IMG/VR virus record: IMGVR_UViG_3300036770_008729
Location: 217,115-281,114 of that record
Reading direction: 5' to 3' (one strand)
Length of the DNA: 64,000 nucleotides
Under the pieces are notes generated by a model. That model made no database searches. It was not told the DNA's origin and saw only the letters and a program-made list of their open reading frames with translations. The translations under genes were made by a program, and so were the position numbers. Shown here piece after piece: positions 1-64,000 of this stretch. How positions within the stretch are numbered: position 1 is the stretch's first letter; each line of letters begins with the position of its first letter.

Positions 1-462
1 ATAAGGAAGTGCAAAATCATTATATCCTGATAATTTTCTAACTATTTTTTCAAAGTGCCAGATATAAAGACGGTGCCAAACTAAAAAGTGTAATTTTTCT
101 TTACCTGATGGAGTGTGAGTACAATTATCCCAACCATCCATTTTATCACCTACATTGTGATAAGCACCACACCATCGATTGTTTTTAATTGTATCAGGAA
201 CCCAGTGAATGGCACCTTGATAATACCAACTCAGGGGATCTTTACAATCTTTTTTTCTCATAATATCTAAAGCTTTGTTTAAGGCTAAAAGGTCGTTAAT
301 GGCTTCAGGTGAATTTGCATTTTTTCTTGTAAATCTTTGTTGTTCTGTTTGTTTCTCGTTATTACTACAAGAAAAAAGAAACATACTAAAAACGATTAAG
401 AAAAAGATAATAAGACCAATAAATAACTTTTTAAGGTCTTTGTAAGTAGTGAATCGATTCAT
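1..462 (-). CDS. Tyrosinase/polyphenol oxidase family protein with lipoprotein-like signal (3' end runs off window)
   Basis: Manual translation: MNRF...FLFSC SN...SWYYQGAIHW...DNCTH...HFLVWHRLYIWHFEKIVR...DFALPY; type-3 copper CuA signature. Absent from ORF track. Confidence 0.85.
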   Translation of the reverse strand, partial: MNRFTTYKDLKKLFIGLIIFFLIVFSMFLFSCSNNEKQTEQQRFTRKNANSPEAINDLLALNKALDIMRKKDCKDPLSWYYQGAIHWVPDTIKNNRWCGAYHNVGDKMDGWDNCTHTPSGKEKLHFLVWHRLYIWHFEKIVRKLSGYNDFALPY

Positions 463-550
463 TAATTTATTTTTTATTTTTTATATAAAAATAAAAACTT
501 TTGTTTTCAAGATAGAAAATTGGCAAAATAGATTTAATATATAATGAACT

Positions 551-2245
551 ATGAAATGGATTAAAACTAGAAAACAATTTTTGATAGAAGCTATCGAGGA
601 TGAAATATTCCCTAGACAAGCTGAAGCGATTAAAAGGACTTGGGGTGAAAAATATTTAAAAATGACCAAGCCTCCTGTATCAAATGAACTTAAAAAATAT
701 GAAGGTAAATGGAAATTATCCGAAGAAGATAAATTAAAAATGCTAGGATCCTTCTTTCAATGTGATATGAAGGTCATTTTTGATAATATTGCTAGTTTAC
801 CAGATAAGTTTTGTTATACGATTGCTCAATCAATTAGTATTCCACAAACTCCAGAGCCTGAAAAGTATGAAGTAGTTCTAAAAGACTTCAATATGAAAGA
901 ACCTTCTATTGACCAAATTGTAGCAATTTTTGATAACATTTTCCGAAAATTAAATGTTAATGAAACAATTAGTGATTCTATGATTCAAAAAGATGAATCC
1001 GGAAGACCAATTAGAGATTCAGAAGGACAGATGGTAAAGGTTGCAAAAGAAAAAGGATCTCCTATTTTTACTAATAGTTGCACTAACATTACTTCTTTCT
1101 GTGATGATTACAACAGATGTTATCCAGATGAAAAAGTAGATACAAATATTTTCACTGAAAATAATATAAAAAGTTTAAGAAACTTAGCAAAAGAAGATTG
1201 TAACGGTAAATTAAAAGTAGATTTTGAAATTTTTAACAAAGATCTTTACTTATCATTTTCTCACAATGAGAAGGACATATTAAATATGTCTATATCAAAG
1301 TTCTACAATTCTTGTCAAAATCTTTATGATGGAGGATACAGAGAACAATTATTAGGTAATATATTTGATCCTAACTCAGCTCCAGCATTTATGACATTTG
1401 ATACTCCTATTTTCTGGGGAGATGAAAAGGTATCAGATCAATTACCTCTTTCAAGAACAGTAATAAGAAATATTGAGAATTTTGATGGGTCTAGTCGAGG
1501 TATTTTCTTTGATAGAACTTATCCTGATAGATGTGAAAAAGTATTCAAAGAGTTATTAGTTAAGTATAGCAAAATGCAACAAACAATAACAGATAGAGAT
1601 TCTGTTACTTACTTATTTACACCAGACATCGATCCATCAGACACAGGAGTTAAAACTCCTTATATGGATAGATTAGGTGTTGATAGAAAACCAATGATTG
1701 GAGTAAATTGTAAAGCACTTTACTTATCAAGAGTAGGTGATTGGTCTGGTATAAAGATTTCACCAAATGCAAAGATTAAAGAATTAGTGGTTGAAACAAC
1801 CGAAATTCCTCAGAACTTATTTGACCTTAAATTAAACTTAGATTGGATTAAATTTAAGTATTTACATTTGAAAGATTTAAAACCATTTGGTGGTTTATTC
1901 ACTGATTCAGTTGCTTTTGATAAATGTAAATTAAAGAATGAAGTTCTTCAAGAAAGAAAAGAAACTAAGAAGTTACAATTAATCAGTTGTGACATCGATG
2001 CGATTGATTTGTCTGGTTTCTCTAAATTAGAAGAGTTACACTTATTGTTAACTTTAAAAGATATAGATGAACTTAAAAGAACACTTACAGGAACTAAACT
2101 AAAAAAGTTAGTTATCTCTGATGAAATATTAGGATTCTCTAAAAAAGATAGAAAAATGAGAATGTCTGAAGAAGCTTCTCAATTCATCGAAGGATTAAAA
2201 AGAACTGGTGTGTCAGTAGAAATAAAAGGAATTTATAATAAATAA
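551..2245 (+). CDS. Hypothetical protein, LRR-like C-terminal region, N-terminal tag family
   Basis: 564 aa; LxxLxL repeats (LSGFSKLEELHL); TAATATATA at 535-543. Confidence 0.6.
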   Translation: MKWIKTRKQFLIEAIEDEIFPRQAEAIKRTWGEKYLKMTKPPVSNELKKYEGKWKLSEEDKLKMLGSFFQCDMKVIFDNIASLPDKFCYTIAQSISIPQTPEPEKYEVVLKDFNMKEPSIDQIVAIFDNIFRKLNVNETISDSMIQKDESGRPIRDSEGQMVKVAKEKGSPIFTNSCTNITSFCDDYNRCYPDEKVDTNIFTENNIKSLRNLAKEDCNGKLKVDFEIFNKDLYLSFSHNEKDILNMSISKFYNSCQNLYDGGYREQLLGNIFDPNSAPAFMTFDTPIFWGDEKVSDQLPLSRTVIRNIENFDGSSRGIFFDRTYPDRCEKVFKELLVKYSKMQQTITDRDSVTYLFTPDIDPSDTGVKTPYMDRLGVDRKPMIGVNCKALYLSRVGDWSGIKISPNAKIKELVVETTEIPQNLFDLKLNLDWIKFKYLHLKDLKPFGGLFTDSVAFDKCKLKNEVLQERKETKKLQLISCDIDAIDLSGFSKLEELHLLLTLKDIDELKRTLTGTKLKKLVISDEILGFSKKDRKMRMSEEASQFIEGLKRTGVSVEIKGIYNK

Positions 2246-2246
2246 T

Positions 2247-3881
2247 ATGAAATATCTAAAACTATTTGAAGCTTTCGAATCGACTATATTAAGTAAAACT
2301 TTATCTTTCATCAAAGATGAAGAGTCTAAGAAACAATTCATGTTTGCACTAGACAAGATTTGTTCTACAATTGATTATCCTAAATCTGAGTTAAAAGATG
2401 AATACTTTCAATACTTATCATTTTACCCAGCACTTAAACTAAGTGCTAAAACAGGTGATGAACCTTGTGAAGCTTTATCACGTGATTCTTATCCAGACTA
2501 TGCAGTTGATGGGGCAAAGTGTAAAGGAGGTAAAGTATTAAGAAAGTGGGGAGCAAGAACAAGAGAAGTTGAATGTAGTATATGTAAAGGAACTGGTGTT
2601 AAACCAAAGAAACCTGAAATTAAGTTAGTTAAGTTTTGGTTTTCAACAGAAGGTAAATATATTGCTGTTACAGCAGTTGATGGCTTAATAAGAAACACAA
2701 CGACTTCATCAACCGCGAGAGGGTATTCTAAAGACTATCAAGATTATATAGTAGTTAACACCACTGAAGATTCTAGAGAACTACAAACTGGAATGATAGT
2801 TAGAGTTACTATTAATGGAAGACCTACTATTTGTTATATTGTTAAAGATAGAAATACTTATCCATATGCAATACAAGATGAACACAGTGGATCCACACCA
2901 GATAACATACCTTCTAGAAACTGGAGGAATTTTGGACATAGTTCTTGGCACTTATCAAGAGGTGAATACAGAGGAACAATTGAAATACTTGAACCAAAAA
3001 GTAAAGAAGAGGTTATTGTAGAACCAAATCCTTATACTTGGAATGCAACGCTTAGCTTATCTGGTTATTCAGGTATGAAAGTAGATATTTATTCTGATGT
3101 TCAAGAAAAAATTAAGGATGCAAACTTTGCTATTGTTTTAGATTTCGGTAAGATGAAACAATCAGAATTCAAAACTACTTATTCAACGAGAAGTGAAAGA
3201 GAAGAATCTAGAACTGGTGCATTAGCATTAGAGAAACCTGAAGATATAAAAGCAACTAACATTGAAAGATATATTAAAAGTTTATCTGATAAAGTTGCAA
3301 GTGGAGATGAATTAACAAAAGTAACAAGAGTTATTCCAAGATTAATGGGTGGAAGAAATATTTTGCTTTATATTGGTATGAATAGAAATCTTTCAACTAT
3401 TGATAGTTTAGCTACACGACTTTATAGATTTATTACAGAAGATGAGGACAATAAAGAATACAATGCAAGAGAAATAGTAGCAACAATAAAAAACTCATAC
3501 AAACAAAATCTACAATTTACTACTGATTTAAATGAAGTTTTAGATGAAGTAAGAAAACAATTACAAAAACCAGGAAAAGAAGCTTATTTATCAACATTTG
3601 ACAAAATGTTAGAGATATCACAAAAGATAAATGATAAAGTATTTTCAACAGAAGTTAAATCTATTGAAGATATTGAATACATCTATCAAAAATTGAGGAC
3701 AATTCAAAATATGTTACAATCCAGTCGTAATCCAGCAAATAGATTGAGATACTTTATGGAAAGATTAAGTTATCTAACTACTGATAGATGTGTATCTAGA
3801 ATTTTAGAAATTGACCAAGATGAAATACCAAGTATAATTGAAGGTCTAGAATCAATTGGAAGATTTGTTGAGAGAGTTTAA
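2247..3881 (+). CDS. Hypothetical protein with MKYLKLFE tag and CxxCxGxG motif
   Basis: 544 aa; CSICKGTG DnaJ-type zinc motif. Confidence 0.6.
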   Translation: MKYLKLFEAFESTILSKTLSFIKDEESKKQFMFALDKICSTIDYPKSELKDEYFQYLSFYPALKLSAKTGDEPCEALSRDSYPDYAVDGAKCKGGKVLRKWGARTREVECSICKGTGVKPKKPEIKLVKFWFSTEGKYIAVTAVDGLIRNTTTSSTARGYSKDYQDYIVVNTTEDSRELQTGMIVRVTINGRPTICYIVKDRNTYPYAIQDEHSGSTPDNIPSRNWRNFGHSSWHLSRGEYRGTIEILEPKSKEEVIVEPNPYTWNATLSLSGYSGMKVDIYSDVQEKIKDANFAIVLDFGKMKQSEFKTTYSTRSEREESRTGALALEKPEDIKATNIERYIKSLSDKVASGDELTKVTRVIPRLMGGRNILLYIGMNRNLSTIDSLATRLYRFITEDEDNKEYNAREIVATIKNSYKQNLQFTTDLNEVLDEVRKQLQKPGKEAYLSTFDKMLEISQKINDKVFSTEVKSIEDIEYIYQKLRTIQNMLQSSRNPANRLRYFMERLSYLTTDRCVSRILEIDQDEIPSIIEGLESIGRFVERV

Positions 3882-3882
3882 A

Positions 3883-4476
3883 TTATTTTTTAATACCCCA
3901 AAAATATAAATCACAATGGTTATACTCAATTTCAAACTCGTATGAGGAAAAAATATCATCTACTTTTATACATTCTCGTATATCATTTTCAGTAACATTT
4001 TTGTAATATTCAGAATCCCAATTTTCACGAAATACATTAGGCATAGTTACCCAACTAGTCGTTGTATTACCTTGAGATGTAATTTGTTTTTCCCTATCTA
4101 TAGCGTCTTGTGTTTTTGTACCATGTACTGGTCTACCTGTTGTAGCACAAGTAAAAATAAAATAACCACCAGATTTTAACATTCTTACGGCATTTTGAAT
4201 ACTTTCCTTATAAAACGGATTATGTTCCCAACATTCACAAGATATTATAGTATCAAAAGTTTCGTTTGGTGCATCATATTCATTTGCCGGACATACAACA
4301 TCAACACCTTTACCTGGACCTATATCCAATCCGATAAAATCACAGTTATCAAACCACGGCTTTTCATTACCATTAACGTCAAAAGAACCTATGTCTAAAA
4401 CTTTTCTATTTTTAAAAGCATCTGGAAATTTATTTTTTAGTTTATTCAAATATTCTTTTTGTTCTTTATGTGCCAT
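3883..4476 (-). CDS. Class I SAM-dependent methyltransferase
   Basis: VLDIGS motif I, FDTIISCECWEH, LKSGG. Confidence 0.85.
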   Translation of the reverse strand: MAHKEQKEYLNKLKNKFPDAFKNRKVLDIGSFDVNGNEKPWFDNCDFIGLDIGPGKGVDVVCPANEYDAPNETFDTIISCECWEHNPFYKESIQNAVRMLKSGGYFIFTCATTGRPVHGTKTQDAIDREKQITSQGNTTTSWVTMPNVFRENWDSEYYKNVTENDIRECIKVDDIFSSYEFEIEYNHCDLYFWGIKK

Positions 4477-4570
4477 ATTAAAAATCTATTTTTTATTTTT
4501 TAAGTTACAAAATCAGATTTTAAATAACTTTAAAAGTGCTTAATAAAAGGACAAATTATATTCAAATTTT

Positions 4571-4954
4571 TTAATTTAGTTTATTGCACTTTAATTTCAT
4601 TAAGTCAATTTTTTTGAAATAGGTCACAACCATAGAAAGATTTTCACTTAACTCATATTGAGTCATATCCTTTTTTGTAGTAAAGATAAACTGATTTAAA
4701 GTCTGATTGAAACTTACATCCGACTTAAATAAATCTCTTATGTTAGCCGTAACATCTTCTTTTATGTAAGAACCATTTTGAATAAACTCAACTCTATATT
4801 GAAAAAAACTTCCAATAGAATCAACCAAAGCGGTTTCTTCTGTTTGTAAATATTCAACATCTAAAACTTCTTCTGTTTGAACAGAGTCTTTATTTTGAGA
4901 AAATAGTTGAGAAAATCCAACTGCTAATAAAATTGTAAATAAATATTTTTTCAT
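4571..4954 (-). CDS. Secreted hypothetical protein
   Basis: Signal peptide ending FSQ; TATATTTG directly upstream. Confidence 0.6.
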   Translation of the reverse strand: MKKYLFTILLAVGFSQLFSQNKDSVQTEEVLDVEYLQTEETALVDSIGSFFQYRVEFIQNGSYIKEDVTANIRDLFKSDVSFNQTLNQFIFTTKKDMTQYELSENLSMVVTYFKKIDLMKLKCNKLN

Positions 4955-5013
4955 AACACAAATATAATAAAAATATTTAATATATAAAAAAACTTTACAA
5001 ATAAAGGCTTTCC

Positions 5014-5322
5014 GTGAGAAATATTTTTCTTTTGATATTCATCTTTTTCTCATCTGTTTTTTTCTCTCAGAGCATAGGTGGTAAATTAAAAGAAGTTCAA
5101 AACCAACATAAATTAAAGAAGACTATCCTAAAAGCAGGTTGGAGGACCAGAGTCAATCAACCAAACTACTTTAGAAGAACTGAACCAGATAGAACTCTTT
5201 TCTTTAGATTTAGAAGTGCTAATGGTAAAAGATATGATAAGTTGCAAAAGAAGATTAATAAAAGGAGAACAAAAATGAGATTAAGAGGAAGAAATCAATT
5301 TCATAAAAGAAAATATACCTAA
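5014..5322 (+). CDS. Basic secreted hypothetical protein
   Basis: Signal-like N-terminus, K/R-rich. Confidence 0.5.
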   Translation: MRNIFLLIFIFFSSVFFSQSIGGKLKEVQNQHKLKKTILKAGWRTRVNQPNYFRRTEPDRTLFFRFRSANGKRYDKLQKKINKRRTKMRLRGRNQFHKRKYT

Positions 5323-5359
5323 GATTTTTAATATATACAAAAAAAGAAATTACTACGAT

Positions 5360-5584
5360 ATGAGTAAAATAATGAAATTCGATGCTTACTTTGAATGTGA
5401 AGAGTGGAAACTTAAACAGATGAAAAGAAGCACAAAACCTAACTCTTCTGATGAACAACAACACATCGGTAATAGAAAGTGGAAATATAACATTATTACT
5501 AAAAAGTATGATGATTTAAGTCCTGCTGAAGTAGATGATAAGATTCAAGCTATCGAAGATTGGGAAGAAGAAAATAAGAAATAA
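5360..5584 (+). CDS. Hypothetical protein
   Basis: TAATATATA upstream, terminator downstream. Confidence 0.6.
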   Translation: MSKIMKFDAYFECEEWKLKQMKRSTKPNSSDEQQHIGNRKWKYNIITKKYDDLSPAEVDDKIQAIEDWEEENKK

Positions 5585-5613
5585 AAAAACCTCAGAGAAA
5601 TCTGAGGTTTTTT
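5585..5613 (+). terminator. Intrinsic terminator
   Basis: AAAAACCTCAGA-GAAA-TCTGAGGTTTTT. Confidence 0.8.
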
Positions 5614-5651
5614 CGTTAAAACTTATACCAGTTATCTAAATATAACACTTT

Positions 5652-7277
5652 ATGAAAAAACTGCTTTATATCACACCACATCTTTCAACTGGTGGGCTTC
5701 CACAGTATCTACTTAAGAAAATAGAAACATTCAATAATCAATTCGAAATCTGGTGCATTGAATGGTCTAACATAAGTGACCACTTTATAGTACAAAAAAA
5801 TAAAATTAAGCACATCTTAGGTAATAAATTAATAACATTAGGTAAAGATAAATTTGAATCATTAAACATTATTGGTCAAATTAATCCAGATATAATTCAT
5901 ATTGAAGAAATACCAGAAACATTTATTGATTCAAAAATCTTAGACATCATTTACAGAGATGATAGAAATTACAGCATTGTTGTAACAACTCATTCATCTA
6001 ATACTAAACCAGGAAGTATTAAATATACGGCTGATAAATTTATATTAGTATCAGAGTGGAGTAAAGGTGTATTTGATAATATATTCAAAGGAAGTATTCC
6101 ATGTGAGGTATGGGAATATCCTGTTATAAAGGTTGACTATGATAAGGATAAGGTTAAAGAAGAATTAGGATTTGATAAAGAATATAAACATATTTTAAAT
6201 GTTGGTTTATTTACTCCTGGTAAAAATCAAAAACATATAATAGAACTGGCTAGACTTTGTGTAAATGAAAAGATTAAATTTCACTTTGTGGGAAATCAAG
6301 CTGATAATTTCAAAGATTATTGGGAACCTCTAATAGATAATCTACCAGAGAACTGTATATTACACGGTGAAAGAGATGATGTTGATAAGTTCTATATGGC
6401 TAGTGATTTATTTTATTTTCCATCATTATGGGAACTTAATCCAATATCTATAAAAGAAGCTCTTAGTTTTGGTCTTCCGATTTTCACCAAAGACTTAGAA
6501 ACATATCCTAAATACAAAGAGTCTAAATACATAACAGATAATGTATCAGTAAATAAAAATATGATATTAGAGCATTTTGGAATCACTATTGAAAATGATT
6601 CAATTTGTTTAGTTATGGCACATGCTGATACAAATTATAGAAAGAAGTTATTAAATGAATGTTTAAGTTCTATTAATCTACCGGTTGTTTTATCTACAAA
6701 CTATCCAGTAAGTGAAGAAAATCAATTATTATGTGATTATTATATTTATAACAAAAATAACCCCCTATTATATAAAGAAGAATATAGTAAATATAATGTA
6801 TTTTATAACTATTGGTATTTAGATAATAATGGAAATAAGATAACAAAACCATTTGAATTTGAGCATGGTTATGCCGCTTACTCTCTAATAAGAGATGGTT
6901 TAGAGTTTATAGAAAAACTCGGTTATAAAAAAGTTCACATCATAAACTATGATTATCAAATATCAAATAAAACACTTAATGATAATTCTAAATCTTTAGA
7001 TAATTGTGATATTATTGTTTACCAACAACTTGAAGAAAACTATGAAGCTGGATTTATATCATCTAAAATAGACCACATATTACCATTTTTTACCAAATTC
7101 AAAAGCAGAGAATCTTATTATAAATCAGGTGAACCATTTAATATTTTAGAAATAAAGTTAAAAAAATATATAGATGCTCAAAATTCAAATATATCTAAAA
7201 GACCGTTTGATTCACTAAAAGAATATAATAAAGTAAATCAAGAAGGACTCCTTCAATTTTCAAAATCAAAAGAATAA
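5652..7277 (+). CDS. GT4-family glycosyltransferase fused to a second domain
   Basis: PHLSTGG, KNQ, DLFYFPSLWELNPISIKEA. Confidence 0.85.
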   Translation: MKKLLYITPHLSTGGLPQYLLKKIETFNNQFEIWCIEWSNISDHFIVQKNKIKHILGNKLITLGKDKFESLNIIGQINPDIIHIEEIPETFIDSKILDIIYRDDRNYSIVVTTHSSNTKPGSIKYTADKFILVSEWSKGVFDNIFKGSIPCEVWEYPVIKVDYDKDKVKEELGFDKEYKHILNVGLFTPGKNQKHIIELARLCVNEKIKFHFVGNQADNFKDYWEPLIDNLPENCILHGERDDVDKFYMASDLFYFPSLWELNPISIKEALSFGLPIFTKDLETYPKYKESKYITDNVSVNKNMILEHFGITIENDSICLVMAHADTNYRKKLLNECLSSINLPVVLSTNYPVSEENQLLCDYYIYNKNNPLLYKEEYSKYNVFYNYWYLDNNGNKITKPFEFEHGYAAYSLIRDGLEFIEKLGYKKVHIINYDYQISNKTLNDNSKSLDNCDIIVYQQLEENYEAGFISSKIDHILPFFTKFKSRESYYKSGEPFNILEIKLKKYIDAQNSNISKRPFDSLKEYNKVNQEGLLQFSKSKE

Positions 7278-7320
7278 TTTATCATAATAACGAAGATTGA
7301 TTATGAAAAAAGATATTCAG

Positions 7321-8004
7321 TCATTCCTCAATAGACTTTCTTAGTTCTGTTATCTTTTCAACAATTATCCTACGTTCTTGAAATTTTCTTTTACGATATT
7401 GAAGTAAATTATCTTCAAGCTCTTTTTTGTTTCCTTTACTTTCGTTACGCATGGCTAAGTTGAAATAATGAGCAGCTAAGTCATCACTAATATCAGAAAA
7501 CTCTAATTTTAGAAAAAATATCTTTATTTTTATATTCAATGTTTTTATCCATTTCATTTGCTTATCAATAGTTCCTCGAGCTTTTTTATTAAATCTTTAT
7601 CTTTTAATTCTCTCCACTCGGTTCCATATTTTTCCCATCTATCTTTAATCTTTTTGTAAGCGCAAAAATGACCAGAACCATCTTCAACATATAGTATTTT
7701 GTATGACACTTCTTCAATCCTTAGTAGTTTCATGATTCTTTTTTTCTTTTTTAATACCATCAAAAATACCAGATATAGTCATACTTAAACCCAAACTAAT
7801 TGGTATTGTAAATTCTGGATAATGATAAAACGGTCTAACATTACCTCTAAGTAAATAAGGATGAAGTGAAAACCCAGCCCCAACTAAACACATGCCAGTA
7901 ACTATTTTAAATTCTGATTTTTCCACATAAACGGATTGTGGAATTTGTTGACTGAAACTCATCTGTAGTCTTAAAAAGAAAAGTAAAAAAAGAAACCATT
8001 TCAT
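7321..8004 (-). CDS. Three small hypothetical ORFs (7321-7557, 7554-7763, 7714-~8004 membrane protein)
   Basis: Overlapping stop/start arrangement. Confidence 0.5.
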
Positions 8005-8019
8005 ATGATATATATTATA

Positions 8020-9221
8020 ATGAAAAGTTCTATAAAAACAAAAAAAGAACATATAGATATAAAGTTCTTAAGAATGAGATTAGAACAATTAATTCATATT
8101 GAAGAATATGAAACTTGTGCAAGAATCCATAAATGGATTGAAGAATTAAAAAAACACCATGATACAATTAAAAACAATCAGAGAAATTGATGATAAAACC
8201 AACGAAGGTAAATTACTGATAGCTGCTCTCGCCATACTTACATCTCTGCAACAAGAAGACATTAAAAATAATATTTGGGGAGGATCGGTCAATCCAGACC
8301 AAGGTTTATCTCAATTGAAAGATTTAGCAAACAAAATCTATTTTGAAAAAGAATGGAAAGCAGAAGAAAAATCCAAAGAAAGGAATAGAAAAATAGAACA
8401 AGTAATAAATGATAGACTTTAATGAACTCAAATTCAAAGATTATAAAACCGTTACATTTAGAGGAATTGATATAGATGTATCTGCTGAATTATTACAAGA
8501 TATAAATGCGGGAACTCAACCACTATCATTACTTGAAAGAATAATAACTCAAGAATACAATAGGTTACTGCCAGTTATAAGAAATAAAAAAATTGACTCT
8601 ATATTAGATGCGACTAATTGATAAGATAGAATCCACGGAATTTCAATTCTTACTTTTTGTATTTGAGCACTATAAAAAATCAAAGAAAAAATACATTAAG
8701 ATAACATCGGATAGAGATTTCAAATTATCATCTCTTCTTCAAAAATCGGATGACTATAATCTAATTGTTACTAAATACAATAATCTAATAAATCTAATCA
8801 ACTCATTAAAAATAGACAATTTGGATATACCAACACTTAACATTGTTGGAAATACAATTGATGAGTTTGATAAGTTAATCTATGAGATATGTTACAAACA
8901 CAAGATTCTAATTGAAGATCCTGATGATTTGCCTTTTTAGTATAGCAAAAAATTGGTTTAAGTGTGGAAAATTATCAAGATAAATTGACATCAAAGAAAT
9001 GGAATATAAATGCTGAAATGGGTTTCATTGAGGTGGGTATAAACTTTTTTATCGGTCTTAAAATACTCAGTATAACTACACATGACATTCAAATTGATTT
9101 CATTTTATTACATTTAGAAACAGAAGAAGGAAAGTTTATTATAGATAGTAAAGATTGGCAAGAAATACAATCAATTCTTAGAACAATAAAAATTGAAGAA
9201 CTATTGAATAAAAAATCATAA
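8020..9221 (+). CDS. Operon of five small ORFs (first UVR-domain-like; three with C-terminal RxxKIxxL tag)
   Basis: EEYETCARI in first ORF; ERNRKIEQVI, IRNKKIDSIL, LRTIKIEELL. Confidence 0.6.
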
Positions 9222-9569
9222 TACCCAGTCTCTCTTAGATTCATCCCATTGCCATCTATCACCACCTGGATGAGGAACCGGTGGTTCCCAAAGACAAGTG
9301 AATTCATTTAATAACCAAGAATCATAAATCTTAGGCGGTATAAATGCATCACGAACCTCATCATAAGTGTAACCAACACCAGCAAAGTTTTTTCTAAATG
9401 GAATACCATTAAGAATATGAACTCCCCCTCTTGTATTATACGAGGTCTTTTTCCAAAAACCTCCTAAAATTTCCGAATATATTTGTTCACCAGTATTCTC
9501 ATATTCATCACCAGCAACAATCACTTGTAAAACCAAACCACTATTATCTATCTGTGCAAAATGTGCCAT
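9216..9569 (-). CDS. Conserved small phage protein (MAHFA...TSYN...FAGxGxTY), partner of Gly-rich protein
   Basis: Paralog of 43320-43676. Confidence 0.7.
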   Translation of the reverse strand: MAHFAQIDNSGLVLQVIVAGDEYENTGEQIYSEILGGFWKKTSYNTRGGVHILNGIPFRKNFAGVGYTYDEVRDAFIPPKIYDSWLLNEFTCLWEPPVPHPGGDRWQWDESKRDWVL

Positions 9570-9584
9570 ATACTATTTTAATAT

Positions 9585-10433
9585 TTATAATCTTATTGTT
9601 CCTGCTCCTGCTTTAAATCTATAAACCCTAAATCCACTTCTTGTTGGTGTATCATATGTTAAACCAACTCCTATTGTTAAAGCAGGATAAATATCAGGAT
9701 AAGCAACAATTACAACACCAGAACCACCATTACCAGACAAACTACCAGCATGTAAATTACCACCACCAGCACCTCCTCCAGTATTAGTCTGACCATTTTT
9801 TGTAGGATCTACAAACGTATCATTTCCAGAACCACCTGTTCCACCACCACCTGTTCCACCTGGACCAGCTCCACCACCACCTCCACCACCAGAGTAGTAA
9901 AGAGTTTGACCGGTGATAGAAGACTGAGTTCCAATACCTCCAACACCACCAACATAGATTATTGTATTATTACCACCAGGTCCACCAGCACCACCACCGC
10001 CACCGCCAGCATTTATAACAGCACTTCCCCCACCAAAACCTTGACCAGGAATTCCACTAGCAGCCGAATATGCTGGTGGACACCAATGAGCACCACCACC
10101 ACCAGAACCACCAGAATTAGCGTTGTAAAGTAAACCAGAACAAGGTGCTCCAGCTCCATAACCTCCACCAGTCGCAGTCAATCCAAAACACCCAGAATTA
10201 CTACCATTAGAAGGAAAAGAACTTCTACTAACACCACCAGACCCACCAGCACCAATACTAACAATGTAGTTTATATCTTTAGTCATTTGAAAACTACCAG
10301 TTCTCAATCCACCAGCACCTCCGCCACCACCAGAACCAGCACCACCACCAGCACCTCCAGCAACAACTAAGTATTCAACTAAAAACTGTACTAGTGTTGG
10401 ATTTCTCAATATACCAATAGTAGATCTAATCAT
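9585..10433 (-). CDS. Glycine-rich putative virion/fibre protein
   Basis: VEYLVVAGGAGGG...GGSGVVIV; paralog of 42473-43315. Confidence 0.7.
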   Translation of the reverse strand: MIRSTIGILRNPTLVQFLVEYLVVAGGAGGGAGSGGGGGAGGLRTGSFQMTKDINYIVSIGAGGSGGVSRSSFPSNGSNSGCFGLTATGGGYGAGAPCSGLLYNANSGGSGGGGAHWCPPAYSAASGIPGQGFGGGSAVINAGGGGGGAGGPGGNNTIIYVGGVGGIGTQSSITGQTLYYSGGGGGGGAGPGGTGGGGTGGSGNDTFVDPTKNGQTNTGGGAGGGNLHAGSLSGNGGSGVVIVAYPDIYPALTIGVGLTYDTPTRSGFRVYRFKAGAGTIRL

Positions 10434-10528
10434 ATAATAAAATTGAAGAATTAATTAATTTATGTCTTTAGGTATATATTATTTTTCATTTTTTAAACTT
10501 CTCAGTATATTTATATTAAAAAACTATT

Positions 10529-11218
10529 ATGAAATCAATTAGAAGACAATTCAGTATTGAATATTTAGGACATAACTACCCTAAACTTACCATTGAAATA
10601 ACTCACTTAAAACTCAGGAAAAAATATCAATTAATAATTGATAACCCTACCATACTCGATAACATAGATAATATTATAAACGACTATCTTTACCAAATAC
10701 AAAAAGACATAAGAGAAGATTTGATAAATAACTTTATATGAAAATCTTCAACATTAATACACAAGAAGGACCAATCTCTGTTAGTGTTAAGTTCTTCCAA
10801 GATTTAACCGAATACGAAATTATGGATTTAGGTGATACCATTTTCATTAAAGACCTTAGAAAAAACCCAATTTCTAAAAGATTTATGTTTAGTATGGCAA
10901 CAACAGAATGGAAAGAAGTTCAAATGGAAATTAGAGATAATAAAATAGAAGACTTGTTAAATGGACATTAGAAAATATTCACTCTACTATTTCGATAAAT
11001 GTAAAAACAACTTACCACACGGTGCAGAACTTGTTTCTATCTCACTAAACGGAAGACCTTATAATAACCAAATACCTCAATTCGGAGATATCGTGACACT
11101 TTACTATAAATATGGAAAAACTAAACTAAATCAATCTAAAAGAGCTCACTTCGAATACATTTGGGGTCAACTACAACAGGAAGATAGAAACAGAAAAATA
11201 GACCAACTATTTGACTAA
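10529..11218 (+). CDS. Three small ORFs with C-terminal tag
   Basis: IREDLINNF, IRDNKIEDLL, DRNRKIDQLF. Confidence 0.6.
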
Positions 11219-11461
11219 GTTAAATAAATCTTCTTTTGAAATCGGCTTAATCAAAAGACCAATCATGTTCGTCTTTTTCATTAAATTCTTTTCTTGAAAT
11301 ATCTTATCAACTCAAATACCAAATGAGCCGGCCAAATACTAATTATTAAAAGTGAAGCAATAACATTACTCTCACTAATCTTATTCTTTAATACTAACCA
11401 ATTAATCCACAGGCCTCCACAAAGTAAGTAAAGACTCCATACTAACCAAAATACTAACATA

Positions 11462-12052
11462 TTATTTCTTTTTTTTCTTTTTATTCATTTCTTTTGCAAG
11501 CAAAAAAGCCGCCTTTAACTCCTCAGTTGCTAAATCCTTATATATGCTCCTCTTCAATTCTTTATTGTATTCACCCTTTATAATCTTACAATCAATAAAG
11601 TTGTGACACTTCAAAAGAGCACATAACCACTCTGTAGAATTACTAACTTGTAAAAAATACTCTTTATTGTCTACTAATAGACCTTTAAAAGCCTTTTCAT
11701 TATCTTGAAACTTCTTTAATCTTGTAACCCAACTATCCTTTTCACTTGTTTCATATCTTTTACCATTATCTCTATTAACGTGAATAGCAACTTTACCAAT
11801 AGGTGCCAAATTTTCAAATACAGAAATCAGGTCTGTTGACTTTTTTTCAAAATCAGTTAGTTCACCTAAAACCGATCTTAACTGAAGATCACGCTCTCTT
11901 GAAAGAAGATAATCTTTAGCTTCTTGATTCGATTTAAGCTCATACTGAAGAACTTCAACAGTAGAGTTTTTACCAATACGCTTTAATAGTTCATTCTCAG
12001 ACTTACAAAGTTTCCAAGAATACTTTGATTTTAAAATCCATATCTTATCCAT
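11462..12052 (-). CDS. Hypothetical protein
   Basis: 196 aa; TATATTTG upstream. Confidence 0.6.
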   Translation of the reverse strand: MDKIWILKSKYSWKLCKSENELLKRIGKNSTVEVLQYELKSNQEAKDYLLSRERDLQLRSVLGELTDFEKKSTDLISVFENLAPIGKVAIHVNRDNGKRYETSEKDSWVTRLKKFQDNEKAFKGLLVDNKEYFLQVSNSTEWLCALLKCHNFIDCKIIKGEYNKELKRSIYKDLATEELKAAFLLAKEMNKKKKKK

Positions 12053-12237
12053 AAATACAAATATACTAAAAATATTTTAAAAACAATTATCTTCTAGTAC
12101 AAATAATCCTAATTTGATGCCAAAACTCTCTTAAAGCCCAAATTAAAATAATAATCTCAATTATTCTGTAAATCCAAATCATAACTTAAAACTTTTTTAT
12201 TATATTTATACTACAAATATAAAGTTGTTTCTCTAAA

Positions 12238-12660
12238 ATGAAATTCATTAAACTAAAAATAAGATTAGTAAAACCACCAACAATGAGTAACGCTAAACTA
12301 CATATAGTTAGACTTATTAGAGAATGCTCCGAAAAAGACTTACACTTCTCAAAACACATTTTTGAAGACATCGTTGAAAAATATACAGACTGGCACGAAA
12401 TCGATATACCAGCAAAAAACTACCATAAATTTATCTCTGAAATAAACTCCTATACAGGTGAATTTGAAATAGTAAACCACGAAGAATGGCAAAGAGAAAT
12501 CACTTTACTAAAAATTGGAGTCGGTGAAAAACAAGATTACCAAACCGCAATAAAATCAATTATTGATTTTGGATTACAAGATAAAGATATACTCCTGGAC
12601 GAAATAATTAATAAATTAACAATTGAACAATTAAAAGAAGTAATGAATCTTATCCACTAA
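12238..12660 (+). CDS. Protein with possible ribosomal L7/L12 C-terminal-like domain
   Basis: AKLHIVRLIRECSEKDLHFSKHIFE resembles the L12 CTD pattern. Confidence 0.4.
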   Translation: MKFIKLKIRLVKPPTMSNAKLHIVRLIRECSEKDLHFSKHIFEDIVEKYTDWHEIDIPAKNYHKFISEINSYTGEFEIVNHEEWQREITLLKIGVGEKQDYQTAIKSIIDFGLQDKDILLDEIINKLTIEQLKEVMNLIH

Positions 12661-12673
12661 TTCTATTTTATAA

Positions 12674-13399
12674 TTAAGGCACATTTCTGTAAATCACCGC
12701 AAGCTCCAACACACCATCACCAATCAGCCTCCAATCATCCACATATTTCCTATCAGGATCACCCTCATAAAGAGGTCCCCAATATATTATCCTCCCTCCT
12801 AAATACGACTCTAAATGCTCTAACTCACCCGACATATCCTCCACACTAAATGCGTAATTATTAGACACACAAGACCAAGCACCATCAGACATAGTTGAAT
12901 GATAAACCACAAAACCCTCTTCATCCTTCTTGAAAGCAAATATATCATCTATGTATTGAAACATATCTGAATAAATATCAACACTCTCATTAAACTTCCT
13001 TATATGTTTCATCACGGGTTTTATTTTTTAGAAATTATAAATTTCTAGTTTAATCCATCTCCTATCATCATTCACAACAACAGAATAACCTATCTTTACT
13101 TGAGGGAATTCCATTTCCACTCTTTTAATAGAAACCTTTATCTCATTACAAAATTCCTGCAACCTGGAAGATTTCTGTATATAAGAATCTAAAAATTCCA
13201 CTAAATCTTTATCAACACCCAATTCTCTTGGAGTATTAACCATACTAGGCACCGGTACCATTATCTCATAATATGGATGTGAATACTGAGGTGGTAGTTT
13301 AACCTCTTTAGCATTCCAATCTTCAATAAGATTGAGAAATATATAATGAATTGATAAAAACCCTTCATTAGATTCATTATATTTCTTTAAGTGTCTCAT
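12674..13399 (-). CDS. Two N-terminal-tag family proteins (12674-13015, 13028-13399)
   Basis: MKHIRKFNES, MRHLKKYNES. Confidence 0.6.
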
Positions 13400-13482
13400 T
13401 TTTACTTTTATTATTCTTATATATTATAACACAAACTTAAAAATTTTCAACTCACAACTTTATTCCTTATATTTACATCATA

Positions 13483-14151
13483 ATGCCATACCATAACATA
13501 TCAAAAATATCAAAACAACTACTAGATTACTCTTTCTGGCACCTACCAGAAAACTCTAGAAATAAACTATTCACAAACATCAAAAGAATAGACCTAAAAG
13601 AACTATACGCAACCATATACCTCAACCTCTACGATAGGGAAATAATAACTGAACAAACCGAACCACATATATCCACCATAATCCCCTTAATAAGAGAGTG
13701 GAAAGAAACTAAAAACCTAATAGAAGAACAAGAAAGAAAAAAACTAACCTATCAAATAAACTCATCATTCCTTAAACTACAAAATAAATACCTCATTCAC
13801 CAAGTCCTGAAAAACCTTTATACCACCCTAACCAAAGACACCAACATCATATACATCGATACAGATGTTATTTACCTAAATAACACCACCAACGACATAG
13901 TAACAAAACTAAATGGAGTATACGGAAACTACCCCTCTGAACTTAATATAACAGACTTAGACTACCTATACATAATAAGACATAAACTGGTAGCAGAACA
14001 AGGAAAAGGAATAACAAAAACAAATCTAGATAGACTAAGTATACACAGACAAAATAATACAGTAAAGTCTAAGATAATCTCAGATAATAATGACCTAAAA
14101 ACAACCTTTAATATACTTATAAGAGAAGATAAACTAAATAAAATCCTCTAA
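13483..14151 (+). CDS. Small family-B DNA-polymerase-palm-like protein with C-terminal tag
   Basis: DLKELYATI (motif A-like) and IIYIDTD (motif C-like); only 222 aa. Confidence 0.4.
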   Translation: MPYHNISKISKQLLDYSFWHLPENSRNKLFTNIKRIDLKELYATIYLNLYDREIITEQTEPHISTIIPLIREWKETKNLIEEQERKKLTYQINSSFLKLQNKYLIHQVLKNLYTTLTKDTNIIYIDTDVIYLNNTTNDIVTKLNGVYGNYPSELNITDLDYLYIIRHKLVAEQGKGITKTNLDRLSIHRQNNTVKSKIISDNNDLKTTFNILIREDKLNKIL

Positions 14152-14153
14152 CA

Positions 14154-14477
14154 ATGACATCCCAAGAAATCAAACTCTACGGCAGACAAATAGTAGAATC
14201 AATCACCAAAAGCGATATACCATACACCGATATCAATAAATGTAAAGAATTTCATATCGATTTCTCATTTCCAAGCTGGTCAATAGGCAAAGGCACAAAC
14301 CCTAATCATAATATACTCGGACACTCACATATAATACTAACCTGGAACGCAATGCCTCATAAAAAATCCAGCATAATATGGACTAACCTAAAACAAATAA
14401 AAACAACTGAATTAAACTCAATTATAGAAGCAATTAAAAGAGATATAAAATTAAATACAATACTAATCCATAACTAA
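14154..14477 (+). CDS. Hypothetical protein with C-terminal tag
   Basis: KRDIKLNTIL. Confidence 0.55.
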   Translation: MTSQEIKLYGRQIVESITKSDIPYTDINKCKEFHIDFSFPSWSIGKGTNPNHNILGHSHIILTWNAMPHKKSSIIWTNLKQIKTTELNSIIEAIKRDIKLNTILIHN

Positions 14478-14969
14478 AAACCATAAATGAATAGGTACAT
14501 AACTATTACAAATAACATCACCATTATCATTTAAATAAGATATACGACTATTTAACTTCGATACCAAATCATATACCCTAGATATCAACATATCCGTAGA
14601 ACTAAAATTCTCCTTACTCAACATCTCCTGACTACCAAAATAATTCCAACCCCATAACACAACCGGCTTCATCTCATAATCAGATATAACATTTAATATA
14701 TGCTGAACTAAATCACCTCCTCTTAACGATTCATCTAAATCATTCCAACTCATAGAAGAATAATCACATGCAAATGAGACATCTATCACCTTCTTTCCAT
14801 AAATACTCTTTGGAATACTACCACTTACCATTATAGCAAATCTATGAGGCTCACCATTTAATAAAAATTCCTTTACTCCAATCTTACTCTTTATTAAATC
14901 AGATAGTGGCCTTAACTCAGATGATTTTAAACCCGATTCAAATATTTTATACTCTTTTATATGTTTCAT
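14463..14969 (-). CDS. N-terminal-tag family protein
   Basis: MKHIKEYKIFES. Confidence 0.6.
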   Translation of the reverse strand: MKHIKEYKIFESGLKSSELRPLSDLIKSKIGVKEFLLNGEPHRFAIMVSGSIPKSIYGKKVIDVSFACDYSSMSWNDLDESLRGGDLVQHILNVISDYEMKPVVLWGWNYFGSQEMLSKENFSSTDMLISRVYDLVSKLNSRISYLNDNGDVICNSYVPIHLWFLVMD

Positions 14970-15012
14970 AATCTATATATTCTCTTTGAAAATCTAAAAG
15001 CCATAAATTTAA

Positions 15013-15462
15013 TTAAATAACTTGTTTATTAATTACAAAGAATGAACCCGACTTAGTTGGAATTATACCTGCATTTCGATAGAACTTACCATCATAAACG
15101 GAAACACCCATTACTAAGTCTGTTCCAGTCAAACTTGTATCACCATAGTGAATTATATTCTTTGATGGCCAGTCTCCAGATGTATTTGAATTCTGGAAGT
15201 GTATGAATTGCTTATCTGATCCAATGTATGCTGAGTCATCATTAGAGCCTCTTCTAAACAAAGCTCCATTAAGGACATTATTTAAGCGAAATGCTTTTGC
15301 GGACTTTTCCATAGTCTGATTTTCTATATCATATACATCAATTAACAAAACTGTTGAATGATTAATTTCTCTCAACTCGGTTTCAATTTCACCTACTTTT
15401 GCTTCTAATCCATCTACTCTTCCTCTTAGTACTGCTAAATCTTTTTCTTCTGCAAATGCCAT
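15013..15462 (-). CDS. Hypothetical protein with N-terminal coiled coil
   Basis: Heptad pattern in first 35 aa. Confidence 0.55.
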   Translation of the reverse strand: MAFAEEKDLAVLRGRVDGLEAKVGEIETELREINHSTVLLIDVYDIENQTMEKSAKAFRLNNVLNGALFRRGSNDDSAYIGSDKQFIHFQNSNTSGDWPSKNIIHYGDTSLTGTDLVMGVSVYDGKFYRNAGIIPTKSGSFFVINKQVI

Positions 15463-15478
15463 ATTATAATATTATTTT

Positions 15479-17092
15479 TTAGTTTAATAAAGGTTTTATT
15501 AGATATATCTTATCTTTTGTTAGTTGCCAAGCTCTAAAGTCAGCTGTTTTTAAGTCCCCAAACCTAAAGAACTTATTATCAACTCCTGGACCCGTAGAAG
15601 GAATAATCGCATAACTCTCATCAAATGTATCAGTCGTATAACTAGTTATAATCATCGGACAATCTGGATGTGATATAATATTAGAATAAGATAAAATTGG
15701 TATTTCTTCACCATTTTCCCCCATCCTCACCCAAGGTATGTCTGCATATGTTTCCCACCAAGTTTGAATATCTTCTATTAATTCAGTAACTACATTTGTA
15801 GTAATGTCGTATTTGCAGAAACTATAATAGGTAACACTATCTACCTCCTTATTTCTTATATAAAAGAAATTTGTACCCGTCATAAAAGAGGTATCTAAGT
15901 AGTCATTAATATCAAAGTTACCTTCAATGAAGTTATCCCATCCAGTATTCAAGTCACTAAACAAACCATAGTCAGCATCATTTACATCTCTTTTATCTAT
16001 AATCTCACTACCAGTTATTACACCATTACCATCTATAATCATTTTAAATCTTACAAAGGTATTTCCAAAATAGTCAGCAGCAACATAAAAAATTGGATAA
16101 TATATAAACTCTATACCATCTTCAATCTTTCTTAAATTGTAACCAAAAGATTGCCAATTTACATCTGGATAAACCGTATCAGTTACATTAAATGTAATGT
16201 CATTGCCGTCAACTGTTATCGAATCACCAATTTTATAATCCTTTCCAGACTCAGAAACATTAACAGTAGTTTCAATTTTATTAACCGTTTGTATAATAAA
16301 ACTAAAGGTACCATTACCAAGATCATTTGTTGTTACCACATCACCTACTAAATAGTAACCATTACCTGATGTTATTATAGGGTTAGGATCAACATAAATC
16401 TCAAAGTTACCATCTACATCAAATGTCACCTCAATTTGAGCTCCTGATCCGGATCCGGTAGTTGATTCAGCATCAAATATTAATGTTTGTCCTGCATATC
16501 CTGCAGGATCAATAAAACTTACAGTGTCTAGGCCAACTGATGTTATTTCGTAAGTTGATATTACTTCCACAACTAATCCTGTTCCTGATCCACCAGTTGT
16601 GTTATAAGTTCCATCTGAGGAAGTTCCAATTACAGGAGTATCTATTGAAATAACTTGTCCATAATCTAAAACATAATCAGATAATTTCAGACCAAGTTCT
16701 TCTATTGGTGAATGTGCGCTTGTAAATACTAACTTATTTCCTTGTTCTTTAAATAAACCCCAAATTAGCGGATATTTATTTATGTCAAAACTCGGATTTG
16801 GAAAAACATTACCTTGTTCTAGTGTTGCCATTCTACAAATATGAAAAGCATCTGAACTCACATCGAATTTACCCCAATACTCATACACATAAATGGATTG
16901 AGTTCCACGTGGAAAATTTTGACTATCACAGATTAGTGTAGTTGATTCAACACTTTTCTCATATGATGCAACTTTATCAGTTGGTGAGTCACTTCTTAAC
17001 GAAATTTCACCCGAGTCATTAAATGAAAAGGAAATATACCCCTCAGGTGGTGTGTTGGATTCACTTTTCTTAAAGAGAAGTCTTTTTGGCAT
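15479..17092 (-). CDS. Putative tail/fibre structural protein
   Basis: GSGTG/GSGSGA and GxxYxVGD repeats; TAATATATA upstream. Confidence 0.55.
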   Translation of the reverse strand: MPKRLLFKKSESNTPPEGYISFSFNDSGEISLRSDSPTDKVASYEKSVESTTLICDSQNFPRGTQSIYVYEYWGKFDVSSDAFHICRMATLEQGNVFPNPSFDINKYPLIWGLFKEQGNKLVFTSAHSPIEELGLKLSDYVLDYGQVISIDTPVIGTSSDGTYNTTGGSGTGLVVEVISTYEITSVGLDTVSFIDPAGYAGQTLIFDAESTTGSGSGAQIEVTFDVDGNFEIYVDPNPIITSGNGYYLVGDVVTTNDLGNGTFSFIIQTVNKIETTVNVSESGKDYKIGDSITVDGNDITFNVTDTVYPDVNWQSFGYNLRKIEDGIEFIYYPIFYVAADYFGNTFVRFKMIIDGNGVITGSEIIDKRDVNDADYGLFSDLNTGWDNFIEGNFDINDYLDTSFMTGTNFFYIRNKEVDSVTYYSFCKYDITTNVVTELIEDIQTWWETYADIPWVRMGENGEEIPILSYSNIISHPDCPMIITSYTTDTFDESYAIIPSTGPGVDNKFFRFGDLKTADFRAWQLTKDKIYLIKPLLN

Positions 17093-17217
17093 TTATAAAA
17101 TTATTTTCTTTATATATTAAGATAAATTAGTTAAATAACTTCAACTACCTAAAATTAAAAGAGAATCAAGCAGATGACCTCTCAGAAACCTCCAATTAAA
17201 ACAAATAAGAATATAAC

Positions 17218-17445
17218 CTATTTAAGCATTATAACACCATTGAAATTTGTAAATGAAGTATCTATCTTTTGATAAGATATCATTGAAATTTCATAAACCA
17301 CTTCATCCTTTGGAATTGATAATTGGCCTTCTAAATCAGAATAATAAACCGATTTATTTGTCCTAACCTCAACCCCAGTTAGTTTTTCTCCTGTTTTGGC
17401 ATCAGTAAATAGAAGATTAAATATTAATGTTAAATAAAGTAGCAT
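17218..17445 (-). CDS. Carboxypeptidase-regulatory-like (SusC N-terminal-like) small protein
   Basis: DAKTGEKLTGV...SDLEG...SMISY. Confidence 0.55.
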   Translation of the reverse strand: MLLYLTLIFNLLFTDAKTGEKLTGVEVRTNKSVYYSDLEGQLSIPKDEVVYEISMISYQKIDTSFTNFNGVIMLK

Positions 17446-17612
17446 AATGCAATGTTAAATTTTTAATTTATATATCATTTTTTTGAAAAAAATCGACATT
17501 TTTTTATTACATTTAATATATAAATAATAATTACTTAACAATTCCATAATATAAAAAATTAAAAAAGGTGATGGTTATTTAAAACAAGTACAAAAATATT
17601 TAAGTTTATAAT

Positions 17613-18338
17613 ATGAAATTAATAGGATTAACAAGAATACGAAATGAATCTGAAATAATACAAGATACATTAGACCATATGTCTACATTTTGTTCAGAAG
17701 TTATAGTATATGATGATTGTAGTACAGATAATACTGTTGAAATATGTGAAAATCATCCTATAGTTAGTAAAATAGTTAAAGGGTTAGAGTGGTCTAATAA
17801 TAGATTTAAAGAAGAATATAGAAATAGACAAGAATTATTTTTAGAAGCAAAAAAAATATTAGAACCAAATGATTGGTTTGTTTATATGGATGCTGATGAA
17901 AGAATAGAATTTGATTGGTCTATATTGAATAATAATATAGACGCTGTAAGAATGAGACTTTTTGATTTTTATATTACAGAAGAAGATAAACATTTAAATT
18001 ATAAAAATCGTAAATGGATGGGACCGGAATATAGAGATATTTTATTTGCATTTAGAATGGGAGCATCTTTAGGATGGTTTTATAATGACCAACGAGAATG
18101 TTCTTTGAGTTCTAATAAAATAATTTTAAGTGGTTTTGTTAAACATTATGGAAAATCAATTTCAATAGAGGAATGGGAAAAAACTTGTAATTATTATTCC
18201 AATCATTTTCCCGAACCTTATAAATCTAAATGGCAAAATAGAAAAGGTAAAGCAATTCACATAAAAAGTGATTTTGATAGACCATTAATAACTTGGGATG
18301 AAAAACAGACATCTGTACATTTATTTAAATTACATTAA
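17613..18338 (+). CDS. GT2-family glycosyltransferase
   Basis: RNE, DDCSTDNT, DADE. Confidence 0.85.
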   Translation: MKLIGLTRIRNESEIIQDTLDHMSTFCSEVIVYDDCSTDNTVEICENHPIVSKIVKGLEWSNNRFKEEYRNRQELFLEAKKILEPNDWFVYMDADERIEFDWSILNNNIDAVRMRLFDFYITEEDKHLNYKNRKWMGPEYRDILFAFRMGASLGWFYNDQRECSLSSNKIILSGFVKHYGKSISIEEWEKTCNYYSNHFPEPYKSKWQNRKGKAIHIKSDFDRPLITWDEKQTSVHLFKLH

Positions 18339-18391
18339 ATAAGAAAAGAATCTTATTAAATGTCAAATTATAAAAAATTAAACATAACACC

Positions 18392-18721
18392 ATGAAAAAA
18401 CTAATCACCATCGCACTCATCTTCAACTTAGGAGTTTGTTTCTCTCAAACACAAAAGGTTGAAAAAAAAGACCAATCTGGTCGAATCGAAGAAACTGGTT
18501 TCCTAAAATCAGGTGTTAGAGATTCCATATGGACTTCTTATTTCTCTGATGGCACAATTAAAGCAATCGCTTACTATAAAGAAGGAGTAAAAGTTGGAAC
18601 TTGGAAAACATTCCACCAAAATGGTAACTCAATGTTTGAAATATCATATTACGAAGGAAGAAAAAAATCCGGCATCCAATACGATGGTTCTGGTAATGTA
18701 GTTGAGAAAAAAGAATGGTAA
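18392..18721 (+). CDS. Secreted MORN-variant repeat protein
   Basis: YKEGVKVGTWKTFHQNG repeats; signal peptide. Confidence 0.75.
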   Translation: MKKLITIALIFNLGVCFSQTQKVEKKDQSGRIEETGFLKSGVRDSIWTSYFSDGTIKAIAYYKEGVKVGTWKTFHQNGNSMFEISYYEGRKKSGIQYDGSGNVVEKKEW

Positions 18722-18742
18722 AATCTATATGAAAATAGGAGT

Positions 18743-19342
18743 ATGAAAAATCTAATTCTATTTACATTTATTTGTATCAATTACACTTGGGCACAACAGA
18801 AAGATAGTTCTACTTCTAAAAAAACAGAAGGCTATGTTACTTATGCTACTATTATTAATGGCGATACCCTTCCTATGGTGTATTTAAATCCTGTGTGGTG
18901 TGTCGAGAAAAGAGTATTCAAAAATCAATTTCAGGCATGGAAATACCAACGATTGATAAAGAACATCAAAGCGGCTTATCCTTTTGCAAAAATTGCAGGC
19001 AGAAAAATGAAAGAATATAACAAATTACTGATCAATGTTAAAAGCGAAGAAGAAAAACATCGAATGATGAAAAAAATTGAAAAAGAATTAAAATCAGAAT
19101 TTGAAAACGATTTAAAAAACCTTACTATAACTCAGGGTAGAATTTTACTAAAACTCATAGACAGAGAAACAGGAAATACTTCATATACCATTGTAAAAGA
19201 ACTCAGAGGAACTTTTTCAGCTACTTTCTGGCAAACCATTGCCTTATTATTTGGAAATGACCTCAAATCAGAATACAATTCAACTGGTGACGACAAACAA
19301 ATCGAAGAAATCATTCAACTCATCGAAAAAGGAGAGATTTAA
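18743..19342 (+). CDS. Bacteroidota DUF4294-like secreted protein
   Basis: GDTLP...YPFAK...LTITQGRILLKLIDRETG...FWQ. Confidence 0.7.
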   Translation: MKNLILFTFICINYTWAQQKDSSTSKKTEGYVTYATIINGDTLPMVYLNPVWCVEKRVFKNQFQAWKYQRLIKNIKAAYPFAKIAGRKMKEYNKLLINVKSEEEKHRMMKKIEKELKSEFENDLKNLTITQGRILLKLIDRETGNTSYTIVKELRGTFSATFWQTIALLFGNDLKSEYNSTGDDKQIEEIIQLIEKGEI

Positions 19343-19461
19343 CCATTTTCTTTTTTTAATAAGAAATTAGATTTACTCACATTTACTCTGACGGTTCCCG
19401 GTTTAAAAAATTTTTCCCACCAACCAGTTTAAAAAAATTTCCACAAGGCCCCACCACACCA

Positions 19462-20145
19462 TCATAATCCAAACCTCGACTTAGTTGCGTTATAGTTTTG
19501 TAATACCTCTGATGGTGAAAGTGATCTGTTATATATTTTAAGATTTGGTAAATAACCATTAGTATAATTTGATGAAGTGTTTCTTCCTACAACATAGTTA
19601 GATGTATACATTTGTAAATTTAAAGAACTAGAACCCACTACTGATATGGTTATCTCAACACCATTGAGATATATTTTAGCTACTGAACCAGTTCTAGTAA
19701 AGGACAAATTATACCATTGGTTTGTGTTTAAAGTTGTAGTTGTAGTAGTATAAAAGTAAGTATTATTACTTAAACTTATCTGGAAATAAATATTTCTACT
19801 TCCATCAGTGCCAAATTGATTACTTTTTACATTCGTATCATTATCCAGATTTGAAAAAATTGTAAACCTATTACCGAGCATATAAATCCATGAATCAATT
19901 GTATATGTGTTATTTAATATTGAAGAATTTAATAAAACATAATCATCACTGCCATCAAACACAATACTTCCACCATTAACAGAACTAAATGCAGGAGAAC
20001 CACTCAAAGTTCCATTATTCAAATTTCCACTCAAATCCCTCCATAAAGTTCCCGACCCTGGATAAGAATCCTTTTTACCAGCATCTAAATGTAAAACCAA
20101 TCCATCCCCCACTATACCTCCATAATATGATATCCTTCCTGACAT
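19462..20145 (-). CDS. LamG/ConA-like domain protein
   Basis: LVLHLDAG...SYPGSG...FDGSDDY...YNRSLSPSEV; start reassigned to MSGRI. Confidence 0.8.
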   Translation of the reverse strand: MSGRISYYGGIVGDGLVLHLDAGKKDSYPGSGTLWRDLSGNLNNGTLSGSPAFSSVNGGSIVFDGSDDYVLLNSSILNNTYTIDSWIYMLGNRFTIFSNLDNDTNVKSNQFGTDGSRNIYFQISLSNNTYFYTTTTTTLNTNQWYNLSFTRTGSVAKIYLNGVEITISVVGSSSLNLQMYTSNYVVGRNTSSNYTNGYLPNLKIYNRSLSPSEVLQNYNATKSRFGL

Positions 20146-20217
20146 ATATCTATATATTCCCCAAATAATTGACAACTTCATATAAATAAATCAAAATAAT
20201 AAAGTATATTTATACTA

Positions 20218-21805
20218 ATGAAAATATCCAACAACCAACTAAAAAACAACCCAGAATTCTATCAATTCCTATGCAGAGTATGCGAAGAAACCACCGGCGA
20301 TGTATTATACAATACACACACAGAAATCGACCACATAACAAATGAAGAAGATTACAAAGATAAAACTAAAGCCTTCAGTATAAAATATAGATTAGTCTAT
20401 CTACCTATGAAGAATGACAGTAACGCAGAACAAATTGAATATTCTATATCTAAATCTCATATAATAGATAACCTCAATTGGACCTGGATATACAATATGA
20501 TAGAAAAAGAAGTTAAAATGATACTAAGAGATAATAAACTAAATGAATTAGGAATATGAATTGGCAAAGCTTTAAATGCTCAATATCACTACATAATTGG
20601 GAACATAGTAAAGAAGATATTGAATGGGAAAGTTCTATTGGTAAAAAAATAACCATATCAACAAGTATTAGAATATGCCAAAATTGCCATAAAAAACAAA
20701 GATATTCCGTTCAAGGTTGGGTAGATTGGAATAAATTATCAAAAGAACAATTGAGAGATAAAAAGATTAAACAATTAGGAATATGAAAGTAGTTTGTATA
20801 GATAATGAATTAAAAAGGTCAAGTGAGCTAGTAAAACCAATTAAACTAACAAATCTTACAATTGGTAAGGTATATGAATCACCAATTGTAGGACTACCTG
20901 GTATGTGGTCTATCATTGGTAGGGTCGCCATAACATGTGATGATGGTATTGTAAGAGATTATTCGACTACTAGATTTATTGCATTAGAAGAGTGGAGAGA
21001 AATACAATTAAATAAAATAGGATTACAATGAAACTTAGTGATTGGGAAGAAAAACTAGTCGAAGATATCGATATCATTTTTAGTGGTGGTTATAGTGAAA
21101 ACTTTAACGAAGAACAGATTGAAGAAGTAAAACAACTTTCTTTTCTTCTGAATCATATTGAGTTGAAATATAATTCAGTAGTCTTTTCTTATGATGCTTT
21201 TAACCTTATAGTTAGCGGGATAGAAGAATTACCAAGTGAATGGGCTAAAGAACATATCATACAATGCATTAAAAATTCTGATGAATTTAAGGGAGCTTAC
21301 AAATTATTTGTTCGTGATTTTACAATTGATAAGATTATTAAAAAATGAGGAATAAAATGACTTACTGGATAGAAATTAATATAGATGAAATCTACTTATA
21401 TGGAAAAAAAACTCCACTATTAAAAGACCAACAACTCGAAGTCCAAATGATAAACGGAGAAGCTAAAATAATAATAGACGGAATACCACACAAAAACCTC
21501 CTCCTATTCAAAGATAAAACTTATACCATATCATCACTAATCGGAATGAATTATATCTCCGACATAACTGGACAAATCGAAAGAAATAACAAACTAAATA
21601 AATTAGGAATAGAATGACCAATAATACCTCAATAGTCGATATCAATCCAAATAGATGTCAAATCATAGAAATTATCAATCAACAAGATGATTGGATAGTA
21701 GCTATAGTTAAAGCCAGACTAATAGGTGGCAAACGATGGAAAAAGAGAAAAGTACTCCTAAGTAAATCTGAATTCAGACAAATACAATTAGGTAAATTAG
21801 TATGA
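20218..21805 (+). CDS. Operon of six small ORFs, all ending in the C-terminal tag
   Basis: LRDNKLNELGI, LRDKKIKQLGI, WREIQLNKIGL, VRDFTIDKII, ERNNKLNKLGI, FRQIQLGKLV. Confidence 0.7.
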
Positions 21806-21808
21806 AGA

Positions 21809-22444
21809 TTATATACTGAACTTTCTTACTGCACGTACAGATTGACTATTAGACTTACCAGTGACATTGGCTAACCCAGTTAGAAAGTTAAAATTACAAG
21901 CGTTAACGCTGAAGTTTTCCGTACTACTCCAATATGCACTCAAAGATAATTGAGTACCACCAACAATCTCTAATCCTTGTGCCACTTCTAACATATTACA
22001 ATATAGCTTATTAAGCTCATGTATAGCAGGAAGATACCAATCATTTTTCCCACCATTAGTTGATGAATCACACAAAAAAGCAGCACCTGAAGTAGCTCCT
22101 GACTGTGTAATAATAAATTGTGTATTTACATCACCACTCCACAAACTATTACCCGATGTTTCACTGTTGGTAATATTACTCCAAGCACTTGATGCTAAAT
22201 TTTGCAAATCCACTACAAGATAAGATTGTGTACTACCTGTTAAATACCTATGAAATATAACCCCACCCTGATCACTAACATATTCACCAACCTCATAAGT
22301 GAATTCTGATGACCCACCAGCATTACTTATTGTCGCTCCACTCTGAATCGATAAATTTCCACCACTTATTCCTAAATATTTATAACCAGTTGGAGCTATT
22401 CCACCAGTTAGACCATTTTCTGATAAAACTATTCTTTTTGCCAT
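21809..22444 (-). CDS. DUF1566/Lcl-type (C-type-lectin fold) protein
   Basis: DWYLPAIHEL...YWSSTE...VRAVRKF. Confidence 0.75.
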   Translation of the reverse strand: MAKRIVLSENGLTGGIAPTGYKYLGISGGNLSIQSGATISNAGGSSEFTYEVGEYVSDQGGVIFHRYLTGSTQSYLVVDLQNLASSAWSNITNSETSGNSLWSGDVNTQFIITQSGATSGAAFLCDSSTNGGKNDWYLPAIHELNKLYCNMLEVAQGLEIVGGTQLSLSAYWSSTENFSVNACNFNFLTGLANVTGKSNSQSVRAVRKFSI

Positions 22445-22642
22445 TTCTATTACATTATTTTTATATAACTATATATTAAATCACAGAATAAAGTATTATG
22501 GCTTCTTCTTAGTATCTAAACTCTTTAAGTAATAATACCACCACATATATGGGAACTGATAGGTTGCTATAACTAGTGTCATGTAGTTTAATATTAGGTC
22601 TTGAGCAGTATCATTATTTGACTTCATATAGTATATATTATG

Positions 22643-22797
22643 ATACAAAAAAGATATAATTATTTTGTATTACGGGGTAAAATGGGCGAAATTTTATACA
22701 AAAAGATGAACGGAATTTTGTAAAGGTTTGAAACAGGATACAGAAAAGTGCGGCGGAATTTTGTATCAGATACAGAAAAATGTGCATATTTTTGTAT
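22643..22797. repeat. Four degenerate palindromes ATACA(A/G)AAA-N-TTTTGTA(T); candidate origin/operator array
   Basis: Copies at 22643, 22696, 22738, 22770 in a non-coding gap. Confidence 0.65.
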
Positions 22798-22948
22798 TAA
22801 AATGAGTCAATCCTATGACGATTCCTAAAAGCCTGTCAGAACCCATCTTTCAGTACTTCAAAGTAAATACACAGTGTCGAAAAAAATCTCACAGCCGTTT
22901 CACACAACTTGATTGAAAACCTGCGCACATTTTCTCCATATATAGTAT

Positions 22949-23128
22949 ATGGAACAGAATGATGAATTTGAATCGGCCAAAAAAGGCGTAAAGAAAACTA
23001 AGAGATTAGCAGTCAGTATTAGCTCAGAAACTTTTGACCGCCTCAAAGCCTATATAGAGGTGAATGGTTATGATACTTCTAAGTTAGTTGATAAGATATT
23101 GCAGAAGTTTTTAGATGTGAAGAAGTGA
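22949..23128 (+). CDS. Ribbon-helix-helix DNA-binding protein (59 aa, below track cutoff)
   Basis: KRLAVSISSETFDRLKAYIEVNGYDTSKLVDKILQKFL. Confidence 0.7.
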   Translation: MEQNDEFESAKKGVKKTKRLAVSISSETFDRLKAYIEVNGYDTSKLVDKILQKFLDVKK

Positions 23129-23143
23129 GACATAATGTGACAT

Positions 23144-23705
23144 CTAACTCTCTCTACTGATAATTATACTATTATGGCGTTGTATTATTAATTCACCACT
23201 CTCACTTTTAGAAGTAGATATCCAACTAGGAATATCAATAGTAGAGGTGGTATCATCTAATAAGGTAATAGTAATGGTTTTCGATGTGATTTCGAGTTTT
23301 TTGATATTGTCTAATTTTGGTGAGTTTCTCATTTGTTTAATATTTTATTTTGGTTTCTGAAGTGAGAGATATTCTCCAAAAAAAGGTTTTTACCATAATA
23401 CAAATATAGGTATTTTATATAAGAAATACAAAAATCCGCTACGTTTTTTTGTATTGTTAGAATTATAACATTGCATGTGGGCAACTTAATTTATAGCACC
23501 ATTCTTGTGCTTCTGAATAGTTTTTGCAGGGGATTAATTGGTGAGACTTTGCATTAACTACAAAATGTTCTTTATTAATTAGTATATGTGTATATCCAAC
23601 TACATCTTTCATAAGGTCAAATATAGTGAAAGGATCCCCATTGGGATGTAGGGTAATTTCAGCTTTAATATAATGACCGCTTTGAGGTGTGAGGAATTTT
23701 ATCAT
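23144..23705 (-). CDS. Two small hypothetical ORFs (23144-23332, 23463-23705)
   Basis: Each lies downstream of a copy of the promoter module. Confidence 0.5.
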
Positions 23706-23823
23706 AATACAAATATAGGTATTTTATATAAGAAATACAAAAATCCGCTACGTTTTTTTGTATTAATAGGCACAAAAAAAGGAGAAAGTTTAATTTCTCC
23801 TCACTCATTGTTTTTCATTGAAT

Positions 23824-24363
23824 TTAAAAATTCAATTTAGGTTTTAAAATTGTTCCACCTTTCTGATTAGACTTCCAATCAGATGCTGAGCTATGTGTCT
23901 TATCTTTTTGTTTATCAAAACCAAAAGAGGTATATGAACTTTTAGCAGTCATACCAATTTTCGCCAAGTGTTCGAATTTTTCTTGATCCATTTCACCCAC
24001 AGTAATTATAACAGCCTTTATAATGCTTTTAGTTTCTTCACCAAAGTCTTGGAGATTCCTGTTGATTCCATCTCTTCTATCTTGAAAGTATTGTCGAGCT
24101 TCTAAATATGGAGTTCTTTCATCAAGCTTCACATCATTTGATACTTCATTTGTAAATACAAGACAAGCTGCTAAAAACTTTTTTTGTGTTGATTTATCTT
24201 CAATTGACTTTTCAATAGTATTTAGTGGTTTACTCATCTGATTCGCAACTGCTGTTGTTGAAACACCACCTAAAAGTGCAATACTTGCTAGTAGATTATG
24301 ATACCAAGCTTCATTGATACTTTGATATTCATTATAATTTTTTACAAACTTCATCTTTTTCAT
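23824..24363 (-). CDS. N-terminal-tag protein with hydrophobic segment
   Basis: MKFVKNYNEYQSINE then LLASIALLGG; start reassigned. Confidence 0.6.
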   Translation of the reverse strand: MKKMKFVKNYNEYQSINEAWYHNLLASIALLGGVSTTAVANQMSKPLNTIEKSIEDKSTQKKFLAACLVFTNEVSNDVKLDERTPYLEARQYFQDRRDGINRNLQDFGEETKSIIKAVIITVGEMDQEKFEHLAKIGMTAKSSYTSFGFDKQKDKTHSSASDWKSNQKGGTILKPKLNF

Positions 24364-24477
24364 AATTACATTTATTTTTATGATGTATATATTAAAATGG
24401 AGGAGATATTTTTTTGTATTTAATAGGCACAAAAAAAGGAGAAAGTTTAATTTCTCCTAATTTGTTTATCATTCTAA

Positions 24478-24996
24478 TTAACTCTTTTTTGTTAACCATT
24501 CTTTGTTAATACGCTCACGTTCACGATTCACATAATAGCGTTTGGTATATATATACTTTTCTCTTAATGACTCAGGTACTTTTGAATATTCCACTTGAGT
24601 TTCAGGAAAAATTAATGAAGAATTTACTGATATTTCAGGTAAAGTTCTTAGCTGAGGTTTTACTAATTCTTTATTTACTTTTGATTCCCATTCACTATGA
24701 TACTCCGACATTACTGATTCTGGTTCCATATCTTCTCTATACATAACATATAATTTTAATCTATATGAACCCATTTGCATAGAATCAGATATTGCAAAAT
24801 TGACAGTTTTTTCATCATTAAGGTATAAATTTTCATTCTCATTTAAAGAATTAACAATATTAACTTTCCAACCATTTTTTTCTAAATGTAATTGTAAGCC
24901 TTCTATAAAATCTTTCATTTTATGATCAATGTGTTCAGAAGTCTTTTGTATAGATAACCAGTTTTCAAATAACTTAATATACTTTAGATTTTTCAT
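24478..24996 (-). CDS. N-terminal-tag family protein
   Basis: MKNLKYIKLFEN. Confidence 0.6.
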   Translation of the reverse strand: MKNLKYIKLFENWLSIQKTSEHIDHKMKDFIEGLQLHLEKNGWKVNIVNSLNENENLYLNDEKTVNFAISDSMQMGSYRLKLYVMYREDMEPESVMSEYHSEWESKVNKELVKPQLRTLPEISVNSSLIFPETQVEYSKVPESLREKYIYTKRYYVNRERERINKEWLTKKS

Positions 24997-25181
24997 AGTA
25001 ATAATTTTACTTTTTAGTATATATTAAAAAAATGAGATTTTTTATATAGGTATTTTATTTAAGAAATACTCACTTCGTGAGAGTGTCTTTAGACACTACA
25101 AAAATCCGCTACGTTTTTTTGTATTAATAGGCACAAAAAAAGGAGAAAGTTTAATTTCTCCCTTCATATTTTTATTATTTT

Positions 25182-26492
25182 TTATTGTTCATCTGATAGA
25201 GAGTAGTTGATTTCATCCAGAATTGAATCGGTTGGGAATTTTTCTCCTCTTTTATTATAAAAGAAACCATCTCTAAATTTTACCAATTCGGAATCATCAT
25301 TCATATTATCAGGTAATACACAATCATTCCATAATTCGATAATTTGATTAGGTGTAGTAGTTTTGCCAATTTCCACTCTTAATACTTCGAGTTCTTCTGG
25401 AATTTCAATTTGGGGTTCTTGCTCTGATTTAGCTCCTTGTTCTGCTTTTATACGAGCTTCTATTTCTTTGGCATGATCTTCTAAGTTCTTTGCTGAGGCA
25501 TCTGCCTTTCTAATAGGATTGCCTTTTTCGTCCTTAATTAGATTGCCGTCTTTATCTAAAAGAAAGTCTTCTTCATATTCTGGTAGCAACCCTAACTTTT
25601 TACGTTGTTCTAAATCTTTTTTATCTCTTTCTCTAATACCAGCAGCGGCTCTTTTATAAGTCTCTGGATTTAATTCTTCATTAACGAATGATTCAAATAA
25701 TTTTAGGTATTTCATATTATTTTTACTTTCAGCAACTGATTTTTCAGACTCATCAATTACTCTTTTAAGTTCAGCTGTATTATCAACACTAACAACTTCA
25801 TCAAATCCTTCTTTTGATAAAACATCTTTTATTTTTTCTTCATCAAAAGGAATGCCTTTATCATCTTGTAAGTCATATGATGTAAACATTCTATCAAATG
25901 CAGCAGGTGGTATAGTTTTAGATTTACCTTTAGCTTTCATTTCTTCTGATCTTTTAGCTGCCATTTTTTTGATAATTTCTTCAGCTCCTTTGAAGTTAAA
26001 AACAACTGCTACTTTATGATATTCGCCTTCAACACCTTCAATAACTTTAAGTGCTCCTTTTCTTGAACCAGAGTTCATATTGGTCATATCGACTACAATA
26101 TTTTCTTTTCCTTTACCTTCGGCAATTCTTTTGTTAAATATATCTTGAATTTTACCGTTAGCTTCTAAAACTCTATCATAAGAAAGTGGTGCCCAAGTCA
26201 TATAAGCTGGTGATTTAATAACGGTGCCATATTTTTCATTTTTATCACCTTCTTTTTCAACATCTTTAATGGGTAATGAGAAAAGGTCATCATATGTCCA
26301 ACCATACTCTGCATACTCTTCAGCAACTTTTTCGACAATATCATCTCTATTTATTACAAATGGTTGTATTTCACCAAATTTGGTTTTTATCCAAGTTGAT
26401 TTACCTACAGATGGAGGTCCAATAAGAACATATATTGTTTTATCTTTAACTTCTTCACCTTCAAATACTCTGAAATTTTTAATATTCCTCAT
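25182..26492 (-). CDS. P-loop kinase (AAA_33/PNK-like) fused in frame to a second tagged module
   Basis: GPPSVGKS, INRDD, VVDMTN; internal MKYLKLFES at 25715. Confidence 0.8.
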   Translation of the reverse strand: MRNIKNFRVFEGEEVKDKTIYVLIGPPSVGKSTWIKTKFGEIQPFVINRDDIVEKVAEEYAEYGWTYDDLFSLPIKDVEKEGDKNEKYGTVIKSPAYMTWAPLSYDRVLEANGKIQDIFNKRIAEGKGKENIVVDMTNMNSGSRKGALKVIEGVEGEYHKVAVVFNFKGAEEIIKKMAAKRSEEMKAKGKSKTIPPAAFDRMFTSYDLQDDKGIPFDEEKIKDVLSKEGFDEVVSVDNTAELKRVIDESEKSVAESKNNMKYLKLFESFVNEELNPETYKRAAAGIRERDKKDLEQRKKLGLLPEYEEDFLLDKDGNLIKDEKGNPIRKADASAKNLEDHAKEIEARIKAEQGAKSEQEPQIEIPEELEVLRVEIGKTTTPNQIIELWNDCVLPDNMNDDSELVKFRDGFFYNKRGEKFPTDSILDEINYSLSDEQ

Positions 26493-26583
26493 GCTATTAT
26501 ATTTCCTTTTTTATTTATAGTATATATTATAAATTGAGGAGATATTTTTAATAATCAGTTCAACGGTGTATTGGACTCTTTTG

Positions 26584-26696
26584 TAGTCAGGACAGGAATC
26601 GAACCTGCATGTGGGCCTTGTGTGTATTTCAACTATACTGCGGGTTTATCCACTCCGTTTAACTATTCGGTGCGTTTACCATTTCGCTACCTGACT
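26584..26696 (-). ncRNA. tRNA-shelled RNA copy 1
   Basis: AGTCAGG/CCTGACT acceptor, D arm, TTCGATT T loop, no canonical anticodon arm. Confidence 0.7.
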
Positions 26697-26700
26697 ATTT

Positions 26701-26778
26701 GAGGATGAGAAGCCCTCTGTGTTGGTAGTAACTCAACTATCTACATTTACTCATCTCCTTTCTCAAGGGAACAACACA
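26701..26778 (-). ncRNA. Repeated kissing-loop RNA, copy 1
   Basis: TGTGTTG/CAACACA helix; TGAGAA and TTCTCA complementary loops. Confidence 0.6.
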
Positions 26779-26862
26779 AAAAATTAGAGTTGTTTCGGGA
26801 GCTTCACCCGCCTTCGAATATACTTGTATCTCTCAGTTAAGAGTCAATACGAGCTTTTTACT

Positions 26863-27234
26863 TTACAACTCAAATAGTATATTATTTAATTTCATTTCTC
26901 TTATTTTTTCATTTAAGTAAGGTCTTTTAGAAAGCATTGACCATACTGGTCCATAATTGTTAATTAGTGGTTTTGTATGGATTGTGATATCAGATATATT
27001 TAATGTGTAGTCCATTTTTACATAGCCATATCTTTTATCTGCTTTTGCAACACCGGTAGATTCTACTCTGATAAATTCATCAGATATGTTAATAATGTTA
27101 TATTCCCACATATCACCAGCTTCTTCATATCCAGAGTCGTTAGGTATAAACAACCTAAATTGGACTATTGGATCATAAACAAATCCTAGACTGGCAAATA
27201 TATCAATCAGGTCTTTAAGTATTTTATTTTTCAT
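26863..27234 (-). CDS. Hypothetical protein with C-terminal tag
   Basis: IREMKLNNIL. Confidence 0.6.
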   Translation of the reverse strand: MKNKILKDLIDIFASLGFVYDPIVQFRLFIPNDSGYEEAGDMWEYNIINISDEFIRVESTGVAKADKRYGYVKMDYTLNISDITIHTKPLINNYGPVWSMLSKRPYLNEKIREMKLNNILFEL

Positions 27235-27343
27235 AAATTATTAAAACCAATATAAGCAATTATTATTACTAGTATCATAAGGATTAAACATCCATTATCT
27301 TCTGCACCAATTGGGTCGTTATCTAAATTATCATTCATAAATG

Positions 27344-27449
27344 TAGTCAGGACAGGACTCGAACCTATAATCTGAATAACCTATATCATCTTGATTTATT
27401 ACCAATGATATTTTGTATTCACGCTTTAACCCAATTTCGCCACCTGACT
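27344..27449 (-). ncRNA. tRNA-shelled RNA copy 2
   Basis: Same shell; one long hairpin TGAATA/TATTCA, ATATCAT/ATGATAT. Confidence 0.7.
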
Positions 27450-27455
27450 AATTAA

Positions 27456-27595
27456 AATATGAAGGCATATCGGTCGTTCCCAAGTTTGAATGATTAACCC
27501 CTGCCATACTCTTTGACTCGCTAAAGTCATACCATTTGAGATGTTAATCCTTGTCTGATTGGACTATACGTAACTCATCCACTCAGCTTCATATT
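27456..27595 (-). ncRNA. Stem-closed multibranch RNA (~140 nt)
   Basis: 9-bp terminal IR AATATGAAG/CTTCATATT; internal GATTAAC/GTTAATC, TGACT/AGTCA. Confidence 0.55.
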
Positions 27596-27598
27596 GTG

Positions 27599-27769
27599 TA
27601 GTCAGGACAGGACTTGAACCTGTATGTTTAGTTTTTACACTTTCACTTTTGATCAGATACTTGTGAAGGATGTTAATCAGACTTCGGTGAGATCAAATCA
27701 CCTACACATCTACTCTAAACTTAACCTACCCTTTAGGATTTTCACGTCTACTAATTCCGTCACCTGACT
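27599..27769 (-). ncRNA. tRNA-shelled RNA copy 3 (longest)
   Basis: Same shell; insert closed by GTTTAG/CTAAAC. Confidence 0.7.
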
Positions 27770-27775
27770 ATATTT

Positions 27776-27866
27776 GAGGATGAGAAGTCCTCTGTGTTGT
27801 AGAAGATTACACATCTATTCTTCTCTTTGCATTTCAGTTTCATTCCTTTCTCAAGGGAACAACACA
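27776..27866 (-). ncRNA. Repeated kissing-loop RNA, copy 2
   Basis: Conserved ends, variable middle relative to 26701-26778. Confidence 0.6.
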
Positions 27867-27874
27867 ATATTTTA

Positions 27875-28089
27875 TAAACAACTACCGCCTTCTAAGTTGG
27901 GTGTTTGTATAGGCCCAAACCCCTATACTCCATCCTTTACATAATTTTTCAATGTATCTATAAACACATTAACCTAAACCACCCACATCTTAGAAATGTG
28001 AGGTAACTCTTCCTACTCTGACATGATTAATAATGACCGTTGATAATCATTAATAGAGTCAATATTTAGTGTTAATCAGTAGTTGTTTA
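27875..28089 (-). ncRNA. Stem-closed RNA (~215 nt) with possible pseudoknot
   Basis: 11-bp terminal IR TAAACAACTAC/GTAGTTGTTTA; several internal helices. Confidence 0.6.
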
Positions 28090-28109
28090 ATATTTCAAAG
28101 AACTATTTG

Positions 28110-28231
28110 TAGTCAGGACAGGATTCGAACCTGTAAGGTAACATTCGGTTTCAAGACTCTCCTCTATACCGATCAGAGGATGTAGTTACCACTTTACTCG
28201 TCTAATGCGTCTACCATTCCGCCACCTGACT
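28110..28231 (-). ncRNA. tRNA-shelled RNA copy 4
   Basis: Leu-like D arm GCGGAATGGTAGACGC; insert closed by GGTAAC/GTTACC. Confidence 0.7.
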
Positions 28232-28236
28232 ATGAA

Positions 28237-28308
28237 ATACCGATGCCTTTACTTTCACGAGGACTTGCGTGTCTTCTTAACATTACTGTCTTAGGACCCC
28301 ATCGGTAT
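28237..28308 (-). ncRNA. Repeated conserved-core RNA, copy 1
   Basis: 9-bp closing helix; core shared with 40994-41064. Confidence 0.6.
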
Positions 28309-28312
28309 ATTA

Positions 28313-28539
28313 TGAATCAATCAAGAGCACTTATCTTTATGTTCAGAAGGTCATTCTCTATTCCACAAATTAATTTTACAGATGGTAGTACTTTTACAAA
28401 AACTTTTGCGTGTTTTATGCTCGGACTTATACACGTTATCAGCCATTAAAAAAGCAGGCCTATCGTAAACACTTACTCAAAGGATGGACATCAAGGAGCC
28501 TAATCCCCAATGAATTGGGTTTAACCAGTGATTGATTCA
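28313..28539 (-). ncRNA. Stem-closed RNA (~227 nt)
   Basis: 11-bp terminal IR TGAATCAATCA/TGATTGATTCA. Confidence 0.5.
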
Positions 28540-28560
28540 ATATATTCAAAGAACTATTTG

Positions 28561-28636
28561 TCGTTAGGGTAGGACTCGAACCTACAATCTTTCGGGATTT
28601 TCACCCGAACGCTCTATCAAATTGAGCCACCTAACT
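28561..28636 (-). tRNA. Atypical tRNA (Phe-like, enlarged anticodon arm)
   Basis: Cloverleaf; TTCGGG-TGAAAAT-CCCGAA arm; A1:G72 mismatch; D loop lacks GG. Confidence 0.55.
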
Positions 28637-28642
28637 ATAATA

Positions 28643-28674
28643 CAAAGATAATAATAATTTTTATTATGACCAAA
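28643..28674 (-). promoter_or_regulatory. Bacteroidota sigma-70-type promoter driving the ncRNA array
   Basis: TTTG-N20-TATCTTTG. Confidence 0.75.
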
Positions 28675-28725
28675 TTTATTCTGCTTTTAAACAATACAAA
28701 AAAACGTAGCGGATTTTTGTATTGT

Positions 28726-29526
28726 TTAAATTGGTAGATTTACTTTGGATAATATTTGGTTCGAAACATGAGTGTAAATTTCAGTAGTTTTTACATTTGA
28801 GTGACCTAATATTTTCTGAATTACTCTTAAATCAGTACCATTTTCCAATAGATTTGTTGCACAACTATGTCTCAATTGGTGAATGTGATATTTTTCACCC
28901 AAATATTTTTTAACAATTTGATTACAGCTACCAGAACTATATTGTAAACTATTTTGACCATTGAAAAGGTATTCTTTTGGTCTATATTCTTTAAAATATT
29001 CTCTAAGTAATTCTAATATTTTCTGGGATAGGGGTAAGACTCTATCTTTTCTACCTTTAGCATTTTTAATATGAATAATCATTCTTTTGGAATCGATATC
29101 TTCAATTTTAAGGTTAATTACTTCCGATACTCTTAATCCGACTGAATAAGTTAAAGATAATATCGTTTTATGTTTAAGATTAGTAATTTTAGATAATTGT
29201 TCTTTAATGTAATCACCATCAATAACCTGTGGTAACTTCTTCTCAGATTTGGGTCTTTTGAAACTAACCTTATCATATTTCTTATTAAGTCCGAATTTGT
29301 AGAGGAAACGGATTGCGTTAATAACCTGATTTTGTTGTGAAACAGAAGTAAAACTATAAGTATCTAAATATGATTGAAAATCATTAGATGTGAGTCTAGT
29401 TGGTGAAATTTTTATTGTAGCTAAAAATTGATTAATATAATGGAGATAGGATTTTATTGTCCTATCTGAGTAATTTAAATACTTCAATTTTTGATTACAA
29501 ATTTCGTAATAATCTGTTTTTTTCAT
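28726..29526 (-). CDS. Tyrosine recombinase (IntI/XerD-like, SAM-like N-terminus)
   Basis: GLRVSE, KGRKDR, HQLRH, LGH, IYTH. Confidence 0.95.
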   Translation of the reverse strand: MKKTDYYEICNQKLKYLNYSDRTIKSYLHYINQFLATIKISPTRLTSNDFQSYLDTYSFTSVSQQNQVINAIRFLYKFGLNKKYDKVSFKRPKSEKKLPQVIDGDYIKEQLSKITNLKHKTILSLTYSVGLRVSEVINLKIEDIDSKRMIIHIKNAKGRKDRVLPLSQKILELLREYFKEYRPKEYLFNGQNSLQYSSGSCNQIVKKYLGEKYHIHQLRHSCATNLLENGTDLRVIQKILGHSNVKTTEIYTHVSNQILSKVNLPI

Positions 29527-29585
29527 ATGTGAAATATATATGAAATAAGAAAAAAAGTTTAATTATAGATATAATCTAGTTAGTG

Positions 29586-29843
29586 TCAATATTGCCTATG
29601 CTTATTTACTACCTCTTTACCGCAGCTTTTACACGTCCACTTACCATACTGCTCGCCATTAACCCCAGTTCGGCTAACGCATTGGCAATACTTTTTGCTT
29701 CGCCCACTAACATCGTGTATGCGTAAGGCTGCTTCGTACCCTGCAATAAAATCTCGTACTTTTTGTTCGTACCATCCTGCATCGTCTATCTTATATCTGA
29801 AACTTTCAGCATATAATTCAGCTTGTTTTTTTATATCTTCCAT
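29586..29843 (-). CDS. Cassette gene, C-terminal zinc ribbon
   Basis: CQC...CKSC; starts inside attC-like site 1. Confidence 0.6.
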   Translation of the reverse strand: MEDIKKQAELYAESFRYKIDDAGWYEQKVRDFIAGYEAALRIHDVSGRSKKYCQCVSRTGVNGEQYGKWTCKSCGKEVVNKHRQY

Positions 29844-29892
29844 TCTAATTAAATTTATCGTTAATAAATCGCCCTACGCATACACGCAGCCG

Positions 29893-30168
29893 TTATACGC
29901 AATTATATAACACCCAATCGTGAATAAATTTTATTGAAGAATTAAAAGCATCAATCCAATCAGGATAACATCCACAATCTTCTTCTACCCATTCACCATT
30001 TTGCTTCCAATAAACATATCCACGCCAACATATGCCAACATCTTCCAGCTTATATCCATCAGCAAGAACTTCAATAAAAATTCCTTTATCTGAATAACTG
30101 CGTATAACAGCAGGTATATTCAATTGCGGTTTCTGTGCTTCATTCAAGTTTTGTTCTTCTATGCTCAT
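29893..30168 (-). CDS. Cassette gene, hypothetical
   Basis: Start reassigned to MSIEEQ inside site 2; stop supplied by GTTA box. Confidence 0.6.
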   Translation of the reverse strand: MSIEEQNLNEAQKPQLNIPAVIRSYSDKGIFIEVLADGYKLEDVGICWRGYVYWKQNGEWVEEDCGCYPDWIDAFNSSIKFIHDWVLYNCV

Positions 30169-30301
30169 TTGTTCTAAATTTAAGTTTTGTAATTTTAAGT
30201 CCGCAACTAAATATACCTGCAAAACGTTATGTGTAAGTGTTCCGTTCATCTTACTAATCAACATTTTGGTTGAAAATTTTAAAAGAAAAATCCCACACAC
30301 A

Positions 30302-31132
30302 TTAAATGATTTTAATATATTTTGGTGGTATATTATCATATGTGAAAAAACCACCCTTGAATCTCAAATCTTTATATAAAGATAATCCTTTGAAGTTTTC
30401 TATTCTTAAATTAACATATTCACCACCTTTATCACCAACTAACTCTTGTTTTATTGAAGACATCCATTCTTCATTAGGCGATAAATAAATTCTCTCAGGA
30501 TAAAAACTTCTAGTATTTTTTGTTTTTGGTATTAAACCATATTTCATTATCTTATCTAAATTTTTGGAGTCGGTTGTGTGATAAAGATATTCACCTTCAA
30601 AATTAACTTTGTCATCATAATTTGGTTCTATCATTATGGATATTCTATCACTAGATATTAAGGTTTTTTCTATATCATTTTTATCAGTTAGTTTTTCACC
30701 TGGTTTAAGATTTACGACAGATATAAAATATCCCATATTATCTATTAATGATATAAGACCAAGTGATAATTCCTTATTATTAAAATCTGTAAATATTGAT
30801 ATATCACCATAATTAAATTCACTTATTTGTTTTTCTAAATCCGAGATAGTCTTGTCTATATCAACCCCTCCTTTAATTAGACTTTTTGTTAATGAATCAT
30901 TTTTGTCTTTATAGCCTTTTAACATTCTATTCATCGTAAATTTATCGGTGATGATTTGATAATATGGTGAATTCACATCTTCGCCAAAATTAGATTTTTT
31001 ATTTAGACCATTTCCAATAAAGAAATTATCTAATTTTTTTATAACAATATCAAGTTTATCTGATTTTAGTGTTTCGTTAAGTAAATTAAATTTTCTAAAA
31101 CTGTTTATATATTTTCTCATTTCCTTACTCAT
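30302..31132 (-). CDS. Cassette gene with ADP-ribosyltransferase/Tpt1-like C-terminal domain
   Basis: YLYHTT...IMKYGLIP...RIYLS...IPPKYI. Confidence 0.55.
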   Translation of the reverse strand: MSKEMRKYINSFRKFNLLNETLKSDKLDIVIKKLDNFFIGNGLNKKSNFGEDVNSPYYQIITDKFTMNRMLKGYKDKNDSLTKSLIKGGVDIDKTISDLEKQISEFNYGDISIFTDFNNKELSLGLISLIDNMGYFISVVNLKPGEKLTDKNDIEKTLISSDRISIMIEPNYDDKVNFEGEYLYHTTDSKNLDKIMKYGLIPKTKNTRSFYPERIYLSPNEEWMSSIKQELVGDKGGEYVNLRIENFKGLSLYKDLRFKGGFFTYDNIPPKYIKII

Positions 31133-31306
31133 AGTATTTCTTTTATATATAAATATTGAGAATTAAAACTTCCACCCTTCTTTTTCTTTTAAAATTTTTG
31201 TTTAGTTCTCCGAATGAAATTTAGTAGTTAATAACCCACACCTACACATAACAAATGATAAACAACATTAAAACGATTGTTTATCATTAGTCGTTAGAAG
31301 CAATGC

Positions 31307-32211
31307 CTAATCAAGCGTTACTTCACTTTTATAAAGTCCGATGTTAAATCGGTATGTTTCGTTCTTTGAGAATGATACAAAAATACTTCCTCCGTATTGG
31401 TTTATATTTGTTGGTTCTCTGCCAAGCGATACATTTTTATAAGTTTCTGCTAAGTATTTTTGTACTTCCATAGGCACAGCTTCTAACAGCAAGTTAGCGT
31501 TATTGCCTATTTCGTTGGTATTCGATGTTTCATTTTTCATATTAAAATTTGTTTAAAATTGATACTGTATTATTTCAAATGTCGGCAACAAACGCCAACT
31601 TGCGAATCGTTATATGCAATTAAAAATGGGCAACGACCATCGTTTTGCATTTGGAAATTTCTTTTTATACATTGCTTTTACTCGAAGTTTTACGAGTTCT
31701 TTAATCTGCTCATCATTCATCCATTGGCTTGCTCTGTCATTCAGCCTTGTTTCTACAATTATGTCTGCTTCTTCGGATAGTAGGAATGGGTGTCCGTGTT
31801 TGAACTCGTAAAACCATCTTTTCAACTGCCAATTTTTAACAGCATATAACAAAGTATTGCCAATAGTGGCAGTTTGTGAGTTGTTTGAAGTTTGTTGCAT
31901 CTTATTTAGTTTATTGGTTAATCAAAATTTATCTCTTTTAATGCCACCATCGGCAATACTTGGCACGTTATAAAACAGTTTAATTATAGTATTTTACCAC
32001 ACTTACTGCACACATAACATTGTCCTTTTTCAATAGCATTATGGTTACAAACCGATTTTATAACATCGGCTTGTTGCAATTTTTTTACTAACTTATCCAG
32101 TTCACTATAAGCTAAGTGTTCCAGTTGAGTTTTGTCGTGTTCACCAAAGTAGTTTCTAATTAACTTTAGGTCTTTAATTTCCTGTTCTGTTATTTCAATT
32201 TCTATTTTCAT
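31307..32211 (-). CDS. Three cassette genes (31307-31540, 31610-31900, 31984-32211)
   Basis: Each starts inside its attC-like loop. Confidence 0.6.
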
Positions 32212-32263
32212 TATTATTTAGTGTTGCAAATCCGTAAAAAAACTGACAACAAGCCGCAAACAG

Positions 32264-32551
32264 TTATAAAACATTTAATGAATCGTCAGTAATATCATCC
32301 ATCACTAAACAAGACTCATTATTAGTTTCGTGATAATTTAAAAATCCTTTTGGGTATTCAAATATTGTTGTTAATAATTTCATCCCTTCACCACAATGAG
32401 AACATTTTAATTCACCACGATATGTGTGTTCGTATTCAAAACTAATTGAGCGTTGTTCCTTATCTGTTCCTATGTGTTTCATTTCAATAAAATGTTCTTC
32501 TCTACATTCTAAACATCTTACTCTAACCAAAGGATTTTTAAATTCTACCAT
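32264..32551 (-). CDS. Cassette gene, zinc-binding protein
   Basis: CLEC...CSHC. Confidence 0.65.
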   Translation of the reverse strand: MVEFKNPLVRVRCLECREEHFIEMKHIGTDKEQRSISFEYEHTYRGELKCSHCGEGMKLLTTIFEYPKGFLNYHETNNESCLVMDDITDDSLNVL

Positions 32552-32678
32552 AAATAAACGTTTTATAACAAGGTATATATGAAATACCCTATTAAGGTTT
32601 CTACTAATTTTTAAATTAATCGTTAGGGTACTTCATATATACCCAACCGTTATGTATAATAAATTAAAAAATATGAGT

Positions 32679-34125
32679 TTATTCATTTTCCTTAATCCAT
32701 TTATCAAAAAGCTTTTGTGGATTTTTATTATAAAGTCTCCATAATGTAAATCTCATCAAATCACTTTGGTTTAAACACTTCGGATGTTCCTTAACTATCA
32801 AATCAGCTTTCTGTTCATCAGTTAAACAATGTCTCCACCAAGCAAGTGCTTCTTCGGTTGCTGGTGTTTCTTTAGCTATGTGAGATGTATTCGATTTGAA
32901 TCCATACCCTAATTGTGGAAATGCTGCCATATTTTTATTAAGTTGTATATTTTTTAATTTACTGATACATAACAACAAATATAAGAAATAAGTTTCTATA
33001 AACAAAAAAAGGAGTAATAAACTTACTCCTCATATTTGAGACCGTTATATTCAATGTTTTAAAACTTATTGTCTTTCCATTTGATAATATCATTTACAAT
33101 TTCCTGATTTCTATCCAATACTCGTTTCGCTTCCGTAAAATCTTCTTGTGATACCAGTTTAGGATTTATACATTCCACTCTCGTTTCTCCTTCTCCAATA
33201 GGAATCCAATATGAAATGATATTGTCTTCTTCCTTCGGGGAGAATTTTCTTACAACATCTTCCATAACTTTTGAAACATCATTACGATCTATATTACCTA
33301 CATAGATGTAATAAATTAAAATAATTTTTTCCATAATTTTTTATTTTTTTATTCTTTTAATTTGTATAAGTTTTAAAAAACTAAATATAACAAATGATAA
33401 ACAAAATTAAAACGATGTTTTAATTGTTTTAGAAACCCGTTCAACAAAATAATCTATTCGACTTTCTATTTCGTTATCACTTGCCATTGGTTTAAATTTT
33501 AAACCATGTTGTTGATAGTGTGATTTTACATCACAAGCACCATATGCTTCTTCAATCATAAATTGTTTAACAAGTTCCTTGAACTCATTTGTTTTTACCA
33601 TTTCTTCTTTTTTCATATGTTAAAATAATTTTTTCCATAAACATAACAAAGTATAAACAAAATAAAACCTAACAGAATAGTGCTAAGTCCCATCGTTATA
33701 AATATTCTTTTTATTCTATTGTAGTTGAAAAAGGGGTCTTTCTCAACTGATTTATAAGCGTATCGTATTTCTAATACACCAATTAAAATTGCCATTATTG
33801 TTAATATCCACATATTGTTAGGTTTTACTTCGTTTATAATAATTCATTAGTGAGAATAAAGAAGAATATAGATTTTATCATCTTCTGGTAGTTTTATATA
33901 ACCAACATCTTCCATAATAGAAATACCAGATTTTATTTTATCTTGTAAATTTGCTATTTCAGATAAAGATGATAAAATCTTCTTGTATTTTTTACCACCA
34001 ATTTCAATCGTTTCTTCTTTACTCTCACTAACATCAGATATACTCGAAGAAGTATCCTTCGAGAGTTCACTATTCAAGTTTTCTTCCGACTCGTTAAATC
34101 TCCTTATGTGTTTTAAATCTTTCAT
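32679..34125 (-). CDS. Five cassette-region genes (32679-~32930, 33059-33334, 33407-33616, 33613-33813, 33847-34125)
   Basis: Small ORFs between or inside attC-like sites; last carries MKDLKHIRRFNES tag. Confidence 0.6.
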
Positions 34126-34487
34126 CTTCGTTTATTAGTTTTTAGTATATATTAAAAAGAAAACCTAAATATATCTGAGGAACGTTATGCGTAATAAAAG
34201 ACTATATTTTATCTTTAAACTCTTTTTTGAGAATATCTATTTTATCTTGTATTTTAGAAGCTCTTTCTAAATCTCCTCTTCTCTCATATCTATTCTTAAT
34301 ATCCTGTAACATGCTGAGGTACTCATTAGAAGTTCATTAGTTGATCCTTTTTTTGATTCTGGATGAGAACAAGATTGGAGTCACAAAATGAGGGCACTTA
34401 TTACAATTAGTTTTTTCATGTTTTAATTAGATAACAAATTTAAGGATTTTTTTTAATATATAGTATAACGTAAAAAAAATAAACATT

Positions 34488-35009
34488 ATGAAATACTTAA
34501 AATTATTTGAAAATTTTCGATTAAATGAAGAGATTGATATAGATTCAGGAGCCGATAATAAAATGAGAGAACAAAGTCCTAAAATGGTTGAACAAGCCAA
34601 GAAGATTCAAAGTACTTTAAAAGGATTAAAGTTTACATCAAAAGATGTATCAGACAATGACGAAAAAGATAAACTTTGGAAAGAAGCCATTCAAAAAGTA
34701 AAAGAAAAAGAGTGTAAAGAAGCTTATGGCATTATGAAATGGTCAGGTAGTATTTGTCAAAGTTTCAGTATAATAGCACCAGCTAGTGCAATTGAAATTT
34801 TACGTCAACCCCTATATGGATGGGCTAGAAAAATATACTACAGAGAAACACCTGGTGAGTTTTGCACGTTAGAAGTTTATAACAACCCAGGAGGTAAAGG
34901 CGATTCAACATCTCTCTATATGCAATCAGACGGTGAAGTTTTATTTCAGTGGGATGACTATGAAAATGTAGCAAAAGGAAAATTAAAAGATAAAGGAAAA
35001 TCTTTATAA
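34488..35009 (+). CDS. N-terminal-tag family protein
   Basis: MKYLKLFENFRLNEE; TAATATATA 34454-34462; terminator 35012-35039. Confidence 0.65.
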   Translation: MKYLKLFENFRLNEEIDIDSGADNKMREQSPKMVEQAKKIQSTLKGLKFTSKDVSDNDEKDKLWKEAIQKVKEKECKEAYGIMKWSGSICQSFSIIAPASAIEILRQPLYGWARKIYYRETPGEFCTLEVYNNPGGKGDSTSLYMQSDGEVLFQWDDYENVAKGKLKDKGKSL

Positions 35010-35083
35010 ATAAAAACCCTCTTTAAGAGGGTTTTTTTATTCCTAAATTTGTAAATAGAAATTTATTTCTTATCTTTGCCACT

Positions 35084-35464
35084 ATGATAGATCCTAATTA
35101 TTTACAACAGGAAATATTAAAGATAAATGATAAATACCCAAATATAAACTATGGTGGGTGTGGCACATTCTCCTATCATTTACATAAGACACTAAAAGAT
35201 AAGTATAATATAGATACTGAGATTTGTTATATGCCGGGTCCTCGATGTGCTATTGAATATGATATTAAATTCACACATATCTTACTTAAATGGGAAGGTC
35301 TTCTAATAGATAATACGGGTTTTTATTTGAGTAGTGAGCATCAGGATTTAGAAAGTTTATCTCCTGATAAGTTAGAAGAAATGATAAATATTCCCCAGTT
35401 ATGGAATAATGTATTTGATATGAGTACAAAAGATGAACTCATAAAAGAAATATGGTCTATATAA
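35084..35464 (+). CDS. Small protein with possible Cys-His-Asp papain/transglutaminase-like triad
   Basis: GGCGTFS...FTHILL...LIDNTG. Confidence 0.45.
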   Translation: MIDPNYLQQEILKINDKYPNINYGGCGTFSYHLHKTLKDKYNIDTEICYMPGPRCAIEYDIKFTHILLKWEGLLIDNTGFYLSSEHQDLESLSPDKLEEMINIPQLWNNVFDMSTKDELIKEIWSI

Positions 35465-35551
35465 TCTGAATAATATGGATTCTGAGTCAAATAGAAATAA
35501 TAAAACCCTTTCAAAAAGGGTTTTATTTATAAAGAATATAATTATCCATAG

Positions 35552-35839
35552 TTAATTTCTTGGGGGATAAATACCTTCTATACAAATATAACTTTCTATA
35601 TAAGGTGTTCCATCTGGTAAGTGTTCACCTTGTGAGTAATAATTACCATCAGCTTTTCTTTTTCTTAAATCAGGTAAAACAAACGACACTCTACCATCAC
35701 CACCAAAAGTAGTTCCTAAAAGTGAAAAAAGAGCTTGATTTTCATTAATGAGCATATACTGACCATGACATGCCACCCATCCTCTGATAGGATAGTTAAA
35801 TCCAAATTGTAAAATTGATCCTAAATAACTTTCGTCCAT
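35552..35839 (-). CDS. Phage tail collar domain protein
   Basis: GWVACHGQ...ALFSLLGTTFGGDG...LPDLR. Confidence 0.9.
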   Translation of the reverse strand: MDESYLGSILQFGFNYPIRGWVACHGQYMLINENQALFSLLGTTFGGDGRVSFVLPDLRKRKADGNYYSQGEHLPDGTPYIESYICIEGIYPPRN

Positions 35840-35951
35840 AATAAATATTTTGTTTTATAAGGTGTGAATATCACACGATTGAGTTATATATTACAAACTT
35901 TATCTTTGATCGTAAAAAAATTGGCATTGTAATCTGAATAATAATTTAAAT

Positions 35952-36398
35952 CTAATCATTCATAAATAACTCCCAAACATCAGGTCGAAACTCCCTAAAG
36001 TATTCTAATTCATTATTAGTAGTCTCAACCTCACCTTTATTTCTATTCTCTTCATACTGAGCATGATGTGTAAGTTCATGAATAATTGAAGAACAAGTAA
36101 TATCCCATCTACCTACTTCATTAACTCTATTTCTCACCATACCTAATGATGGTCTCCAATATAAGATAGCGTCTTCTCTATTAGTTGGAATTTGAATAAC
36201 AGGTCTCTCATACTTAGAATCTTTATGGTCATTTCGATAATATCTTGCTCTTGACAAAGATCCACTGAATATAATATCAACTCCAGAGAAATCTACACGT
36301 GGGTATTTGTTTTTAACAAAACATAAGGCTTTGTCTAATATTTCGGATAAGTTCTCCTTATCGTATTTACCTACTGACTTTCTGATTGTTATTGTCAT
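35952..36398 (-). CDS. HEXXH zinc metallopeptidase-like protein
   Basis: IIHELTHHAQ...GEVE. Confidence 0.65.
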   Translation of the reverse strand: MTITIRKSVGKYDKENLSEILDKALCFVKNKYPRVDFSGVDIIFSGSLSRARYYRNDHKDSKYERPVIQIPTNREDAILYWRPSLGMVRNRVNEVGRWDITCSSIIHELTHHAQYEENRNKGEVETTNNELEYFREFRPDVWELFMND

Positions 36399-36649
36399 TT
36401 ATTTATATTTAGAATACAAAAGTAGTAAAAATGAGACAATTGACAAATAAATCTTTAAGATTATCTTTATGATGTATATACGTGCCGCCCTCGAGTTACC
36501 CCGTGGTTTTACCCCCGCCCTTCATACTTCAATAAACTATCGGCAAATACTTTATCTTTTCTGACATAACAAATATAAGGACTATTTTTGTAATTTTCAA
36601 AATTTTAATCTTTTTTTAATATATAGTATATAAAAATTAACATCACAAT

Positions 36650-37279
36650 ATGAAATATTTGAAACTGTTTGATAATTTCAATCTAGTAAAGGAATCGGCA
36701 GACTATGAGCCAGAAGGCGGTCCAGAAAAAAATCTTTTTATTTATGGTAATAAAACTCCGAATAATAAAATGATAATGCATACCTACTTCACCTACAAAA
36801 AGAAAAAATTTTCAGAAAATGAAAATTTGTTTAAAAAATTGATGGATAAAAAAAATTATGGAGCTGCTCAGAATTGGAAATGGGCATATGAGGATGGTGG
36901 TTTTTATGAATATATCGAAGATGATCACGGTCATATTCCAATGATTAGAATACTCAATAAAGATGGAATGCCATCAACAATTGCGGATGATGGAATCGAT
37001 TTAGTTGAAGGTTGGATATCCAGCTCTGTGTTCGCCGGTCATCCATTAAATCCACAAAACTTTAAAGATTTGACTAAACGGAATTCCAGTCCAAGCGGTG
37101 CGTTTATATGTGTGTACGAATTGGAAAAGTTCATCACCTATAACAAAATTACCCACCCAGATGGATTCAAAAAAGCTCTTAGAGCATCTGGATATGGATT
37201 CGTTGAAAATAAAAATATAGAATTTATACACGATCCACAAATTGACCCATCCACAGGATACAAAAAGTGGTCACCATAA
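36650..37279 (+). CDS. N-terminal-tag family protein
   Basis: MKYLKLFDNF; TAATATATA 36617-36625. Confidence 0.65.
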   Translation: MKYLKLFDNFNLVKESADYEPEGGPEKNLFIYGNKTPNNKMIMHTYFTYKKKKFSENENLFKKLMDKKNYGAAQNWKWAYEDGGFYEYIEDDHGHIPMIRILNKDGMPSTIADDGIDLVEGWISSSVFAGHPLNPQNFKDLTKRNSSPSGAFICVYELEKFITYNKITHPDGFKKALRASGYGFVENKNIEFIHDPQIDPSTGYKKWSP

Positions 37280-37309
37280 AATAAAAAATAAGGCAAAAAG
37301 ACAATAATA

Positions 37310-37339
37310 AAAAAAACCAGTCAATTGACTGGTTTTTTT
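37310..37339. terminator. Bidirectional terminator
   Basis: A-tract CCAGTCAATTGACTGG T-tract between convergent genes. Confidence 0.8.
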
Positions 37340-37357
37340 GTTATACAACATAGTGAC

Positions 37358-38530
37358 TTAAAAATATAAAGATAATCTCCCAAGTCTATACAACCAATTT
37401 CTTTTTGTAGAAACAATACCCCAGTTTTCAAATATATCCTGTCTGGTTGTCAAACCAGCTTCATTTGTTTCTTTCCCAGTATGGTCATCTCTAAATAAGA
37501 AATTAGTTAAAGATTCAGGTGCAGTACCACCATTGAAGTCTTGTAATTCATATCTATCAAATTTCCATCCAACCCACTTTTCATCATCAGTAAACCAATT
37601 GTGAACATAAGTATCAGTATTATATGGATCTCCAAAATTAGTAACTGGATTTACAGGTCCTCTAAATATAGTATAAGCCTTTTTCGGTCTATCTGAATAA
37701 GCTGGTTGTTCACCCTCATAAAAACAAAAATAATGTTCTAAAGGTCCCATCCAATATCCAAATAAATACTGCCATCCAGTTGTTCCACCATCAGGAGTTG
37801 GCCTGTCATTTTGCCATTGTGGTCCGTTCCAGTCATGACTATCATTCCATCTGGTATAAAATTTATCCCATACATTAGCACTATCAATATGTTTGATAGT
37901 CCATTTAGAAGGTAACATTTTTTTAGTCATCATATATTTAGATTTACCAGCTATAAAAATAGCAGCACTATCATAAGCAACATTTCCCTCTTCTGGTATC
38001 CAATCTATATTAGCCAAATCACTAATAGAAGCTGAATTACCATTGTAGGTATAAACCACCGACCAGTATTGTTCTATATTATCATTCCAAGTATCAATTG
38101 ATAATACAGTAGTATCAAAGGCGCCTTTTACTCCATCCCATACCACATTATAAGTATCTTGTAAATGGTCTGGTTTATTTTCTTTTTCGGTCCATTTATC
38201 TACAAGACCGGTAAGGAGATAAGAAACAACTTTACCACCTAATGTTCCAAAATAAGGAAATTCAATGTCTGCTATTTTTTCAAATCCATATTTCAATAGA
38301 TCGATTAGGTAATCAGAGGTGGTTTTAATGGGTGCGTTAGCAGCAACACTTATATTCTGTGTGATGTTTGCATATTCTAACTCTGATTTATCTTGGCAGT
38401 GATTGATAAATTTAGAAAGTTTTTGTAGTTGTAGATGTACTTTTTGCACTGTTGGGTCATCATATACCTTTTCTCCATTTACTATTTTATAAGTAAATTG
38501 GGGTGTTGTGGTTGTTTTTTTCTTAGGCAT
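37358..38530 (-). CDS. Hypothetical Trp-rich protein
   Basis: 390 aa ORF; no family recognised. Confidence 0.6.
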   Translation of the reverse strand: MPKKKTTTTPQFTYKIVNGEKVYDDPTVQKVHLQLQKLSKFINHCQDKSELEYANITQNISVAANAPIKTTSDYLIDLLKYGFEKIADIEFPYFGTLGGKVVSYLLTGLVDKWTEKENKPDHLQDTYNVVWDGVKGAFDTTVLSIDTWNDNIEQYWSVVYTYNGNSASISDLANIDWIPEEGNVAYDSAAIFIAGKSKYMMTKKMLPSKWTIKHIDSANVWDKFYTRWNDSHDWNGPQWQNDRPTPDGGTTGWQYLFGYWMGPLEHYFCFYEGEQPAYSDRPKKAYTIFRGPVNPVTNFGDPYNTDTYVHNWFTDDEKWVGWKFDRYELQDFNGGTAPESLTNFLFRDDHTGKETNEAGLTTRQDIFENWGIVSTKRNWLYRLGRLSLYF

Positions 38531-38630
38531 AAAATCTATCTTTTTTTTGTATATATCTTAATTCTTAATTTATACTGCACAATTCCAGATTTTAATTATT
38601 ATATATAAGTAGTAAAATTTAATCAAACAT

Positions 38631-40698
38631 ATGAAATACATTAAAACATTCGAGAGTTATGATGAATTTCCTGATATGTTTAATAACACACTGATGAGAG
38701 GAGTCAAAACTGATAAAGATGAATATATCGATGATCCTAAGTTGAGAAATATTAACACCGGTGCTTCATCTGATAAAAACTATTTAGAATTCCTGAAGAA
38801 CTATATAAAATTTGGCATTCCTGATCCAACTAAATCAATTCATATGTTTTTTAGACCAAATAGAGATTCAATTGATATGATAAGTTTTTATGGAAATTCA
38901 TATAGAGTAATTCCACAAGAGGGTACCGTATTCGGATTTAATAGAGAGATGAGAAATGGTGGATTGGGTAGTACATGGTTTTATCCACAAAGAACAATAA
39001 AAAAATACTTAGGTAAAGATCTAAATATAGATTTAGAATCAATGAGTAATGATGAGATTACTGAATATCAAAAAATGCTAATTGATAGTGGTGTAGTTGG
39101 TATATTGACTTATGAAGAATTACTTAAAATGTCTACGGAAAAAGGTGAACCTTTACAGGTTTGGACTGAATCACCTTGTTTACATAAAAAAATTTAATCA
39201 AACATATGAAATACATTAAAACATTCGAGAGTTATAATCAATCAGAGAAAGTTGATGAAAATCTTAAATCATTCATCGCTGGTACTCTATTATCATTATC
39301 ATCATTGTTTCCTGGTAAAGCAGATGCTTTTATAGGAGGTGGTGTTTCAGGTGGTCATGTTGTAGCAACAACTAACCATTCAATTAATACTCAAGAGATA
39401 AAGGATGATAGTCAACAGATAAAAGATGATATAACAGATCCAGTATTGAAAGATATAAAAAAATCAATAGATGATGGTATACAATCAAAGGCTGAAATTG
39501 ATAGTATTATAACTAAACTTAAAGCATATGCAGATAAAAACAATTCTCATAGTGATGTTAAAAAAGTATTGGAAGATTTATCTAAAATAGATTTCAATGG
39601 AGATAAAGAAGTAGTAAAAGGTGACTTACTGAAAATAATTATTAAGTTAAATGAAATGCAAAAAAGTGGATCCTTTTCTATTAATGATTTAATGGTCATT
39701 GCTATTTTATTACTTTTTTTAACACTTTTCATTAAATTGATGAATGAAAATGATTAATGGGTAAATGAATATGAAACGAATTAAGAAATTTAATGAAAAT
39801 AATCTGGATTTAGATTATGATTATATCTATAATTGTTTTGCAGAACTTATAGACGATAATAAAGCTTCTATAAGAAATTTTCAAAATGACCATCAAAGAT
39901 ATATTACCATAGATTTAAAGATGAAACCTTTTTCATCAGTTGAGGTAGGCACCAGTTCGAGATTTAATAGAACTCCCGTAGGACCGACTGAAAAGATTAT
40001 CAATTCTAAAATATTTGATTATATAGATGGTGTTAAATACAACTATGATTTACTTAAAGAAGTTGAAGTTGGATTGACGAGATTATCAGAAGAATATCCA
40101 GAGTATATAACTAACTTTGAGATATTTGATAATGTAAACTCAATTCATATTAATATATTTAATAGTTGGAGGACTTACATTAAAGAATAGAGTCTAATTT
40201 CATTTTTCTAAATTCTGATAGCGAAAACAACCCACGCATTTCATCTTCATTTAAGGTAATTGAATATCTACCCTTTTTAGAATTTTGTTCATCTATAATA
40301 CTTTTCATAGCATTCTTTATTAAAGTTAATTAATATTTTTTTTAATATATACATTATAAAATTATATTAAAAATATGAAACATATTAAAAAATTCAATGA
40401 AGGATATCTTAGTGTTTATAATGCTAAACCTATGGAAATAAACGATGCATTTGTAGGGGTTTTGTCAGCATTGGCTACTTTAGAGACTTCTTTAGAAAAA
40501 AGCGAGTTTAAACAAGGAATTCATGATCCAAAAAAAGGAATTGAAGTTCAAAGAACTAAAGAAGAATTCCTTAAGGCTGTCGAAGACATTGCAAAAGAAG
40601 TTGACTCACTTAAATCAGAATATGAAGGATCTCTTGGTAGAGGTGGTACTATGAATGTAGTCGGTAAAGGTGGTGTTTCTCAAACAAGAAGTTATTAA
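38631..40698 (+). CDS. Four N-terminal-tag family proteins (38631-39197, 39206-39757, 39765-40190, 40375-40698)
   Basis: MKYIKTFESY x2, MKRIKKFNE, MKHIKKFNE. Confidence 0.65.
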
Positions 40699-40763
40699 AA
40701 AACTAAATACCGATATCTAAAACCCCAGAATATCTGGGGTTTTGTTTTTTAATTTTAGATAAA

Positions 40764-40892
40764 AAGTCAGGACAGGAATCGAACCTGTGCTGTCATAAAA
40801 GGACTTCGGCCTCGGGTTACATCACGTATAGTTATTTCTAACACCCCGATACTATGCGACGGCTTAAGCGTTTTCCACTCCGCCACCTGACT
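40764..40892 (-). ncRNA. tRNA-shelled RNA copy 5
   Basis: Same AGTCAGG shell; insert with TCGGG/CCCGA helix. Confidence 0.7.
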
Positions 40893-40906
40893 ATTTATAT
40901 TTACAG

Positions 40907-40978
40907 TAGCCCGTACGAGAATCGAACTCGTGTCTACACCGTGAAAGGGTGCCGTCCTAACCCCTAGACGAACGGGCC
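40907..40978 (-). tRNA. tRNA-Glu(TTC)
   Basis: Cloverleaf; near copy of 44884-44955. Confidence 0.9.
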
Positions 40979-40993
40979 AAAATTGTTATTTAA

Positions 40994-41064
40994 TATAGAC
41001 GCCTTTACTTTCACGAGGTCTTGCATATCTTCTTCAGGTATTATCCCTTAGGACTCCGCCTACA
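40994..41064 (-). ncRNA. Repeated conserved-core RNA, copy 2
   Basis: Closing helix TAGGCG/CGTCTA; promoter TTTG-N20-TATGTTTG at 41078-41109. Confidence 0.6.
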
Positions 41065-41120
41065 TCAAATAACAATACAAACATAAGAATAATATTATTA
41101 ATATCCAAATTTATAGAGAA

Positions 41121-41654
41121 TTAATTTATAACCCTATCTAAATTATGAGCTATTACTTTATAAATCGGTAAATCACCATGTGGATCATTTACCTTACCTA
41201 TTGCCGGTTCTACCACCTCAACACCTAATTCCTTAAACTTATTATAATAAAGATTTACCTTTTGTTCCGTAACTGATTTATTACCACCCCATCCCCAAGA
41301 TCCTTTCACTACAAAAAGCTTTGCATTTGGAAACTTCTTTTTAATAACCTCTATTAATCCAGGTATATCTTCATTTAAATTAAAACGCCCATTTGTTCCT
41401 ATATTAATAACTACATTCTTTATATCTTTATTTAGAGAGTATTTACTAACCGCCAACTTTAACCATTCTAAGTTGATACCACCTTTCCATAAAGATGATT
41501 GTTGTGGCTTTTTATCAAGCATCTTTACTTTAGATGATTGTTTGGCGATATAAGGAGTTTGACTATCACCGATTATTATAGAATGTGGATTGGTGGTTAA
41601 TGAGAATCTTGTGAAGATAGATAAGATTATAATAAGTATAATGAGTTTATACAT
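41121..41654 (-). CDS. SGNH/GDSL-like hydrolase, secreted
   Basis: IIGDSQ, IGTNG, DPH. Confidence 0.65.
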   Translation of the reverse strand: MYKLIILIIILSIFTRFSLTTNPHSIIIGDSQTPYIAKQSSKVKMLDKKPQQSSLWKGGINLEWLKLAVSKYSLNKDIKNVVINIGTNGRFNLNEDIPGLIEVIKKKFPNAKLFVVKGSWGWGGNKSVTEQKVNLYYNKFKELGVEVVEPAIGKVNDPHGDLPIYKVIAHNLDRVIN

Positions 41655-41715
41655 ATTATTTATATATCAATTTTATTAATTATAAAAACAATATACAAAA
41701 TTTAATAAATAGTGT

Positions 41716-42393
41716 ATGAGTGGTAGAATCGCACCTAGAATAGTAACCGATAAATTAATCTTATGTTTGGATGCGGCTAACCCTAAATCATATCCTGGTT
41801 CTGGATTGAATTGGAATAATATTACTAATAATAATGTAGATTTTGTATTAAATGGCACTACTTTCAACTCATCAAATGCTGGCTCTTTGGTATTTAATGG
41901 CACTAGTGATTATGGAACTACATCATATAATTCTAATTTTGATTTATCAAGTACTGATTACACATTAGAAGGGTGGTTTAATTCAAACACATTTTCAACA
42001 CAACAATCTTTAATATCTAAAGATACATATGGAATTAATTTTGATTGGTCATTGCTTATATCAGATTCAACAACATTACTTTTTTATAGTAACGGAACTT
42101 CAACAAACGTTACTGCAACTGTACCAACAATGTCTACAGGTCAATGGTATCAATATGTTGTAACTAGTATATCAGAAACGATTAGAATTTATCTAAATGG
42201 TATTTTATATCAAACCGGATCAATGTCTACATCAAACAATAGCCAATCTCAAATTACGGTAGGTTGTTATTCCTGGAATAATCCAGATGCATTTACCAAT
42301 GGTAAAATATCAATATTAAGAGTTTATAGAAAAGGATTAACAGATAGTGAAGTATTGCAAAATTTTAATACTATAAAATGGAGATTTAAGTAA
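41716..42393 (+). CDS. LamG/ConA-like domain protein
   Basis: Paralog of 19462-20145. Confidence 0.8.
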   Translation: MSGRIAPRIVTDKLILCLDAANPKSYPGSGLNWNNITNNNVDFVLNGTTFNSSNAGSLVFNGTSDYGTTSYNSNFDLSSTDYTLEGWFNSNTFSTQQSLISKDTYGINFDWSLLISDSTTLLFYSNGTSTNVTATVPTMSTGQWYQYVVTSISETIRIYLNGILYQTGSMSTSNNSQSQITVGCYSWNNPDAFTNGKISILRVYRKGLTDSEVLQNFNTIKWRFK

Positions 42394-42472
42394 TTGGGAC
42401 GTATCTAGTGTAACAAACATGTATTATATATCAATATTGGTCTTTTAAATTGATATGATTAATATATAGTAA

Positions 42473-43315
42473 ATGATTAGGTCTACTCTTGGAATAATAA
42501 AAGCAGCATCATCTGTATTAGTCGAATATTTTATAGTTGGTGGAGGTGGTAGTTCCGGTGGTAATGGAGGCGGCGGAGGTGGTGCTGGTGGAGTATTAAT
42601 AGGCAGTGAAACATTATTATCAGGAACTGTTTTAACCATATCTGTTGGAAGTGGAGGAACTCCTTATTCTAATGGAGGTCCTTCTAGTATTATAGGTACC
42701 GGACTTTCTAAAACATCTAGCGGCGGTGGTAGAGGTGGAACAAGAGATGGTTCACCCGGTCTTACAGGGGGAAGTGGAGGTGGAGGTTGTGCATCACAAT
42801 CTCCTCCTGCTGGTCCAGCTGGATTCGCCGGTGTATCTGGTCAAGGTAACTCAGGTGGTAGTGGAACTTCATATGCACTATCCACACAAGCTGCTGGTGG
42901 TGGAGGAGGTGGAAAAGGGTCAGTTGGAACCAATGGTTCGGCAACCCAAGGTGGTAATGGAGGAAATGGTTATTTATTAGTTTGGAATAACACAGGATAT
43001 GCTGGTGGTGGTGCTGGATCGGGTCTAAACTATAGTGGTTTTGGTGGAAAAGCTGGAACTGTACAAGCTGGATATGGTGGGGGTGGTCCTCAGAATGGAA
43101 CAAATGTAGGTAGAGTTAATAGCGGAGGTGGTGGGGGAAGTATCGCTAATGGTTTAGGTGGTGGTGATACTGGAGGAGGATTTGCTGGAGGTTCTGGTGT
43201 AGTTATAATTAGATTAAACACATTAGCTTCATCGACTACTGGTCTTCCTACTATATCAGCGAGTGGTTCTTATACTATATATACTTTCACAGGAGGAGGA
43301 ACAATAACAATATAA
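42473..43315 (+). CDS. Glycine-rich putative virion/fibre protein
   Basis: Paralog of 9585-10433. Confidence 0.7.
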   Translation: MIRSTLGIIKAASSVLVEYFIVGGGGSSGGNGGGGGGAGGVLIGSETLLSGTVLTISVGSGGTPYSNGGPSSIIGTGLSKTSSGGGRGGTRDGSPGLTGGSGGGGCASQSPPAGPAGFAGVSGQGNSGGSGTSYALSTQAAGGGGGGKGSVGTNGSATQGGNGGNGYLLVWNNTGYAGGGAGSGLNYSGFGGKAGTVQAGYGGGGPQNGTNVGRVNSGGGGGSIANGLGGGDTGGGFAGGSGVVIIRLNTLASSTTGLPTISASGSYTIYTFTGGGTITI

Positions 43316-43319
43316 TAAT

Positions 43320-43676
43320 ATGGCTCATTTTGCAAGAATAAATAATAATAATGAAGTAATAGAAGTTGTTGTAATAAATAACGGGGTTTTATTAGATGAT
43401 AATGGATTAGAATCCGAAGTTAAAGGCATTGAGTTCTGTAAAACTCTATATGGGTTAGATAGTAATTGGATACAAACTTCATATAATTCAAAATTCCGTG
43501 GAGTTTTTGCAGGTATAGGTTTTACCTATAATGTAGAGAAAGATGTTTTTACACCACCAAAGCCATTTGAATCTTGGTCATTAAGTAGTGATGGGTTTAC
43601 CTGGTTATCACCAGTTCCTTATCCAAGTGATGGTGGTTTTTATATTTGGAGTGAACAAAACTTAAATTGGATTTAA
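43320..43676 (+). CDS. MAHFA-type partner of Gly-rich protein
   Basis: Paralog of 9216-9569. Confidence 0.7.
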   Translation: MAHFARINNNNEVIEVVVINNGVLLDDNGLESEVKGIEFCKTLYGLDSNWIQTSYNSKFRGVFAGIGFTYNVEKDVFTPPKPFESWSLSSDGFTWLSPVPYPSDGGFYIWSEQNLNWI

Positions 43677-43681
43677 AATTG

Positions 43682-43754
43682 TCGGGAAGACAGGACTTGA
43701 ACCTGCGGCCTCCTGGTCCCAAACCAGGCGATCTACCAACTGATCTACTTCCCG
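43682..43754 (-). tRNA. tRNA-Pro(TGG)
   Basis: CCTGG-TTTGGGA-CCAGG. Confidence 0.9.
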
Positions 43755-43759
43755 AAAAT

Positions 43760-43834
43760 TGGCGGTCTATGACGGTTACGATCCGTCTACTTCTGCGTGA
43801 CAGGCAGATATGATAGCCACTTCACCAATAGACC
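43760..43834 (-). tRNA. tRNA-Asp(GTC)
   Basis: TCTGC-CTGTCAC-GCAGA; encoded CCA; T loop ATCGTAA. Confidence 0.9.
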
Positions 43835-43838
43835 TTAG

Positions 43839-43909
43839 TTGTCAGAGATGGAATCGAACCACCATTTTGTGAGCCAAAATCACATGTCCTCCCTTTAGAC
43901 GACCTGACA
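43839..43909 (-). tRNA. tRNA-Gln(TTG)
   Basis: TGTGA-TTTTGGC-TCACA. Confidence 0.85.
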
Positions 43910-43913
43910 GTAT

Positions 43914-43954
43914 AAAAACAAAAAACCCAGTTAATCTGAGACTAACTGGGTTTT
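43914..43954 (-). terminator. Attenuator terminator 1
   Basis: CCCAGTTAGT-CTCAG-ATTAACTGGG-TTTTTTGTTTT directly before tRNA-Gln. Confidence 0.85.
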
Positions 43955-43974
43955 ACAATGTTTATATTAATATC

Positions 43975-44067
43975 TTAAATTGTAAATACATAGTTAGTCC
44001 TTACGGCACGATCTTGGTCTTGCGGTTGAGGTTGATTAACTGGAGTATTTACAATCATATTTTTCAT
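43975..44067 (-). CDS. Leader peptide 1 (Gln/Pro/Asp sensor)
   Basis: MKNMIVNTPVNQPQPQDQDRAVRTNYVFTI*; antiterminator GACTAACT 43992-43999. Confidence 0.85.
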   Translation of the reverse strand: MKNMIVNTPVNQPQPQDQDRAVRTNYVFTI

Positions 44068-44247
44068 TATAGTATATATTAGAATATTTTCTTTTGTTTA
44101 GACAAATATAGAAAAAGTTTTAAATAAATTGAAATTTTTTTTAAAAAAGACAAAACAAAGAAAAAATAATTGATATATAGTGTATATATTGAAACCCAAT
44201 AAAAGAGGAATATATAAACGGGGTTCTTCTGAAATTCAATATTTATT

Positions 44248-44278
44248 TTTGAAAATTAAAAATTAGTAATTATATTTG
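44248..44278 (+). promoter_or_regulatory. Bacteroidota sigma-70-type promoter
   Basis: TTTG-N19-TATATTTG. Confidence 0.75.
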
Positions 44279-44282
44279 TAAA

Positions 44283-44363
44283 ATGAAAACAACATTAAAC
44301 ATAGCGTGTTATTATGAGGGCGGGAATCCAATTCCGGTCAGACTAACAATTGCAATGTTTTAA
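44283..44363 (+). CDS. Leader peptide 2 (Ile/Ala/Tyr/Glu/Gly sensor)
   Basis: MKTTLNIACYYEGGNPIPVRLTIAMF*; antiterminator GTCAGACT 44337-44344. Confidence 0.85.
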   Translation: MKTTLNIACYYEGGNPIPVRLTIAMF

Positions 44364-44385
44364 GTGTTTCATAAAACAAAACAAT

Positions 44386-44422
44386 AACCCAGTCTGATTA
44401 ATTAGATTGGGTTTTTTGTTTT
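44386..44422 (+). terminator. Attenuator terminator 2
   Basis: AACCCAGTCTGAT...ATTAGATTGGGTT-TTTTGTTTT. Confidence 0.85.
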
Positions 44423-44432
44423 AAACACATTT

Positions 44433-44526
44433 GGGAGGCTTCGCCACAAAGAGTCTGTAAAACTCTTCTTCGTTAACAAAATGGTGGCTGGTCTGGAGTT
44501 TAGAGGTTCGATTCTTCGGTCTCCCA
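44433..44526 (+). tRNA. tRNA-Tyr(GTA), non-canonical (no local D arm)
   Basis: AGAGT-CTGTAAA-ACTCT; acceptor GGGAGGC/GTCTCCC. Confidence 0.7.
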
Positions 44527-44534
44527 CAAAATAT

Positions 44535-44608
44535 AGGTGAGTAGCTTAGATGGTAAAAGCATGTGTCTTATACACACAAGATAGTGGGATCGTTACCCAC
44601 CTCACCTA
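44535..44608 (+). tRNA. tRNA-Ile(TAT)
   Basis: TGTGT-CTTATAC-ACACA; T loop ATCGTTA. Confidence 0.85.
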
Positions 44609-44615
44609 CAGAAAA

Positions 44616-44687
44616 GCGAGTATCGTATAATGGTCATTACTCCAGTCTTCCAAACTGGAGATGTCAGTTCGATTCTGACTACTCGCT
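44616..44687 (+). tRNA. tRNA-Gly(TCC)
   Basis: CCAGT-CTTCCAA-ACTGG. Confidence 0.9.
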
Positions 44688-44694
44688 CTAATTT

Positions 44695-44770
44695 GGGGTT
44701 ACATGTTCCAAGGCTTTGGCGAGACTGCTTTGCAAGCAATCTGTGGTGGGTTCGATTCCCACTAGCTCCA
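44695..44770 (+). tRNA. tRNA-Ala(TGC)
   Basis: G3:U70 pair; loop TTTGCAA; weak D arm. Confidence 0.8.
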
Positions 44771-44883
44771 CAAAAAAAATTGAAAAAAGATTTGGTAGAA
44801 TAAAAAACTCTTCTTATCTTTGTAATCAATTAAAACGAAGGTTGGTAATCTACTGTAAAACTCTGGTTTCCTTCTTAAATAAT

Positions 44884-44955
44884 GGTCCGTTCGTCTAGGG
44901 GTCAGGACGACACCCTTTCACGGTGTAGACACGAGTTCGATTCTCGTACGGACTA
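44884..44955 (+). tRNA. tRNA-Glu(TTC)
   Basis: ACACC-CTTTCAC-GGTGT; extra promoter TTTG-N20-TATCTTTG at 44791-44822. Confidence 0.9.
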
Positions 44956-44957
44956 CA

Positions 44958-45108
44958 GCTCATCAGAGTAATTAACTGATGAAGGAGGAACCGTCTTCGA
45001 AGCGGTAAAATGATTAGAGTGTAGGCTGCACACTGGCTCTTGAGTCTTAGACGCGGGTTTAAGATATCGGAGCCGGAGGTTAAAGGATCGTGTCCTTTTT
45101 AATCAGCA
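44958..45108 (+). ncRNA. Unidentified structured RNA (~150 nt)
   Basis: Helices CATCAG/CTGATG, ACCG/CGGT, TGATTA/TAATCA, GGCTC/GAGCC, TCTTAGAC/GTTTAAGA, AAAGGA/TCCTTT. Confidence 0.55.
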
Positions 45109-45162
45109 AATAAAAAATAAAGAGAGAAAAACTTCTTAATATATAGTAATATAATTAATACA

Positions 45163-45267
45163 ATGAAAAATATGAATCTAAATATCAATTTAATGCTCAC
45201 GGTGGTGAATACGTTATGTATTAGACCTACTGAGGGTGAATTTCTATTTAGAGAATTAAGTATGTAA
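45163..45267 (+). CDS. Leader peptide 3 (Asn/Met/Leu/Ile/Thr/Val/Cys/Arg sensor)
   Basis: MKNMNLNINLMLTVVNTLCIRPTEGEFLFRELSM*. Confidence 0.85.
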   Translation: MKNMNLNINLMLTVVNTLCIRPTEGEFLFRELSM

Positions 45268-45292
45268 AATATTTAACTTTAATAAAGTGATT

Positions 45293-45330
45293 AACCCTTA
45301 GATAGAAAAAATCTAAGGGTTTTTTGTTTT
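45293..45330 (+). terminator. Attenuator terminator 3
   Basis: AACCCTTAGAT-AGAAAAA-ATCTAAGGGTT-TTTTGTTTT. Confidence 0.85.
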
Positions 45331-45335
45331 ATACT

Positions 45336-45407
45336 GGAGTAGTAGCTTAATGGGGAAGCAATCGGCTGTTAACCGATAGATTATAGGTTCGAGTCCTATC
45401 TACTCCG
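45336..45407 (+). tRNA. tRNA-Asn(GTT)
   Basis: ATCGG-CTGTTAA-CCGAT. Confidence 0.9.
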
Positions 45408-45413
45408 CAACAC

Positions 45414-45487
45414 TGATGTGTAGCTCAAATGGTCAGAGCGCGAACCTGATAAGTTCGAGGTAGTGGGATCGTTACCCACCACATCAA
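45414..45487 (+). tRNA. tRNA-Ile(GAT)
   Basis: CGAAC-CTGATAA-GTTCG; T loop ATCGTTA. Confidence 0.9.
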
Positions 45488-45496
45488 CAAATAAAT

Positions 45497-45575
45497 GCCC
45501 CAATAACCGAGGTTGCCTTCTAAGCAACTAATCGTAACGGAGTGGAAGATATAGGTTCGAATCCTATTTGGGGTA
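45497..45575 (+). tRNA. tRNA-Arg(TCT), non-canonical (no local D arm)
   Basis: GTTGC-CTTCTAA-GCAAC; acceptor GCCCCAA/TTGGGGT. Confidence 0.7.
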
Positions 45576-45580
45576 CAAAT

Positions 45581-45661
45581 GCCGAGATGGCGGAACGGTA
45601 GACGCGCTAGTCTTAGGAACTAGTGTCTAAAGGCGTGAGGGTTCGATTCCCTCTCTCGGTA
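45581..45661 (+). tRNA. tRNA-Leu(TAG)
   Basis: CTAGT-CTTAGGA-ACTAG; variable arm. Confidence 0.9.
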
Positions 45662-45668
45662 CAAAAAT

Positions 45669-45741
45669 AGTTCTGTAGCTCAGAGGAACGAGCAACTCGC
45701 TTACATCGAGAAGGTCACTGGTTCGATCCCAGTCAGAACTA
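45669..45741 (+). tRNA. tRNA-Val(TAC)
   Basis: CTCG-CTTACAT-CGAG. Confidence 0.9.
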
Positions 45742-45748
45742 CAAATAT

Positions 45749-45821
45749 GACACTGTGTCTGAATGGCTTAGGTCCCGGTCTGCAAAATCGTGGTATGTCG
45801 GTTCGAATCCGACCAGTGTCT
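45749..45821 (+). tRNA. tRNA-Cys(GCA)
   Basis: Loop CTGCAAA; U73. Confidence 0.85.
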
Positions 45822-45828
45822 CAGATAA

Positions 45829-45900
45829 GCTTCTTAAGCATTAATGGTGATGCGCTAGTCTTGTAAACTAGAGAAATCGGATCGTTACCGGTAAGAAGCT
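45829..45900 (+). tRNA. tRNA-Thr(TGT)
   Basis: CTAGT-CTTGTAA-ACTAG; T loop ATCGTTA. Confidence 0.9.
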
Positions 45901-45906
45901 CAAAAT

Positions 45907-45978
45907 AGTTCTGTAGCTTAATGGTAGAGCACTTCCTTGACATGGAAGAGGTAGTCGGATCGTTACCGACCAGAACTA
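45907..45978 (+). tRNA. tRNA-Val(GAC)
   Basis: CTTCC-TTGACAT-GGAAG; T loop ATCGTTA. Confidence 0.9.
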
Positions 45979-45985
45979 CAAAAAT

Positions 45986-46076
45986 GCTCCAGTGGCGAAA
46001 CCTGGTTGAAACGCATAGGACTTAAAATCCTATACCCTTGAGGTAAACATTGTCGGTTCGAATCCGACCTGGAGTA
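45986..46076 (+). tRNA. tRNA-Leu(TAA)
   Basis: TAGGA-CTTAAAA-TCCTA; variable arm. Confidence 0.9.
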
Positions 46077-46082
46077 CAAAAT

Positions 46083-46152
46083 GCCGCGGCTTAGTGGAAA
46101 AGAACCTAATCTCATAAGTTGGGTTAAATGAGTTCGACCCTCATACGCGGTA
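46083..46152 (+). tRNA. tRNA-Met/Ile2(CAT), compact
   Basis: CTAAT-CTCATAA-GTTGG; short D arm. Confidence 0.7.
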
Positions 46153-46249
46153 CAAAAAATAAATTAAAAATATTTGGTAAATTCAAAACTTCTTCCTTTA
46201 TTTGTGTAAAATAAGAAAACAGAGAAAAACTTTTTAATATATAGAAATT

Positions 46250-46345
46250 ATGACAACAATTCGCTCACATAAACATTTTAGTAAATCGAGTAAGTGGTTT
46301 AATACCCGCAGGTTCGGTACTAATAGCGTATTGTTTAAATTTTAA
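46250..46345 (+). CDS. Leader peptide 4 (Arg/Ser/His/Lys/Phe/Trp sensor)
   Basis: MTTIRSHKHFSKSSKWFNTRRFGTNSVLFKF*; antiterminator GGTTCGG 46311-46317. Confidence 0.85.
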   Translation: MTTIRSHKHFSKSSKWFNTRRFGTNSVLFKF

Positions 46346-46371
46346 TTTAATTATAATAACAATATTCAATT

Positions 46372-46406
46372 AACCCGAACCGTAAAAAGTTCGGGTTTTT
46401 TGTTTT
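46372..46406 (+). terminator. Attenuator terminator 4
   Basis: AACCCGAAC-CGTAAAAA-GTTCGGGTT-TTTTGTTTT. Confidence 0.85.
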
Positions 46407-46417
46407 AAACATATTTT

Positions 46418-46490
46418 GGAATCTAAGCTAATCAGGTGAAAGCACTGGACTGAAAATCCAGAGAGTCCGGATCGTTACCGGAAGATTCCA
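46418..46490 (+). tRNA. tRNA-Phe(GAA)
   Basis: CTGGA-CTGAAAA-TCCAG; T loop ATCGTTA. Confidence 0.9.
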
Positions 46491-46495
46491 CAAAT

Positions 46496-46569
46496 GGTGA
46501 ATGTAGCTCAATTGGTAGAGCGCTTGATTGTGGTTCAAGAGGTAGCGGGATCGTAACCCGTCATTTACC
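46496..46569 (+). tRNA. tRNA-His(GTG)
   Basis: G-1/C73; CTTGA-TTGTGGT-TCAAG; T loop ATCGTAA. Confidence 0.9.
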
Positions 46570-46578
46570 CAAATATAC

Positions 46579-46649
46579 ACACGATACAGACAAGGTGTCG
46601 GTCAGGTCTCCAAAACCTCGATGGGTGAGTTCGATTCTTACATCGTGTG
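46579..46649 (+). tRNA. tRNA-Trp(CCA)
   Basis: AGGT-CTCCAAA-ACCT. Confidence 0.8.
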
Positions 46650-46668
46650 CAAAAAAAAGAATAAGAAA

Positions 46669-46686
46669 ATGAAACGAAAACGTTAA
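46669..46686 (+). CDS. Mini leader MKRKR* followed by hairpin 46686-46715
   Basis: ATG AAA CGA AAA CGT TAA after A-rich tract; precedes tRNA-Lys(TTT) and tRNA-Arg(ACG). Confidence 0.55.
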   Translation: MKRKR

Positions 46687-46727
46687 GTGATGACTAAAGC
46701 TATTAGGTCATCACTCATAAAAAATAT

Positions 46728-46800
46728 GACTTCGTAGCTTAGTAGGTAGAGCACCTGGCTTTTAACCAGGGGGTCGCGAGTTCGAATCTCGCCGGAGTCA
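46728..46800 (+). tRNA. tRNA-Lys(TTT)
   Basis: CCTGG-CTTTTAA-CCAGG. Confidence 0.9.
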
Positions 46801-46812
46801 CAAAAATATAAT

Positions 46813-46947
46813 GGGGATGTAGCTCAGTGGTAGAGTTTTAAAATATCTCTTTTGAGGTTTTACCTCTTGAAAAGGAGTGTTGATTAAAAGAGTTACTTCG
46901 TTTGAATTGAAATCAAAAGGTCGTGGGTTCGAATCCCACCATCCCCG
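46813..46947 (+). tRNA. tRNA (TGA anticodon) with ~60-nt hairpin inserted between D and anticodon arms
   Basis: GGGGATG/CATCCCC, G73; TTTGA-ATTGAAA-TCAAA. Confidence 0.65.
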
Positions 46948-46952
46948 CAAAT

Positions 46953-47025
46953 AGTCTTATCGTCTAATTGGAAAGACGTCTGAATACGAATCAGGAGATT
47001 GAGGGTTCGAGTCCTTCTAAGACTA
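46953..47025 (+). tRNA. tRNA-Arg(ACG)
   Basis: TCTGA-ATACGAA-TCAGG. Confidence 0.85.
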
Positions 47026-47029
47026 CAAT

Positions 47030-47113
47030 GGAGAGCGTCCGGATGGTCGAGGATGGCGTCTTGAAAACGTTCTGGGTGTAATAGCTTCTGGGGTTCGAAT
47101 CCCTAGCTCTCCG
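47030..47113 (+). tRNA. tRNA-Ser(TGA)
   Basis: Loop CTTGAAA; long variable region; G73. Confidence 0.85.
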
Positions 47114-47118
47114 CAAAA

Positions 47119-47204
47119 GGAAAATAAACTAATCAGGGTATTAGTCACGATTGGAAATCGTTGAGTTCGTTAATTTGGATGTGGTTCGAGTCCACTGTTT
47201 TCCG
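47119..47204 (+). tRNA. tRNA-Ser(GGA)
   Basis: ACGA-TTGGAAA-TCGT; G73. Confidence 0.8.
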
Positions 47205-47208
47205 CTAA

Positions 47209-47295
47209 GGAAGATTGACCGAGAGGTAAGGTACCAGTTTGCTAAACTGAGGTTAGGTCTTAAAGCCTAGACAGGATCGTTACCTGTATCTTCCG
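47209..47295 (+). tRNA. tRNA-Ser(GCT)
   Basis: CAGT-TTGCTAA-ACTG; T loop ATCGTTA. Confidence 0.85.
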
Positions 47296-47371
47296 CATTT
47301 TGATACAATCTATTTTTTTATAATAATTATAATATTATATATACATAACTAAAATAACTTTAGTTTAAATT

Positions 47372-47917
47372 ATGAAATACTTAAAATTATTTGAAGACTT
47401 AGAAGAAGACAACTCAAAATATCTTATCGAATTATCATCTGCTAATAGCAGAGGTATTATGGATATGACTAATCCATCAGAATCAATTAAAAAAGGTGCT
47501 GAAGAATGGTGGTCACTTAATGTTGATGCTATCGTTAAATTAGAAATGTATAATAGATACAAGAATTTATCAAATGATATTTTAACAAAACTAATTGGAT
47601 GTAGAAGTGATGTTTATAAATTTGGTCCAAGTTATCTAAGAGCTATTGGTGATTTATCTGAACAAGATATAAAAAGATTTAGATTTACCGGAACTTCTGA
47701 TAAAAACTGTGAAGATACTTATAAGATACTATCCAGAGTTGTAAAGAAGTTCAAGAGAATGAAATTAGACCAGAAAATTTCTTTTTTTGGTGAATTAGAA
47801 AGTGATGAGTTTTTAATTGTAAGAAATTCATATATCTATAAAGTAGTAGATGGGAAGAATCTAATGAATGAAGTCATGGGTATATCAAACAAATTAGATA
47901 TTATATCTCAGGAATAA
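47372..47917 (+). CDS. N-terminal-tag family protein
   Basis: MKYLKLFED. Confidence 0.6.
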   Translation: MKYLKLFEDLEEDNSKYLIELSSANSRGIMDMTNPSESIKKGAEEWWSLNVDAIVKLEMYNRYKNLSNDILTKLIGCRSDVYKFGPSYLRAIGDLSEQDIKRFRFTGTSDKNCEDTYKILSRVVKKFKRMKLDQKISFFGELESDEFLIVRNSYIYKVVDGKNLMNEVMGISNKLDIISQE

Positions 47918-48002
47918 GTATGAAGCATTCAAGAGATAGAGAATATGTTATTGAATTATGGAGTAGGTGTGGAAAATATATGGGCGGTTCTACAATAGGT
48001 TA

Positions 48003-48377
48003 TTACCATCTTCCTAAAGATTTTAACCAATCAAATGATTCTCTTACCTCACCAGTTTCACACCAATGGTTCCAATTATCTCTTAGTCCATCAGTTGGAT
48101 AGTTTAGGGCAGAACCATTATGTCTAGTTACATAAGACATAATTGATTCTGTATGTATGGAGAAATGCCTATATTCGTTTTCACCACAACCACAGGCGGT
48201 TGAACTACCGTTATTAAATTCCCAAGTAAGAGGTTTCAGATTGCAATTAGGACACTCTTTCCATTCAGATGGTCTATCCGGTATTTTATAGGCAGATATG
48301 GCTTTATGCCTACCTTGTAAAAGGTCGATTTTCATATCTCTGGTAAAGACAGAATTTCCATAGTTATCTACATTCAT
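48003..48377 (-). CDS. Zinc-finger-containing hypothetical protein
   Basis: CPNC...CGC. Confidence 0.6.
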   Translation of the reverse strand: MNVDNYGNSVFTRDMKIDLLQGRHKAISAYKIPDRPSEWKECPNCNLKPLTWEFNNGSSTACGCGENEYRHFSIHTESIMSYVTRHNGSALNYPTDGLRDNWNHWCETGEVRESFDWLKSLGRW

Positions 48378-49055
48378 TTATAATTCGAATATATTTCCGT
48401 TACTACTTAACTTACCAAACTTGCCATCAGTCACAACAGTTCCATTACTAAAAATGGTATCAGCGATACTTAGTTTCATAGTTCCTGAATTTATGATATC
48501 CTCACAATTGTGAATGTGCCCAAATAAACAAAGTTTAGGATTTAGACTAATCATCTTCTTTTTTAGAGCAGAATCTCCACAAAATTCTAGTTCATTCTGA
48601 ACATTATAAGATAGGTCTAAAACACCTTTTGGTGGACCGTGACAAATAACTATGTCAGTTCCATCTGGAATTTTACTCCAAACTTCGTGAGTTTTTGCTC
48701 GATTTTTATTGAAAGCCCAACCAGTTCCAAAAGTGGGAGTGATTGGTGAACCCCAAATTTTTATACCTTCAATTTCAGTGAAATCATTCTCTAAATAGAT
48801 AATACCATTAGAAGCAAAATCTAATTTAGTGATTAGTTTCTTTTCGATAGAGGTATCGTGATTACCAGCAACAAATACTTTATATTTGATTGGCAGTTTA
48901 CTAAGCCAGTAGATAAAGTTTTCCATTTCAGCCTTATTAGAATAAGGTTCTTTTGGATTAGTTGCATCACCACTGTGAATAACTATATCTATATTTTCGG
49001 GTATAGTAAGTAGACCGTGAAAGGTGTGAGTATCGGATATGTGCCAGATTTTCAT
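48378..49055 (-). CDS. Calcineurin-like metallophosphoesterase
   Basis: SDTH, HSGD, GNHD, HGPP, GHIH; start reassigned to MKIWH. Confidence 0.9.
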   Translation of the reverse strand: MKIWHISDTHTFHGLLTIPENIDIVIHSGDATNPKEPYSNKAEMENFIYWLSKLPIKYKVFVAGNHDTSIEKKLITKLDFASNGIIYLENDFTEIEGIKIWGSPITPTFGTGWAFNKNRAKTHEVWSKIPDGTDIVICHGPPKGVLDLSYNVQNELEFCGDSALKKKMISLNPKLCLFGHIHNCEDIINSGTMKLSIADTIFSNGTVVTDGKFGKLSSNGNIFEL

Positions 49056-49115
49056 AATACAAATATAAGGAGTAATTTCGGTGAAACAAATTAATATATA
49101 CAAAAAAATAAATTT

Positions 49116-49508
49116 ATGAGTGTTATGGAAAGATTAAAGAAACTTATTTTTGGAGAAACTCCTTATGTAAAAGTAGAAGATAAAAATAGATTCTACTACA
49201 TGCTTCAGCAAATGCAAGCAAACAGATGGAAAATAACAGGCATTGTTCTTTTTCTTTTCTTCTTTATAATCTTTGGAATTAATATGGCTGTTATGTTCAA
49301 TGTTGAGATTGCTGAAAATTGGAAAGAAATGTTGCTAATTTTATTAGGTGCTTTTGTTGGTAACTTAAATAAAGTAGTTGATTATTGGTTTAACTCAGAA
49401 GATAGAGATAAGATGTTAATTCAAAAGGTTGATGAAGAAGATGGAAATACTTTATCATCTGTTTTAGAATACTCTAAACCTAAAAAAGACGCTGAAGGCG
49501 AATCTTAA
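49116..49508 (+). CDS. Two-TM membrane protein (holin-like)
   Basis: Two hydrophobic helices, VVDYWFNS, charged tail. Confidence 0.45.
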   Translation: MSVMERLKKLIFGETPYVKVEDKNRFYYMLQQMQANRWKITGIVLFLFFFIIFGINMAVMFNVEIAENWKEMLLILLGAFVGNLNKVVDYWFNSEDRDKMLIQKVDEEDGNTLSSVLEYSKPKKDAEGES

Positions 49509-49510
49509 AT

Positions 49511-50422
49511 ATGAAGTATTTAAAGTCATTTAGAATATTTGAATCAGCTAGTAAAAGTGTTTTTTACAATGAGCTAATGGGTAAGTTATTACACCTTTAT
49601 GGTTCTATTCCAGTTCCTAAAGAAAAATCGTCCGTTGTTATAAGTAAGATTATTTATAATTCAATGGGTAAGTTATTTAAGTTAGGAGAGAATGTGGATA
49701 TTAACTTTTGTAAATTACATGATAGAATTAGATTCAGTGATTACTTTGATTCTTTATTAGAAGATAAAGATGTAAGAGGTCATAATTTTGAAGGATTGGT
49801 TTCTGGTCTATTTGGTGGTAAGTTATCTGCTAGAGGAGCTAAATGGGATGTTACGTTAGATGGTTTGAAATATAGTGTAAAGTTTGTGGATAATAAAGGA
49901 AAGGCACCTGAGATTGGTAGATTTAAATATCTTATTAAGGCAAATCCAGAGATAGATAATAAAGTGATGGATGCTGGTGGACTTACTAGAGTTTTTCAAT
50001 CATCTGACTCAGAACTTAAGCTAGATGTTTGGAATTTAATTTCAAAAGATATAGAAGGATGGATAATGGCTTATCCAGATAATATAGAAAATCCAAATAA
50101 TATAGTTATCAACAAGATAGATAAGGCTGAAATGTTTAACTTATTAAATAAGGCGTGTGTTGTGTCACCAAAAGGTGGTTATAGTGATTGGTATTCACTT
50201 GCTTTAAGTTCTACATATGTAAAGAAAGGGGTTTTTACAAGCAGTGTGGTTAAGATACCAAAGGTGACTTTAGATGAGTTACAAGAAGAGATGAAAGCAG
50301 TACAATCAGAAAAATGGGCTGAATCTGTATTTGGTGAGATGGGAAATAAGATAAGACCGGATGTATTGAGATATATCAGAGCTAATAAAGATATGGTGAT
50401 AAAAAGATTAAGTCAGATTTAA
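49511..50422 (+). CDS. Tagged protein with PD-(D/E)xK nuclease-like motifs
   Basis: RGHNFEGL...KWDV...YSVK. Confidence 0.4.
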   Translation: MKYLKSFRIFESASKSVFYNELMGKLLHLYGSIPVPKEKSSVVISKIIYNSMGKLFKLGENVDINFCKLHDRIRFSDYFDSLLEDKDVRGHNFEGLVSGLFGGKLSARGAKWDVTLDGLKYSVKFVDNKGKAPEIGRFKYLIKANPEIDNKVMDAGGLTRVFQSSDSELKLDVWNLISKDIEGWIMAYPDNIENPNNIVINKIDKAEMFNLLNKACVVSPKGGYSDWYSLALSSTYVKKGVFTSSVVKIPKVTLDELQEEMKAVQSEKWAESVFGEMGNKIRPDVLRYIRANKDMVIKRLSQI

Positions 50423-50525
50423 TTTGTAAATCTGTATACATTTTGTAGAAAATTATATTTACCTGATTAAAAGTAAAACTTGATACCTACCAACAATATA
50501 TAAATTAAAACTAATCCTATTTAAC

Positions 50526-50837
50526 ATGAAAAAACTAATCTTAACAGCATCACTGATTGTTTCAGTATTTACTATTGCAACCAGCCAATCAACCATCGAT
50601 GACCAATATTCTTGTGTCAATCAACATTATTCAAACTTAACTAACTGTTTTCAAGTAAATGATGTCACTGGGACATATACTGGATCTGGATCAATTCTTT
50701 ATTTTCAACCATCAGCGGGTATAAGATTTGAACAATTTAATCCCTGTGTTGACACTTATAATAAAGACAGAGTTAGTTGTCCGACTTCACCACTCTTAGT
50801 TGTTGGCCAATCAAGGAAAAAGAAAACGATATTGTAA
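50526..50837 (+). CDS. Secreted Cys-containing hypothetical protein
   Basis: Signal peptide; 4 Cys. Confidence 0.5.
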   Translation: MKKLILTASLIVSVFTIATSQSTIDDQYSCVNQHYSNLTNCFQVNDVTGTYTGSGSILYFQPSAGIRFEQFNPCVDTYNKDRVSCPTSPLLVVGQSRKKKTIL

Positions 50838-50838
50838 T

Positions 50839-52059
50839 TTATCTTGTTATCTCTTCCCAATCAATAGATCCCCAAACTTGATTTCCACCTCCACCAGCCA
50901 CTTCAGCCGCGATACAAAGTGTAAATTCGGTCGCAACGCTTGTAAAGGTGTTTCTTTTTAATTGATATTGAAATAGTTTGTTTCTGTCTAAAGTCGATGT
51001 AATTGAACCCTGATTTGTATTACTAAAAAATCCTTGACTAATCACTCTACCACTTGAAAATGTATCACCAACTAAATTGTATTCCACAATTGAATCTGTG
51101 TAATTACTCCAAGTGCCTCCTGTTGTTGTTCCACCCTCTACTAACCTCCATGAATAATTACCAGAATCTTGAGCCAGACACGAAATTCCAGTTGGAATAG
51201 CAATACCATCTAAACTATTAGATTTTAGTCTTATTGACACAACTGGATAATATGTACCGGAAACACTCAGTGTGTAAGGTGATAACAATGACGTAGTAGC
51301 ATTTCTTGATTCACCTTTTATTTCGTATCCACCTTCTGAAATCACACTTGAGCAAATTTGCTTAAGTGTACTGGAACCAGAAGTATTTGATGTATTTGTT
51401 ATTTCATAACGCAATGGTAAACAAGCAGTAGTTGTGTATGTTGAATCAATTAAATTAGCATGATGGAATTTATGACAAGTGTAAAATTCACCATCTATTA
51501 CAAAACCACACCTTACTGTTCCAACGCCTAGCCATTCTATGTCCATCCAAAAAATTTGAGCCTTTGTTAGATCCAAGCTTTTACCGGATAATCCACTACC
51601 ATCAAATTTATCTATATTCCAAGATGATTTCTCTACTTCTGTATTTATAATAGCACCAGAAACTTTACTTCTTTTTACTAAATTAATTGTGTTGTCTTTT
51701 TGCTCGAGATAAATGCCATTTTCCAATCCAAAATAACCACATCTTTGTCTTAACCCCGATTGAGTTGCGCCAAAAACAAAAGTGTTTAACACTAACAAAC
51801 TTTTACCTGGTTGGTATGCGAATGTTTTATCAGTTTCTCTTATAACTTCCGATCCACTTATATTATCAACTTGCAATCTTATCAATCCCTGATTGGAATC
51901 AAAGGAAAATGTTCCTCCTCCAGAAATTTTTGTATTCCAATAACCATTATCCCTAAATCTATGACTTGAATCAAACAATGTGAAAGGTTCGGATACTCTT
52001 GTTCTACCGAAGGCGTCTGAATTTTTTGGAATTACTGTATTACTAAATAGGTATGACAT
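50839..52059 (-). CDS. Conserved beta-rich phage protein, probably structural
   Basis: DAFGRTRVS...YQPGKS...WLGVG. Confidence 0.6.
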   Translation of the reverse strand: MSYLFSNTVIPKNSDAFGRTRVSEPFTLFDSSHRFRDNGYWNTKISGGGTFSFDSNQGLIRLQVDNISGSEVIRETDKTFAYQPGKSLLVLNTFVFGATQSGLRQRCGYFGLENGIYLEQKDNTINLVKRSKVSGAIINTEVEKSSWNIDKFDGSGLSGKSLDLTKAQIFWMDIEWLGVGTVRCGFVIDGEFYTCHKFHHANLIDSTYTTTACLPLRYEITNTSNTSGSSTLKQICSSVISEGGYEIKGESRNATTSLLSPYTLSVSGTYYPVVSIRLKSNSLDGIAIPTGISCLAQDSGNYSWRLVEGGTTTGGTWSNYTDSIVEYNLVGDTFSSGRVISQGFFSNTNQGSITSTLDRNKLFQYQLKRNTFTSVATEFTLCIAAEVAGGGGNQVWGSIDWEEITR

Positions 52060-52075
52060 AGTTTATTTATTATTT

Positions 52076-52759
52076 TTATATTATCCACCAAGTATTTACT
52101 CTCCACATCAAAGTAATTGAACCATTATCTAAAGCTATTATTGCTTGATTTGATTGGTCAATTTTAGATGCATTAACCGTTATCGGAAAAGTTGCAGCAT
52201 TTCCTGATTCATCTTTTATAATAACTACTTTACCATCAGATGTATAATCCGGTATCGTAATTGTAGCAGATGTTGATGAGTGAGATATTCCGAAATATTG
52301 TGTTGGTGTATTATCAATGACTATACTATATGAGGCTGATGTTACACCAATCGCGGTGTGAAATCCTGAGCTACCGGTTGGACCAATAGGGCCTTGAGGT
52401 CCCGTTGAACCAGTTATACCAGCAATCATCAATGTCCAATGTACTAAATCTAAATCAGGACTTGAATATGTTGGTCCGGGAGTTAGTGAGTCAATACATA
52501 GATAGGTATTTCCATTATAAGACACAATATCATAAAAAGAATATAACATCATATCATCCCAAGAACCAGCCCAATATAAAGAAGTTCCATTTGCACCGGT
52601 TGCTCCTGTTGGACCAACTGGTCCGACTGAATAGGTACCTGGTCCTAAATCGAGTAGTGTTCCAAATCCGTCATAGTATGTATTTGGTGTTCCTAAAACG
52701 ACTTGAACTATTCTACCATATGTTGAAGATACGGTTGCTCCGGTAAGATTATAACTCAT
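52076..52759 (-). CDS. Collagen-like fibre protein
   Basis: GPTGATG repeats; IKDESG C-terminal domain. Confidence 0.7.
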   Translation of the reverse strand: MSYNLTGATVSSTYGRIVQVVLGTPNTYYDGFGTLLDLGPGTYSVGPVGPTGATGANGTSLYWAGSWDDMMLYSFYDIVSYNGNTYLCIDSLTPGPTYSSPDLDLVHWTLMIAGITGSTGPQGPIGPTGSSGFHTAIGVTSASYSIVIDNTPTQYFGISHSSTSATITIPDYTSDGKVVIIKDESGNAATFPITVNASKIDQSNQAIIALDNGSITLMWRVNTWWII

Positions 52760-52804
52760 GATTGTATATATAAAGTTTAAGACGGTCAAATTAATATATA
52801 ACTT

Positions 52805-53808
52805 ATGTCTCAATTTTATTCTACACTTTTAGGAACATTAATAGATTGGACCGATTCTGAAATTGCTATCGGTAAAAAATTTCTTGATTGGAACGAAGTT
52901 TCTATAAACTGGGAAGAGGTAGACTTGCACTGGGAAGATGTTTTTATACTGTTACAAAGAAGAGGAGGTTCTGGTGGTCAAGGTAGAGGTGATCTGCAAA
53001 AAGAGTTAGAAAAACTTTATCAAGAAGGTAATCCTTGGAAAAAACTATCTGAGATTAATCCAGAAAAAGGCGAAAGGTTAATTAAAGTTATTTGCAAAAT
53101 GAAAGGAATTGAATACTCAACTATTTTAGAAAAAAAGGATGGTGTTAGAGTTTTAATTAATGATTTTGTCAGAAAAGAAAATAAAGTGAGCGTAAAAGTA
53201 AAATTTTAATTTTTAATATATATCTTATGAAAAAAGACATTCTTACATTTAATGATTTCTTAAGTGATAAACCAACAATCAATTCACACATTGATGATTT
53301 ACAAGATATTACTGAAAACATTGAAGAAATTTTAGAAGAAGAAACAACTGAAGAGGAATTTAATTTATCCATTGATAAGTTAAATCTATTGAAAGAAGAA
53401 TTTGAATTAACTGACGATGAAATTAATAAAATCTCAAGTAATACAAAGAAATCAGAGGATGATGATTTTTACAAATTATGGAGGGACATCAATGAAAAGT
53501 TTGAATGTGATATCTTTATCGAAGGTGCTAGACATGAAGAAACAGAGGTTAGATTAGTAATTGAATCAGAAGATTGGAATTTAATATTCAGAGGATATAT
53601 ACAGGACGGTAAATGTCATATACCAATTAAGAAACTTGAAATATTAGAAGAGAATCTAATCGGTGATATAAAATTAGAGGTTATAGCAGAAGGTAGTGTA
53701 TTTATTCCGTGGAGTGGAAAGTTTGTTGTTAAGTCGTCAAAAAATATAAAAACTCTAAATGAGGGATTGAGACCTAAGATTGGAGTTGAAGTAGGTAAAG
53801 TAAAATGA
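52805..53808 (+). CDS. Two hypothetical proteins (52805-53209, 53227-53808)
   Basis: Each preceded by TAATATATA. Confidence 0.6.
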
Positions 53809-53831
53809 ATCAAATGATTCAATCATATTGA

Positions 53832-54182
53832 TCATAAAATGTTATCTAATTTTTCATCACGCCATTTCGCTATAAGCTCAGGTATCATTTCAAAATCAAC
53901 CCCAAAACTCATTTCTTCTATATCTAACTTTTTAAAGTATTTTAATTTAGAGGCTAAAAAGTCTAATTCAATGCAAACATTGCTTATCACATTTGCACCA
54001 TAGATTTTACTTTTAAGTAGATGTTCAATTTTATTTAAATCTTTTTTATCAGATAAAGTGATTATTGATTCTACTTGACCATGTAAATCTTCTCTGATAC
54101 ATTTTTTTGCCTTTTCAATTAATTCTAATCTTTCCCACCAATCAGGTGAAGGTAAGTCACTGTAGTTGCACCAATCTTCCAT
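53832..54182 (-). CDS. Hypothetical protein with C-terminal tag
   Basis: WRDEKLDNIL. Confidence 0.6.
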   Translation of the reverse strand: MEDWCNYSDLPSPDWWERLELIEKAKKCIREDLHGQVESIITLSDKKDLNKIEHLLKSKIYGANVISNVCIELDFLASKLKYFKKLDIEEMSFGVDFEMIPELIAKWRDEKLDNIL

Positions 54183-54220
54183 TTTACAAAAATAGTTATT
54201 ATAATTTATATATATACATT

Positions 54221-54718
54221 ATGAGGTATATAAAAAGTTTTCATATTTTTGAAAATAAAAATAGTCCAGAAGTAGTATCTTACCTACAAGAGATATTGGA
54301 TAGTGCAAAGTTAGATGGATTCAAAGTTAATTTTAGCATTAACGATCCTAATTTGTTTCTTAGAGGATTTGCCAGAGTCGTTGGTGCTGGAAAAATACCA
54401 GACATCAATATTAATTTAGAAAAAAATCCAGTAGTTGGATATAATGAAATAGGTCCTTATATTGATCATGTCTTTAGTTATCTCATTGAACAAAAATATA
54501 CAATATATGATTTTTCTGTTTCTACAGTTCATCAAGGAGTTACAGATAATAGAATACCATATAAGTATCCAAGTCATTTAGTATTTGTAAAAGAGGGAGT
54601 TGTTAAAATACCTAATTCTACAGATAAAACATTTGATTGGGTTTATGAATATTTCAACACACCTAAAATGGAAGACGCTTTAGTGAAATCGGTATCAATT
54701 TCATTTGTAAAATCCTAA
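54221..54718 (+). CDS. N-terminal-tag family protein
   Basis: MRYIKSFHIFE; start reassigned. Confidence 0.6.
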   Translation: MRYIKSFHIFENKNSPEVVSYLQEILDSAKLDGFKVNFSINDPNLFLRGFARVVGAGKIPDININLEKNPVVGYNEIGPYIDHVFSYLIEQKYTIYDFSVSTVHQGVTDNRIPYKYPSHLVFVKEGVVKIPNSTDKTFDWVYEYFNTPKMEDALVKSVSISFVKS

Positions 54719-55243
54719 ACTAAATGCTTCTATCTGTAATTTATTTTGGTCAATAGGATCTCTACCTGTCATATGATAATTGGCTTGTTCTTTATCATTT
54801 AAAAATTGTCTAATACTCTGAAAATCTTTGAAATATAAAAATCCACCATATCCACCCCGACGATTGAAAATTTTGATTTTTGAATAGATATAGTTTGGAA
54901 CTAAACCATAAGCCGAATTTAAATAAGAGGAAAAATAATTATAATAAGTATCTAATTCATCAATATTGAATAACTCGATTTGACCGGATTTAGCTTCAAG
55001 ATTAACCGTAAAAGAATTATTATTGAATGGTTGTAAAACATATTTATTCAATTCAGATGAATTGATATAAAATTGACCTGTTTCTCTTTCTTTCTTATCA
55101 AAATCTATAATAAGAGATGATGATAGACTTAAAGTAACATTGAAATTTAGTTGTTTAAAGTCAATTAATCGGTCTTCAACTTCTTCTAAATCAATTTCAT
55201 CTTTAAGTGATTCAAAAATTCTAAAGGTCTTAATCCATTTCAT
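54701..55243 (-). CDS. N-terminal-tag family protein
   Basis: MKWIKTFRIFES; start reassigned. Confidence 0.6.
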   Translation of the reverse strand: MKWIKTFRIFESLKDEIDLEEVEDRLIDFKQLNFNVTLSLSSSLIIDFDKKERETGQFYINSSELNKYVLQPFNNNSFTVNLEAKSGQIELFNIDELDTYYNYFSSYLNSAYGLVPNYIYSKIKIFNRRGGYGGFLYFKDFQSIRQFLNDKEQANYHMTGRDPIDQNKLQIEAFSLGFYK

Positions 55244-55268
55244 ATTGTTATATATTAATATATAAATC

Positions 55269-55808
55269 ATGAAATTTATTTCATCTTATAACTTATTTAA
55301 AATTAATGAGTCTTCACAAGAAGAAGCATGGGAATTAGTTGGCCAATCGCACCCAGTAATTAGCTTTACTGTAAATTCATTAGGTTATAGTTTTGATGAA
55401 GAATCGGTTATTAGATTGAGTGCTATTATAAATGGTCTCCCAGAGTATTTAGCAAATTACTATCATATTAAGGACTTCGAAAATTTAGAAAATAAAGATA
55501 GTGATATTGGTCTTTTACAAAAAATGAAAGAAATATCTACTCTACCAAATGCTAGAAATCTTTACAGAAAACTAATGCTACAAAGAGATTTGATGGATGT
55601 TGATAATGAAGGTAGACCGAGAAAAAGAAGTTATAATGTGGTAGAAAATTTTGATAGAATTTTATCGAGTCAATATGAACCACCGGTAATATTTTATGAT
55701 GGAGAAAAGTATTATGTAGTAGGAGGTAGAACTAGACTTTTTGCATCGGTTGCTGCTAATGTTCCAATTAGAGTAAAGATTTTAACTAAAGAAGACTTAG
55801 TAGTATAG
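55269..55808 (+). CDS. ParB/Srx-like domain protein with tag
   Basis: PPVIF...YYVVGGRTRL. Confidence 0.55.
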   Translation: MKFISSYNLFKINESSQEEAWELVGQSHPVISFTVNSLGYSFDEESVIRLSAIINGLPEYLANYYHIKDFENLENKDSDIGLLQKMKEISTLPNARNLYRKLMLQRDLMDVDNEGRPRKRSYNVVENFDRILSSQYEPPVIFYDGEKYYVVGGRTRLFASVAANVPIRVKILTKEDLVV

Positions 55809-55919
55809 TAAATAATTTAATACTTAAGTATTTTGTCTAATTTTTTATCTCTTAGTTCATCAGAAGATAAAGAAAAAATTACAGATTAGTTGTTAATAAA
55901 TTTTATCAATTTGGTGATA

Positions 55920-56540
55920 TTATGCTATTGAATCAAAACGTTTTATAGAAAATGGCCCTACTTGTTTTTTGATTGATGGATCATTTTTACCTAATCTTTT
56001 TCCTCTTTTTTCTCTCAGTCTCAAAAACCTTTCTTTCTGAGTTCCACGAATTTCAGAATCGCCAAGATTTAAAGCACCAACAGCTTTATCATCGGCGAGT
56101 TTGAATTCAGAGTCTGTTGTTTCTTGTTTCTCAATTTCTTCTGTTGGATTTACTGGTGTTGGTTCAACTTCAACTGGTTTTTTTATTTCACCTAAGATTT
56201 CACCTACAAGTTTTTCAAAAGTATCAACAACTGATTTATATTTTCTACCATCAGTTCCACTAAGCCAAATACCTCTATTTGTTTGTGAAATAATTTTAGT
56301 GATGAAGTTTTTCCAAAGACCTACTTCTCTTTTAGCTCTTGATAAATCATTATACTTACATTCTCTTTCTAACTTATCAAGTCTCATTTGAATTTCTTTA
56401 GCTTCTTGTTTATATCTCTGAGGAACCATAGATTCGTAAGCCATTAATAAAACTCGTTTGGTCTTATTGATATGATTAGTCAATTCTCTAGTGTCTATTT
56501 GATTAGAGGTTGATTCGTTGAATGTCATTAAGTATTTCAT
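55920..56540 (-). CDS. N-terminal-tag family protein
   Basis: MKYLMTFNES. Confidence 0.6.
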   Translation of the reverse strand: MKYLMTFNESTSNQIDTRELTNHINKTKRVLLMAYESMVPQRYKQEAKEIQMRLDKLERECKYNDLSRAKREVGLWKNFITKIISQTNRGIWLSGTDGRKYKSVVDTFEKLVGEILGEIKKPVEVEPTPVNPTEEIEKQETTDSEFKLADDKAVGALNLGDSEIRGTQKERFLRLREKRGKRLGKNDPSIKKQVGPFSIKRFDSIA

Positions 56541-56958
56541 ACTTTGATTATTATTTTATAGTTTATATATAAATAAATCTTACAAAAAAGATCTCAAAGT
56601 GTTAAGGATTTAGATAAGGCAGTGTGATCCAAAATAAATTATTTTATATTTGGATTTTGACATTTAAGTTGACCAGTATTTTCGTAATGGTTAAGTCGTT
56701 GTTGTAATTGATATACTTGGTAAGATTGGTAGGCAATAAAGATTCCTAATAAGATGTTGATTATTAATTTAATGGTTTTTTGCATTTTTAAATTTTAATT
56801 ACAAATATACAAAATATTTTTCAATTTTTTTAGAATTTAGTCATTGTTGGATCGTTTAGTAAAAAAGTTCCTAATTCTTACTGGTGTTAAGTTTGAAGAT
56901 CCTATGAAAATTGGTGTTGTATTTCCTGTTGTTGCTGACATATGTTATTTGTTATTTT

Positions 56959-57600
56959 TTAAATAAAATTATAATAATTGAATAAGTTTATAGATGGTGA
57001 TGTATAAGTAGTTCCTGCTAATCCTTGAGCACCTTGTGGTCCTTGAACACCCTGACTACCAGTTGGACCTGCAGGACCCTGTGGACCAATTGACCCCTGA
57101 ACACCTTGTGGCCCTTGTGGACCTTGAGAACCTTGTGAAGATAACAATGCCCATCCGATAGTATCTTCATAAGGAGTGCTTGTTGTTGCCGTTGAAATTG
57201 TAGCAATACAAAACCAAGAAGAACCACTAAATCCAACAGCATCATTCACACTATATGTTGATGATGATGTCCATGCTCCCTGCCAATAAAGACCCGCTGG
57301 TCCTACCGGACCTTGTGTTCCTTGAGCACCTTGTGGACCTTGAACACCATTTGGTCCAGTTGGACCTGCTTCTCCTTGTGGACCAGCTATACCCTGTACA
57401 CCTTGAGCACCTTGTGGACCTTGAGGTCCAGCAGGTCCGGTTGGACCAGTAGCGCCACCTCCCCCACCACCTCCACCTTGAACCTCTCTATATTCACCGT
57501 TCTCAAGTATGGTTATGTTATCATTTAGTATACCAATAGCACTATATCCAGGTGCAATTGACCCAGTAAGTCCACTATTTTTAAATATTATTTTTCTCAT
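56959..57600 (-). CDS. Collagen triple-helix repeat protein
   Basis: Two long G-X-Y runs (GPQ/GPT/GAQ). Confidence 0.85.
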
Positions 57601-57662
57601 TGAAGTATATATAAAATTTAGAAATTGAATCTTTTTTGAAAATTCAAATTAATATATAAACT

Positions 57663-57923
57663 ATGAAATATTTAAAATTATTTGAGGATTTTGAAGAAGG
57701 AGCTGAAGTCGAAATCCATGATGAACCATCAGGAGATACTGATGATGTAAAGGTAAAAGGTCATGATTTGACTATTGCTCAATTGAAGCAACAAGGATTT
57801 GTAATCGGGAGCTTTGCATGTGAAGATGGTGAAGTTGTTATGATCAACGGAATGGAAGCTGACGAATGGTTAGATAACCAAGGACCTATGGAAGGAACAG
57901 AAGAAAGTCCAGATAATTATTAA
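57663..57923 (+). CDS. Acidic N-terminal-tag family protein
   Basis: MKYLKLFEDF; TAATATATA 57650-57658. Confidence 0.6.
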   Translation: MKYLKLFEDFEEGAEVEIHDEPSGDTDDVKVKGHDLTIAQLKQQGFVIGSFACEDGEVVMINGMEADEWLDNQGPMEGTEESPDNY

Positions 57924-58436
57924 TTCCTATCTGAAAATTTTGATACTATTCCTGCGATAAGTACCACAACAGGTACTATTATTGCTACTATTTGTTCTGT
58001 ATTCATACTACAAATATAAGCACAGAAATTTAATTTTCCAAATTTATTATTTGATTTATTAAACATGATTCTATATTAATTAGAAGTTAATAAAAAAGAT
58101 ATATAAAATAAAAAGTATTACTATGACAGAAGAATTACCAACAATCAAATTTTTAGAAGATAAAATTATTACAACTAAAGATGGTGTTGTAGAAGTTTGG
58201 AGTAGATGGAACGGAGACGAATCAAAATTTATCGTCTATCAAGGAATAAGATATAAGTTATCAAGAACAAAAGAAGCCTCTCAATAATGAGAGGTTTTTT
58301 CATGATAAGATGATGTAAATAAAAAATGCTAATACGATATAAAAAATAGTTTTTGCGAAGAAAGTACATTCATCAGAATTTCTATTTGTAATGCTTTTAA
58401 TAATATTTTTCATAGCACAAATATAATAAAATTTTT

Positions 58437-60375
58437 TTATATAATGAATTTTCTAATTGCTCTTACAGAAATAGCTAGTGATGATAGTGTCGATACCGTT
58501 TTTGTAGCAACTGTTCCCAATGAATTATCAACTCTATAAATAAGGGCACGTGTGTCAAACTCTGTACTAGTCCAATAATATGGCCTAGCTCTTAAGTCGA
58601 AAGAGACTCCCCCAGCATCTTCAATTCCTTGTGAAACATGAAAAAGATTATTTGTCATTGTTTCAAATTCTTGTGAGGATGGTAAATACCAATCTGTTTT
58701 CCCATTTCTGGAACTATCTAAGCAAAGTTGAGCAGCCGATTGAGTGTGTCCAACTTGTTGTGTAATAGCAACCGAATTACTTAAGCCATTGAATAAACTC
58801 TGAGCACTTACTCCTATGACAGATGTTGTTCCTGACCATCTTGTACCAACTGCTAAATTATCAGTATCAACCACTAAGTAATGTTGTCTACTATTCTCAA
58901 TCCATCTTTCGCAGATTACACCACCCTCATCAGGTACCCACTGACCAATTTCATACTTGAAGTCTAATAATGTGGTTTCGTTACCTACTTTTGTAGATAG
59001 AACACCAGATGTTGCTCCTAATACTACAAATCCAATTGGACTCTTCGAGTCAAGACCGCCATTTTGTATGTATATTTTTGTAATCATTTATATGACTAAT
59101 TTTCTTATTGCTCTGACTCTATAGCTAAGACTTTTTAAGTTACCAAATGAATCTGTAATTCTAGATCGATAGTACATTGCATAGTTTGTAAAATCATATT
59201 CCGTACTTGTCCAGTATGCATTAGGTGGTTCGAAAGCAGTTGCTCCAATACTTTCAAGTGTTCTAGAAACTTCAAACATATTAACTAAAAGTAAATCAAA
59301 TTCTTTCAAAGAAGGCAAATACCAATCATTTTTTCCATTATTTGTAGAGTTTAGACAAAGACTCGCCGCTGATGTTGAATGACCAACTTGATTGATTACA
59401 GCGACTGAATTGCTCATCCCATTCCAAACACTTTGAGCAGATGATCCGATAGTAGTAGAAACATTACTCCAGACGGTTCCAGAAGATATATCAGATGTGT
59501 CTACAATCAGATAACTTTGTGAAGCACCTGATAACCATCTATAGTAGACAATTCCACCCTCTGATGGTAAATAGTCACCTATCTCGTATGTAAATCTAAA
59601 TACTCTGGTATTACCAGTCACTAATAATTGACTACTGGTTGCTGTAATAGATATCAGACCTTGATTTGAATCGGAATAATTTGAATTATTAATATACAGT
59701 CTACTCATATTAAATGCTAAATTTTCTTACAGCCCTCACAAGTTGTTTATTTGATTTACTGACAAGACTATTAAAGAATCCAGAAAAAAATGAATGACTA
59801 TAGGCCTGAGTAGCAGTTTGTTCAGTACTGCTCCAATGTCCAATATTTGGATTGAATGCTGAGGCACCAGCAGCTACAACACCTTGACTCACATGAAAAT
59901 AATTTATCCATATCTTATTCATTTCAAATATAGCTGGTAAATACCAATCATTCTTACCACCATTCGTGCTCGTATCACAAAGATAAGCCGCACCACTAAC
60001 ATCACCCTGATTTAACATAGCAACTGAATTAGATGGTCCATTCCAAAGACTCTGTGATGTAGTTCCTATCAGAGAAGATGTTACGGAGCTAAAACTTGCA
60101 GATCCACCAAGATATCCAGTATCAACAACCAAATACCATTGCTTTGAGTCTTCGACCCATCTATGAAAAATTATACCACCTTCATCAGAAACCCATTGTC
60201 CTATTTTGTATGTAAATTGAACATCTGCATTTCCAATTGGAGCATCTACTATAGTAGTTGTTACTAATTCAGTTGAATTCTGAATAGCTAAGTTACTTCC
60301 AGTGGAGGTAATTAAAATACCATTAGGTAACGAAGTACTATTGAGTCCAGTTCTTAGAAATATTCTTTTAGGCAT
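58437..60375 (-). CDS. Three tandem DUF1566/Lcl-type paralogs (58437-59087, 59088-59708, 59710-60375)
   Basis: YxIG...GG...DWYLP...W(T/S)STE...VRA(I/V)RK. Confidence 0.75.
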
Positions 60376-60606
60376 AATCTATATATTAAAAACTTATTGA
60401 AAAATTTTTCTATATATATATGTATGTATAAATTGCTAATCTAAAATTAGTAACCCTATAGTAAGAATAGGGAGTATCTCAGAATAGATCTTACCTCTCT
60501 TTCTGTTTCGCACTAACATCGAGCGAGTTGTTTTGGTTTAAAAATCTAAAACTGCCTTCTTTCAAAAAGGTACTCAAAGTGAGAACGAATCGATGTTTTT
60601 TATTAG

Positions 60607-61207
60607 ATGATAATATTCAATACTATAAAACAAGCCGAGCACTATGTTAAATGGTGTCAAAAAAACATGGACTATAATGTTGGTCATTATGAGTGGAGAT
60701 CTCAAACTACTTATATAAAGGATAATCTAGTCCTACAAAACAACAGTGGTGATAGTTGTGGGTGTGGTTGTGATAATGGTAAATATAGTGATATAATAGT
60801 ATTGGGTAGAATAAAGTCGTATAATACTAAAACGATTAGAGATAGAAAAATGATTCAAATTTTAGATAAATAAATTTGAAAATACTTTGACTTTCCAAAA
60901 AAAGCCTTATATTTGTATAAGGAAATAATAACTAAAAAATAAAATTATGAAAACAAAAATTTTCAACTTTTACTTAGGAAATTATAAATCAATTCATCAT
61001 TTGATAACTATATCAATGATGTTTTCATTTATGTGTTTCATAGATTCGTTAATTGTGAAGTTACCTCTTTTCGAACCTACTATTGACTCTTTCTTATTCA
61101 ATTTTATTTTACTTTTCCTTTCTTATAAAGTAACTAATTTCACTTTAGATAAATCTGGATTAGATGCTCAAATTCAAAAAGAGATCAAAAAAAAACAGAC
61201 AATATAA
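60607..61207 (+). CDS. Two small ORFs (60607-60873 with C-terminal tag; 60947-61207 membrane)
   Basis: IRDRKMIQIL; two TM segments. Confidence 0.55.
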
Positions 61208-61233
61208 TTGTCTGTTTTTTTAGTTTGATAAAT

Positions 61234-61746
61234 CTACCCTTCGGTCATCGCACCACCGGCAGCACCAATCATAGATGAAACAAAAGCTGTTCCCATCAAT
61301 ATTCCAATAAGATTACCTAATGTACAAAGGCCACCTAAAACCATTACAAATCCACTTCCAACTATTGCGATTTTAATTACAGCAATTAGTAATCCAACAA
61401 ATGAGATAGCTGCAACTGAGTAACCTAACCATTTAAGAATTGTCCCAACAACTTCTTTTGCCCCCTCATCTACTTTTCCACCTGGATCAGTTTTAGGATC
61501 AGGTAAATTTTCCTGATTAGCGATTTCTCTAGTTCTCTTCTTGTCCTCTTCTGGTAAAGCTGCAAAAGCCTTTTTAGCCTCTTCTAATTTTTTCATAGCT
61601 TCTGGATTCTTCTCGATAGCTTCAACCATTTTATTACCCAATTCCTGTTTTTGTTTTTGCCACCAAGCTTTTACAGCTTTAAGAAACTCCTCCTCATTGA
61701 TAGGCTCAAATTGACTGAAATTTTCGAAAGTTTTAACGTATTTCAT
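61234..61746 (-). CDS. Tagged protein with C-terminal TM hairpin
   Basis: MKYVKTFENF...INEE; hydrophobic C-terminus. Confidence 0.65.
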   Translation of the reverse strand: MKYVKTFENFSQFEPINEEEFLKAVKAWWQKQKQELGNKMVEAIEKNPEAMKKLEEAKKAFAALPEEDKKRTREIANQENLPDPKTDPGGKVDEGAKEVVGTILKWLGYSVAAISFVGLLIAVIKIAIVGSGFVMVLGGLCTLGNLIGILMGTAFVSSMIGAAGGAMTEG

Positions 61747-61895
61747 AACAATGTTTTTTATTTTTATTATTTATATATTAACTTTCTAAAGTGATTTTTT
61801 CGAATAAAAGGCTATAAAATTTATAAAATATTAAAAAAAGTAATAAAAATGAGATTTAAAAGTAAATATATAAATTATAAAAAAAAATTAAAATT

Positions 61896-62492
61896 ATGAG
61901 ATACATAAAAACATTTGAATCGTATTCGATTAATGAAAATGAAAATTCAGCAGTAGGGGATGTTAAAACACCTGAGGCTGAAACAGCTAAAAAAGAAATG
62001 GTAGCTGCAGTTGCTGAGGAGATTAAAAAGAATCCTGAAGCTCAAAAACAAGCTGGTCAACAGTTGGAAGATATTTCTAAAAAATTTGGTTTATCAGTTG
62101 AAGACTTAAAAGATCCAGCTAAAGTTGTTGCAGCAGCTGAGAAAAATCCAGCTCTTAAACAAGCATTGGAAGCTTTAGTTCAAGCAACAAACGAGGCAAT
62201 TTCATATTTTGGATATGATAGTCTAAACGAAGAAATTGATTTTGGTAAAATCAAAAATTGGATCAAAGAAAAAGGACAAAAGTTTGCAACAGCACTTGGT
62301 ATGACAGGACTCTTTGGAACAATATTGGGTGTAGCATTAACAGTTGGTACAGGAGCTGTAGCATTTGCAGCAGCTGCTCCAGTAGCTGCTGGTGCATTGG
62401 CTATATCAGCTTTAGCACTTGCAATTGGTGGTAAAAAAGGTGCGGCTGATATAGGTTGGACTGGTGGAGGATCAGGAGGAAGATATTCGTAA
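61896..62492 (+). CDS. Tagged protein with C-terminal TM hairpin
   Basis: MRYIKTFESYSINE; Gly/Ala-rich hydrophobic C-terminus. Confidence 0.65.
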   Translation: MRYIKTFESYSINENENSAVGDVKTPEAETAKKEMVAAVAEEIKKNPEAQKQAGQQLEDISKKFGLSVEDLKDPAKVVAAAEKNPALKQALEALVQATNEAISYFGYDSLNEEIDFGKIKNWIKEKGQKFATALGMTGLFGTILGVALTVGTGAVAFAAAAPVAAGALAISALALAIGGKKGAADIGWTGGGSGGRYS

Positions 62493-62587
62493 TTTTTCTA
62501 TCTCTTAAAAAACATTCTTTAAAATCGACTTCCACGTTCTTGCTTTGCGTAAATCAAACAAACATAAAAAAAAAAGAGTTAATTTAA

Positions 62588-62887
62588 TTAACTCTTTTTT
62601 TGTTTTAAAAGGTCTTTATACTCTTGATGAATTTTACAAATTTCAGAATATGCCTCTGAAAGCTCTAAAATTGAATACAACTTTTTGTAAACAAAAAAGA
62701 AAGAAATAAAGTGAACTACTACTAAAGCAAAAATCAACGAAATATCAAAGTTTTTGAAATAAGCAATTAAAAAAAGAGGTATTGCTATAAAGATAAATGC
62801 GAATGATTGTGAAGACAAAAATTTTAATAAACCTGAGATAAGAATAGCTAGTCTAATTTTTAGGTTTTCTTTAATTTGATTTTTCAT
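62588..62887 (-). CDS. Membrane protein
   Basis: Two to three hydrophobic helices. Confidence 0.55.
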   Translation of the reverse strand: MKNQIKENLKIRLAILISGLLKFLSSQSFAFIFIAIPLFLIAYFKNFDISLIFALVVVHFISFFFVYKKLYSILELSEAYSEICKIHQEYKDLLKQKKS

Positions 62888-63143
62888 AATAAGTTTTTAT
62901 TTATTGTTTTTATCTATTGTTATATACAATACAAATATAAGAATAATTTTCTAATAGACAACTATTTTTTTCAATTTTTTTCTTAAAAATATTTTATAAG
63001 TTTCTATTATCTATTTCCAAAAAACCCCAAAAATCGAAATTAAAAGTGGATTGTCTTTTGCCCATTTCCAGAAGAACTGACTTTGTAATTGTAGATATGT
63101 CAATGACTGTGCTATAACAATCAAAAGAAAAGATAAAAATAAT

Positions 63144-63809
63144 TTATTCATAATCTATTGTTTTTAAAACTTCTTTTATTTGCTCCTTACTAAATGTCTT
63201 AGATAATTTTTGTAAAAAATGGTGACCAACCGGTATATGTTTATCTTTTCTTATCCAACAACTTAGAATCCACTTTTCGCCTTCATTAGGTGAAGTACCA
63301 GAATGTAACGAGTCTGTAAATACTTTACCATCCAAATCTAAATTATTCCAATAAATACATTCACCAGTATTTAGTTTTATATCAACTCCTAAATTGTCAA
63401 ATCTGGTGAAACCACCAGACACTGCCTCTCTCAGACAAACAATAGATGTAAACAATCTTTGTCCACCCACTAATTCTTCCAATTCTAATTCATTGTCACT
63501 GAAAAAGTCATAATGAGTTTCAAATCTTTGACCTGGCTTATACCTTATTATAGTAAGTAGTTCTTGATTTCTAATCGGTAGACCAGATATATCAGAGAAC
63601 TTTTTCTTGAGTTCTAAAATTATATTTTTAACAGACTGGTCAGTAATCTCATTATGATTGATAAAAAAATCATCGGAGTTTCTTAAAGATGAATCACCAA
63701 TAACTTCAGATGATTTTAGTTTATCTTTAAAATAATCAATTAGTTTATCACAATCAGTATAAGAAATGAATCCAGTCTGTTGAAAATATTTGAATGTTTC
63801 TAAAGCCAA
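63144..63809 (-). CDS. 2OG-Fe(II) oxygenase, prolyl-4-hydroxylase-like
   Basis: RY...HYD...GGFTRF...LHSG...GEKW. Confidence 0.85.
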   Translation of the reverse strand: MALETFKYFQQTGFISYTDCDKLIDYFKDKLKSSEVIGDSSLRNSDDFFINHNEITDQSVKNIILELKKKFSDISGLPIRNQELLTIIRYKPGQRFETHYDFFSDNELELEELVGGQRLFTSIVCLREAVSGGFTRFDNLGVDIKLNTGECIYWNNLDLDGKVFTDSLHSGTSPNEGEKWILSCWIRKDKHIPVGHHFLQKLSKTFSKEQIKEVLKTIDYE

Positions 63810-64000
63810 AGCATTTGTAATTTATTTATTGTACCTCTTTGAACAATAGAAAATTGCTTTTCATTCGTAAGAGGCTTTGCTAATTTCCAATCTTCGGTAA
63901 AAGAAGGATATCCGCCTTTTAATCCACAGAATACTTGGTCATAATCATTTATTATTATGAATTGTTTCTGAGGTTCAATTTTACTTAATAACCTTTTCAT
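63800..64000 (-). CDS. Hypothetical protein
   Basis: 66 aa ORF at window edge. Confidence 0.45.
   Translation of the reverse strand: MKRLLSKIEPQKQFIIINDYDQVFCGLKGGYPSFTEDWKLAKPLTNEKQFSIVQRGTINKLQMLWL

What the first reader, a model, noticed from the sequence alone, without database searches (positions are those of the whole stretch)
551..62492. More than 25 unrelated proteins share an N-terminal MK(Y/H)(L/I)KxF(E/NE) tag resembling a capsid-targeting sequence
Examples at 2247, 13015, 13399, 14969, 24996, 34488, 36650, 38631, 39206, 40375, 47372, 49511, 54221, 55243, 56540, 57663, 61746, 61896; often followed by (I/L)NE(E/S), and most are preceded by TAATATATA. Established: T4 internal proteins use a ~10-aa capsid-targeting sequence cleaved after Glu by the prohead protease. 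Inference: a large packaged and injected protein arsenal including a kinase, ART-like, nuclease-like, ParB-like and TM-hairpin proteins.
Basis: partly seen in the sequence, partly recalled or inferred. Interest (0 to 1): 0.72.

Follow-up and report, generated by a model that had tools for sequence, protein, structure and literature searches.

The report
Capsid-targeting-like tag in huge phage
About one in seven proteins of this huge uncultured phage starts with the same 8-11-residue peptide, which looks like the phage T4 tag that loads proteins into the capsid and is then cut off; if it works that way, these phages may inject the largest known set of proteins into their hosts.

Summary
A position matrix for MK[YH][LI]Kx[FY]..[FN]E finds 26 tagged ORFs in the window. 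It finds 61 of 404 in the 281-kb record, 117 of 982 in the complete 642-kb relative LR756502.1, and 43 of 363 in a third relative. The tag sits almost only at true N-termini: 61/404 starts against 2/1250 internal Met. It is conserved as a peptide, because synonymous codons vary. About 75% of the protein bodies are unrelated; about 25% belong to one diverged paralog family. Nearly all bodies lack any Pfam or PHROG match.

The window's record is a fragment without head genes. Its relatives carry a T4-type portal, gp21-type protease and gp23-type capsid module. Their protease is fused to a scaffold-like repeat with [IL]AE every 14 residues. The tag ends in K-[LIF]-[FN]-E-[SN], which fits T4 gp21's (L/I)-x-E rule, and its aromatic spacing mirrors the T4 tag MKTYQEFIAE.

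The T4-like capsid-targeting propeptide reading is the best explanation (about 0.55), but it rests entirely on inference. The specific claims of ART-, nuclease- and ParB-like cargo are unsupported; only a P-loop kinase domain is detected. Rivals are a Clp degron, a membrane helix, and a docking tag for another machine.

The parts
551..2245 (+). tagged ORF, 564 aa, MKWIKTRKQF (weak tag)
   Evidence: Matrix score 10.6. TAATATATA ends 7 nt before the ATG. The homolog in LR756502.1 starts MKWILPRNRFINE. No Pfam hit.
535..543 (+). TAATATATA promoter-like motif
   Evidence: One of 87 copies in the record.
2247..3881 (+). tagged ORF, 544 aa, MKYLKLFEAFES
   Evidence: Score 24.6. Follows the previous ORF directly. 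The homolog in LR756502.1 is also tagged.
12674..13012 (-). tagged ORF, 112 aa, MKHIRKFNES; member of the diverged 'DDGF' family
13028..13399 (-). tagged ORF, 123 aa, MRHLKKYNES
   Evidence: Promoter motif 18 nt upstream.
14463..14969 (-). tagged ORF, 168 aa, MKHIKEYKIFES
   Evidence: AATATATA 4 nt upstream.
23824..24354 (-). tagged ORF, 176 aa, MKFVKNYNEY
   Evidence: motif 31 nt upstream.
24478..24996 (-). tagged ORF, 172 aa, MKN-LKYIKLFENW (tag offset by 3 residues)
25182..26492 (-). tagged ORF, 436 aa, MRNIKNFRVFEGEE, followed by a P-loop kinase domain
   Evidence: AAA_33 E=1.5e-8. PHROG polynucleotide kinase/ATPase. The homolog in LR756502.1 lacks the tag.
25680..25715 (-). second, internal copy of the tag (MKYLKLFESFVNEE) at residue 261 of the 436-aa ORF
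   Evidence: Either an in-frame fusion of two tagged genes or an internal start.
30302..31132 (-). weakly tagged ORF, 276 aa, MSKEM-RKYINSFRKFNLLNE
   Evidence: Score 12.7.
33847..34125 (-). tagged ORF, 92 aa, MKD-LKHIRRFNESEE
34454..34462 (+). TAATATATA promoter-like motif
   Evidence: 25 nt before the ATG at 34488.
34488..35009 (+). tagged ORF, 173 aa, MKYLKLFENFRLNEE
   Evidence: Score 26.8.
36617..36625 (+). TAATATATA promoter-like motif
   Evidence: 24 nt before the ATG at 36650.
36650..37279 (+). tagged ORF, 209 aa, MKYLKLFDNFNLVKE
38631..39197 (+). tagged ORF, 188 aa, MKYIKTFESY
39206..39757 (+). tagged ORF, 183 aa, MKYIKTFESY; one hydrophobic segment
39765..40190 (+). tagged ORF, 141 aa; tag Met at 39771, MKRIKKFNEN
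40343..40351 (+). TAATATATA promoter-like motif
   Evidence: 23 nt before the ATG at 40375.
40375..40698 (+). tagged ORF, 107 aa, MKHIKKFNEG
47372..47917 (+). tagged ORF, 181 aa, MKYLKLFEDLEE
49511..50422 (+). tagged ORF, 303 aa, MKYLKSFRIFES
53227..53808 (+). weakly tagged ORF, 193 aa, MKKDILTFNDF
   Evidence: Score 11.4.
54221..54718 (+). tagged ORF, 165 aa, MRYIKSFHIFEN; 'DDGF' family; modelled
   Evidence: In the AlphaFold2 model, residues 1-14 have pLDDT<50 and the fold starts at residue 16. Orthologs keep the tag.
54701..55243 (-). tagged ORF, 180 aa, MKWIKTFRIFES
55269..55808 (+). weakly tagged ORF, 179 aa, MKFISSYNLFKINES
   Evidence: Score 10.9.
55920..56540 (-). tagged ORF, 206 aa, MKYLMTFNES
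57650..57658 (+). TAATATATA promoter-like motif
   Evidence: 4 nt before the ATG at 57663, so the mRNA has almost no leader.
57663..57923 (+). tagged ORF, 86 aa, MKYLKLFEDFEE (best score)
   Evidence: Score 27.7.
61234..61746 (-). tagged ORF, 170 aa, MKYVKTFENFSQFEPINEE; hydrophobic segments
61896..62492 (+). tagged ORF, 198 aa, MRYIKTFESYSINEN; two hydrophobic segments

Best explanation
The tag is a T4-type capsid-targeting propeptide. Its first half, M-K-[YH]-[LI]-K-x-[FY], is an amphipathic segment with no acidic residue. It is proposed to dock the newly made protein onto the scaffold core of the assembling prohead. Its second half, K-[LIFYV]-[FN]-E followed by S/N/E/D, is proposed to be a site for the gp21-type prohead protease, which cuts after the Glu at position 8, 9 or 11 and frees the protein inside the capsid. 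The freed protein would then be packaged with the DNA and delivered into the next host cell. Shown here: the tag exists and is conserved as a peptide; it is modular; the clade has a T4-type head module; and the motif fits that protease's rule. Inferred: docking, cleavage, packaging and injection.
For: (1) The tag sits at 61/404 ORF starts but at only 2/1250 internal Met. It sits at 117/982 ORFs in the 642-kb relative and 43/363 in a third genome. Reversed-pattern controls match 0-1 times. (2) It is conserved as a peptide. Lys, Phe and Glu codons vary about as in the genome, and the substitutions are K/R, L/I/V, Y/H/W/F and F/Y. Orthologs 23-91% identical in the body keep the tag. (3) It is modular. 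The bodies form 142 BLASTP families among 178 tagged proteins. In the one large family, the linker between tag and domain varies from 0 to about 40 residues, and one paralog has no tag. The P-loop kinase homolog in the relative lacks the tag. In an AlphaFold2 model, residues 1-14 are unstructured and the fold starts at residue 16. (4) Relatives encode Portal_T4 (E=1e-58), a Peptidase_S77/gp21 domain with His85 and Ser140 conserved, and Gp23 (E=4.5e-28), side by side. Tagged genes lie directly upstream and downstream of this module. (5) The protease is fused to a 42-nt/14-residue repeat carrying [IL]AE about ten times, 40 [ILV]xE against 11 expected. This resembles T4 scaffold gp22, which has 20 such motifs including IFES and LFES, the same tetrapeptides that end many tags. 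(6) The first Glu is at position 8, 9 or 11 in 77-83% of tags. [ILVF]xE occurs within residues 6-20 in about 80% of tagged and 31% of untagged proteins, with no enrichment further in. (7) T4 IPII/IPIII start MKTYQEFIAE. In T4, targeting needs residues 4 and 7, processing needs residues 8 and 10, and gp21 cuts after L/I-x-E (PMC9026906). T4 internal proteins are diverse and share only this tag (PMC3012670). (8) Half of the tagged genes follow TAATATATA. Close variants precede the portal, protease, capsid and tail-fibre-like genes. (9) Tagged proteins carry fewer membrane segments than others (3/117 against 99/865).
Against: There are no proteomic, structural or genetic data for any phage of this clade, and no cultured relative exists. 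The window's own record holds no head genes, so the link rests on relatives. The T4 tags score negatively on this tag's matrix, so the likeness is one of pattern, not homology. The enrichment of hydrophobic-x-Glu is partly circular, because the matrix rewards Glu at positions 8-12. Sixty to 117 cargo species per genome is far beyond any known case. The proteins are acidic (median pI 5.2-5.3), whereas T4 internal proteins are basic. Related phages with a gp21-type protease (the 735-kb genome and Chryseobacterium phage MA9V-1) lack the tag. TAATATATA also precedes topoisomerase and methylase genes, so 'late' timing is not shown. A complex prediction of tag with protease-scaffold gave no verdict.
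Confidence: 0.55

Rival explanations
1. The tag is a degradation or unfolding signal read by the phage's own Clp system, so that a large set of accessory proteins is removed at a set time.
For: The record encodes a ClpC/ClpB-type double AAA+ protein, its most conserved gene (83% identity to the relative), and an M28 aminopeptidase. The 642-kb relative has three ClpP genes and a small protein that looks like ClpS; that identification is by eye only. Position 3 is Tyr, Trp or Phe in 66% of tags and position 4 is Leu or Ile. These would be bacterial N-degron residues if Met-Lys were removed. Residues 2-7 hold no acidic residue.
Against: As encoded, the N-terminus is Met-Lys, which is not an N-degron. 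His at position 3 (26%) is not destabilising. The conserved K5, F7 and F10 and the Glu at 8-11 are not needed for ClpS binding. No precedent is known for tagging 12-15% of a proteome for turnover. No direct link between the tag and Clp was tested.
Confidence: 0.12
2. The tag docks proteins onto some other phage or host structure, or is a short amphipathic membrane-binding helix like the N-terminus of MreB. In this reading it has no role in the capsid.
For: On a helical wheel, residues 3, 4, 7 and 10 form a hydrophobic face flanked by Lys (inference). The segment is predicted to be free of the folded domain. Tagged proteins are otherwise soluble.
Against: This reading does not explain the near-fixed Glu with a hydrophobic residue two places before it. 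It does not explain the match to the scaffold's cleavage-type motifs. It does not explain tagged genes inside the head module. No candidate receptor was found.
Confidence: 0.15
3. The shared N-terminus is only what remains of common descent. In this reading the proteins are one hugely expanded, fast-diverging paralog family, and promoter-plus-start cassettes are spread by recombination, without a signal function.
For: About 25% of tagged proteins do fall into one family once profiles are iterated. A third genome has a 13-member paralog array with nearly identical tag codons. Tagged genes often lie in tandem arrays.
Against: About 75% show no similarity beyond residue 16 even with phmmer. Tagged bodies include unrelated known folds: P-loop kinase, lysozyme, SET, HNH and GNAT. 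The tag is far better conserved than the bodies among orthologs. Its distance to the N-terminus is fixed, while its distance to the domain varies.
Confidence: 0.08
4. The conservation serves the mRNA, for example start-region features that help translation of nearly leaderless transcripts in a host without Shine-Dalgarno pairing.
For: In 18 tagged genes the promoter-like motif ends only 4-7 nt before the ATG. The commonest tag codons are all A/T-rich.
Against: Synonymous positions vary about as in the rest of the genome, and replacements keep residue class rather than bases. Untagged genes show the same 4-7-nt spacing. The pattern is position-specific at the residue level.
Confidence: 0.04

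Closest known systems
Capsid-targeting sequence (CTS) of phage T4 internal proteins IPI, IPII, IPIII and Alt
   Same: Both are short N-terminal peptides shared by otherwise unrelated proteins. Both start M-K, have hydrophobic or aromatic residues spaced three apart, and end in hydrophobic-x-Glu. Both occur in phages with portal gp20, protease gp21 and capsid gp23 homologs, on variable accessory genes.
   Different: There is no sequence homology; the T4 tags score negatively on this tag's matrix. There are 60-117 carriers per genome instead of about 4-6. The carriers are acidic rather than basic. The Glu lies in three registers (position 8, 9 or 11). Function is untested.
Long propeptides of head and ejection proteins of giant phages phiKZ, 201phi2-1 and SPN3US
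   Same: These are giant phages whose heads hold tens of protein species. Many of those proteins are cut after Glu by a gp21-related protease, and their propeptides are thought to target the prohead (PMC5694885).
   Different: Those propeptides are mostly 80-160 residues long and differ between proteins. Here one 8-11-residue consensus is reused on more than 100 proteins.
T4 scaffold gp22 and core proteins gp67/gp68
   Same: The relatives' protease-fused repeat has [IL]AE every 14 residues plus an acidic stretch. T4 gp22 has 20 [ILV]xE motifs, including IFES and LFES, and T4 gp67 has an acidic tail.
   Different: Here the scaffold-like region is fused to the protease in one 697-699-aa protein and is built from a regular tandem repeat. 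That it is degraded is an inference.
Cargo-loading peptides of encapsulins (from general knowledge, not tested here)
   Same: A short terminal peptide directs unrelated cargo into an HK97-fold shell.
   Different: Encapsulin peptides are usually C-terminal, bind the shell itself and are not removed.
Bacterial N-degrons read by ClpS and ClpAP
   Same: These are N-terminal aromatic or Leu residues without nearby acidic residues. The phage clade encodes Clp parts.
   Different: An N-degron needs a free N-terminal Leu, Phe, Tyr or Trp. Here Met-Lys comes first, and further positions are conserved.

Membership tests
T4-type capsid-targeting propeptide | Short N-terminal peptide shared by proteins that are otherwise unrelated | tested here: met
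   61 proteins form 58 BLASTP groups after the tag is removed; 178 proteins form 142 groups across two genomes. About 25% form one diverged family.
T4-type capsid-targeting propeptide | Phage builds a T4-type prohead (portal gp20, protease gp21, scaffold, capsid gp23) | tested here: inconclusive
   Met in the relatives LR756502.1, G001 and G002. Absent from the window's 281-kb record, which is a fragment.
T4-type capsid-targeting propeptide | Peptide ends in the protease's site, (L/I)-x-Glu | tested here: met
   Relative to the first Glu, P3 is L/I/F/Y/V in about 80%. [ILVF]xE occurs in residues 6-20 in 82% of tagged against 31% of untagged proteins. This is partly circular.
T4-type capsid-targeting propeptide | Sequence similarity to the T4 tag MKTYQEFIAE | tested here: not met
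   T4 IPI, IPII and IPIII score -9 to -17.5 bits on this tag's matrix. Only the M-K start and the spacing of hydrophobic residues and Glu agree.
T4-type capsid-targeting propeptide | Carriers are found in the capsid with the peptide removed | not testable with these tools
   No cultured relative and no proteome exist.
T4 internal proteins (IPs) | Small, basic, DNA-associated proteins | tested here: not met
   Median pI of bodies is 5.3; 80% are below pI 6; median length is 188 aa.
ClpS-type N-degron | Free N-terminal Leu, Phe, Tyr or Trp | tested here: not met
   The encoded N-terminus is Met followed by Lys or Arg in 97%. Exposure would need an unknown trimming step.
Sec, Tat or lipoprotein signal peptide | Hydrophobic core of 10 or more residues after a basic start | tested here: not met
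   Residues 8-20 are rich in Glu, Asp, Asn and Ser. Only 4 of 61 carriers have any hydrophobic segment.
mRNA start-region element | Conservation at the base level, including third codon positions | tested here: not met
   AAA/AAG, TTT/TTC and GAA/GAG occur about as in the rest of the genome. Residue-class substitutions change first and second codon bases.

The most novel reading that the evidence does not exclude
A clade of 460-640-kb phages of Bacteroidetes (Mahaphage group) uses one 8-11-residue, protease-removable address tag. With it they load 60 to more than 117 different, mostly orphan proteins (12-15% of all genes) into the capsid and inject them with the DNA. This would be by far the largest virion-delivered effector set known in any phage, and a ready-made short tag for packaging foreign proteins.
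Probability: 0.4. Interest if true: 0.85.

Novelty: new variant of a known kind. Interest (0 to 1): 0.7.

Why it matters
If the tag works like the T4 capsid-targeting sequence, a simple sequence rule would name the injected protein set of the largest known phages. That set has no other annotation: over 90% of carriers lack any Pfam or PHROG family. It would turn more than 100 orphan genes per genome into candidates for host take-over and anti-defence functions. It would also show how a huge phage scales up protein delivery, and it would give a short tag for loading cargo into large capsids. Even if the capsid reading is wrong, a peptide address on 12-15% of a viral proteome points to an undescribed sorting or turnover system. 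No paper in the searched library mentions the motif.

Tried and rejected
- Complex prediction of the first 30 residues of a tagged protein with the 697-aa protease-scaffold protein of relative G002 returned 'no answer' (score 0.00). This is no evidence either way.
- Fold searches of that model against the PDB and viral models gave nothing significant (best E=0.009, TM<0.45). The fold of the largest tagged family stays unknown.
- Pfam and PHROG scans of all 26 window carriers and 35 other carriers found only AAA_33/polynucleotide kinase, RNA ligase (a borderline tag call), GATase and L5_gp82. No ART, nuclease or ParB domain was found.
- Searches of the window's record for Peptidase_S77, Gp23, Terminase_6N and Portal_T4 were empty. 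PHROG scans of 30 large proteins found no capsid gene.
- Co-occurrence of the tag with the long protease fusion did not discriminate, because tagless relatives also have long gp21-type ORFs.
- No RNA sequencing run holds the phage, so transcript starts and timing could not be read.
- DNA search against GenBank phages found only tRNA matches.
- A 'mobile promoter-tag cassette' idea was dropped. Near-identical tag codons in G001 are explained by one 13-member paralog array.

Full report
**What the window is.** The 64-kb window is the last part of a 281,114-bp IMG/VR virus record. It has about 30% G+C, 23 tRNA genes and no close DNA relative among GenBank phages. By protein similarity, its nearest relatives are the uncultured 634-642-kb phage genomes LR745206.1, LR756502.1 and LR756504.1; topoisomerase II is 57-77% identical. 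These lengths match the largest genomes of the 'Mahaphage' clade, which is predicted to infect Bacteroidetes (PMC7162821). The record is collinear only with the 400-620-kb part of LR756502.1. It lacks capsid, portal, protease and terminase genes. One of its proteins also lies on a 598,435-bp contig elsewhere. The record is therefore most likely a fragment of a genome of about 600 kb, despite a completeness estimate of 94%.

**Checking the observation.** I built a 14-column matrix from ORFs that match M-[KR]-x-[LIVMF]-[KRM]-x-[FY]. The information lies at positions 2 (K/R), 3 (Y/H/W/F), 4 (L/I/V), 5 (K/R), 7 (F/Y), 8 (E/N/K) and 10 (F/Y).
- At 10 bits or more, the matrix finds 61 of 404 ORFs in the record and 26 in the window. 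It finds only 2 of 1250 internal Met positions.
- A strict degenerate DNA pattern matches 28 times in the record, against 0 for the reversed control.
- The tag's ATG follows an in-frame stop by 0-10 codons in nearly all cases, so no longer N-terminus is possible.
- Several 'untagged' proteins carry weaker versions, for example MIKRYQEYITE and MKIIKFTEFINE. The count is therefore a lower bound.

**Peptide or nucleic acid?** Within the tag, AAA/AAG, TTT/TTC and GAA/GAG occur in about the genome-wide ratios. The replacements that occur keep residue class (K/R; L/I/V; Y/H/W/F; F/Y) while changing first or second codon bases. Orthologs from public metagenomes that are 53-91% identical to the window protein at 54221 read MKYIKSFQIFEN, MKYLKSYQFFEN, MRYIKSFHIFEN and MKHIKSFAIFEA. 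All 34 retrieved members of that family start with the tag. Selection therefore acts on the peptide.

**Are the proteins unrelated?** Mostly.
- Without their first 16 residues, the 61 proteins form 58 BLASTP groups.
- The 178 tagged proteins of this record and LR756502.1 form 142 BLASTP groups, or 135 with phmmer.
- Iterated profiles join 45 tagged proteins plus 13 with weak or mis-called tags into one family. That family has a second motif (D-I-L-x-D-L-x-D-D-G-F); two window members are 12674-13012 and 54221-54718.
- Within this family, the tag stays at the N-terminus while the linker to the domain varies from 0 to about 40 residues. One paralog has no tag.
- An AlphaFold2 model (mean pLDDT 77.7) leaves residues 1-14 unstructured (pLDDT<50) and starts the fold at residue 16. 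The fold has no significant match.
- The only window carrier with a known domain is the 436-aa ORF at 25182-26492 (AAA_33; polynucleotide-kinase PHROG). Its homolog in LR756502.1 starts directly at the P-loop strand, without a tag.
- In LR756502.1, tagged proteins include a T4-type lysozyme, SET, HNH, GNAT, PQ-loop and Toprim-like domains. Only about 9 of 111 have any Pfam hit.
The tag is thus a modular add-on, placed mainly on orphan proteins.

**Distribution.** LR756502.1 has 117 tagged ORFs of 982, and G001 (276 kb, 25% G+C) has 43 of 363. The strict pattern matches 30, 26 and 11 times in LR745206.1, LR756504.1 and LR756500.1. It matches 0 times in the 735-kb LR756501.1, Salicola phage SCTP-2 and Chryseobacterium phage MA9V-1. 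Controls match 0-1 times. One exact variant of the tag's DNA occurs on 17 further IMG/VR contigs, most of which carry several tagged ORFs. The tag is therefore specific to one clade.

**The head module of the clade.** In LR756502.1, G001 and G002, three genes lie together. They are a Portal_T4 protein (E about 1e-58), a 697-718-aa protein whose first 190 residues are a gp21-type Peptidase_S77 domain, and a Gp23-type major capsid protein (E=4.5e-28).
- The protease keeps T4 gp21's His85 and Ser140. It also keeps a Glu-Ser pair (T4 ITE-S; here LNE-S or INE-S) near the end of the domain.
- Its C-terminal extension holds a 42-nt tandem repeat (9.7 copies). The repeat encodes N-I-[AS]-Y-S-E-Y-[IL]-A-E-N-L-D-K, so [IL]AE recurs every 14 residues. 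An acidic stretch follows.
- The protein has 40 [ILV]xE motifs against 11 expected.
- T4's scaffold gp22, which gp21 chops at L/I-x-E, has 20 such motifs in 269 residues, including IFES, LFES, LFEE and IAEA.
I infer that the extension is a scaffold made to be cut into short peptides, and that the T4 cleavage rule holds in this clade.
- Tagged genes lie directly upstream of the portal (LR756502.1 221232 and 222007) and downstream of the capsid gene (G002; a degenerate copy is on an acidic 172-aa protein of LR756502.1).

**Anatomy of the tag against the T4 precedent.** Read from the T4 record, IPII and IPIII start MKTYQEFIAE and IPI starts MKTFKEF. According to PMC9026906, ten residues suffice for targeting. 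Residues 4 and 7 matter for targeting, residues 8 and 10 for processing, and gp21 cuts after L/I-x-E. PMC3012670 describes the T-even internal proteins as diverse defence proteins that share only this tag.
- Here, residues 2-7 hold no acidic residue, and hydrophobic or aromatic residues sit at positions 4, 7 and 10.
- The first Glu is at position 8, 9 or 11 in 47/61 and 97/117 proteins.
- Anchored on that Glu, P4 is K/R (about 75%), P3 is L/I/F/Y/V (about 80%), P2 is F/N (about 80%), and P1' is most often Ser.
- [ILVF]xE is enriched only within residues 6-20: 82% against 31% in the record (p=2e-13) and 78% against 32% in LR756502.1 (p=4e-21). Part of this follows from how the set was chosen.
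- The T4 tags themselves score negatively on the matrix. The likeness is therefore one of design, not descent.

**Promoter-like motif.** TAATATATA occurs 87 times in the record, against 26 for the reversed control. In LR756502.1, 181 of 211 copies lie in the 6% of sequence that is intergenic.
- It lies within 80 nt upstream of 31/61 tagged and 40/343 untagged genes. The spacing to the ATG is bimodal, at 4-7 and 17-31 nt.
- Exact or one-off copies precede the portal, protease, capsid, Lcl_C tail-fibre-like and 'virion structural' genes.
- It also precedes topoisomerase and methylase genes.
It resembles the T4 late promoter TATAAATA (my knowledge). Co-expression with head genes is plausible but not shown.

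**Most likely mechanism.** The first half of the tag docks the protein on the scaffold core of the prohead. The gp21-type protease then cuts after the Glu. The freed protein stays in the capsid and enters the next host with the DNA. I put this at about 0.55. The points against it are these:
- There is no direct evidence.
- The number of carriers is without precedent.
- The carriers are acidic (median pI 5.2-5.3 against 5.8-6.2 for other proteins).
- Relatives with the same protease type lack the tag.

**Rivals.**
- Clp degron. The clade encodes a ClpC-like AAA+ protein (83% identical between the two genomes), an M28 aminopeptidase, three ClpP genes and a ClpS-like protein identified by eye only. 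If Met-Lys were trimmed, Tyr, Trp or Phe would be exposed in 66% of tags. This does not explain His at position 3, the conserved K5, F7 and F10, or the Glu (0.12).
- Docking on another structure, or membrane binding (0.15).
- Mere common descent (0.08).
- An mRNA feature (0.04).
These rivals fit fewer of the observations, as set out in the rival entries.

**Novelty.** The motif strings occur in no paper of the searched library, and the searches on capsid targeting in giant phages returned only papers on T4, P22, SPN3US and an unrelated DNA-modification study, none on this motif. I rate it a new variant of a known kind: a T4-style address tag reused on 12-15% of the proteome of the largest known phages.

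Its capsid-targeting reading is the best available but unproven. Its list of cargo functions is not supported, apart from the P-loop kinase and a few membrane-segment proteins.

Noticed in passing
LR756502.1 225272-227371 (L053:5272-7371); G002 copy L080:5747-7840: The gp21-type prohead protease is fused to a 42-nt/14-residue tandem repeat (N-I-S-Y-S-E-Y-I-A-E-N-L-D-K, about 10 copies) followed by an acidic stretch. It looks like a scaffold built to be cut every 14 residues.
   Followed up: partly
window 25182-26492 (-), internal tag at 25680-25715: A 436-aa ORF joins a tagged P-loop kinase to a second complete tag plus a member of the 'NEEL-P-x-TY' family. It is either an in-frame fusion of two tagged genes or an internal start.
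   Followed up: partly
window 40906-47296; also 28560-28636: There is an array of about 21 tRNA genes. A separate odd tRNA-Phe (anticodon AAA) call lies next to a tyrosine recombinase gene (28726-29526, Phage_integrase E=5e-39), which may mark an inserted element.
   Followed up: no
window 15479-17092, 21809-22444, 56959-57600, 58437-59087, 59088-59708, 59710-60375 (all -): A second shared N-terminus (MPKR[IL][FL]L / M.KRI.L..G) occurs on proteins that carry Lcl_C domains where tested. These are probably tail-fibre-like proteins with a common attachment end. Several are preceded by TAATATATA.
   Followed up: partly
window 9216-10433 (-) and 42473-43676 (+): An inverted duplicate of a gene pair: a Gly_rich_2 protein (starting MIRST...) plus a small protein starting MAHFA.I.
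   Followed up: no
G000 27826-29994 and 17205-18479; LR756502.1 58622-59143, 112104-112634, 364599-365000, 205052-205333: Phage-encoded Clp parts: a ClpC-like AAA+ protein, an M28 peptidase, three ClpP genes and a ClpS-like small protein.
   Followed up: partly
whole record G000: The 281-kb record, labelled provirus and 94% complete, lacks all head and packaging genes. It matches only part of a 642-kb relative, and a 598-kb contig with the same protein exists. It is probably a fragment.
   Followed up: yes
G000 58873-58902 (-): A decayed tag, MKHLKLFK followed by a stop, lies just upstream of a tagged 83-aa gene.
   Followed up: no
window 1-462 (-) and G000 216107-217576: A 489-aa protein with a tyrosinase domain (E=2.6e-26) runs into the start of the window.
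   Followed up: no
window 4571-4954, 5014-5322, 18392-18721, 18743-19342, 50526-50837: Small proteins carry Bacteroidetes-style signal peptides ending in FSQ. This fits the host phylum predicted for the clade.
   Followed up: no
window 34300-40300: Near-identical DNA is held by metagenomes labelled subsurface, freshwater and marine from several studies, so the phage or close kin is widespread.
   Followed up: no

What the first reader, a model, noticed from the sequence alone, without database searches (positions are those of the whole stretch)
8159..60873. About 18 small unrelated proteins share a C-terminal R(D/N/E)xK(L/I)xx(L/I) tag
Clusters at 8159-9221, 10529-11218, 13483-14477, 20218-21805 (six in a row), plus 26863, 53832, 60607, and an orphan LRDKKLDKIL remnant near 55816-55860. 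It does not co-occur with the N-terminal tag in this window. Inference: a short amphipathic docking helix, degron or localisation signal for a shared partner.
Basis: partly seen in the sequence, partly recalled or inferred. Interest (0 to 1): 0.65.

Follow-up and report, generated by a model that had tools for sequence, protein, structure and literature searches.

The report
Shared C-terminal helix tag in huge phage
About one gene in ten of this huge Bacteroidota-type phage, mostly tiny proteins of unknown function, ends in the same short helix (R-D/N/E-x-K-I/L-x-x-I/L-L); it behaves like a portable address label for a shared partner that has not been identified.

Summary
The window holds 18 ORFs with the tail (10 strict, 8 variant) plus one start-less remnant. 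The 281-kb record holds 44-48 such genes out of about 400. Strict matches at C-termini number 30, against 0.09-0.15 in shuffles.

Conservation is at the protein level. Codons vary, orthologues keep the tail through synonymous changes, the downstream DNA differs, and 27% of tagged genes have no co-directional downstream gene. The protein bodies are unrelated by BLAST, HHalign and Pfam.

The tail is an N-capped helix of about 13 residues. R0, K3 and the hydrophobic residues at +4, +7 and +8 lie on one face. AlphaFold models it as a helix of low confidence, set off from a well-modelled body in one of two models.

The tail is lineage-specific. It occurs in related huge phages, with 62 hits in the 642-kb LR756502.1. 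One distant relative has its own dialect (RKx[KI]I[END][END]LL). Another relative and 301 Bacteroidota-type genomes lack it.

It never co-occurs with the N-terminal MKYLKLFE-type tag. Tagged genes also avoid the TTAATATATA promoter-like motif that precedes N-tagged genes.

Best reading: a modular docking helix for one conserved receptor. Candidate receptors are the phage's own ClpC-type unfoldase and chaperones, or a replisome clamp, since one member is a mini family-B polymerase. The receptor is unproven.

The parts
8159..8422 (+). 87-aa ORF, variant tail ERNRKIEQVINDRL (R0..+8 at 8381-8407)
8409..8621 (+). 70-aa ORF, strict tail IRNKKIDSILDATN (8580-8606). The G001 orthologue keeps the tail at 29% body identity.
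9018..9221 (+). 67-aa ORF (85 aa from GTG at 8964), variant tail LRTIKIEELLNKKS (9180-9206)
10529..10741 (+). 70-aa ORF, degenerate tail IREDLINNFI (Lys replaced by Leu); weakest member
10738..10971 (+). 77-aa ORF, strict tail EIRDNKIEDLLNGH (10933-10959)
10961..11218 (+). 85-aa ORF, strict tail EDRNRKIDQLFD (11186-11212)
13483..14151 (+). 222-aa tagged protein with a miniature family-B DNA-polymerase palm/fingers fold (motifs A, B and C conserved). Tail IREDKLNKIL (14122-14148).
   Evidence: alignment A4; AF2 model; Foldseek and VIA-align top hits are family-B polymerases
14154..14477 (+). 107-aa ORF, strict tail IKRDIKLNTILIHN (14439-14465)
20218..20559 (+). 113-aa ORFan, first gene of the six-gene array, tail LRDNKLNELGI (20527-20553). 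Its stop overlaps the next start (ATGA).
20556..20786 (+). 76-aa ORF, strict tail LRDKKIKQLGI (20754-20780)
20783..21031 (+). 82-aa ORF, variant tail WREIQLNKIGLQ (Gln at +3)
21028..21348 (+). 106-aa ORF, variant tail VRDFTIDKIIKK (Thr at +3)
21345..21617 (+). 90-aa ORF, strict tail ERNNKLNKLGIE (21582-21608)
21614..21805 (+). 63-aa ORF, variant tail FRQIQLGKLV, last gene of the array
26863..27234 (-). 123-aa ORF, strict tail IREMKLNNILFEL (26875-26901)
40180..40308 (-).
53832..54182 (-). 116-aa ORF, strict tail WRDEKLDNIL (53835-53861)
55816..55885 (-). Start-less remnant: 21 open codons after a stop, ending DELRDKKLDKILKY*. It is the 3' end of a lost tagged gene.
60607..60873 (+). 88-aa ORF, variant tail IRDRKMIQILDK (Met at +4); its G001 orthologue ends IRGNKLKQIIGF

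Best explanation
The tail is a self-contained amphipathic alpha-helix of about 13 residues, added to the C-terminus of 9-12% of the proteins of a lineage of T4-related huge phages. These are relatives of the 634-642-kb Mahaphage genomes, and the host is probably in the Bacteroidota.

Shown:
- It is selected as a peptide, not as DNA.
- It starts with a helix-capping box ([ST]-x-x-E) and often ends with a Gly cap.
- R0, K3, hydrophobic +4, +7, +8 and hydrophobic -1 lie on a single helical face.
- It sits on unrelated, mostly small (median about 95 aa) proteins with no recognised domain.
- These proteins belong to a different regulatory class from the N-tagged genes.

Inferred: the tail works as a portable docking peptide. 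It tethers many different phage proteins, whose variable bodies would carry their individual activities, to one conserved receptor through that face.

The most concrete candidate receptor, which is unproven, is the phage's own protein-quality-control machinery. This comprises a ClpC-type double-ring unfoldase that lacks the usual N-domain but keeps a ClpP-docking VGF loop, ClpP genes in the larger relatives, and a DnaK/DnaJ/GrpE operon that has two tagged genes embedded in it. On that reading the tail would be an adaptor handle or a degron for that machine. I give about 0.5 to a docking peptide for a common receptor, and about 0.2 within that to the Clp/chaperone receptor.
For: - C-terminal enrichment: 30 observed against 0.09-0.15 in shuffles.
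- Codon diversity at R0 (AGA, CGT, AGG, CGA) and at the I/L positions, with unconserved downstream DNA.
- Orthologues at 26-64% body identity keep the tail. At the conserved positions 17 codons changed synonymously.
- Arg at position 0 is almost never replaced by Lys at C-termini (4 against 90), although K[DNE]xK[LI]xx[LI] is common internally (20). Position +1 is D/E/N in 79% of unbiased matches.
- AF2, family A2: body pLDDT 88-97, then a break at residues 125-129 and a tail helix at 130-142 with pLDDT 52-58. AF2, family A4: a helix spans the tail, also at low confidence.
- Bodies are unrelated: BLAST E > 0.03; HHalign probability at most 2.8%; 2 weak Pfam hits among 89 tagged proteins.
- The tail is lineage-specific. 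Tail-profile hits (E <= 0.1): 62 in LR756502.1, 27 in G001, 20 in G002, 1 in G003 and 0 in G004. G003 instead carries its own dialect, which keeps R0 and hydrophobic +4, +7, +8, on 74 of 600 genes. G004 has 3 of 320.
- 301 Bacteroidota-type genomes (the class of a Flavobacteriales MAG) give only chance-level hits: 5 at E <= 0.01 against about 3 expected.
- Regulatory split: the AATATATA motif lies upstream of 0 of 48 C-tagged genes (p = 6.5e-6) and 27 of 55 N-tagged genes (p = 5.6e-7).
- Receptor candidates: the ClpC-like ATPase is the most conserved protein of the clade at 82-93% identity and has a VGF loop at residue 555. ClpP genes are present in W01 and G001. GrpE, two tagged genes and DnaJ form one operon. 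The ATPase, DnaK and an M28 peptidase are among only 17 genes shared by all four tail-bearing genomes and missing from tail-less G004.
Against: - No receptor has been demonstrated. The one complex prediction (ATPase plus tail segment) gave no answer.
- The ClpC-like ATPase is far more widespread than the tail. Loci whose ATPase is 58-63% identical carry no tails (2 of 1107 genes), so the ATPase is at best necessary, not sufficient.
- ClpP was not found in G000, G002 or G003.
- The phyletic profile rests on a single tail-less genome.
- The 'non-late' label is inferred only from a promoter-like motif. No transcript data exist for this phage.
- In G003 many tagged genes are obvious tandem paralogues. 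Shared descent therefore explains part of the sharing there, and could explain it in G000 if the bodies have diverged beyond recognition.
Confidence: 0.5

Rival explanations
1. Clamp- or processivity-factor-binding tail. As in T4, where gp43, gp33 and gp55 share an interchangeable C-terminal clamp-binding epitope, the tail would plug into the phage's or host's sliding clamp and bring many proteins to replicating DNA.
For: One tagged protein (window 13483-14151) is a miniature family-B polymerase palm with conserved motifs A, B and C. The phage is T4-related, with topoisomerase II subunits, gp32 and a baseplate wedge protein. T4 precedent for freely interchangeable C-terminal clamp-binding motifs on unrelated proteins joined by a flexible linker: PMC2988020. 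The hydrophobic spacing h-x-x-h-h is the same as in PIP boxes (from my own knowledge).
Against: No gp45-type or beta-type clamp domain was found in G000, G001, G002, LR756502.1 or G004, nor a gp45-type one in G003. These phages are so divergent that this is weak evidence. The T4 epitope is hydrophobic and acidic, whereas this tail has invariant Arg and Lys and is predicted helical. Only 1 of about 90 tagged proteins looks replisome-related. Forty or more clamp partners per genome would be unprecedented for a phage.
Confidence: 0.12
2. Relic of common descent. The tagged genes would be a fast-evolving multigene family spread by tandem duplication. The C-terminal helix would be the only part still recognisable, serving as an intrinsic structural element of each protein rather than a handle for a shared partner.
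For: Tagged genes lie in tandem arrays. In G003 many are clear paralogues, with runs of about 141-aa and about 80-aa proteins. Some G000 members share extra residues upstream of the core, such as EW[KR]EIQ and S-x-x-E-F.
Against: There is no BLAST or HHalign similarity between bodies in G000. Lengths range from 42 to 250 aa. Two members have quite different predicted folds, one an alpha/beta domain and one a PolB-like palm. In the better of the two models the tail is set off from the body, and in both it has low confidence. Even under common descent, the strict retention of one helical face implies a conserved interaction.
Confidence: 0.1
3. Tail-to-tail oligomerisation. The helices would bundle with one another and assemble tagged proteins into homo- or hetero-oligomers.
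For: The tail is an amphipathic helix with complementary charges (R0 and K3 against D/E at +1 and +5). Tagged genes sit in the same arrays and so are probably expressed together.
Against: Thirteen residues is short for a stable coiled coil. Arg would sit at a core position.
Confidence: 0.07
4. Virion-packaging signal. The tail would bind the inside of the procapsid or a scaffold, so that tagged proteins are packaged and injected. The concept matches encapsulin cargo-loading peptides or the T4 capsid-targeting sequence.
For: Huge capsids carry many internal proteins. C-terminal cargo peptides that bind HK97-fold shells are known (from my own knowledge). A basic-plus-hydrophobic face would suit an acidic shell interior.
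Against: Tagged genes never follow the T4-late-like TTAATATATA motif that precedes the one recognisable structural module (the baseplate wedge genes), several very large ORFs and half of the N-tagged genes. The N-terminal tag is the better candidate for a capsid-targeting sequence.
Confidence: 0.07
5. Membrane-targeting amphipathic helix of the MinD or FtsA type.
For: It is a short C-terminal amphipathic helix with basic residues flanking a hydrophobic stripe.
Against: Arg and Lys are not interchangeable at position 0 (4 against 90). An acidic or amide residue is conserved at +1. Net charge is near zero and there are only three or four aliphatic residues. Membrane binding would not demand this specificity.
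Confidence: 0.04
6. Nucleic-acid-level signal. The A-rich codons at gene ends would really be a translation-initiation, coupling or recombination element for the next gene, and the peptide would be a by-product.
For: 43% of tagged genes overlap or abut the next start. The ...LG[IL]* endings coincide with GGAATATGA stop-start overlaps.
Against: Codons vary while residues stay. The distance to the stop varies from 0 to 9 codons. 27% of tagged genes are the last gene of their unit and 30% have a gap of more than 15 nt, much like untagged small genes. The downstream sequence is not conserved.
Confidence: 0.02

Closest known systems
T4-family C-terminal sliding-clamp-binding epitopes of gp43, gp33 and gp55
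   Same: A short, interchangeable peptide at the extreme C-terminus of unrelated phage proteins. It is joined to the body by a divergent linker and docks all of them on one hub (PMC2988020). The present phage is T4-related, and one tagged protein is polymerase-like.
   Different: The T4 epitope is hydrophobic and acidic and sits on three known replication and transcription proteins. Here the peptide is a capped helix with invariant Arg and Lys. It sits on 40-70 mostly tiny ORFan proteins per genome, and no clamp gene could be recognised.
Adaptor and degron tags of AAA+ proteases (SspB C-terminal ClpX-binding peptide, ssrA and MuA-type C-terminal degrons, MecA-type and phospho-Arg recognition by ClpC, and the SPO1 Gp53 adaptor-like protein)
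   Same: Short terminal peptides that deliver diverse proteins to one unfoldase. A phage early protein acting on ClpC is documented (PMC6873191). This phage lineage encodes its own ClpC-type ATPase with a VGF loop, and ClpP in the larger genomes.
   Different: The tail is not at a fixed distance from the free C-terminus, with 0-9 residues following it. It has no LAA- or RRKKAI-like sequence. The phage ATPase lacks the N-domain that binds adaptors and phospho-Arg in ClpC. Binding was not shown.
PIP-box and other hub-binding short linear motifs
   Same: Terminal position and the h-x-x-h-h hydrophobic spacing. Many unrelated carriers share one receptor.
   Different: There is no Gln. The hydrophobic residues are aliphatic rather than aromatic. 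The polar anchor lies one residue further from the hydrophobic core, and the setting is bacterial and viral.
Encapsulin cargo-loading peptides and the T4 capsid-targeting sequence
   Same: A portable terminal peptide that sorts unrelated proteins to one destination in an HK97-type system.
   Different: Cargo-loading peptides are Gly/Ser-rich and extended. The T4 sequence is N-terminal and cleaved. The present tail avoids the late-like promoter class.

Membership tests
T4-type clamp-binding C-terminal epitope | Short peptide at the extreme C-terminus, connected to the body by a divergent flexible linker | tested here: met
   The tail lies 0-9 residues from the stop. In the AF2 model a break and low pLDDT separate it from the body.
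T4-type clamp-binding C-terminal epitope | Hydrophobic and acidic composition without conserved basic residues | tested here: not met
   Arg at 0 is fixed and hardly replaceable by Lys (4 against 90). Lys at +3 is the rule, with Arg or Gln in about a dozen tails. The T4 description is taken from PMC2988020.
T4-type clamp-binding C-terminal epitope | A gp45-type (or beta-type) clamp encoded by or available to the phage | tested here: inconclusive
   PF02916 and PF00712 found nothing in G000, G001, G002, LR756502.1 or G004; PF02916 alone was also run on G003, with the same result. The major capsid, tail sheath and prohead-protease families were also invisible in G000, so sensitivity is poor.
T4-type clamp-binding C-terminal epitope | Carried by the DNA polymerase and the late-transcription factors | tested here: inconclusive
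   A 222-aa PolB-like palm protein carries the tail. No gp33 or gp55 homologues were identified. One sigma-70-family protein (G000 149159-149770) has no tail.
PIP-box or bacterial beta-clamp-binding motif | Qxx[ILM]xx[FY][FY] or QL[SD]LF consensus | tested here: not met
   The position table of 90 tails shows no Gln anchor and I/L rather than F/Y. Only the h-x-x-h-h spacing is shared.
ssrA-type or MuA-type C-terminal ClpX degron | Recognition of the last residues together with the free carboxylate (fixed register, LAA or RRKKAI-like) | tested here: not met
   A variable 0-9 residues of unrelated sequence follow the motif. The degron consensus is from my own knowledge.
MinD/FtsA-type membrane-targeting sequence | Amphipathic terminal helix with net positive charge, in which Lys and Arg are interchangeable | tested here: not met
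   Lys at position 0 is found in 4 C-terminal tails against 90 with Arg. D/E/N at +1 in 79% of matches.
Pfam helical motifs that resemble the tail (UVR, Rho_N, SAP/HeH) | A significant profile match | tested here: not met
   Of 89 tagged proteins, one weak UVR hit (E = 5.8e-4) and no Rho_N or SAP hit.
Type IX secretion C-terminal domain (Bacteroidota) | N-terminal signal peptide plus a beta-sandwich C-terminal domain of about 80 aa | tested here: not met
   Tagged proteins show no T9SS C-terminal-domain family match. By eye, the N-termini listed show no signal peptide. The conserved part is only about 13 residues.
Encapsulin cargo-loading peptide | Gly/Ser/Leu-rich extended C-terminal peptide that binds the inside of an HK97-fold shell | not testable with these tools
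   The composition differs. Shell binding cannot be tested, and the capsid gene was not recognisable.

The most novel reading that the evidence does not exclude
Huge Mahaphage-type phages run a proteome-wide two-label addressing system. About 10% of genes carry the C-terminal helix tag and about 14% carry the N-terminal MKYLKLFE-type tag, the two are mutually exclusive, and they fall in different promoter classes. The C-tag would be the handle by which a phage-encoded, N-domain-less ClpC/ClpP (or Hsp70) machine recognises a large set of fast-evolving adaptor or effector proteins. Such a machine could clear early proteins on schedule, or use them to feed host targets into a viral protease. The lineage dialects (RDxKIxxIL against RKxKIEELL) would reflect helix-stabilising changes around one conserved receptor-binding face.
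Probability: 0.15. Interest if true: 0.9.

Novelty: new variant of a known kind. Interest (0 to 1): 0.72.

Why it matters
Huge phages are made mostly of small genes with no recognisable function. A single peptide shared by a tenth of those genes gives them a common experimental handle. One pull-down with the tail could name the receptor and assign a pathway to 40-70 unknown proteins per genome across a whole clade.

If the receptor is the phage's own Clp or Hsp70 machinery, this would be a virus-encoded substrate-targeting code for regulated proteolysis or remodelling in bacteria. If it is a clamp, it would be a large expansion of the T4 'toolbelt' principle.

The tag is also a practical marker. 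It separates a regulatory class of genes, and its dialects mark lineages of huge phages in metagenomes. It could serve as a portable tag in Bacteroidota phage biology.

Tried and rejected
- Pfam and PHROGs on ten window members found nothing significant. Pfam on 89 tagged proteins of three genomes gave two weak hits.
- Word search for the 113-aa member found only itself. ESM Atlas look-alikes for the 77-aa member gave no usable lead.
- Foldseek of the A2 family body found no match.
- BLAST and HHalign between bodies found no relation. Two larger HHalign runs timed out.
- Complex prediction of the ClpC-like ATPase (alignment A5) with residues 100-143 of family A2 gave 'no answer', score 0.00. 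It is not evidence either way.
- Clamp families PF02916 and PF00712 were not found. PolB family PF00136, major capsid protein, tail sheath and prohead protease families were not found in G000. The lineage is too divergent for these models, so the absences mean little.
- PHROGs on ten genes preceded by the TTAATATATA motif gave no functional names, so calling that motif 'late' remains an inference.
- The first phyletic profile (present in G001 and G002, absent in G003 and G004) gave 56 candidates. It was flawed because G003 does carry a tail dialect. It was redone with G004 as the only negative, giving 17 candidates.
- Tail-profile search of five Bacteroidota genomes, then of 301, gave chance-level hits. 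Host-motif mimicry is therefore unlikely.
- No RNA sequencing run holds this phage, so read laying was not used and expression timing is untested.
- Literature searches for a described motif of this kind in jumbo or huge phages found nothing.
- The large representative-protein search was not used. A profile of about 20 bits cannot reach significance against 1.8 billion proteins.

Full report
**What the sequence is.** The window is the last 64 kb of a 281,114-bp IMG/VR virus record. The record has 30% G+C, and the window holds 23 tRNA genes. Proteins identical to window proteins lie on a 598,435-bp contig elsewhere, so the record is probably part of a genome of about 600 kb.

The phage is T4-related. 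It has topoisomerase II large and medium subunits, a baseplate wedge protein and gp32. Its nearest public records are the unannotated 'uncultured phage' genomes LR756502.1 (642,428 bp) and LR745206.1 (634,780 bp), with 69-71% identity in the topoisomerase. Their sizes match the 642- and 634-kb Mahaphage genomes, which are predicted to replicate in Bacteroidetes (PMC7162821). This link is an inference from size.

Three further observations fit a Bacteroidota host. A host-like epimerase gene is closest to Flavobacteriales and other Bacteroidota MAGs. TAnnTTTG-type promoter-like motifs occur upstream of genes. By eye, several large ORFs begin with what look like Bacteroidota-type signal peptides ending ...SQ. 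The DNA comes from subsurface and freshwater metagenomes.

**The observation.** The strict pattern R[DNE]xK[LI]xx[LI] occurs 16 times in the six-frame translation of the window, and 11 of these lie 1-5 residues before a stop. In the whole record 31 of 37 strict matches in ORFs lie within 7 residues of the C-terminus. Among 400 non-overlapping gene calls there are 30 C-terminal matches. Whole-protein shuffles give 0.085, and shuffles of only the last 30 residues give 0.148.

With variants allowed, the window has 18 tail-bearing ORFs plus one remnant without a start codon. One listed ORF (8608-8940) lacks the tail, and one extra member (40180-40308, minus strand) was found.

**Protein signal or DNA signal.** The signal is in the protein.
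- Arg is encoded by AGA, CGT, AGG and CGA.
- The I/L positions use six different codons.
- The stop lies 0-9 codons after the motif.
- The DNA after the stop is not conserved.
- Eleven orthologous tail pairs between this genome and two relatives show, at the conserved positions, 27 identical codons, 17 synonymous changes and 11 residue changes, mostly I/L swaps.
- Orthologues with 26-64% identity in the body keep the tail.
- Tagged genes are no more often followed by an abutting gene than untagged small genes, and 27% are the last gene of their unit.

A translation-coupling or promoter element therefore cannot explain the motif. The ...LG[IL]* endings do coincide with ATGA stop-start overlaps.

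**Anatomy of the tail.** The position table of 90 strict tails from three genomes gives: hydrophobic residue at -1; Arg at 0; D/E/N at +1; Lys at +3; I/L at +4; N/D/K/E at +5; I/L at +7; L/G/I/F at +8. In many members a capping box S/T-x-x-E lies just upstream. When +8 is Gly, +9 is I or L.

On a helical wheel, residues -1, 0, +3, +4, +7 and +8 span one face. Positions +1 and +5 lie on the other side.

Arg at position 0 is specific. Lys occurs there in 4 C-terminal tails against 90 with Arg, although the Lys version of the pattern is common internally.

The AlphaFold model of a 143-aa member, built on 19 sequences, has a body at pLDDT 88-97. A break follows at residues 125-129, and then a tail helix at 130-142 with pLDDT 52-58. 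The 222-aa member also ends in a low-confidence helix. Both models fit an appended, mobile helix.

**The carriers.** Tagged proteins have a median length of about 95 aa (range 42-250). They show no BLAST or HHalign similarity to each other outside the tail. They are almost devoid of known domains, with 2 weak Pfam hits in 89 proteins.

The exception is window 13483-14151. Its family alignment shows polymerase motifs A (D-x-x-E-L-Y-A), B (K-I-N-S-x-Y) and C (Y-I-D-T-D), plus KKRY in one orthologue. Its model matches family-B DNA polymerases almost exclusively. Foldseek gives Pol alpha with probability 0.99, E = 9e-3 and TMq 0.45. VIA-align gives Z = 7.9-5.2 for 13 of the top 15 hits, including RB69 gp43 and phi29 polymerase. 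The scores are middling, but the family is consistent and the catalytic motifs are conserved.

**Distribution.** A tail profile (alignment A1) finds 62 hits in LR756502.1, 27 in a 483-kb relative (G001), 20 in a 385-kb relative (G002), 1 in G003 and 0 in G004.

De novo mining of C-terminal patterns then showed that G003 (348 kb, topoisomerase only 45% identical) has its own dialect, R-K-x-[K/I]-I-[E/N/D]-[E/N/D]-L-[L/I]. It occurs on 74 of 600 genes, usually as the very last residues, and many carriers lie in tandem paralogue arrays. G004 (246 kb, topoisomerase 58% identical) really lacks the tail, with 3 of 320 genes.

The two dialects keep R0 and the hydrophobic residues at +4, +7 and +8. 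They swap the charges at +1 and +5, which form an i/i+4 pair on the opposite side of the helix. This looks like helix-stabilising change around one conserved binding face, which is an inference.

In 301 genomes of the class of a Flavobacteriales MAG the profile gives chance-level hits. The tail is therefore not a copy of a common host motif.

**Two tags, two gene classes.** Fifty-five genes start with MK[YH][IL]K.[FY]..., and none of them has the C-tail (p = 0.0011).

An AT-only motif, TTAATATATA[ACG], lies 4-7 or 17-28 nt before 89 start codons. It precedes 27 of 55 N-tagged genes and 0 of 48 C-tagged genes. Walking upstream along each transcription unit, N-tagged genes reach this motif in 47 of 55 cases and C-tagged genes in 1 of 44.

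The motif resembles the T4 late promoter in being a short AT-only box, and it sits in front of the baseplate module. It also precedes some non-structural genes. 'Late' is therefore an inference, and no RNA data are available.

**Candidate receptors.** The most conserved protein of the clade (82-93% identity) is a 722-aa ClpC/ClpB-type double AAA+ unfoldase. It has a UVR motif in its middle domain and no Clp_N domain, and a VGF loop lies at the position of the ClpP-docking loop.

ClpP genes are present in LR756502.1 (three) and G001 (two). None was found in G000, G002 or G003.

The phage also encodes DnaK, and it has an operon in the order: 161-aa unknown protein, GrpE, two C-tagged genes, DnaJ. 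The synteny is conserved in G001 and G002.

Only 17 G000 genes are shared by all four tail-bearing genomes and absent from G004. They include the ATPase, DnaK, an M28 peptidase, a NusG homologue and two kinases. This makes a proteostasis receptor attractive.

The evidence is circumstantial, for three reasons. The ATPase is far more widespread than the tail. The profile has one negative genome. The one complex prediction gave no answer.

The polymerase-like member, together with the T4 precedent of interchangeable C-terminal clamp-binding motifs (PMC2988020), keeps a clamp receptor alive. No clamp gene could be recognised.

**Verdict.** It is a clade-wide, protein-level, C-terminal helix tag on about a tenth of the genes of Mahaphage-type huge phages, with lineage dialects. 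It is mutually exclusive with an N-terminal tag and confined to a different regulatory class.

The most likely mechanism is a portable docking helix for one conserved receptor (about 0.5). Within that reading, the leading guess is an adaptor or degron role for the phage's own Clp/Hsp70 machinery (about 0.2). A clamp-binding role comes next (about 0.12).

I found no description of this motif in Pfam, PHROGs or the searchable literature. It fails the defining features of the known terminal motifs it resembles. I therefore file it as a new variant of a known kind, namely hub-binding terminal peptides.

Noticed in passing
window-wide, e.g. 2247-3881(+), 34488-35009(+), 38631-39757(+), 47372-47917(+), 57663-57923(+), 61896-62492(+); 55 genes in the 281-kb record: An N-terminal tag MK[YH][IL]K.[FY](E/N).. 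(for example MKYLKLFEDF, MKYIKTFESY, MKHIKKFNE) sits on larger proteins (median 188 aa). It is also present in G001-G004, including the tail-less G004. From memory it resembles the T4 capsid-targeting sequence, and some copies contain an L-x-E site. It is never combined with the C-tail.
   Followed up: partly
89 sites in G000; in the window e.g. upstream of 551, 9585-10433(-), 15479-17092(-), 25182-26492(-), 34488, 36650, 40375, 61896: The promoter-like motif TTAATATATA[ACG] lies at a fixed 4-7 nt or 17-28 nt before start codons. The 4-7 nt class would give nearly leaderless mRNAs. It is enriched before N-tagged genes, several very large ORFs and the baseplate genes, and absent before C-tagged genes.
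   Followed up: partly
window 13483-14151 (+): A 222-aa miniature family-B DNA-polymerase palm/fingers protein with motifs A, B and C conserved but no exonuclease or N-terminal domain. PF00136 does not detect any PolB in the 281-kb record.
   Followed up: partly
G000 27826-29994 (locus L003:7826-9994); G000 75819-78694 and 82408-84273 (L005, L006): A phage proteostasis set: a ClpC-type unfoldase without an N-domain but with a VGF loop; DnaK; an operon of a 161-aa unknown protein, GrpE, two C-tagged genes and DnaJ; and an M28 peptidase at 17205-18479. ClpP genes occur in G001 and LR756502.1.
   Followed up: partly
whole record: Proteins identical to window proteins are recorded on a 598,435-bp contig, so the 281-kb 'provirus' record (CheckV completeness 94%) is probably less than half of the real genome. 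The tyrosine integrase at window 28726-29526(-), next to a tRNA-Phe with the odd anticodon AAA (28560-28636), may have prompted the provirus call.
   Followed up: no
window 40906-47296: A cluster of 22 tRNA genes on both strands, which raises the local G+C to 34-36%.
   Followed up: no
window 9216-10433(-) and 42473-43676(+): An inverted duplicate gene pair: a glycine-rich protein of about 280 aa (MIRST..., GGAGGG runs) followed by a protein of about 117 aa (MAHFA...). LamG-like proteins ending ...VLQNYNATKSRFGL lie at 19462-20181(-) and 41716-42393(+).
   Followed up: no
window 21809-22444(-), 58437-60375(-), 56959-57600(-): A paralogous family of proteins of about 210 aa that end ...R(A/V)(V/I)RKF(S/I/V)I. 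This is another shared C-terminal ending, here on clearly related bodies.
   Followed up: no
G003 (loci L115-L132), e.g. 246277-251082(-), 258185-262065(+), 279718-282499(+): Tandem arrays of paralogues of about 141 aa and about 80 aa that carry the dialect tail RKxKIE(E/N)LL as their last residues. They show how tagged gene families expand.
   Followed up: partly
G004 (loci L057-L069), 13 genes e.g. 25687-26259, 89200-91001: A multigene family that combines the N-terminal tag MKHIKLFEQFIS with a conserved C-terminal ...KKFTEEEVRxVIDVKGKVYV. It is unrelated to the helix tail.
   Followed up: no
G000 71100-71140 (L005): A further tagged mini-ORF ending ...RNDKLEELGI* overlaps the start of gene 71139. 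My 40-aa ORF threshold missed it, so the counts of tagged genes are lower bounds.
   Followed up: no
G000 58927-59460, 97414-97965, 149159-149770, 148491-149153: An Acb1-like 2H phosphodiesterase (anti-CBASS family), a NusG homologue, a sigma-70-family protein, and a stand-alone PolB-type 3'-5' exonuclease domain protein.
   Followed up: no

Follow-up and report, generated by a model that had tools for sequence, protein, structure and literature searches.

What are five RNA genes that keep the outer frame of a leucine tRNA but contain unrelated sequence where the decoding arm should be? The genes are carried by a jumbo phage of freshwater Bacteroidota and lie in a 64,000-nucleotide stretch of IMG/VR record IMGVR_UViG_3300036770_008729 (positions 217,115 to 281,114), referred to here as the window. 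The original prediction, made from sequence alone, was that these elements share constant acceptor, D, and T arms with unrelated, individually folded cargo in place of the anticodon arm, and that they may be natural tRNA scaffolds, decoys for tRNA-targeting defenses, or RNase P/Z punctuation marks that could possibly be charged with leucine.

Identification of the tRNA-like elements

The observation was confirmed, with all five copies found on the minus strand at the expected positions (the predicted coordinates included the discriminator base). The elements and their neighbors in the window were as follows:

26585-26696 (-), chassis RNA copy 1, 112 nt, A73 at 26584; its cargo (family c1) is a 3-bp hairpin with a conserved 10-nt loop, then a GUGG/CCAC-closed arm at the variable-arm position; 62.2 bits with our chassis model
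27345-27449 (-), chassis RNA copy 2, 105 nt; the anticodon stem UGAAU/AUUCA is kept (Rfam alignment) and its loop is replaced by a 39-nt extended hairpin; 59.6 bits
27600-27769 (-), chassis RNA copy 3, 170 nt, the longest, with a 121-nt cargo and a D loop without G18G19; 51.2 bits
28111-28231 (-), chassis RNA copy 4, 121 nt, with a GGUAAC/GUUACC arm closing 2 nt before the T stem; 66.7 bits
40765-40892 (-), chassis RNA copy 5, 128 nt, with U73 instead of A73 and a G15-C48 Levitt pair instead of A15-U48, the last gene of a unit made of leader B, tRNA-Glu, and the chassis RNA; 51.5 bits
28562-28636 (-), a sixth, diverged relative of the chassis with acceptor AGUUAGG/CCUAAC, T stem GUAGG/CCUAC, and a 9-nt anticodon loop GUGAAAAUC; 40.9 bits
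26699-26779 (-), leader A RNA motif directly 5' of copy 1, with P1 GUGUUGU/ACAACAC, a hairpin with loop UUGAGAA, a variable hairpin, and a 3' hairpin with loop UUCUCA (kissing loops)
27774-27867 (-), leader A RNA motif directly 5' of copy 3
28240-28305 (-), leader B RNA motif directly 5' of copy 4, with P1 CCGAUG/CAUCGG and conserved GUCCUAAG ... CCUCGUGAAAGUAAAGGC
40996-41062 (-), leader B RNA motif 5' of tRNA-Glu, with TATGTTTG (Bacteroidota-type -7 box) just upstream
40906-40978 (-), ordinary tRNA-Glu(UUC), 13 nt upstream of copy 5 on the same strand
40717-40744 (-), intrinsic terminator-like hairpin AAAACCCCAGA-UAU-UCUGGGGUUUU, about 20 nt after copy 5
27889-28077 (-), 'mid' RNA between copy 4 and leader A, probably a separate small RNA of the same island and not part of the chassis family

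The five copies share an identical acceptor stem, a near-identical T arm, and a tRNA-Leu-type D arm, but have unrelated middles of 55-121 nt. All five begin AGTCAGGT and end (A/G)(C/T)AGGTTCRANTCCTGTCCTGACT, although copy 3 lacks the G18G19 pair in its D loop (AATTAGTAG). The 13-mer TCCTGTCCTGACT occurs exactly five times in the window, and with up to 2 mismatches allowed, the 7 observed matches were reached in 0 of 100 shuffles, which gave a mean of 0.86.

ARAGORN called none of the five copies a tRNA, whereas it called the diverged relative, which has compensatory changes in the T stem and acceptor stem, 'tRNA-Phe(aaa)'. The Rfam tRNA model reached the gathering score for three copies (42.5, 36.7, and 35.3 bits), but only by skipping 17, 69, or 39 nt in the anticodon region; copy 1 (42.5 bits) required a 17-nt local insert plus a 40-nt insertion and copy 5 (36.7 bits) a 69-nt insert. 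In contrast, a purpose-built chassis model scored the five copies at 51-67 bits and the ordinary tRNAs of the window at 32.5 bits or less.

The closing helices originally named (GTGG/CCAC, TGAATA/TATTCA, GTTTAG/CTAAAC, and GGTAAC/GTTACC) are present in the sequence, but the description of the cargo as replacing the anticodon arm is inexact for three of the five copies. In copies 1, 3, and 4 the large helix closes 2 nt before the T stem, which is the position of a class II variable arm, and a short vestigial hairpin or stretch sits where the anticodon arm would be; only copy 2 is a plain replacement or extension of the anticodon arm. Thermodynamically, only the copy 2 cargo folded better than shuffles (z = -2.2), with the other four near 0, so the claim that each cargo is structured rests on comparative evidence and not on energy.

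We next asked whether these could be decoding tRNAs with introns or unusual loops, or decaying tRNA-Leu pseudogenes. tRNA-Leu genes with group I introns are known, one group I intron is present in a related locus (L012; L numbers denote loci of the comparison set), and a few short members of the family look like normal tRNAs, for example a 70-nt Lys(UUU)-like one. However, splicing of the inserts to give ordinary tRNAs, which had been named beforehand as an outcome that would count against the scaffold reading, found no support: no group I intron signal was detected in the window, the inserts are below group I size, and no anticodon stem halves flank them. Across the wider family described below, ARAGORN gave no call for 135 of 174 elements, and the anticodons of the other 39 were scattered or non-triplet. 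Pseudogenes would not keep an invariant, covarying chassis or conserved cargo families, and we consider this explanation very unlikely.

Distribution and conservation of the chassis

The elements belong to a large and apparently undescribed family. The same frame occurs in hundreds of uncultured phages, with several copies (5-7) per genome and a different insert almost every time; the 3' half alone matched at least 120 IMG/VR contigs. We collected 174 distinct elements with lengths running continuously from 68 to 190 nt, and 172 distinct middles fell into 158 sequence clusters with no shared motif.

Conservation of the chassis was that of an RNA structure. In the alignment, 98% of cells were paired and 13 of 15 pairs showed double changes, which 0 of 500 shuffles reached; rare chassis variants were compensatory, with such changes in all three stems. 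Core tertiary positions were kept, with U8 in 169 of 174 elements, A14 in 156, A15-U48 in 136 with G15-C48 in 7, and U(-1) in 141, together with G18G19. A73 was present in 158 of 174 (91%) and absent from 16.

These conserved positions coincide with the set of LeuRS identity elements in E. coli, namely A73, A15-U48, G18G19, A20a, and the D/T-loop contacts, and the variable parts are those that LeuRS ignores. Minimal tRNA-Leu lacking both the anticodon and variable arms is still leucylated (PMC9976931). On paper this strengthens the suggestion that the RNAs can be charged, and they may be non-decoding leucine carriers in which the Leu-RNA serves as a donor for an aminoacyl-transferase, as a sink for LeuRS or EF-Tu, or to protect the 3' end, with the cargo directing the carrier to its partner. 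This reading is purely inferential and we regard it as unlikely: the identity rules come from E. coli and not Bacteroidota, copy 5 has U73 and copy 3 lacks G18G19, no transferase was linked to the genes, and the resemblance could be simple inheritance from a tRNA-Leu ancestor.

Genomic context and presence in RNA libraries

The elements appear to be handled like tRNAs. They were on the same strand as neighboring tRNAs in 230 of 230 cases and shared the N73-C-A/T-A trailer of the phages' ordinary tRNAs. Some have their own Bacteroidota-type promoter, with TAnnTTTG lying exactly 4 nt upstream in 8 cases, and copy 5 is followed by the terminator-like hairpin listed above.

The leader motifs are also conserved. 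Leader A occurs twice in the window and in 10 loci, and its loop-loop complementarity covaries in L019 (TGATAA/TTATCA). Leader B of copy 4 is 89% identical over 74 nt to L072, where it also precedes a chassis RNA, and the second window copy, before tRNA-Glu, has a covarying P1. Because leader A lies exactly between tRNA-like elements, the original suggestion of punctuation marks is partly borne out.

Metatranscriptome contigs carried chassis pieces with other cargos, one at depth 115, and seven RNA runs held 31-mers of the copy 1/leader A stretch, although the RNA contigs run past the chassis ends and could be precursors or contaminating DNA. The mid RNA was matched by 163-188-nt contigs with 0-3 mismatches in three metatranscriptome runs, and conserved blocks of it were found in L111 between two tRNAs.

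Variation and conservation of the cargo

Comparison of near-identical phages revealed wholesale replacement of the cargo. L078 and L041 have flanks 95-96% identical and chassis halves 100% identical, but unrelated cargos of 109 and 122 nt, and L021, L105, L084, and L032 behave likewise. Because the alignment between related phages breaks exactly inside the element, the conserved halves may instead work mainly at the DNA level, as short homology linkers or as integration or recombination sites that promote mosaicism, with the RNA incidental. In L021 versus L105 one flank is 90% identical and the other unrelated, a tyrosine recombinase lies next to the window island, and a Hymenobacter isolate carries a host tRNA-like 5' part fused in the T loop to the chassis 3' end. 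In contrast, the compensatory changes in all three stems, the covarying Levitt pair, the kept tertiary nucleotides, U at -1, the tRNA-type trailer, the strict co-orientation, the promoters, and the presence in RNA libraries all point to selection on an RNA, and no recombinase family was linked across loci. We therefore consider it very doubtful that the halves work mainly at the DNA level with the RNA incidental.

At least one cargo appears to be under selection. The c1 cargo of copy 1 had seven distinct homologues in 10 contigs with unrelated flanks, at about 88% identity, with double compensatory changes in two cargo pairs and conserved loops, although this was the only cargo family in which covariation could be tested. 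L014 and L065 also share a loop with a fully compensated stem. Over the family as a whole, however, cargo folding was only mildly better than shuffles (mean z = -0.6).

Some observations fit less well with a role for the cargo. A scaffold does not need a nearly invariant chassis sequence, yet the sequence is nearly invariant across phages with unrelated flanks, even in loci found through the cargo alone. Minimal members of 68-72 nt have only a tetraloop-capped stem, so the chassis may work without cargo. No partner protein was linked to the genes, and no cargo target was found in the same loci. The chassis itself may be the functional part and the middle a permissive region, with abundant tRNA-Leu look-alikes acting as decoys or sponges for something that recognizes the acceptor/T-arm/elbow or the 3' end of tRNAs, such as a host tRNA-modifying or tRNA-cleaving defense toxin, LeuRS, RNase P, or the CCA-adding enzyme. 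The several copies per genome and the weak thermodynamic structure of most cargos are consistent with this, and the window also encodes a PNK-like kinase and a Tpt1/ART-fold protein, which are weak hints of RNA-end chemistry. Against it, the c1 cargo is conserved in unrelated contexts, cargo is replaced wholesale rather than drifting, and one phage keeps five different cargos rather than five copies of one element. A chassis-only decoy seems to us unlikely but is the strongest alternative, and a decoy for tRNA-targeting defenses in particular is neither supported nor excluded.

Proposed role of the chassis RNAs

The original interpretation was partly supported, and its core idea of natural tRNA scaffolds carrying unrelated RNA cargo is the reading that the comparative data support best, although we hold it as about as likely as not. 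In this view, the genes encode a family of phage non-coding RNAs built on one tRNA-Leu-derived chassis consisting of a 7-bp acceptor stem, a Leu-type D arm, a T arm, and the core tertiary nucleotides. The chassis would fold into the tRNA L-shape, so that the RNA would be cut out of its transcript, trimmed, and probably given CCA by the ordinary tRNA maturation enzymes, and would be stable. The decoding arm is vestigial or gone, and in its place, at the anticodon-arm position, the variable-arm position, or occasionally in the D loop, sits an RNA module that differs from gene to gene. The module would be the specific, working part, most likely binding a host or phage protein or RNA, and modules would be exchanged between phages by recombination within the two constant ~25-nt chassis halves, so that closely related phages carry different modules at the same locus. 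Our data show the chassis and its covariation, the diversity and cassette-like replacement of cargo, the conservation and covariation of one cargo family, the co-orientation and shared trailer with tRNAs, the promoter motifs, and the presence in RNA libraries, whereas processing by RNase P and 3' enzymes, the mature ends, CCA addition, leucylation, stability, the function and targets of the modules, and recombination as the exchange mechanism are inferred.

Comparison with described systems

The design logic is identical to that of the engineered tRNA scaffold for recombinant RNA expression, described in method papers, in which the acceptor, D, and T arms are kept so that cellular enzymes process and stabilize the chimera and the cargo is placed in the anticodon arm. 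That is a laboratory construct, whereas the arrangement here is natural, Leu-type, often uses the variable-arm position, and is a diversified gene family. Integron gene cassettes offer an analogy for the exchange pattern only, with constant short ends, a hypervariable interior, and replacement at one locus between close relatives, but we found no attC core sites and no linked integron integrase across loci, and the constant ends here are halves of a folded RNA gene.

Phage T4 species 1 and species 2 RNAs (rnaC and rnaD) are stable small RNAs of 139 and 119 nt encoded in a phage tRNA cluster, co-oriented with the tRNAs, with a function listed only as 'small, stable RNA'. rnaC ends in a canonical T arm (CCGGG-UUCGAAU-CCCGG) plus an acceptor-like 3' strand, but there is no sequence relation, the chassis model gave rnaC only 19 bits, and no Leu-type D arm is evident in it. 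T4 has single genes and not a family with a constant chassis and interchangeable middles.

The topology is the same as that of tmRNA, with a 5' acceptor strand, a large non-tRNA insert between the D-loop region and the T arm, and then the T arm and 3' acceptor strand; tmRNA is processed and charged like a tRNA, and tmRNAs are encoded in related phage tRNA islands (L111 and L012). The chassis, however, has U3-A70 and not the G3-U70 alanine identity, has a full D stem, lacks a tag reading frame and pseudoknot ring, and is much shorter (68-190 nt against more than 300). ARAGORN and Rfam tmRNA searches were negative for these elements, and the phage tmRNA in L111 has a different acceptor and encodes CCA.

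Murine gammaherpesvirus TMERs, MALAT1 mascRNA, and plant mitochondrial t-elements use tRNA-like folds to recruit RNase P or RNase Z and so define the ends of neighboring RNAs, which resembles the placement of leader A in these phages. In those eukaryotic systems the cargo lies outside the tRNA-like fold, whereas here it is nested inside it. Bacterial Y RNAs (YrlA), also found in phages, have a module that mimics tRNA D/T arms joined to a protein-binding helix at the anticodon-stem position, but in YrlA the RNA ends lie in the Ro-binding helix and the acceptor is closed by a loop, whereas here the ends are in the acceptor stem. There was no Rfam YrlA hit in the window, although weak sub-threshold hits occur next to a chassis RNA in L037.

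GOLLD and ROOL RNAs are large (400-800 nt) RNAs with a conserved fold that assemble into cages, and they have no tRNA chassis. They share the same genomic habitat of phage tRNA islands and lake metagenomes and have no known function; their association with tRNA islands is noted in the literature. In L037, a GOLLD RNA (299 bits) lies 1.4 kb from a chassis RNA.

Chassis elements in the window

The window is phage-like, with about 30% G+C, and encodes a virion protein (phrog_1645), a tyrosine recombinase and more than 20 tRNAs. Two of its cargo sequences recur exactly in one IMG/VR contig of 281 kb, so that the window comes from a jumbo phage, and its DNA is found in subsurface and freshwater metagenomes. 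Five elements, in which a constant tRNA-like frame (the chassis) encloses a variable middle (the cargo), were located as follows:

26585-26696, minus strand, chassis RNA copy 1
27345-27449, minus strand, chassis RNA copy 2
27600-27769, minus strand, chassis RNA copy 3
28111-28231, minus strand, chassis RNA copy 4
40765-40892, minus strand, chassis RNA copy 5

Each element begins with AGTCAGGT, continues with a tRNA-Leu-type D arm (GGCGGAATGGTAGACGC or a close variant) and ends in (A/G)(C/T)AGG-TTCRANT-CCTGT-CCTGACT, so that all five have the acceptor stem AGUCAGG/CCUGACU, a 3-bp D stem and a 5-bp T stem closing UUCRANU. The 13-mer TCCTGTCCTGACT occurs exactly five times in the window, whereas shuffled sequences gave an average of 0.86 matches even when two mismatches were allowed. 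The middles, of 55-121 nt, share nothing with each other. The observation in the original prediction, of five RNAs with constant acceptor, D and T arms and unrelated middles, is thus confirmed, and its interpretation is partly supported.

The elements do not have the anticodon arm of a decoding tRNA, with 5 bp and a 7-nt loop presenting a triplet. ARAGORN called none of the five, and the Rfam tRNA model (RF00005) reached threshold for three of them only by jumping over local inserts of 17, 39 or 69 nt in the anticodon region. Their lengths of 105-170 nt also lie outside the range of about 70-95 nt for tRNAs. The original prediction had described the cargo as replacing the anticodon arm, but in copies 1, 3 and 4 the large helix closes two bases before the T stem, where the long variable arm of a class II tRNA sits, and a short vestigial hairpin or stretch occupies the anticodon-arm position. 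Only copy 2 keeps an anticodon stem (UGAAU/AUUCA), the loop of which is replaced by a 39-nt extended hairpin. Each middle had also been described as folding into its own structure, but by folding energy only the copy 2 cargo was better than shuffled sequences (z = -2.2), with the other four near zero. A sixth, diverged relative of the chassis lies next to the recombinase at 28562-28636 (minus strand), with compensatory changes in the T stem and acceptor stem, a 9-nt anticodon loop (GUGAAAAUC) and an A1-G72 mismatch, and is labelled Phe(aaa) by ARAGORN. Two further weak tRNA-like signals that ARAGORN did not call lie inside the main tRNA array at 46874-46947 (plus strand) and 45489-45569 (plus strand), with 31.3 bits for the Rfam tRNA model and 21.8 bits for the chassis model.

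Excision of the inserts to give ordinary tRNAs, which had been named beforehand as an outcome that would overturn the prediction, found no support. No group I intron (RF00028) was detected in the window, although the same model found one in L012 (one of the related loci carrying chassis elements); the inserts of 55-121 nt are shorter than a group I catalytic core of about 200 nt or more, and anticodon-stem halves were absent in four of the five copies. The explanation that these are true or decaying tRNAs, which carries the least weight of the alternatives considered here, is contradicted by the data.

Distribution and size of the family

The 3' half of the element (GGTTCRANTCCTGTCCTGACT) matched at least 120 IMG/VR contigs. 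Among 185,579 prokaryotic genomes it matched 30 contigs, mostly freshwater MAG pieces, many of them binned as Bacteroidota, which carry complete elements, and no ordinary cellular tRNA with this 3' half that could be the object of mimicry was found. Megablast and blastn searches of 50,697 GenBank phages found nothing. Counting from AGTCAGG to CCTGACT, 174 distinct elements ranged continuously from 68 to 190 nt with a median of 102 nt, 61% being longer than 95 nt, and several contigs carried 4-7 copies. ARAGORN gave a call of any kind for only 39 of the 174, with scattered anticodons or "anticodons" of 2-4 nt; tRNA finders miss these elements or mis-call them as tRNAs with odd anticodons, which matters for phage annotation. 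We constructed a covariance model of the chassis (R1), which scored the window copies at 51-67 bits and the ordinary tRNAs of the window at 32.5 bits or less, and which also found further copies that do not match the search pattern.

Conservation of the chassis

Across 135 hits of the covariance model, 98% of cells were paired and 13 of 15 pairs showed changes on both sides, and no shuffled or slid register came close, so that the chassis is an RNA structure. Sequence variants were few and mostly compensatory, including GGTCAGG with CCTGACC, AGTCAAG with TCTTGACT, ACTCAGG with CCTGAGT, and the T stems GCAGG/CCTGC and GAGAGG/CCTCTC. Because this first sample had required the exact 3' sequence, we examined a second, unbiased sample; in loci found only through the c1 cargo (the cargo family of window copy 1), the other chassis RNAs again carried AGTCAGG/CCTGACT with at most one or two changes, usually wobble or compensatory.

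The core tertiary positions of tRNA were retained, with U8 in 169/174 elements, A14 in 156/174, A15-U48 in 136/174, its covarying alternative G15-C48 (as in window copy 5) in 7/174, and GG in the D loop in 159/174. The conserved positions of the chassis coincide with the E. coli LeuRS identity set (A73, A15-U48, G18G19, A20a and the D/T-loop tertiary contacts), in which the anticodon and variable arm are not needed, and a truncated tRNA-Leu lacking both of these arms remains chargeable (PMC9976931). A73 was present in 158/174 elements, but copy 5 has U73 and copy 3 lacks GG. By these identity rules, copies 1, 2 and 4 would be charged, and copies 3 and 5 would be charged poorly. Leucylation is therefore plausible, although this is inferred from sequence and from E. 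coli rules alone and the resemblance may simply be inherited from the ancestor. A role as a leucine carrier is the second in weight among the alternatives.

Variability of the cargo

The 172 cargos fell into 158 sequence clusters, and k-mer enrichment revealed no convincing shared motif. They were only mildly more stable than shuffled sequences (mean z = -0.6, p = 4e-10). Neither sense nor antisense matches of the cargos to their own locus or to the window were longer than those of shuffled cargos, which gives no support to an antisense or guide function. Rfam searches at gathering and at E-value thresholds, on the window and on 36 related loci, returned only tRNA hits for the elements, and no ribozyme, riboswitch, CRISPR repeat or sRNA family matched the cargos. 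Some members carry the insert in the D loop, a few contain a second T-arm-like hairpin, and the shortest members (68-72 nt) have just a tetraloop-capped stem.

The cargos are nevertheless not junk. The c1 cargo recurred as seven distinct sequences in 10 contigs whose flanks are unrelated, with about 88% identity across them, two conserved loops that both contain AUAGUURAA, and two helix pairs with double compensatory changes. Similarly, the cargos of two related loci, L014 and L065, share a loop while their stem is fully compensated.

Replacement of cargo among syntenic phages

Among syntenic phages the alignment breaks inside the element. For the loci L078 and L041, the flanks were 95-96% identical and the chassis halves 100% identical, but the cargos were unrelated, at 109 and 122 nt. 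For L021, L105, L084 and L032, the upstream flanks were 86-92% identical, the downstream flanks 83-88% identical except where L105 was involved, and the chassis halves 72-100% identical, with unrelated cargos of 116, 89, 109 and 159 nt, respectively; in L105 the downstream flank is also replaced. This is wholesale replacement rather than drift, and we infer that the constant halves are the obvious crossover points. A purely DNA-level role as a recombination linker ranks third among the alternatives.

A phage attachment site within a tRNA-like sequence would be expected to have an adjacent integrase and to occur as a single copy matching the 3' end of a host tRNA gene. In contrast, an integrase was adjacent only in the window, no integrase family was enriched over 151 loci, and there are multiple copies per genome. 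In the isolate genome of Hymenobacter montanus BT664 (L134, 6790-6890), a host-type tRNA-Arg(CCU)-like 5' three-quarters is joined within the T loop to the chassis 3' end (CCTGTCCTGACT), with CTGACTACT repeated on both sides, which could be a scar of recombination between a chassis gene and a host tRNA gene.

Expression signals

The elements lay on the same strand as neighbouring ordinary tRNAs in 230 of 230 cases, and U preceded position 1 in 81%. The trailer is N73-C-(A/T)-A, and the ordinary tRNAs of the same phages have the same trailer. In a comparison of the trailers of 292 ordinary tRNAs and 174 chassis RNAs from all related loci, the tRNA genes of these phages almost never encode CCA but have C at position 74 followed by A/T and A (CAAA, CTAA, CAAT). 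C74 was present in 169 of 174 chassis RNAs and CCA was encoded in only 4 of 174, and this may represent a shared 3'-processing signal. In the syntenic group, a Bacteroidota-type promoter box (TAnnTTTG) ends exactly 4 nt before AGTCAGG, which together with the MAG bins points to Bacteroidota hosts. Window copy 5 follows a conserved RNA motif (leader B) and tRNA-Glu, and is followed by an intrinsic-terminator-like hairpin.

Several contigs assembled from random-primed metatranscriptomes (Logan contigs) carried chassis pieces joined to other cargos, one of them a 935-nt contig at depth 115, but these contigs run beyond the chassis ends and therefore carry no information on mature ends, CCA or splicing. 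Seven RNA runs contained 31-mers of the stretch comprising copy 1 and the leader A motif.

Proposed mechanism and comparison with known RNAs

The best-supported reading is a tRNA-Leu-derived chassis that recruits the tRNA maturation machinery, gives a stable L-shaped fold, and presents an interchangeable module at the anticodon-arm or variable-arm position. In this view the module would provide specificity for a host or phage partner, and modules would move between phages by recombination in the constant halves. Whereas the chassis structure, the diversity of the cargos and their replacement between close relatives were demonstrated by the comparisons, the processing, the stability, the charging and the module function are inferences. 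This reading does not explain the near-invariant chassis sequence, suggesting an added constraint such as use as recombination arms or a sequence-specific partner. Of the alternatives, a chassis-only decoy or sponge carries the most weight.

A more far-reaching reading, which we put forward only tentatively, is that freshwater Bacteroidota phages possess a modular RNA display system, in which a single mobile tRNA-Leu chassis, possibly leucylated, is used to express, mature and stabilise hundreds of different small RNA modules. The chassis halves would double as recombination arms, so that modules would be traded between phages like cassettes under an arms race with host factors. If true, this would be a natural counterpart of the laboratory tRNA scaffold and an RNA analogue of integron cassettes, and would be of considerable interest.

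The nearest classical analogues are the T4 species 1 and 2 RNAs, which are stable RNAs in the tRNA cluster, with a genuine T arm in rnaC. They are single genes unrelated in sequence to the chassis RNAs, and the chassis model scored rnaC at 19 bits, like any T arm. The tmRNAs share the topology but none of the defining features; the ARAGORN tmRNA search and Rfam RF00023 were negative for these elements, position 3-70 is U-A rather than G-U, the length is too short, and phage tmRNAs in related loci have a different acceptor. For the Y RNA YrlA (RF02553), no hit was found in the window at an E value of 1 or less, and the topology differs, the YrlA ends lying in the Ro-binding helix. The laboratory tRNA scaffold shares the design. 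Full-text literature searches by sequence strings and by concept found no description of this family. Although tRNA-derived non-coding RNAs are themselves already known, these searches found no account of this one, with its constant frame and variable payload.

Phage tRNA islands are known to hold puzzling RNAs, among them the T4 species 1 and 2 RNAs, unexplained for about 50 years, and GOLLD and ROOL, and to these the present family adds a very large and easily recognised class with a clear architecture. It turns the question of what non-tRNA genes in tRNA clusters are for into a testable one, because payloads can be swapped, deleted or pulled down. Bacteroidota are not known to possess the classical sRNA chaperones, and if the chassis is how RNAs are matured and stabilised there, it would be a new solution to sRNA biogenesis. 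If the RNAs are charged, they would be a new class of non-decoding aminoacyl-RNAs. The cassette-like turnover between near-identical phages marks the locus as a probable arms-race determinant, and the family offers ready-made natural scaffolds and aptamer-like modules for RNA engineering.

Neighbouring genes and RNAs

To investigate whether a protein was linked to the elements, we clustered 2,327 ORFs from 151 loci, and no family was present in more than 15 loci. The most frequent were terminase, DUF932, GIY-YIG and RNase H-like proteins, which are ordinary phage genes. Two proteins flanking the RNA island of the window, which occupies 26.5-28.7 kb, gave only weak leads to RNA-end chemistry, including from PDB and atlas look-ups. 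These proteins and the other RNAs of the window are:

25182-26492, minus strand, one of the two flanking proteins
30302-31132, minus strand, the other flanking protein
26699-26779, minus strand, leader A RNA motif
27774-27867, minus strand, leader A RNA motif
28240-28305, minus strand, leader B RNA motif directly 5' of chassis copy 4
40996-41062, minus strand, leader B RNA motif directly 5' of tRNA-Glu
27889-28077, minus strand, an RNA of roughly 190 nt

One of the flanking proteins is a 436-AA AAA_33/polynucleotide-kinase-like P-loop protein, for which the C-terminal half had no assignment, and the other is a 276-AA protein with faint similarity to the RNA 2'-phosphotransferase (Tpt1)/ADP-ribosyltransferase fold (NCBIfam E = 0.003; structure TM 0.38/0.55).

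Leader A consists of a P1 helix, GUGUUGU/ACAACAC, enclosing a hairpin (loop UUGAGAA) and a variable hairpin, followed by a hairpin GAGGA-CUUCUCA-UCCUC. The two loops are complementary and covary (TGATAA/TTATCA in L019), suggesting a kissing-loop fold. Beyond its two window copies it was found in 10 other loci (L014, L019, L029, L034, L044, L064, L073, L087, L092 and L111), often lying exactly between two tRNA-like elements, so that tRNA processing would release it as a separate RNA. Leader B (GUCCUAAG ... CCUCGUGAAAGUAAAGGC) has a covarying closing helix and was also found directly 5' of a chassis RNA in the related locus L072 (4287-4360). Neither leader had an Rfam match. The RNA at 27889-28077 is the only part of the 2.6-kb island that was recovered as contigs, of 163-188 nt with 0-3 mismatches, in three aquatic metatranscriptome runs, and conserved blocks of it recur between two tRNAs in L111; it is probably an abundant small RNA, although its folding z-score is only -1.5.

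Consistent with the known habit of phage tRNA islands to harbour enigmatic RNAs, related islands also carried a GOLLD RNA (L037, 1477-1884; 299 bits), tmRNAs (including L111, 5724-6218), and a tmRNA region adjoining a group I intron (L012, 7609-8193; 98 bits), with weak YrlA-like hits beside the chassis RNA in L037.
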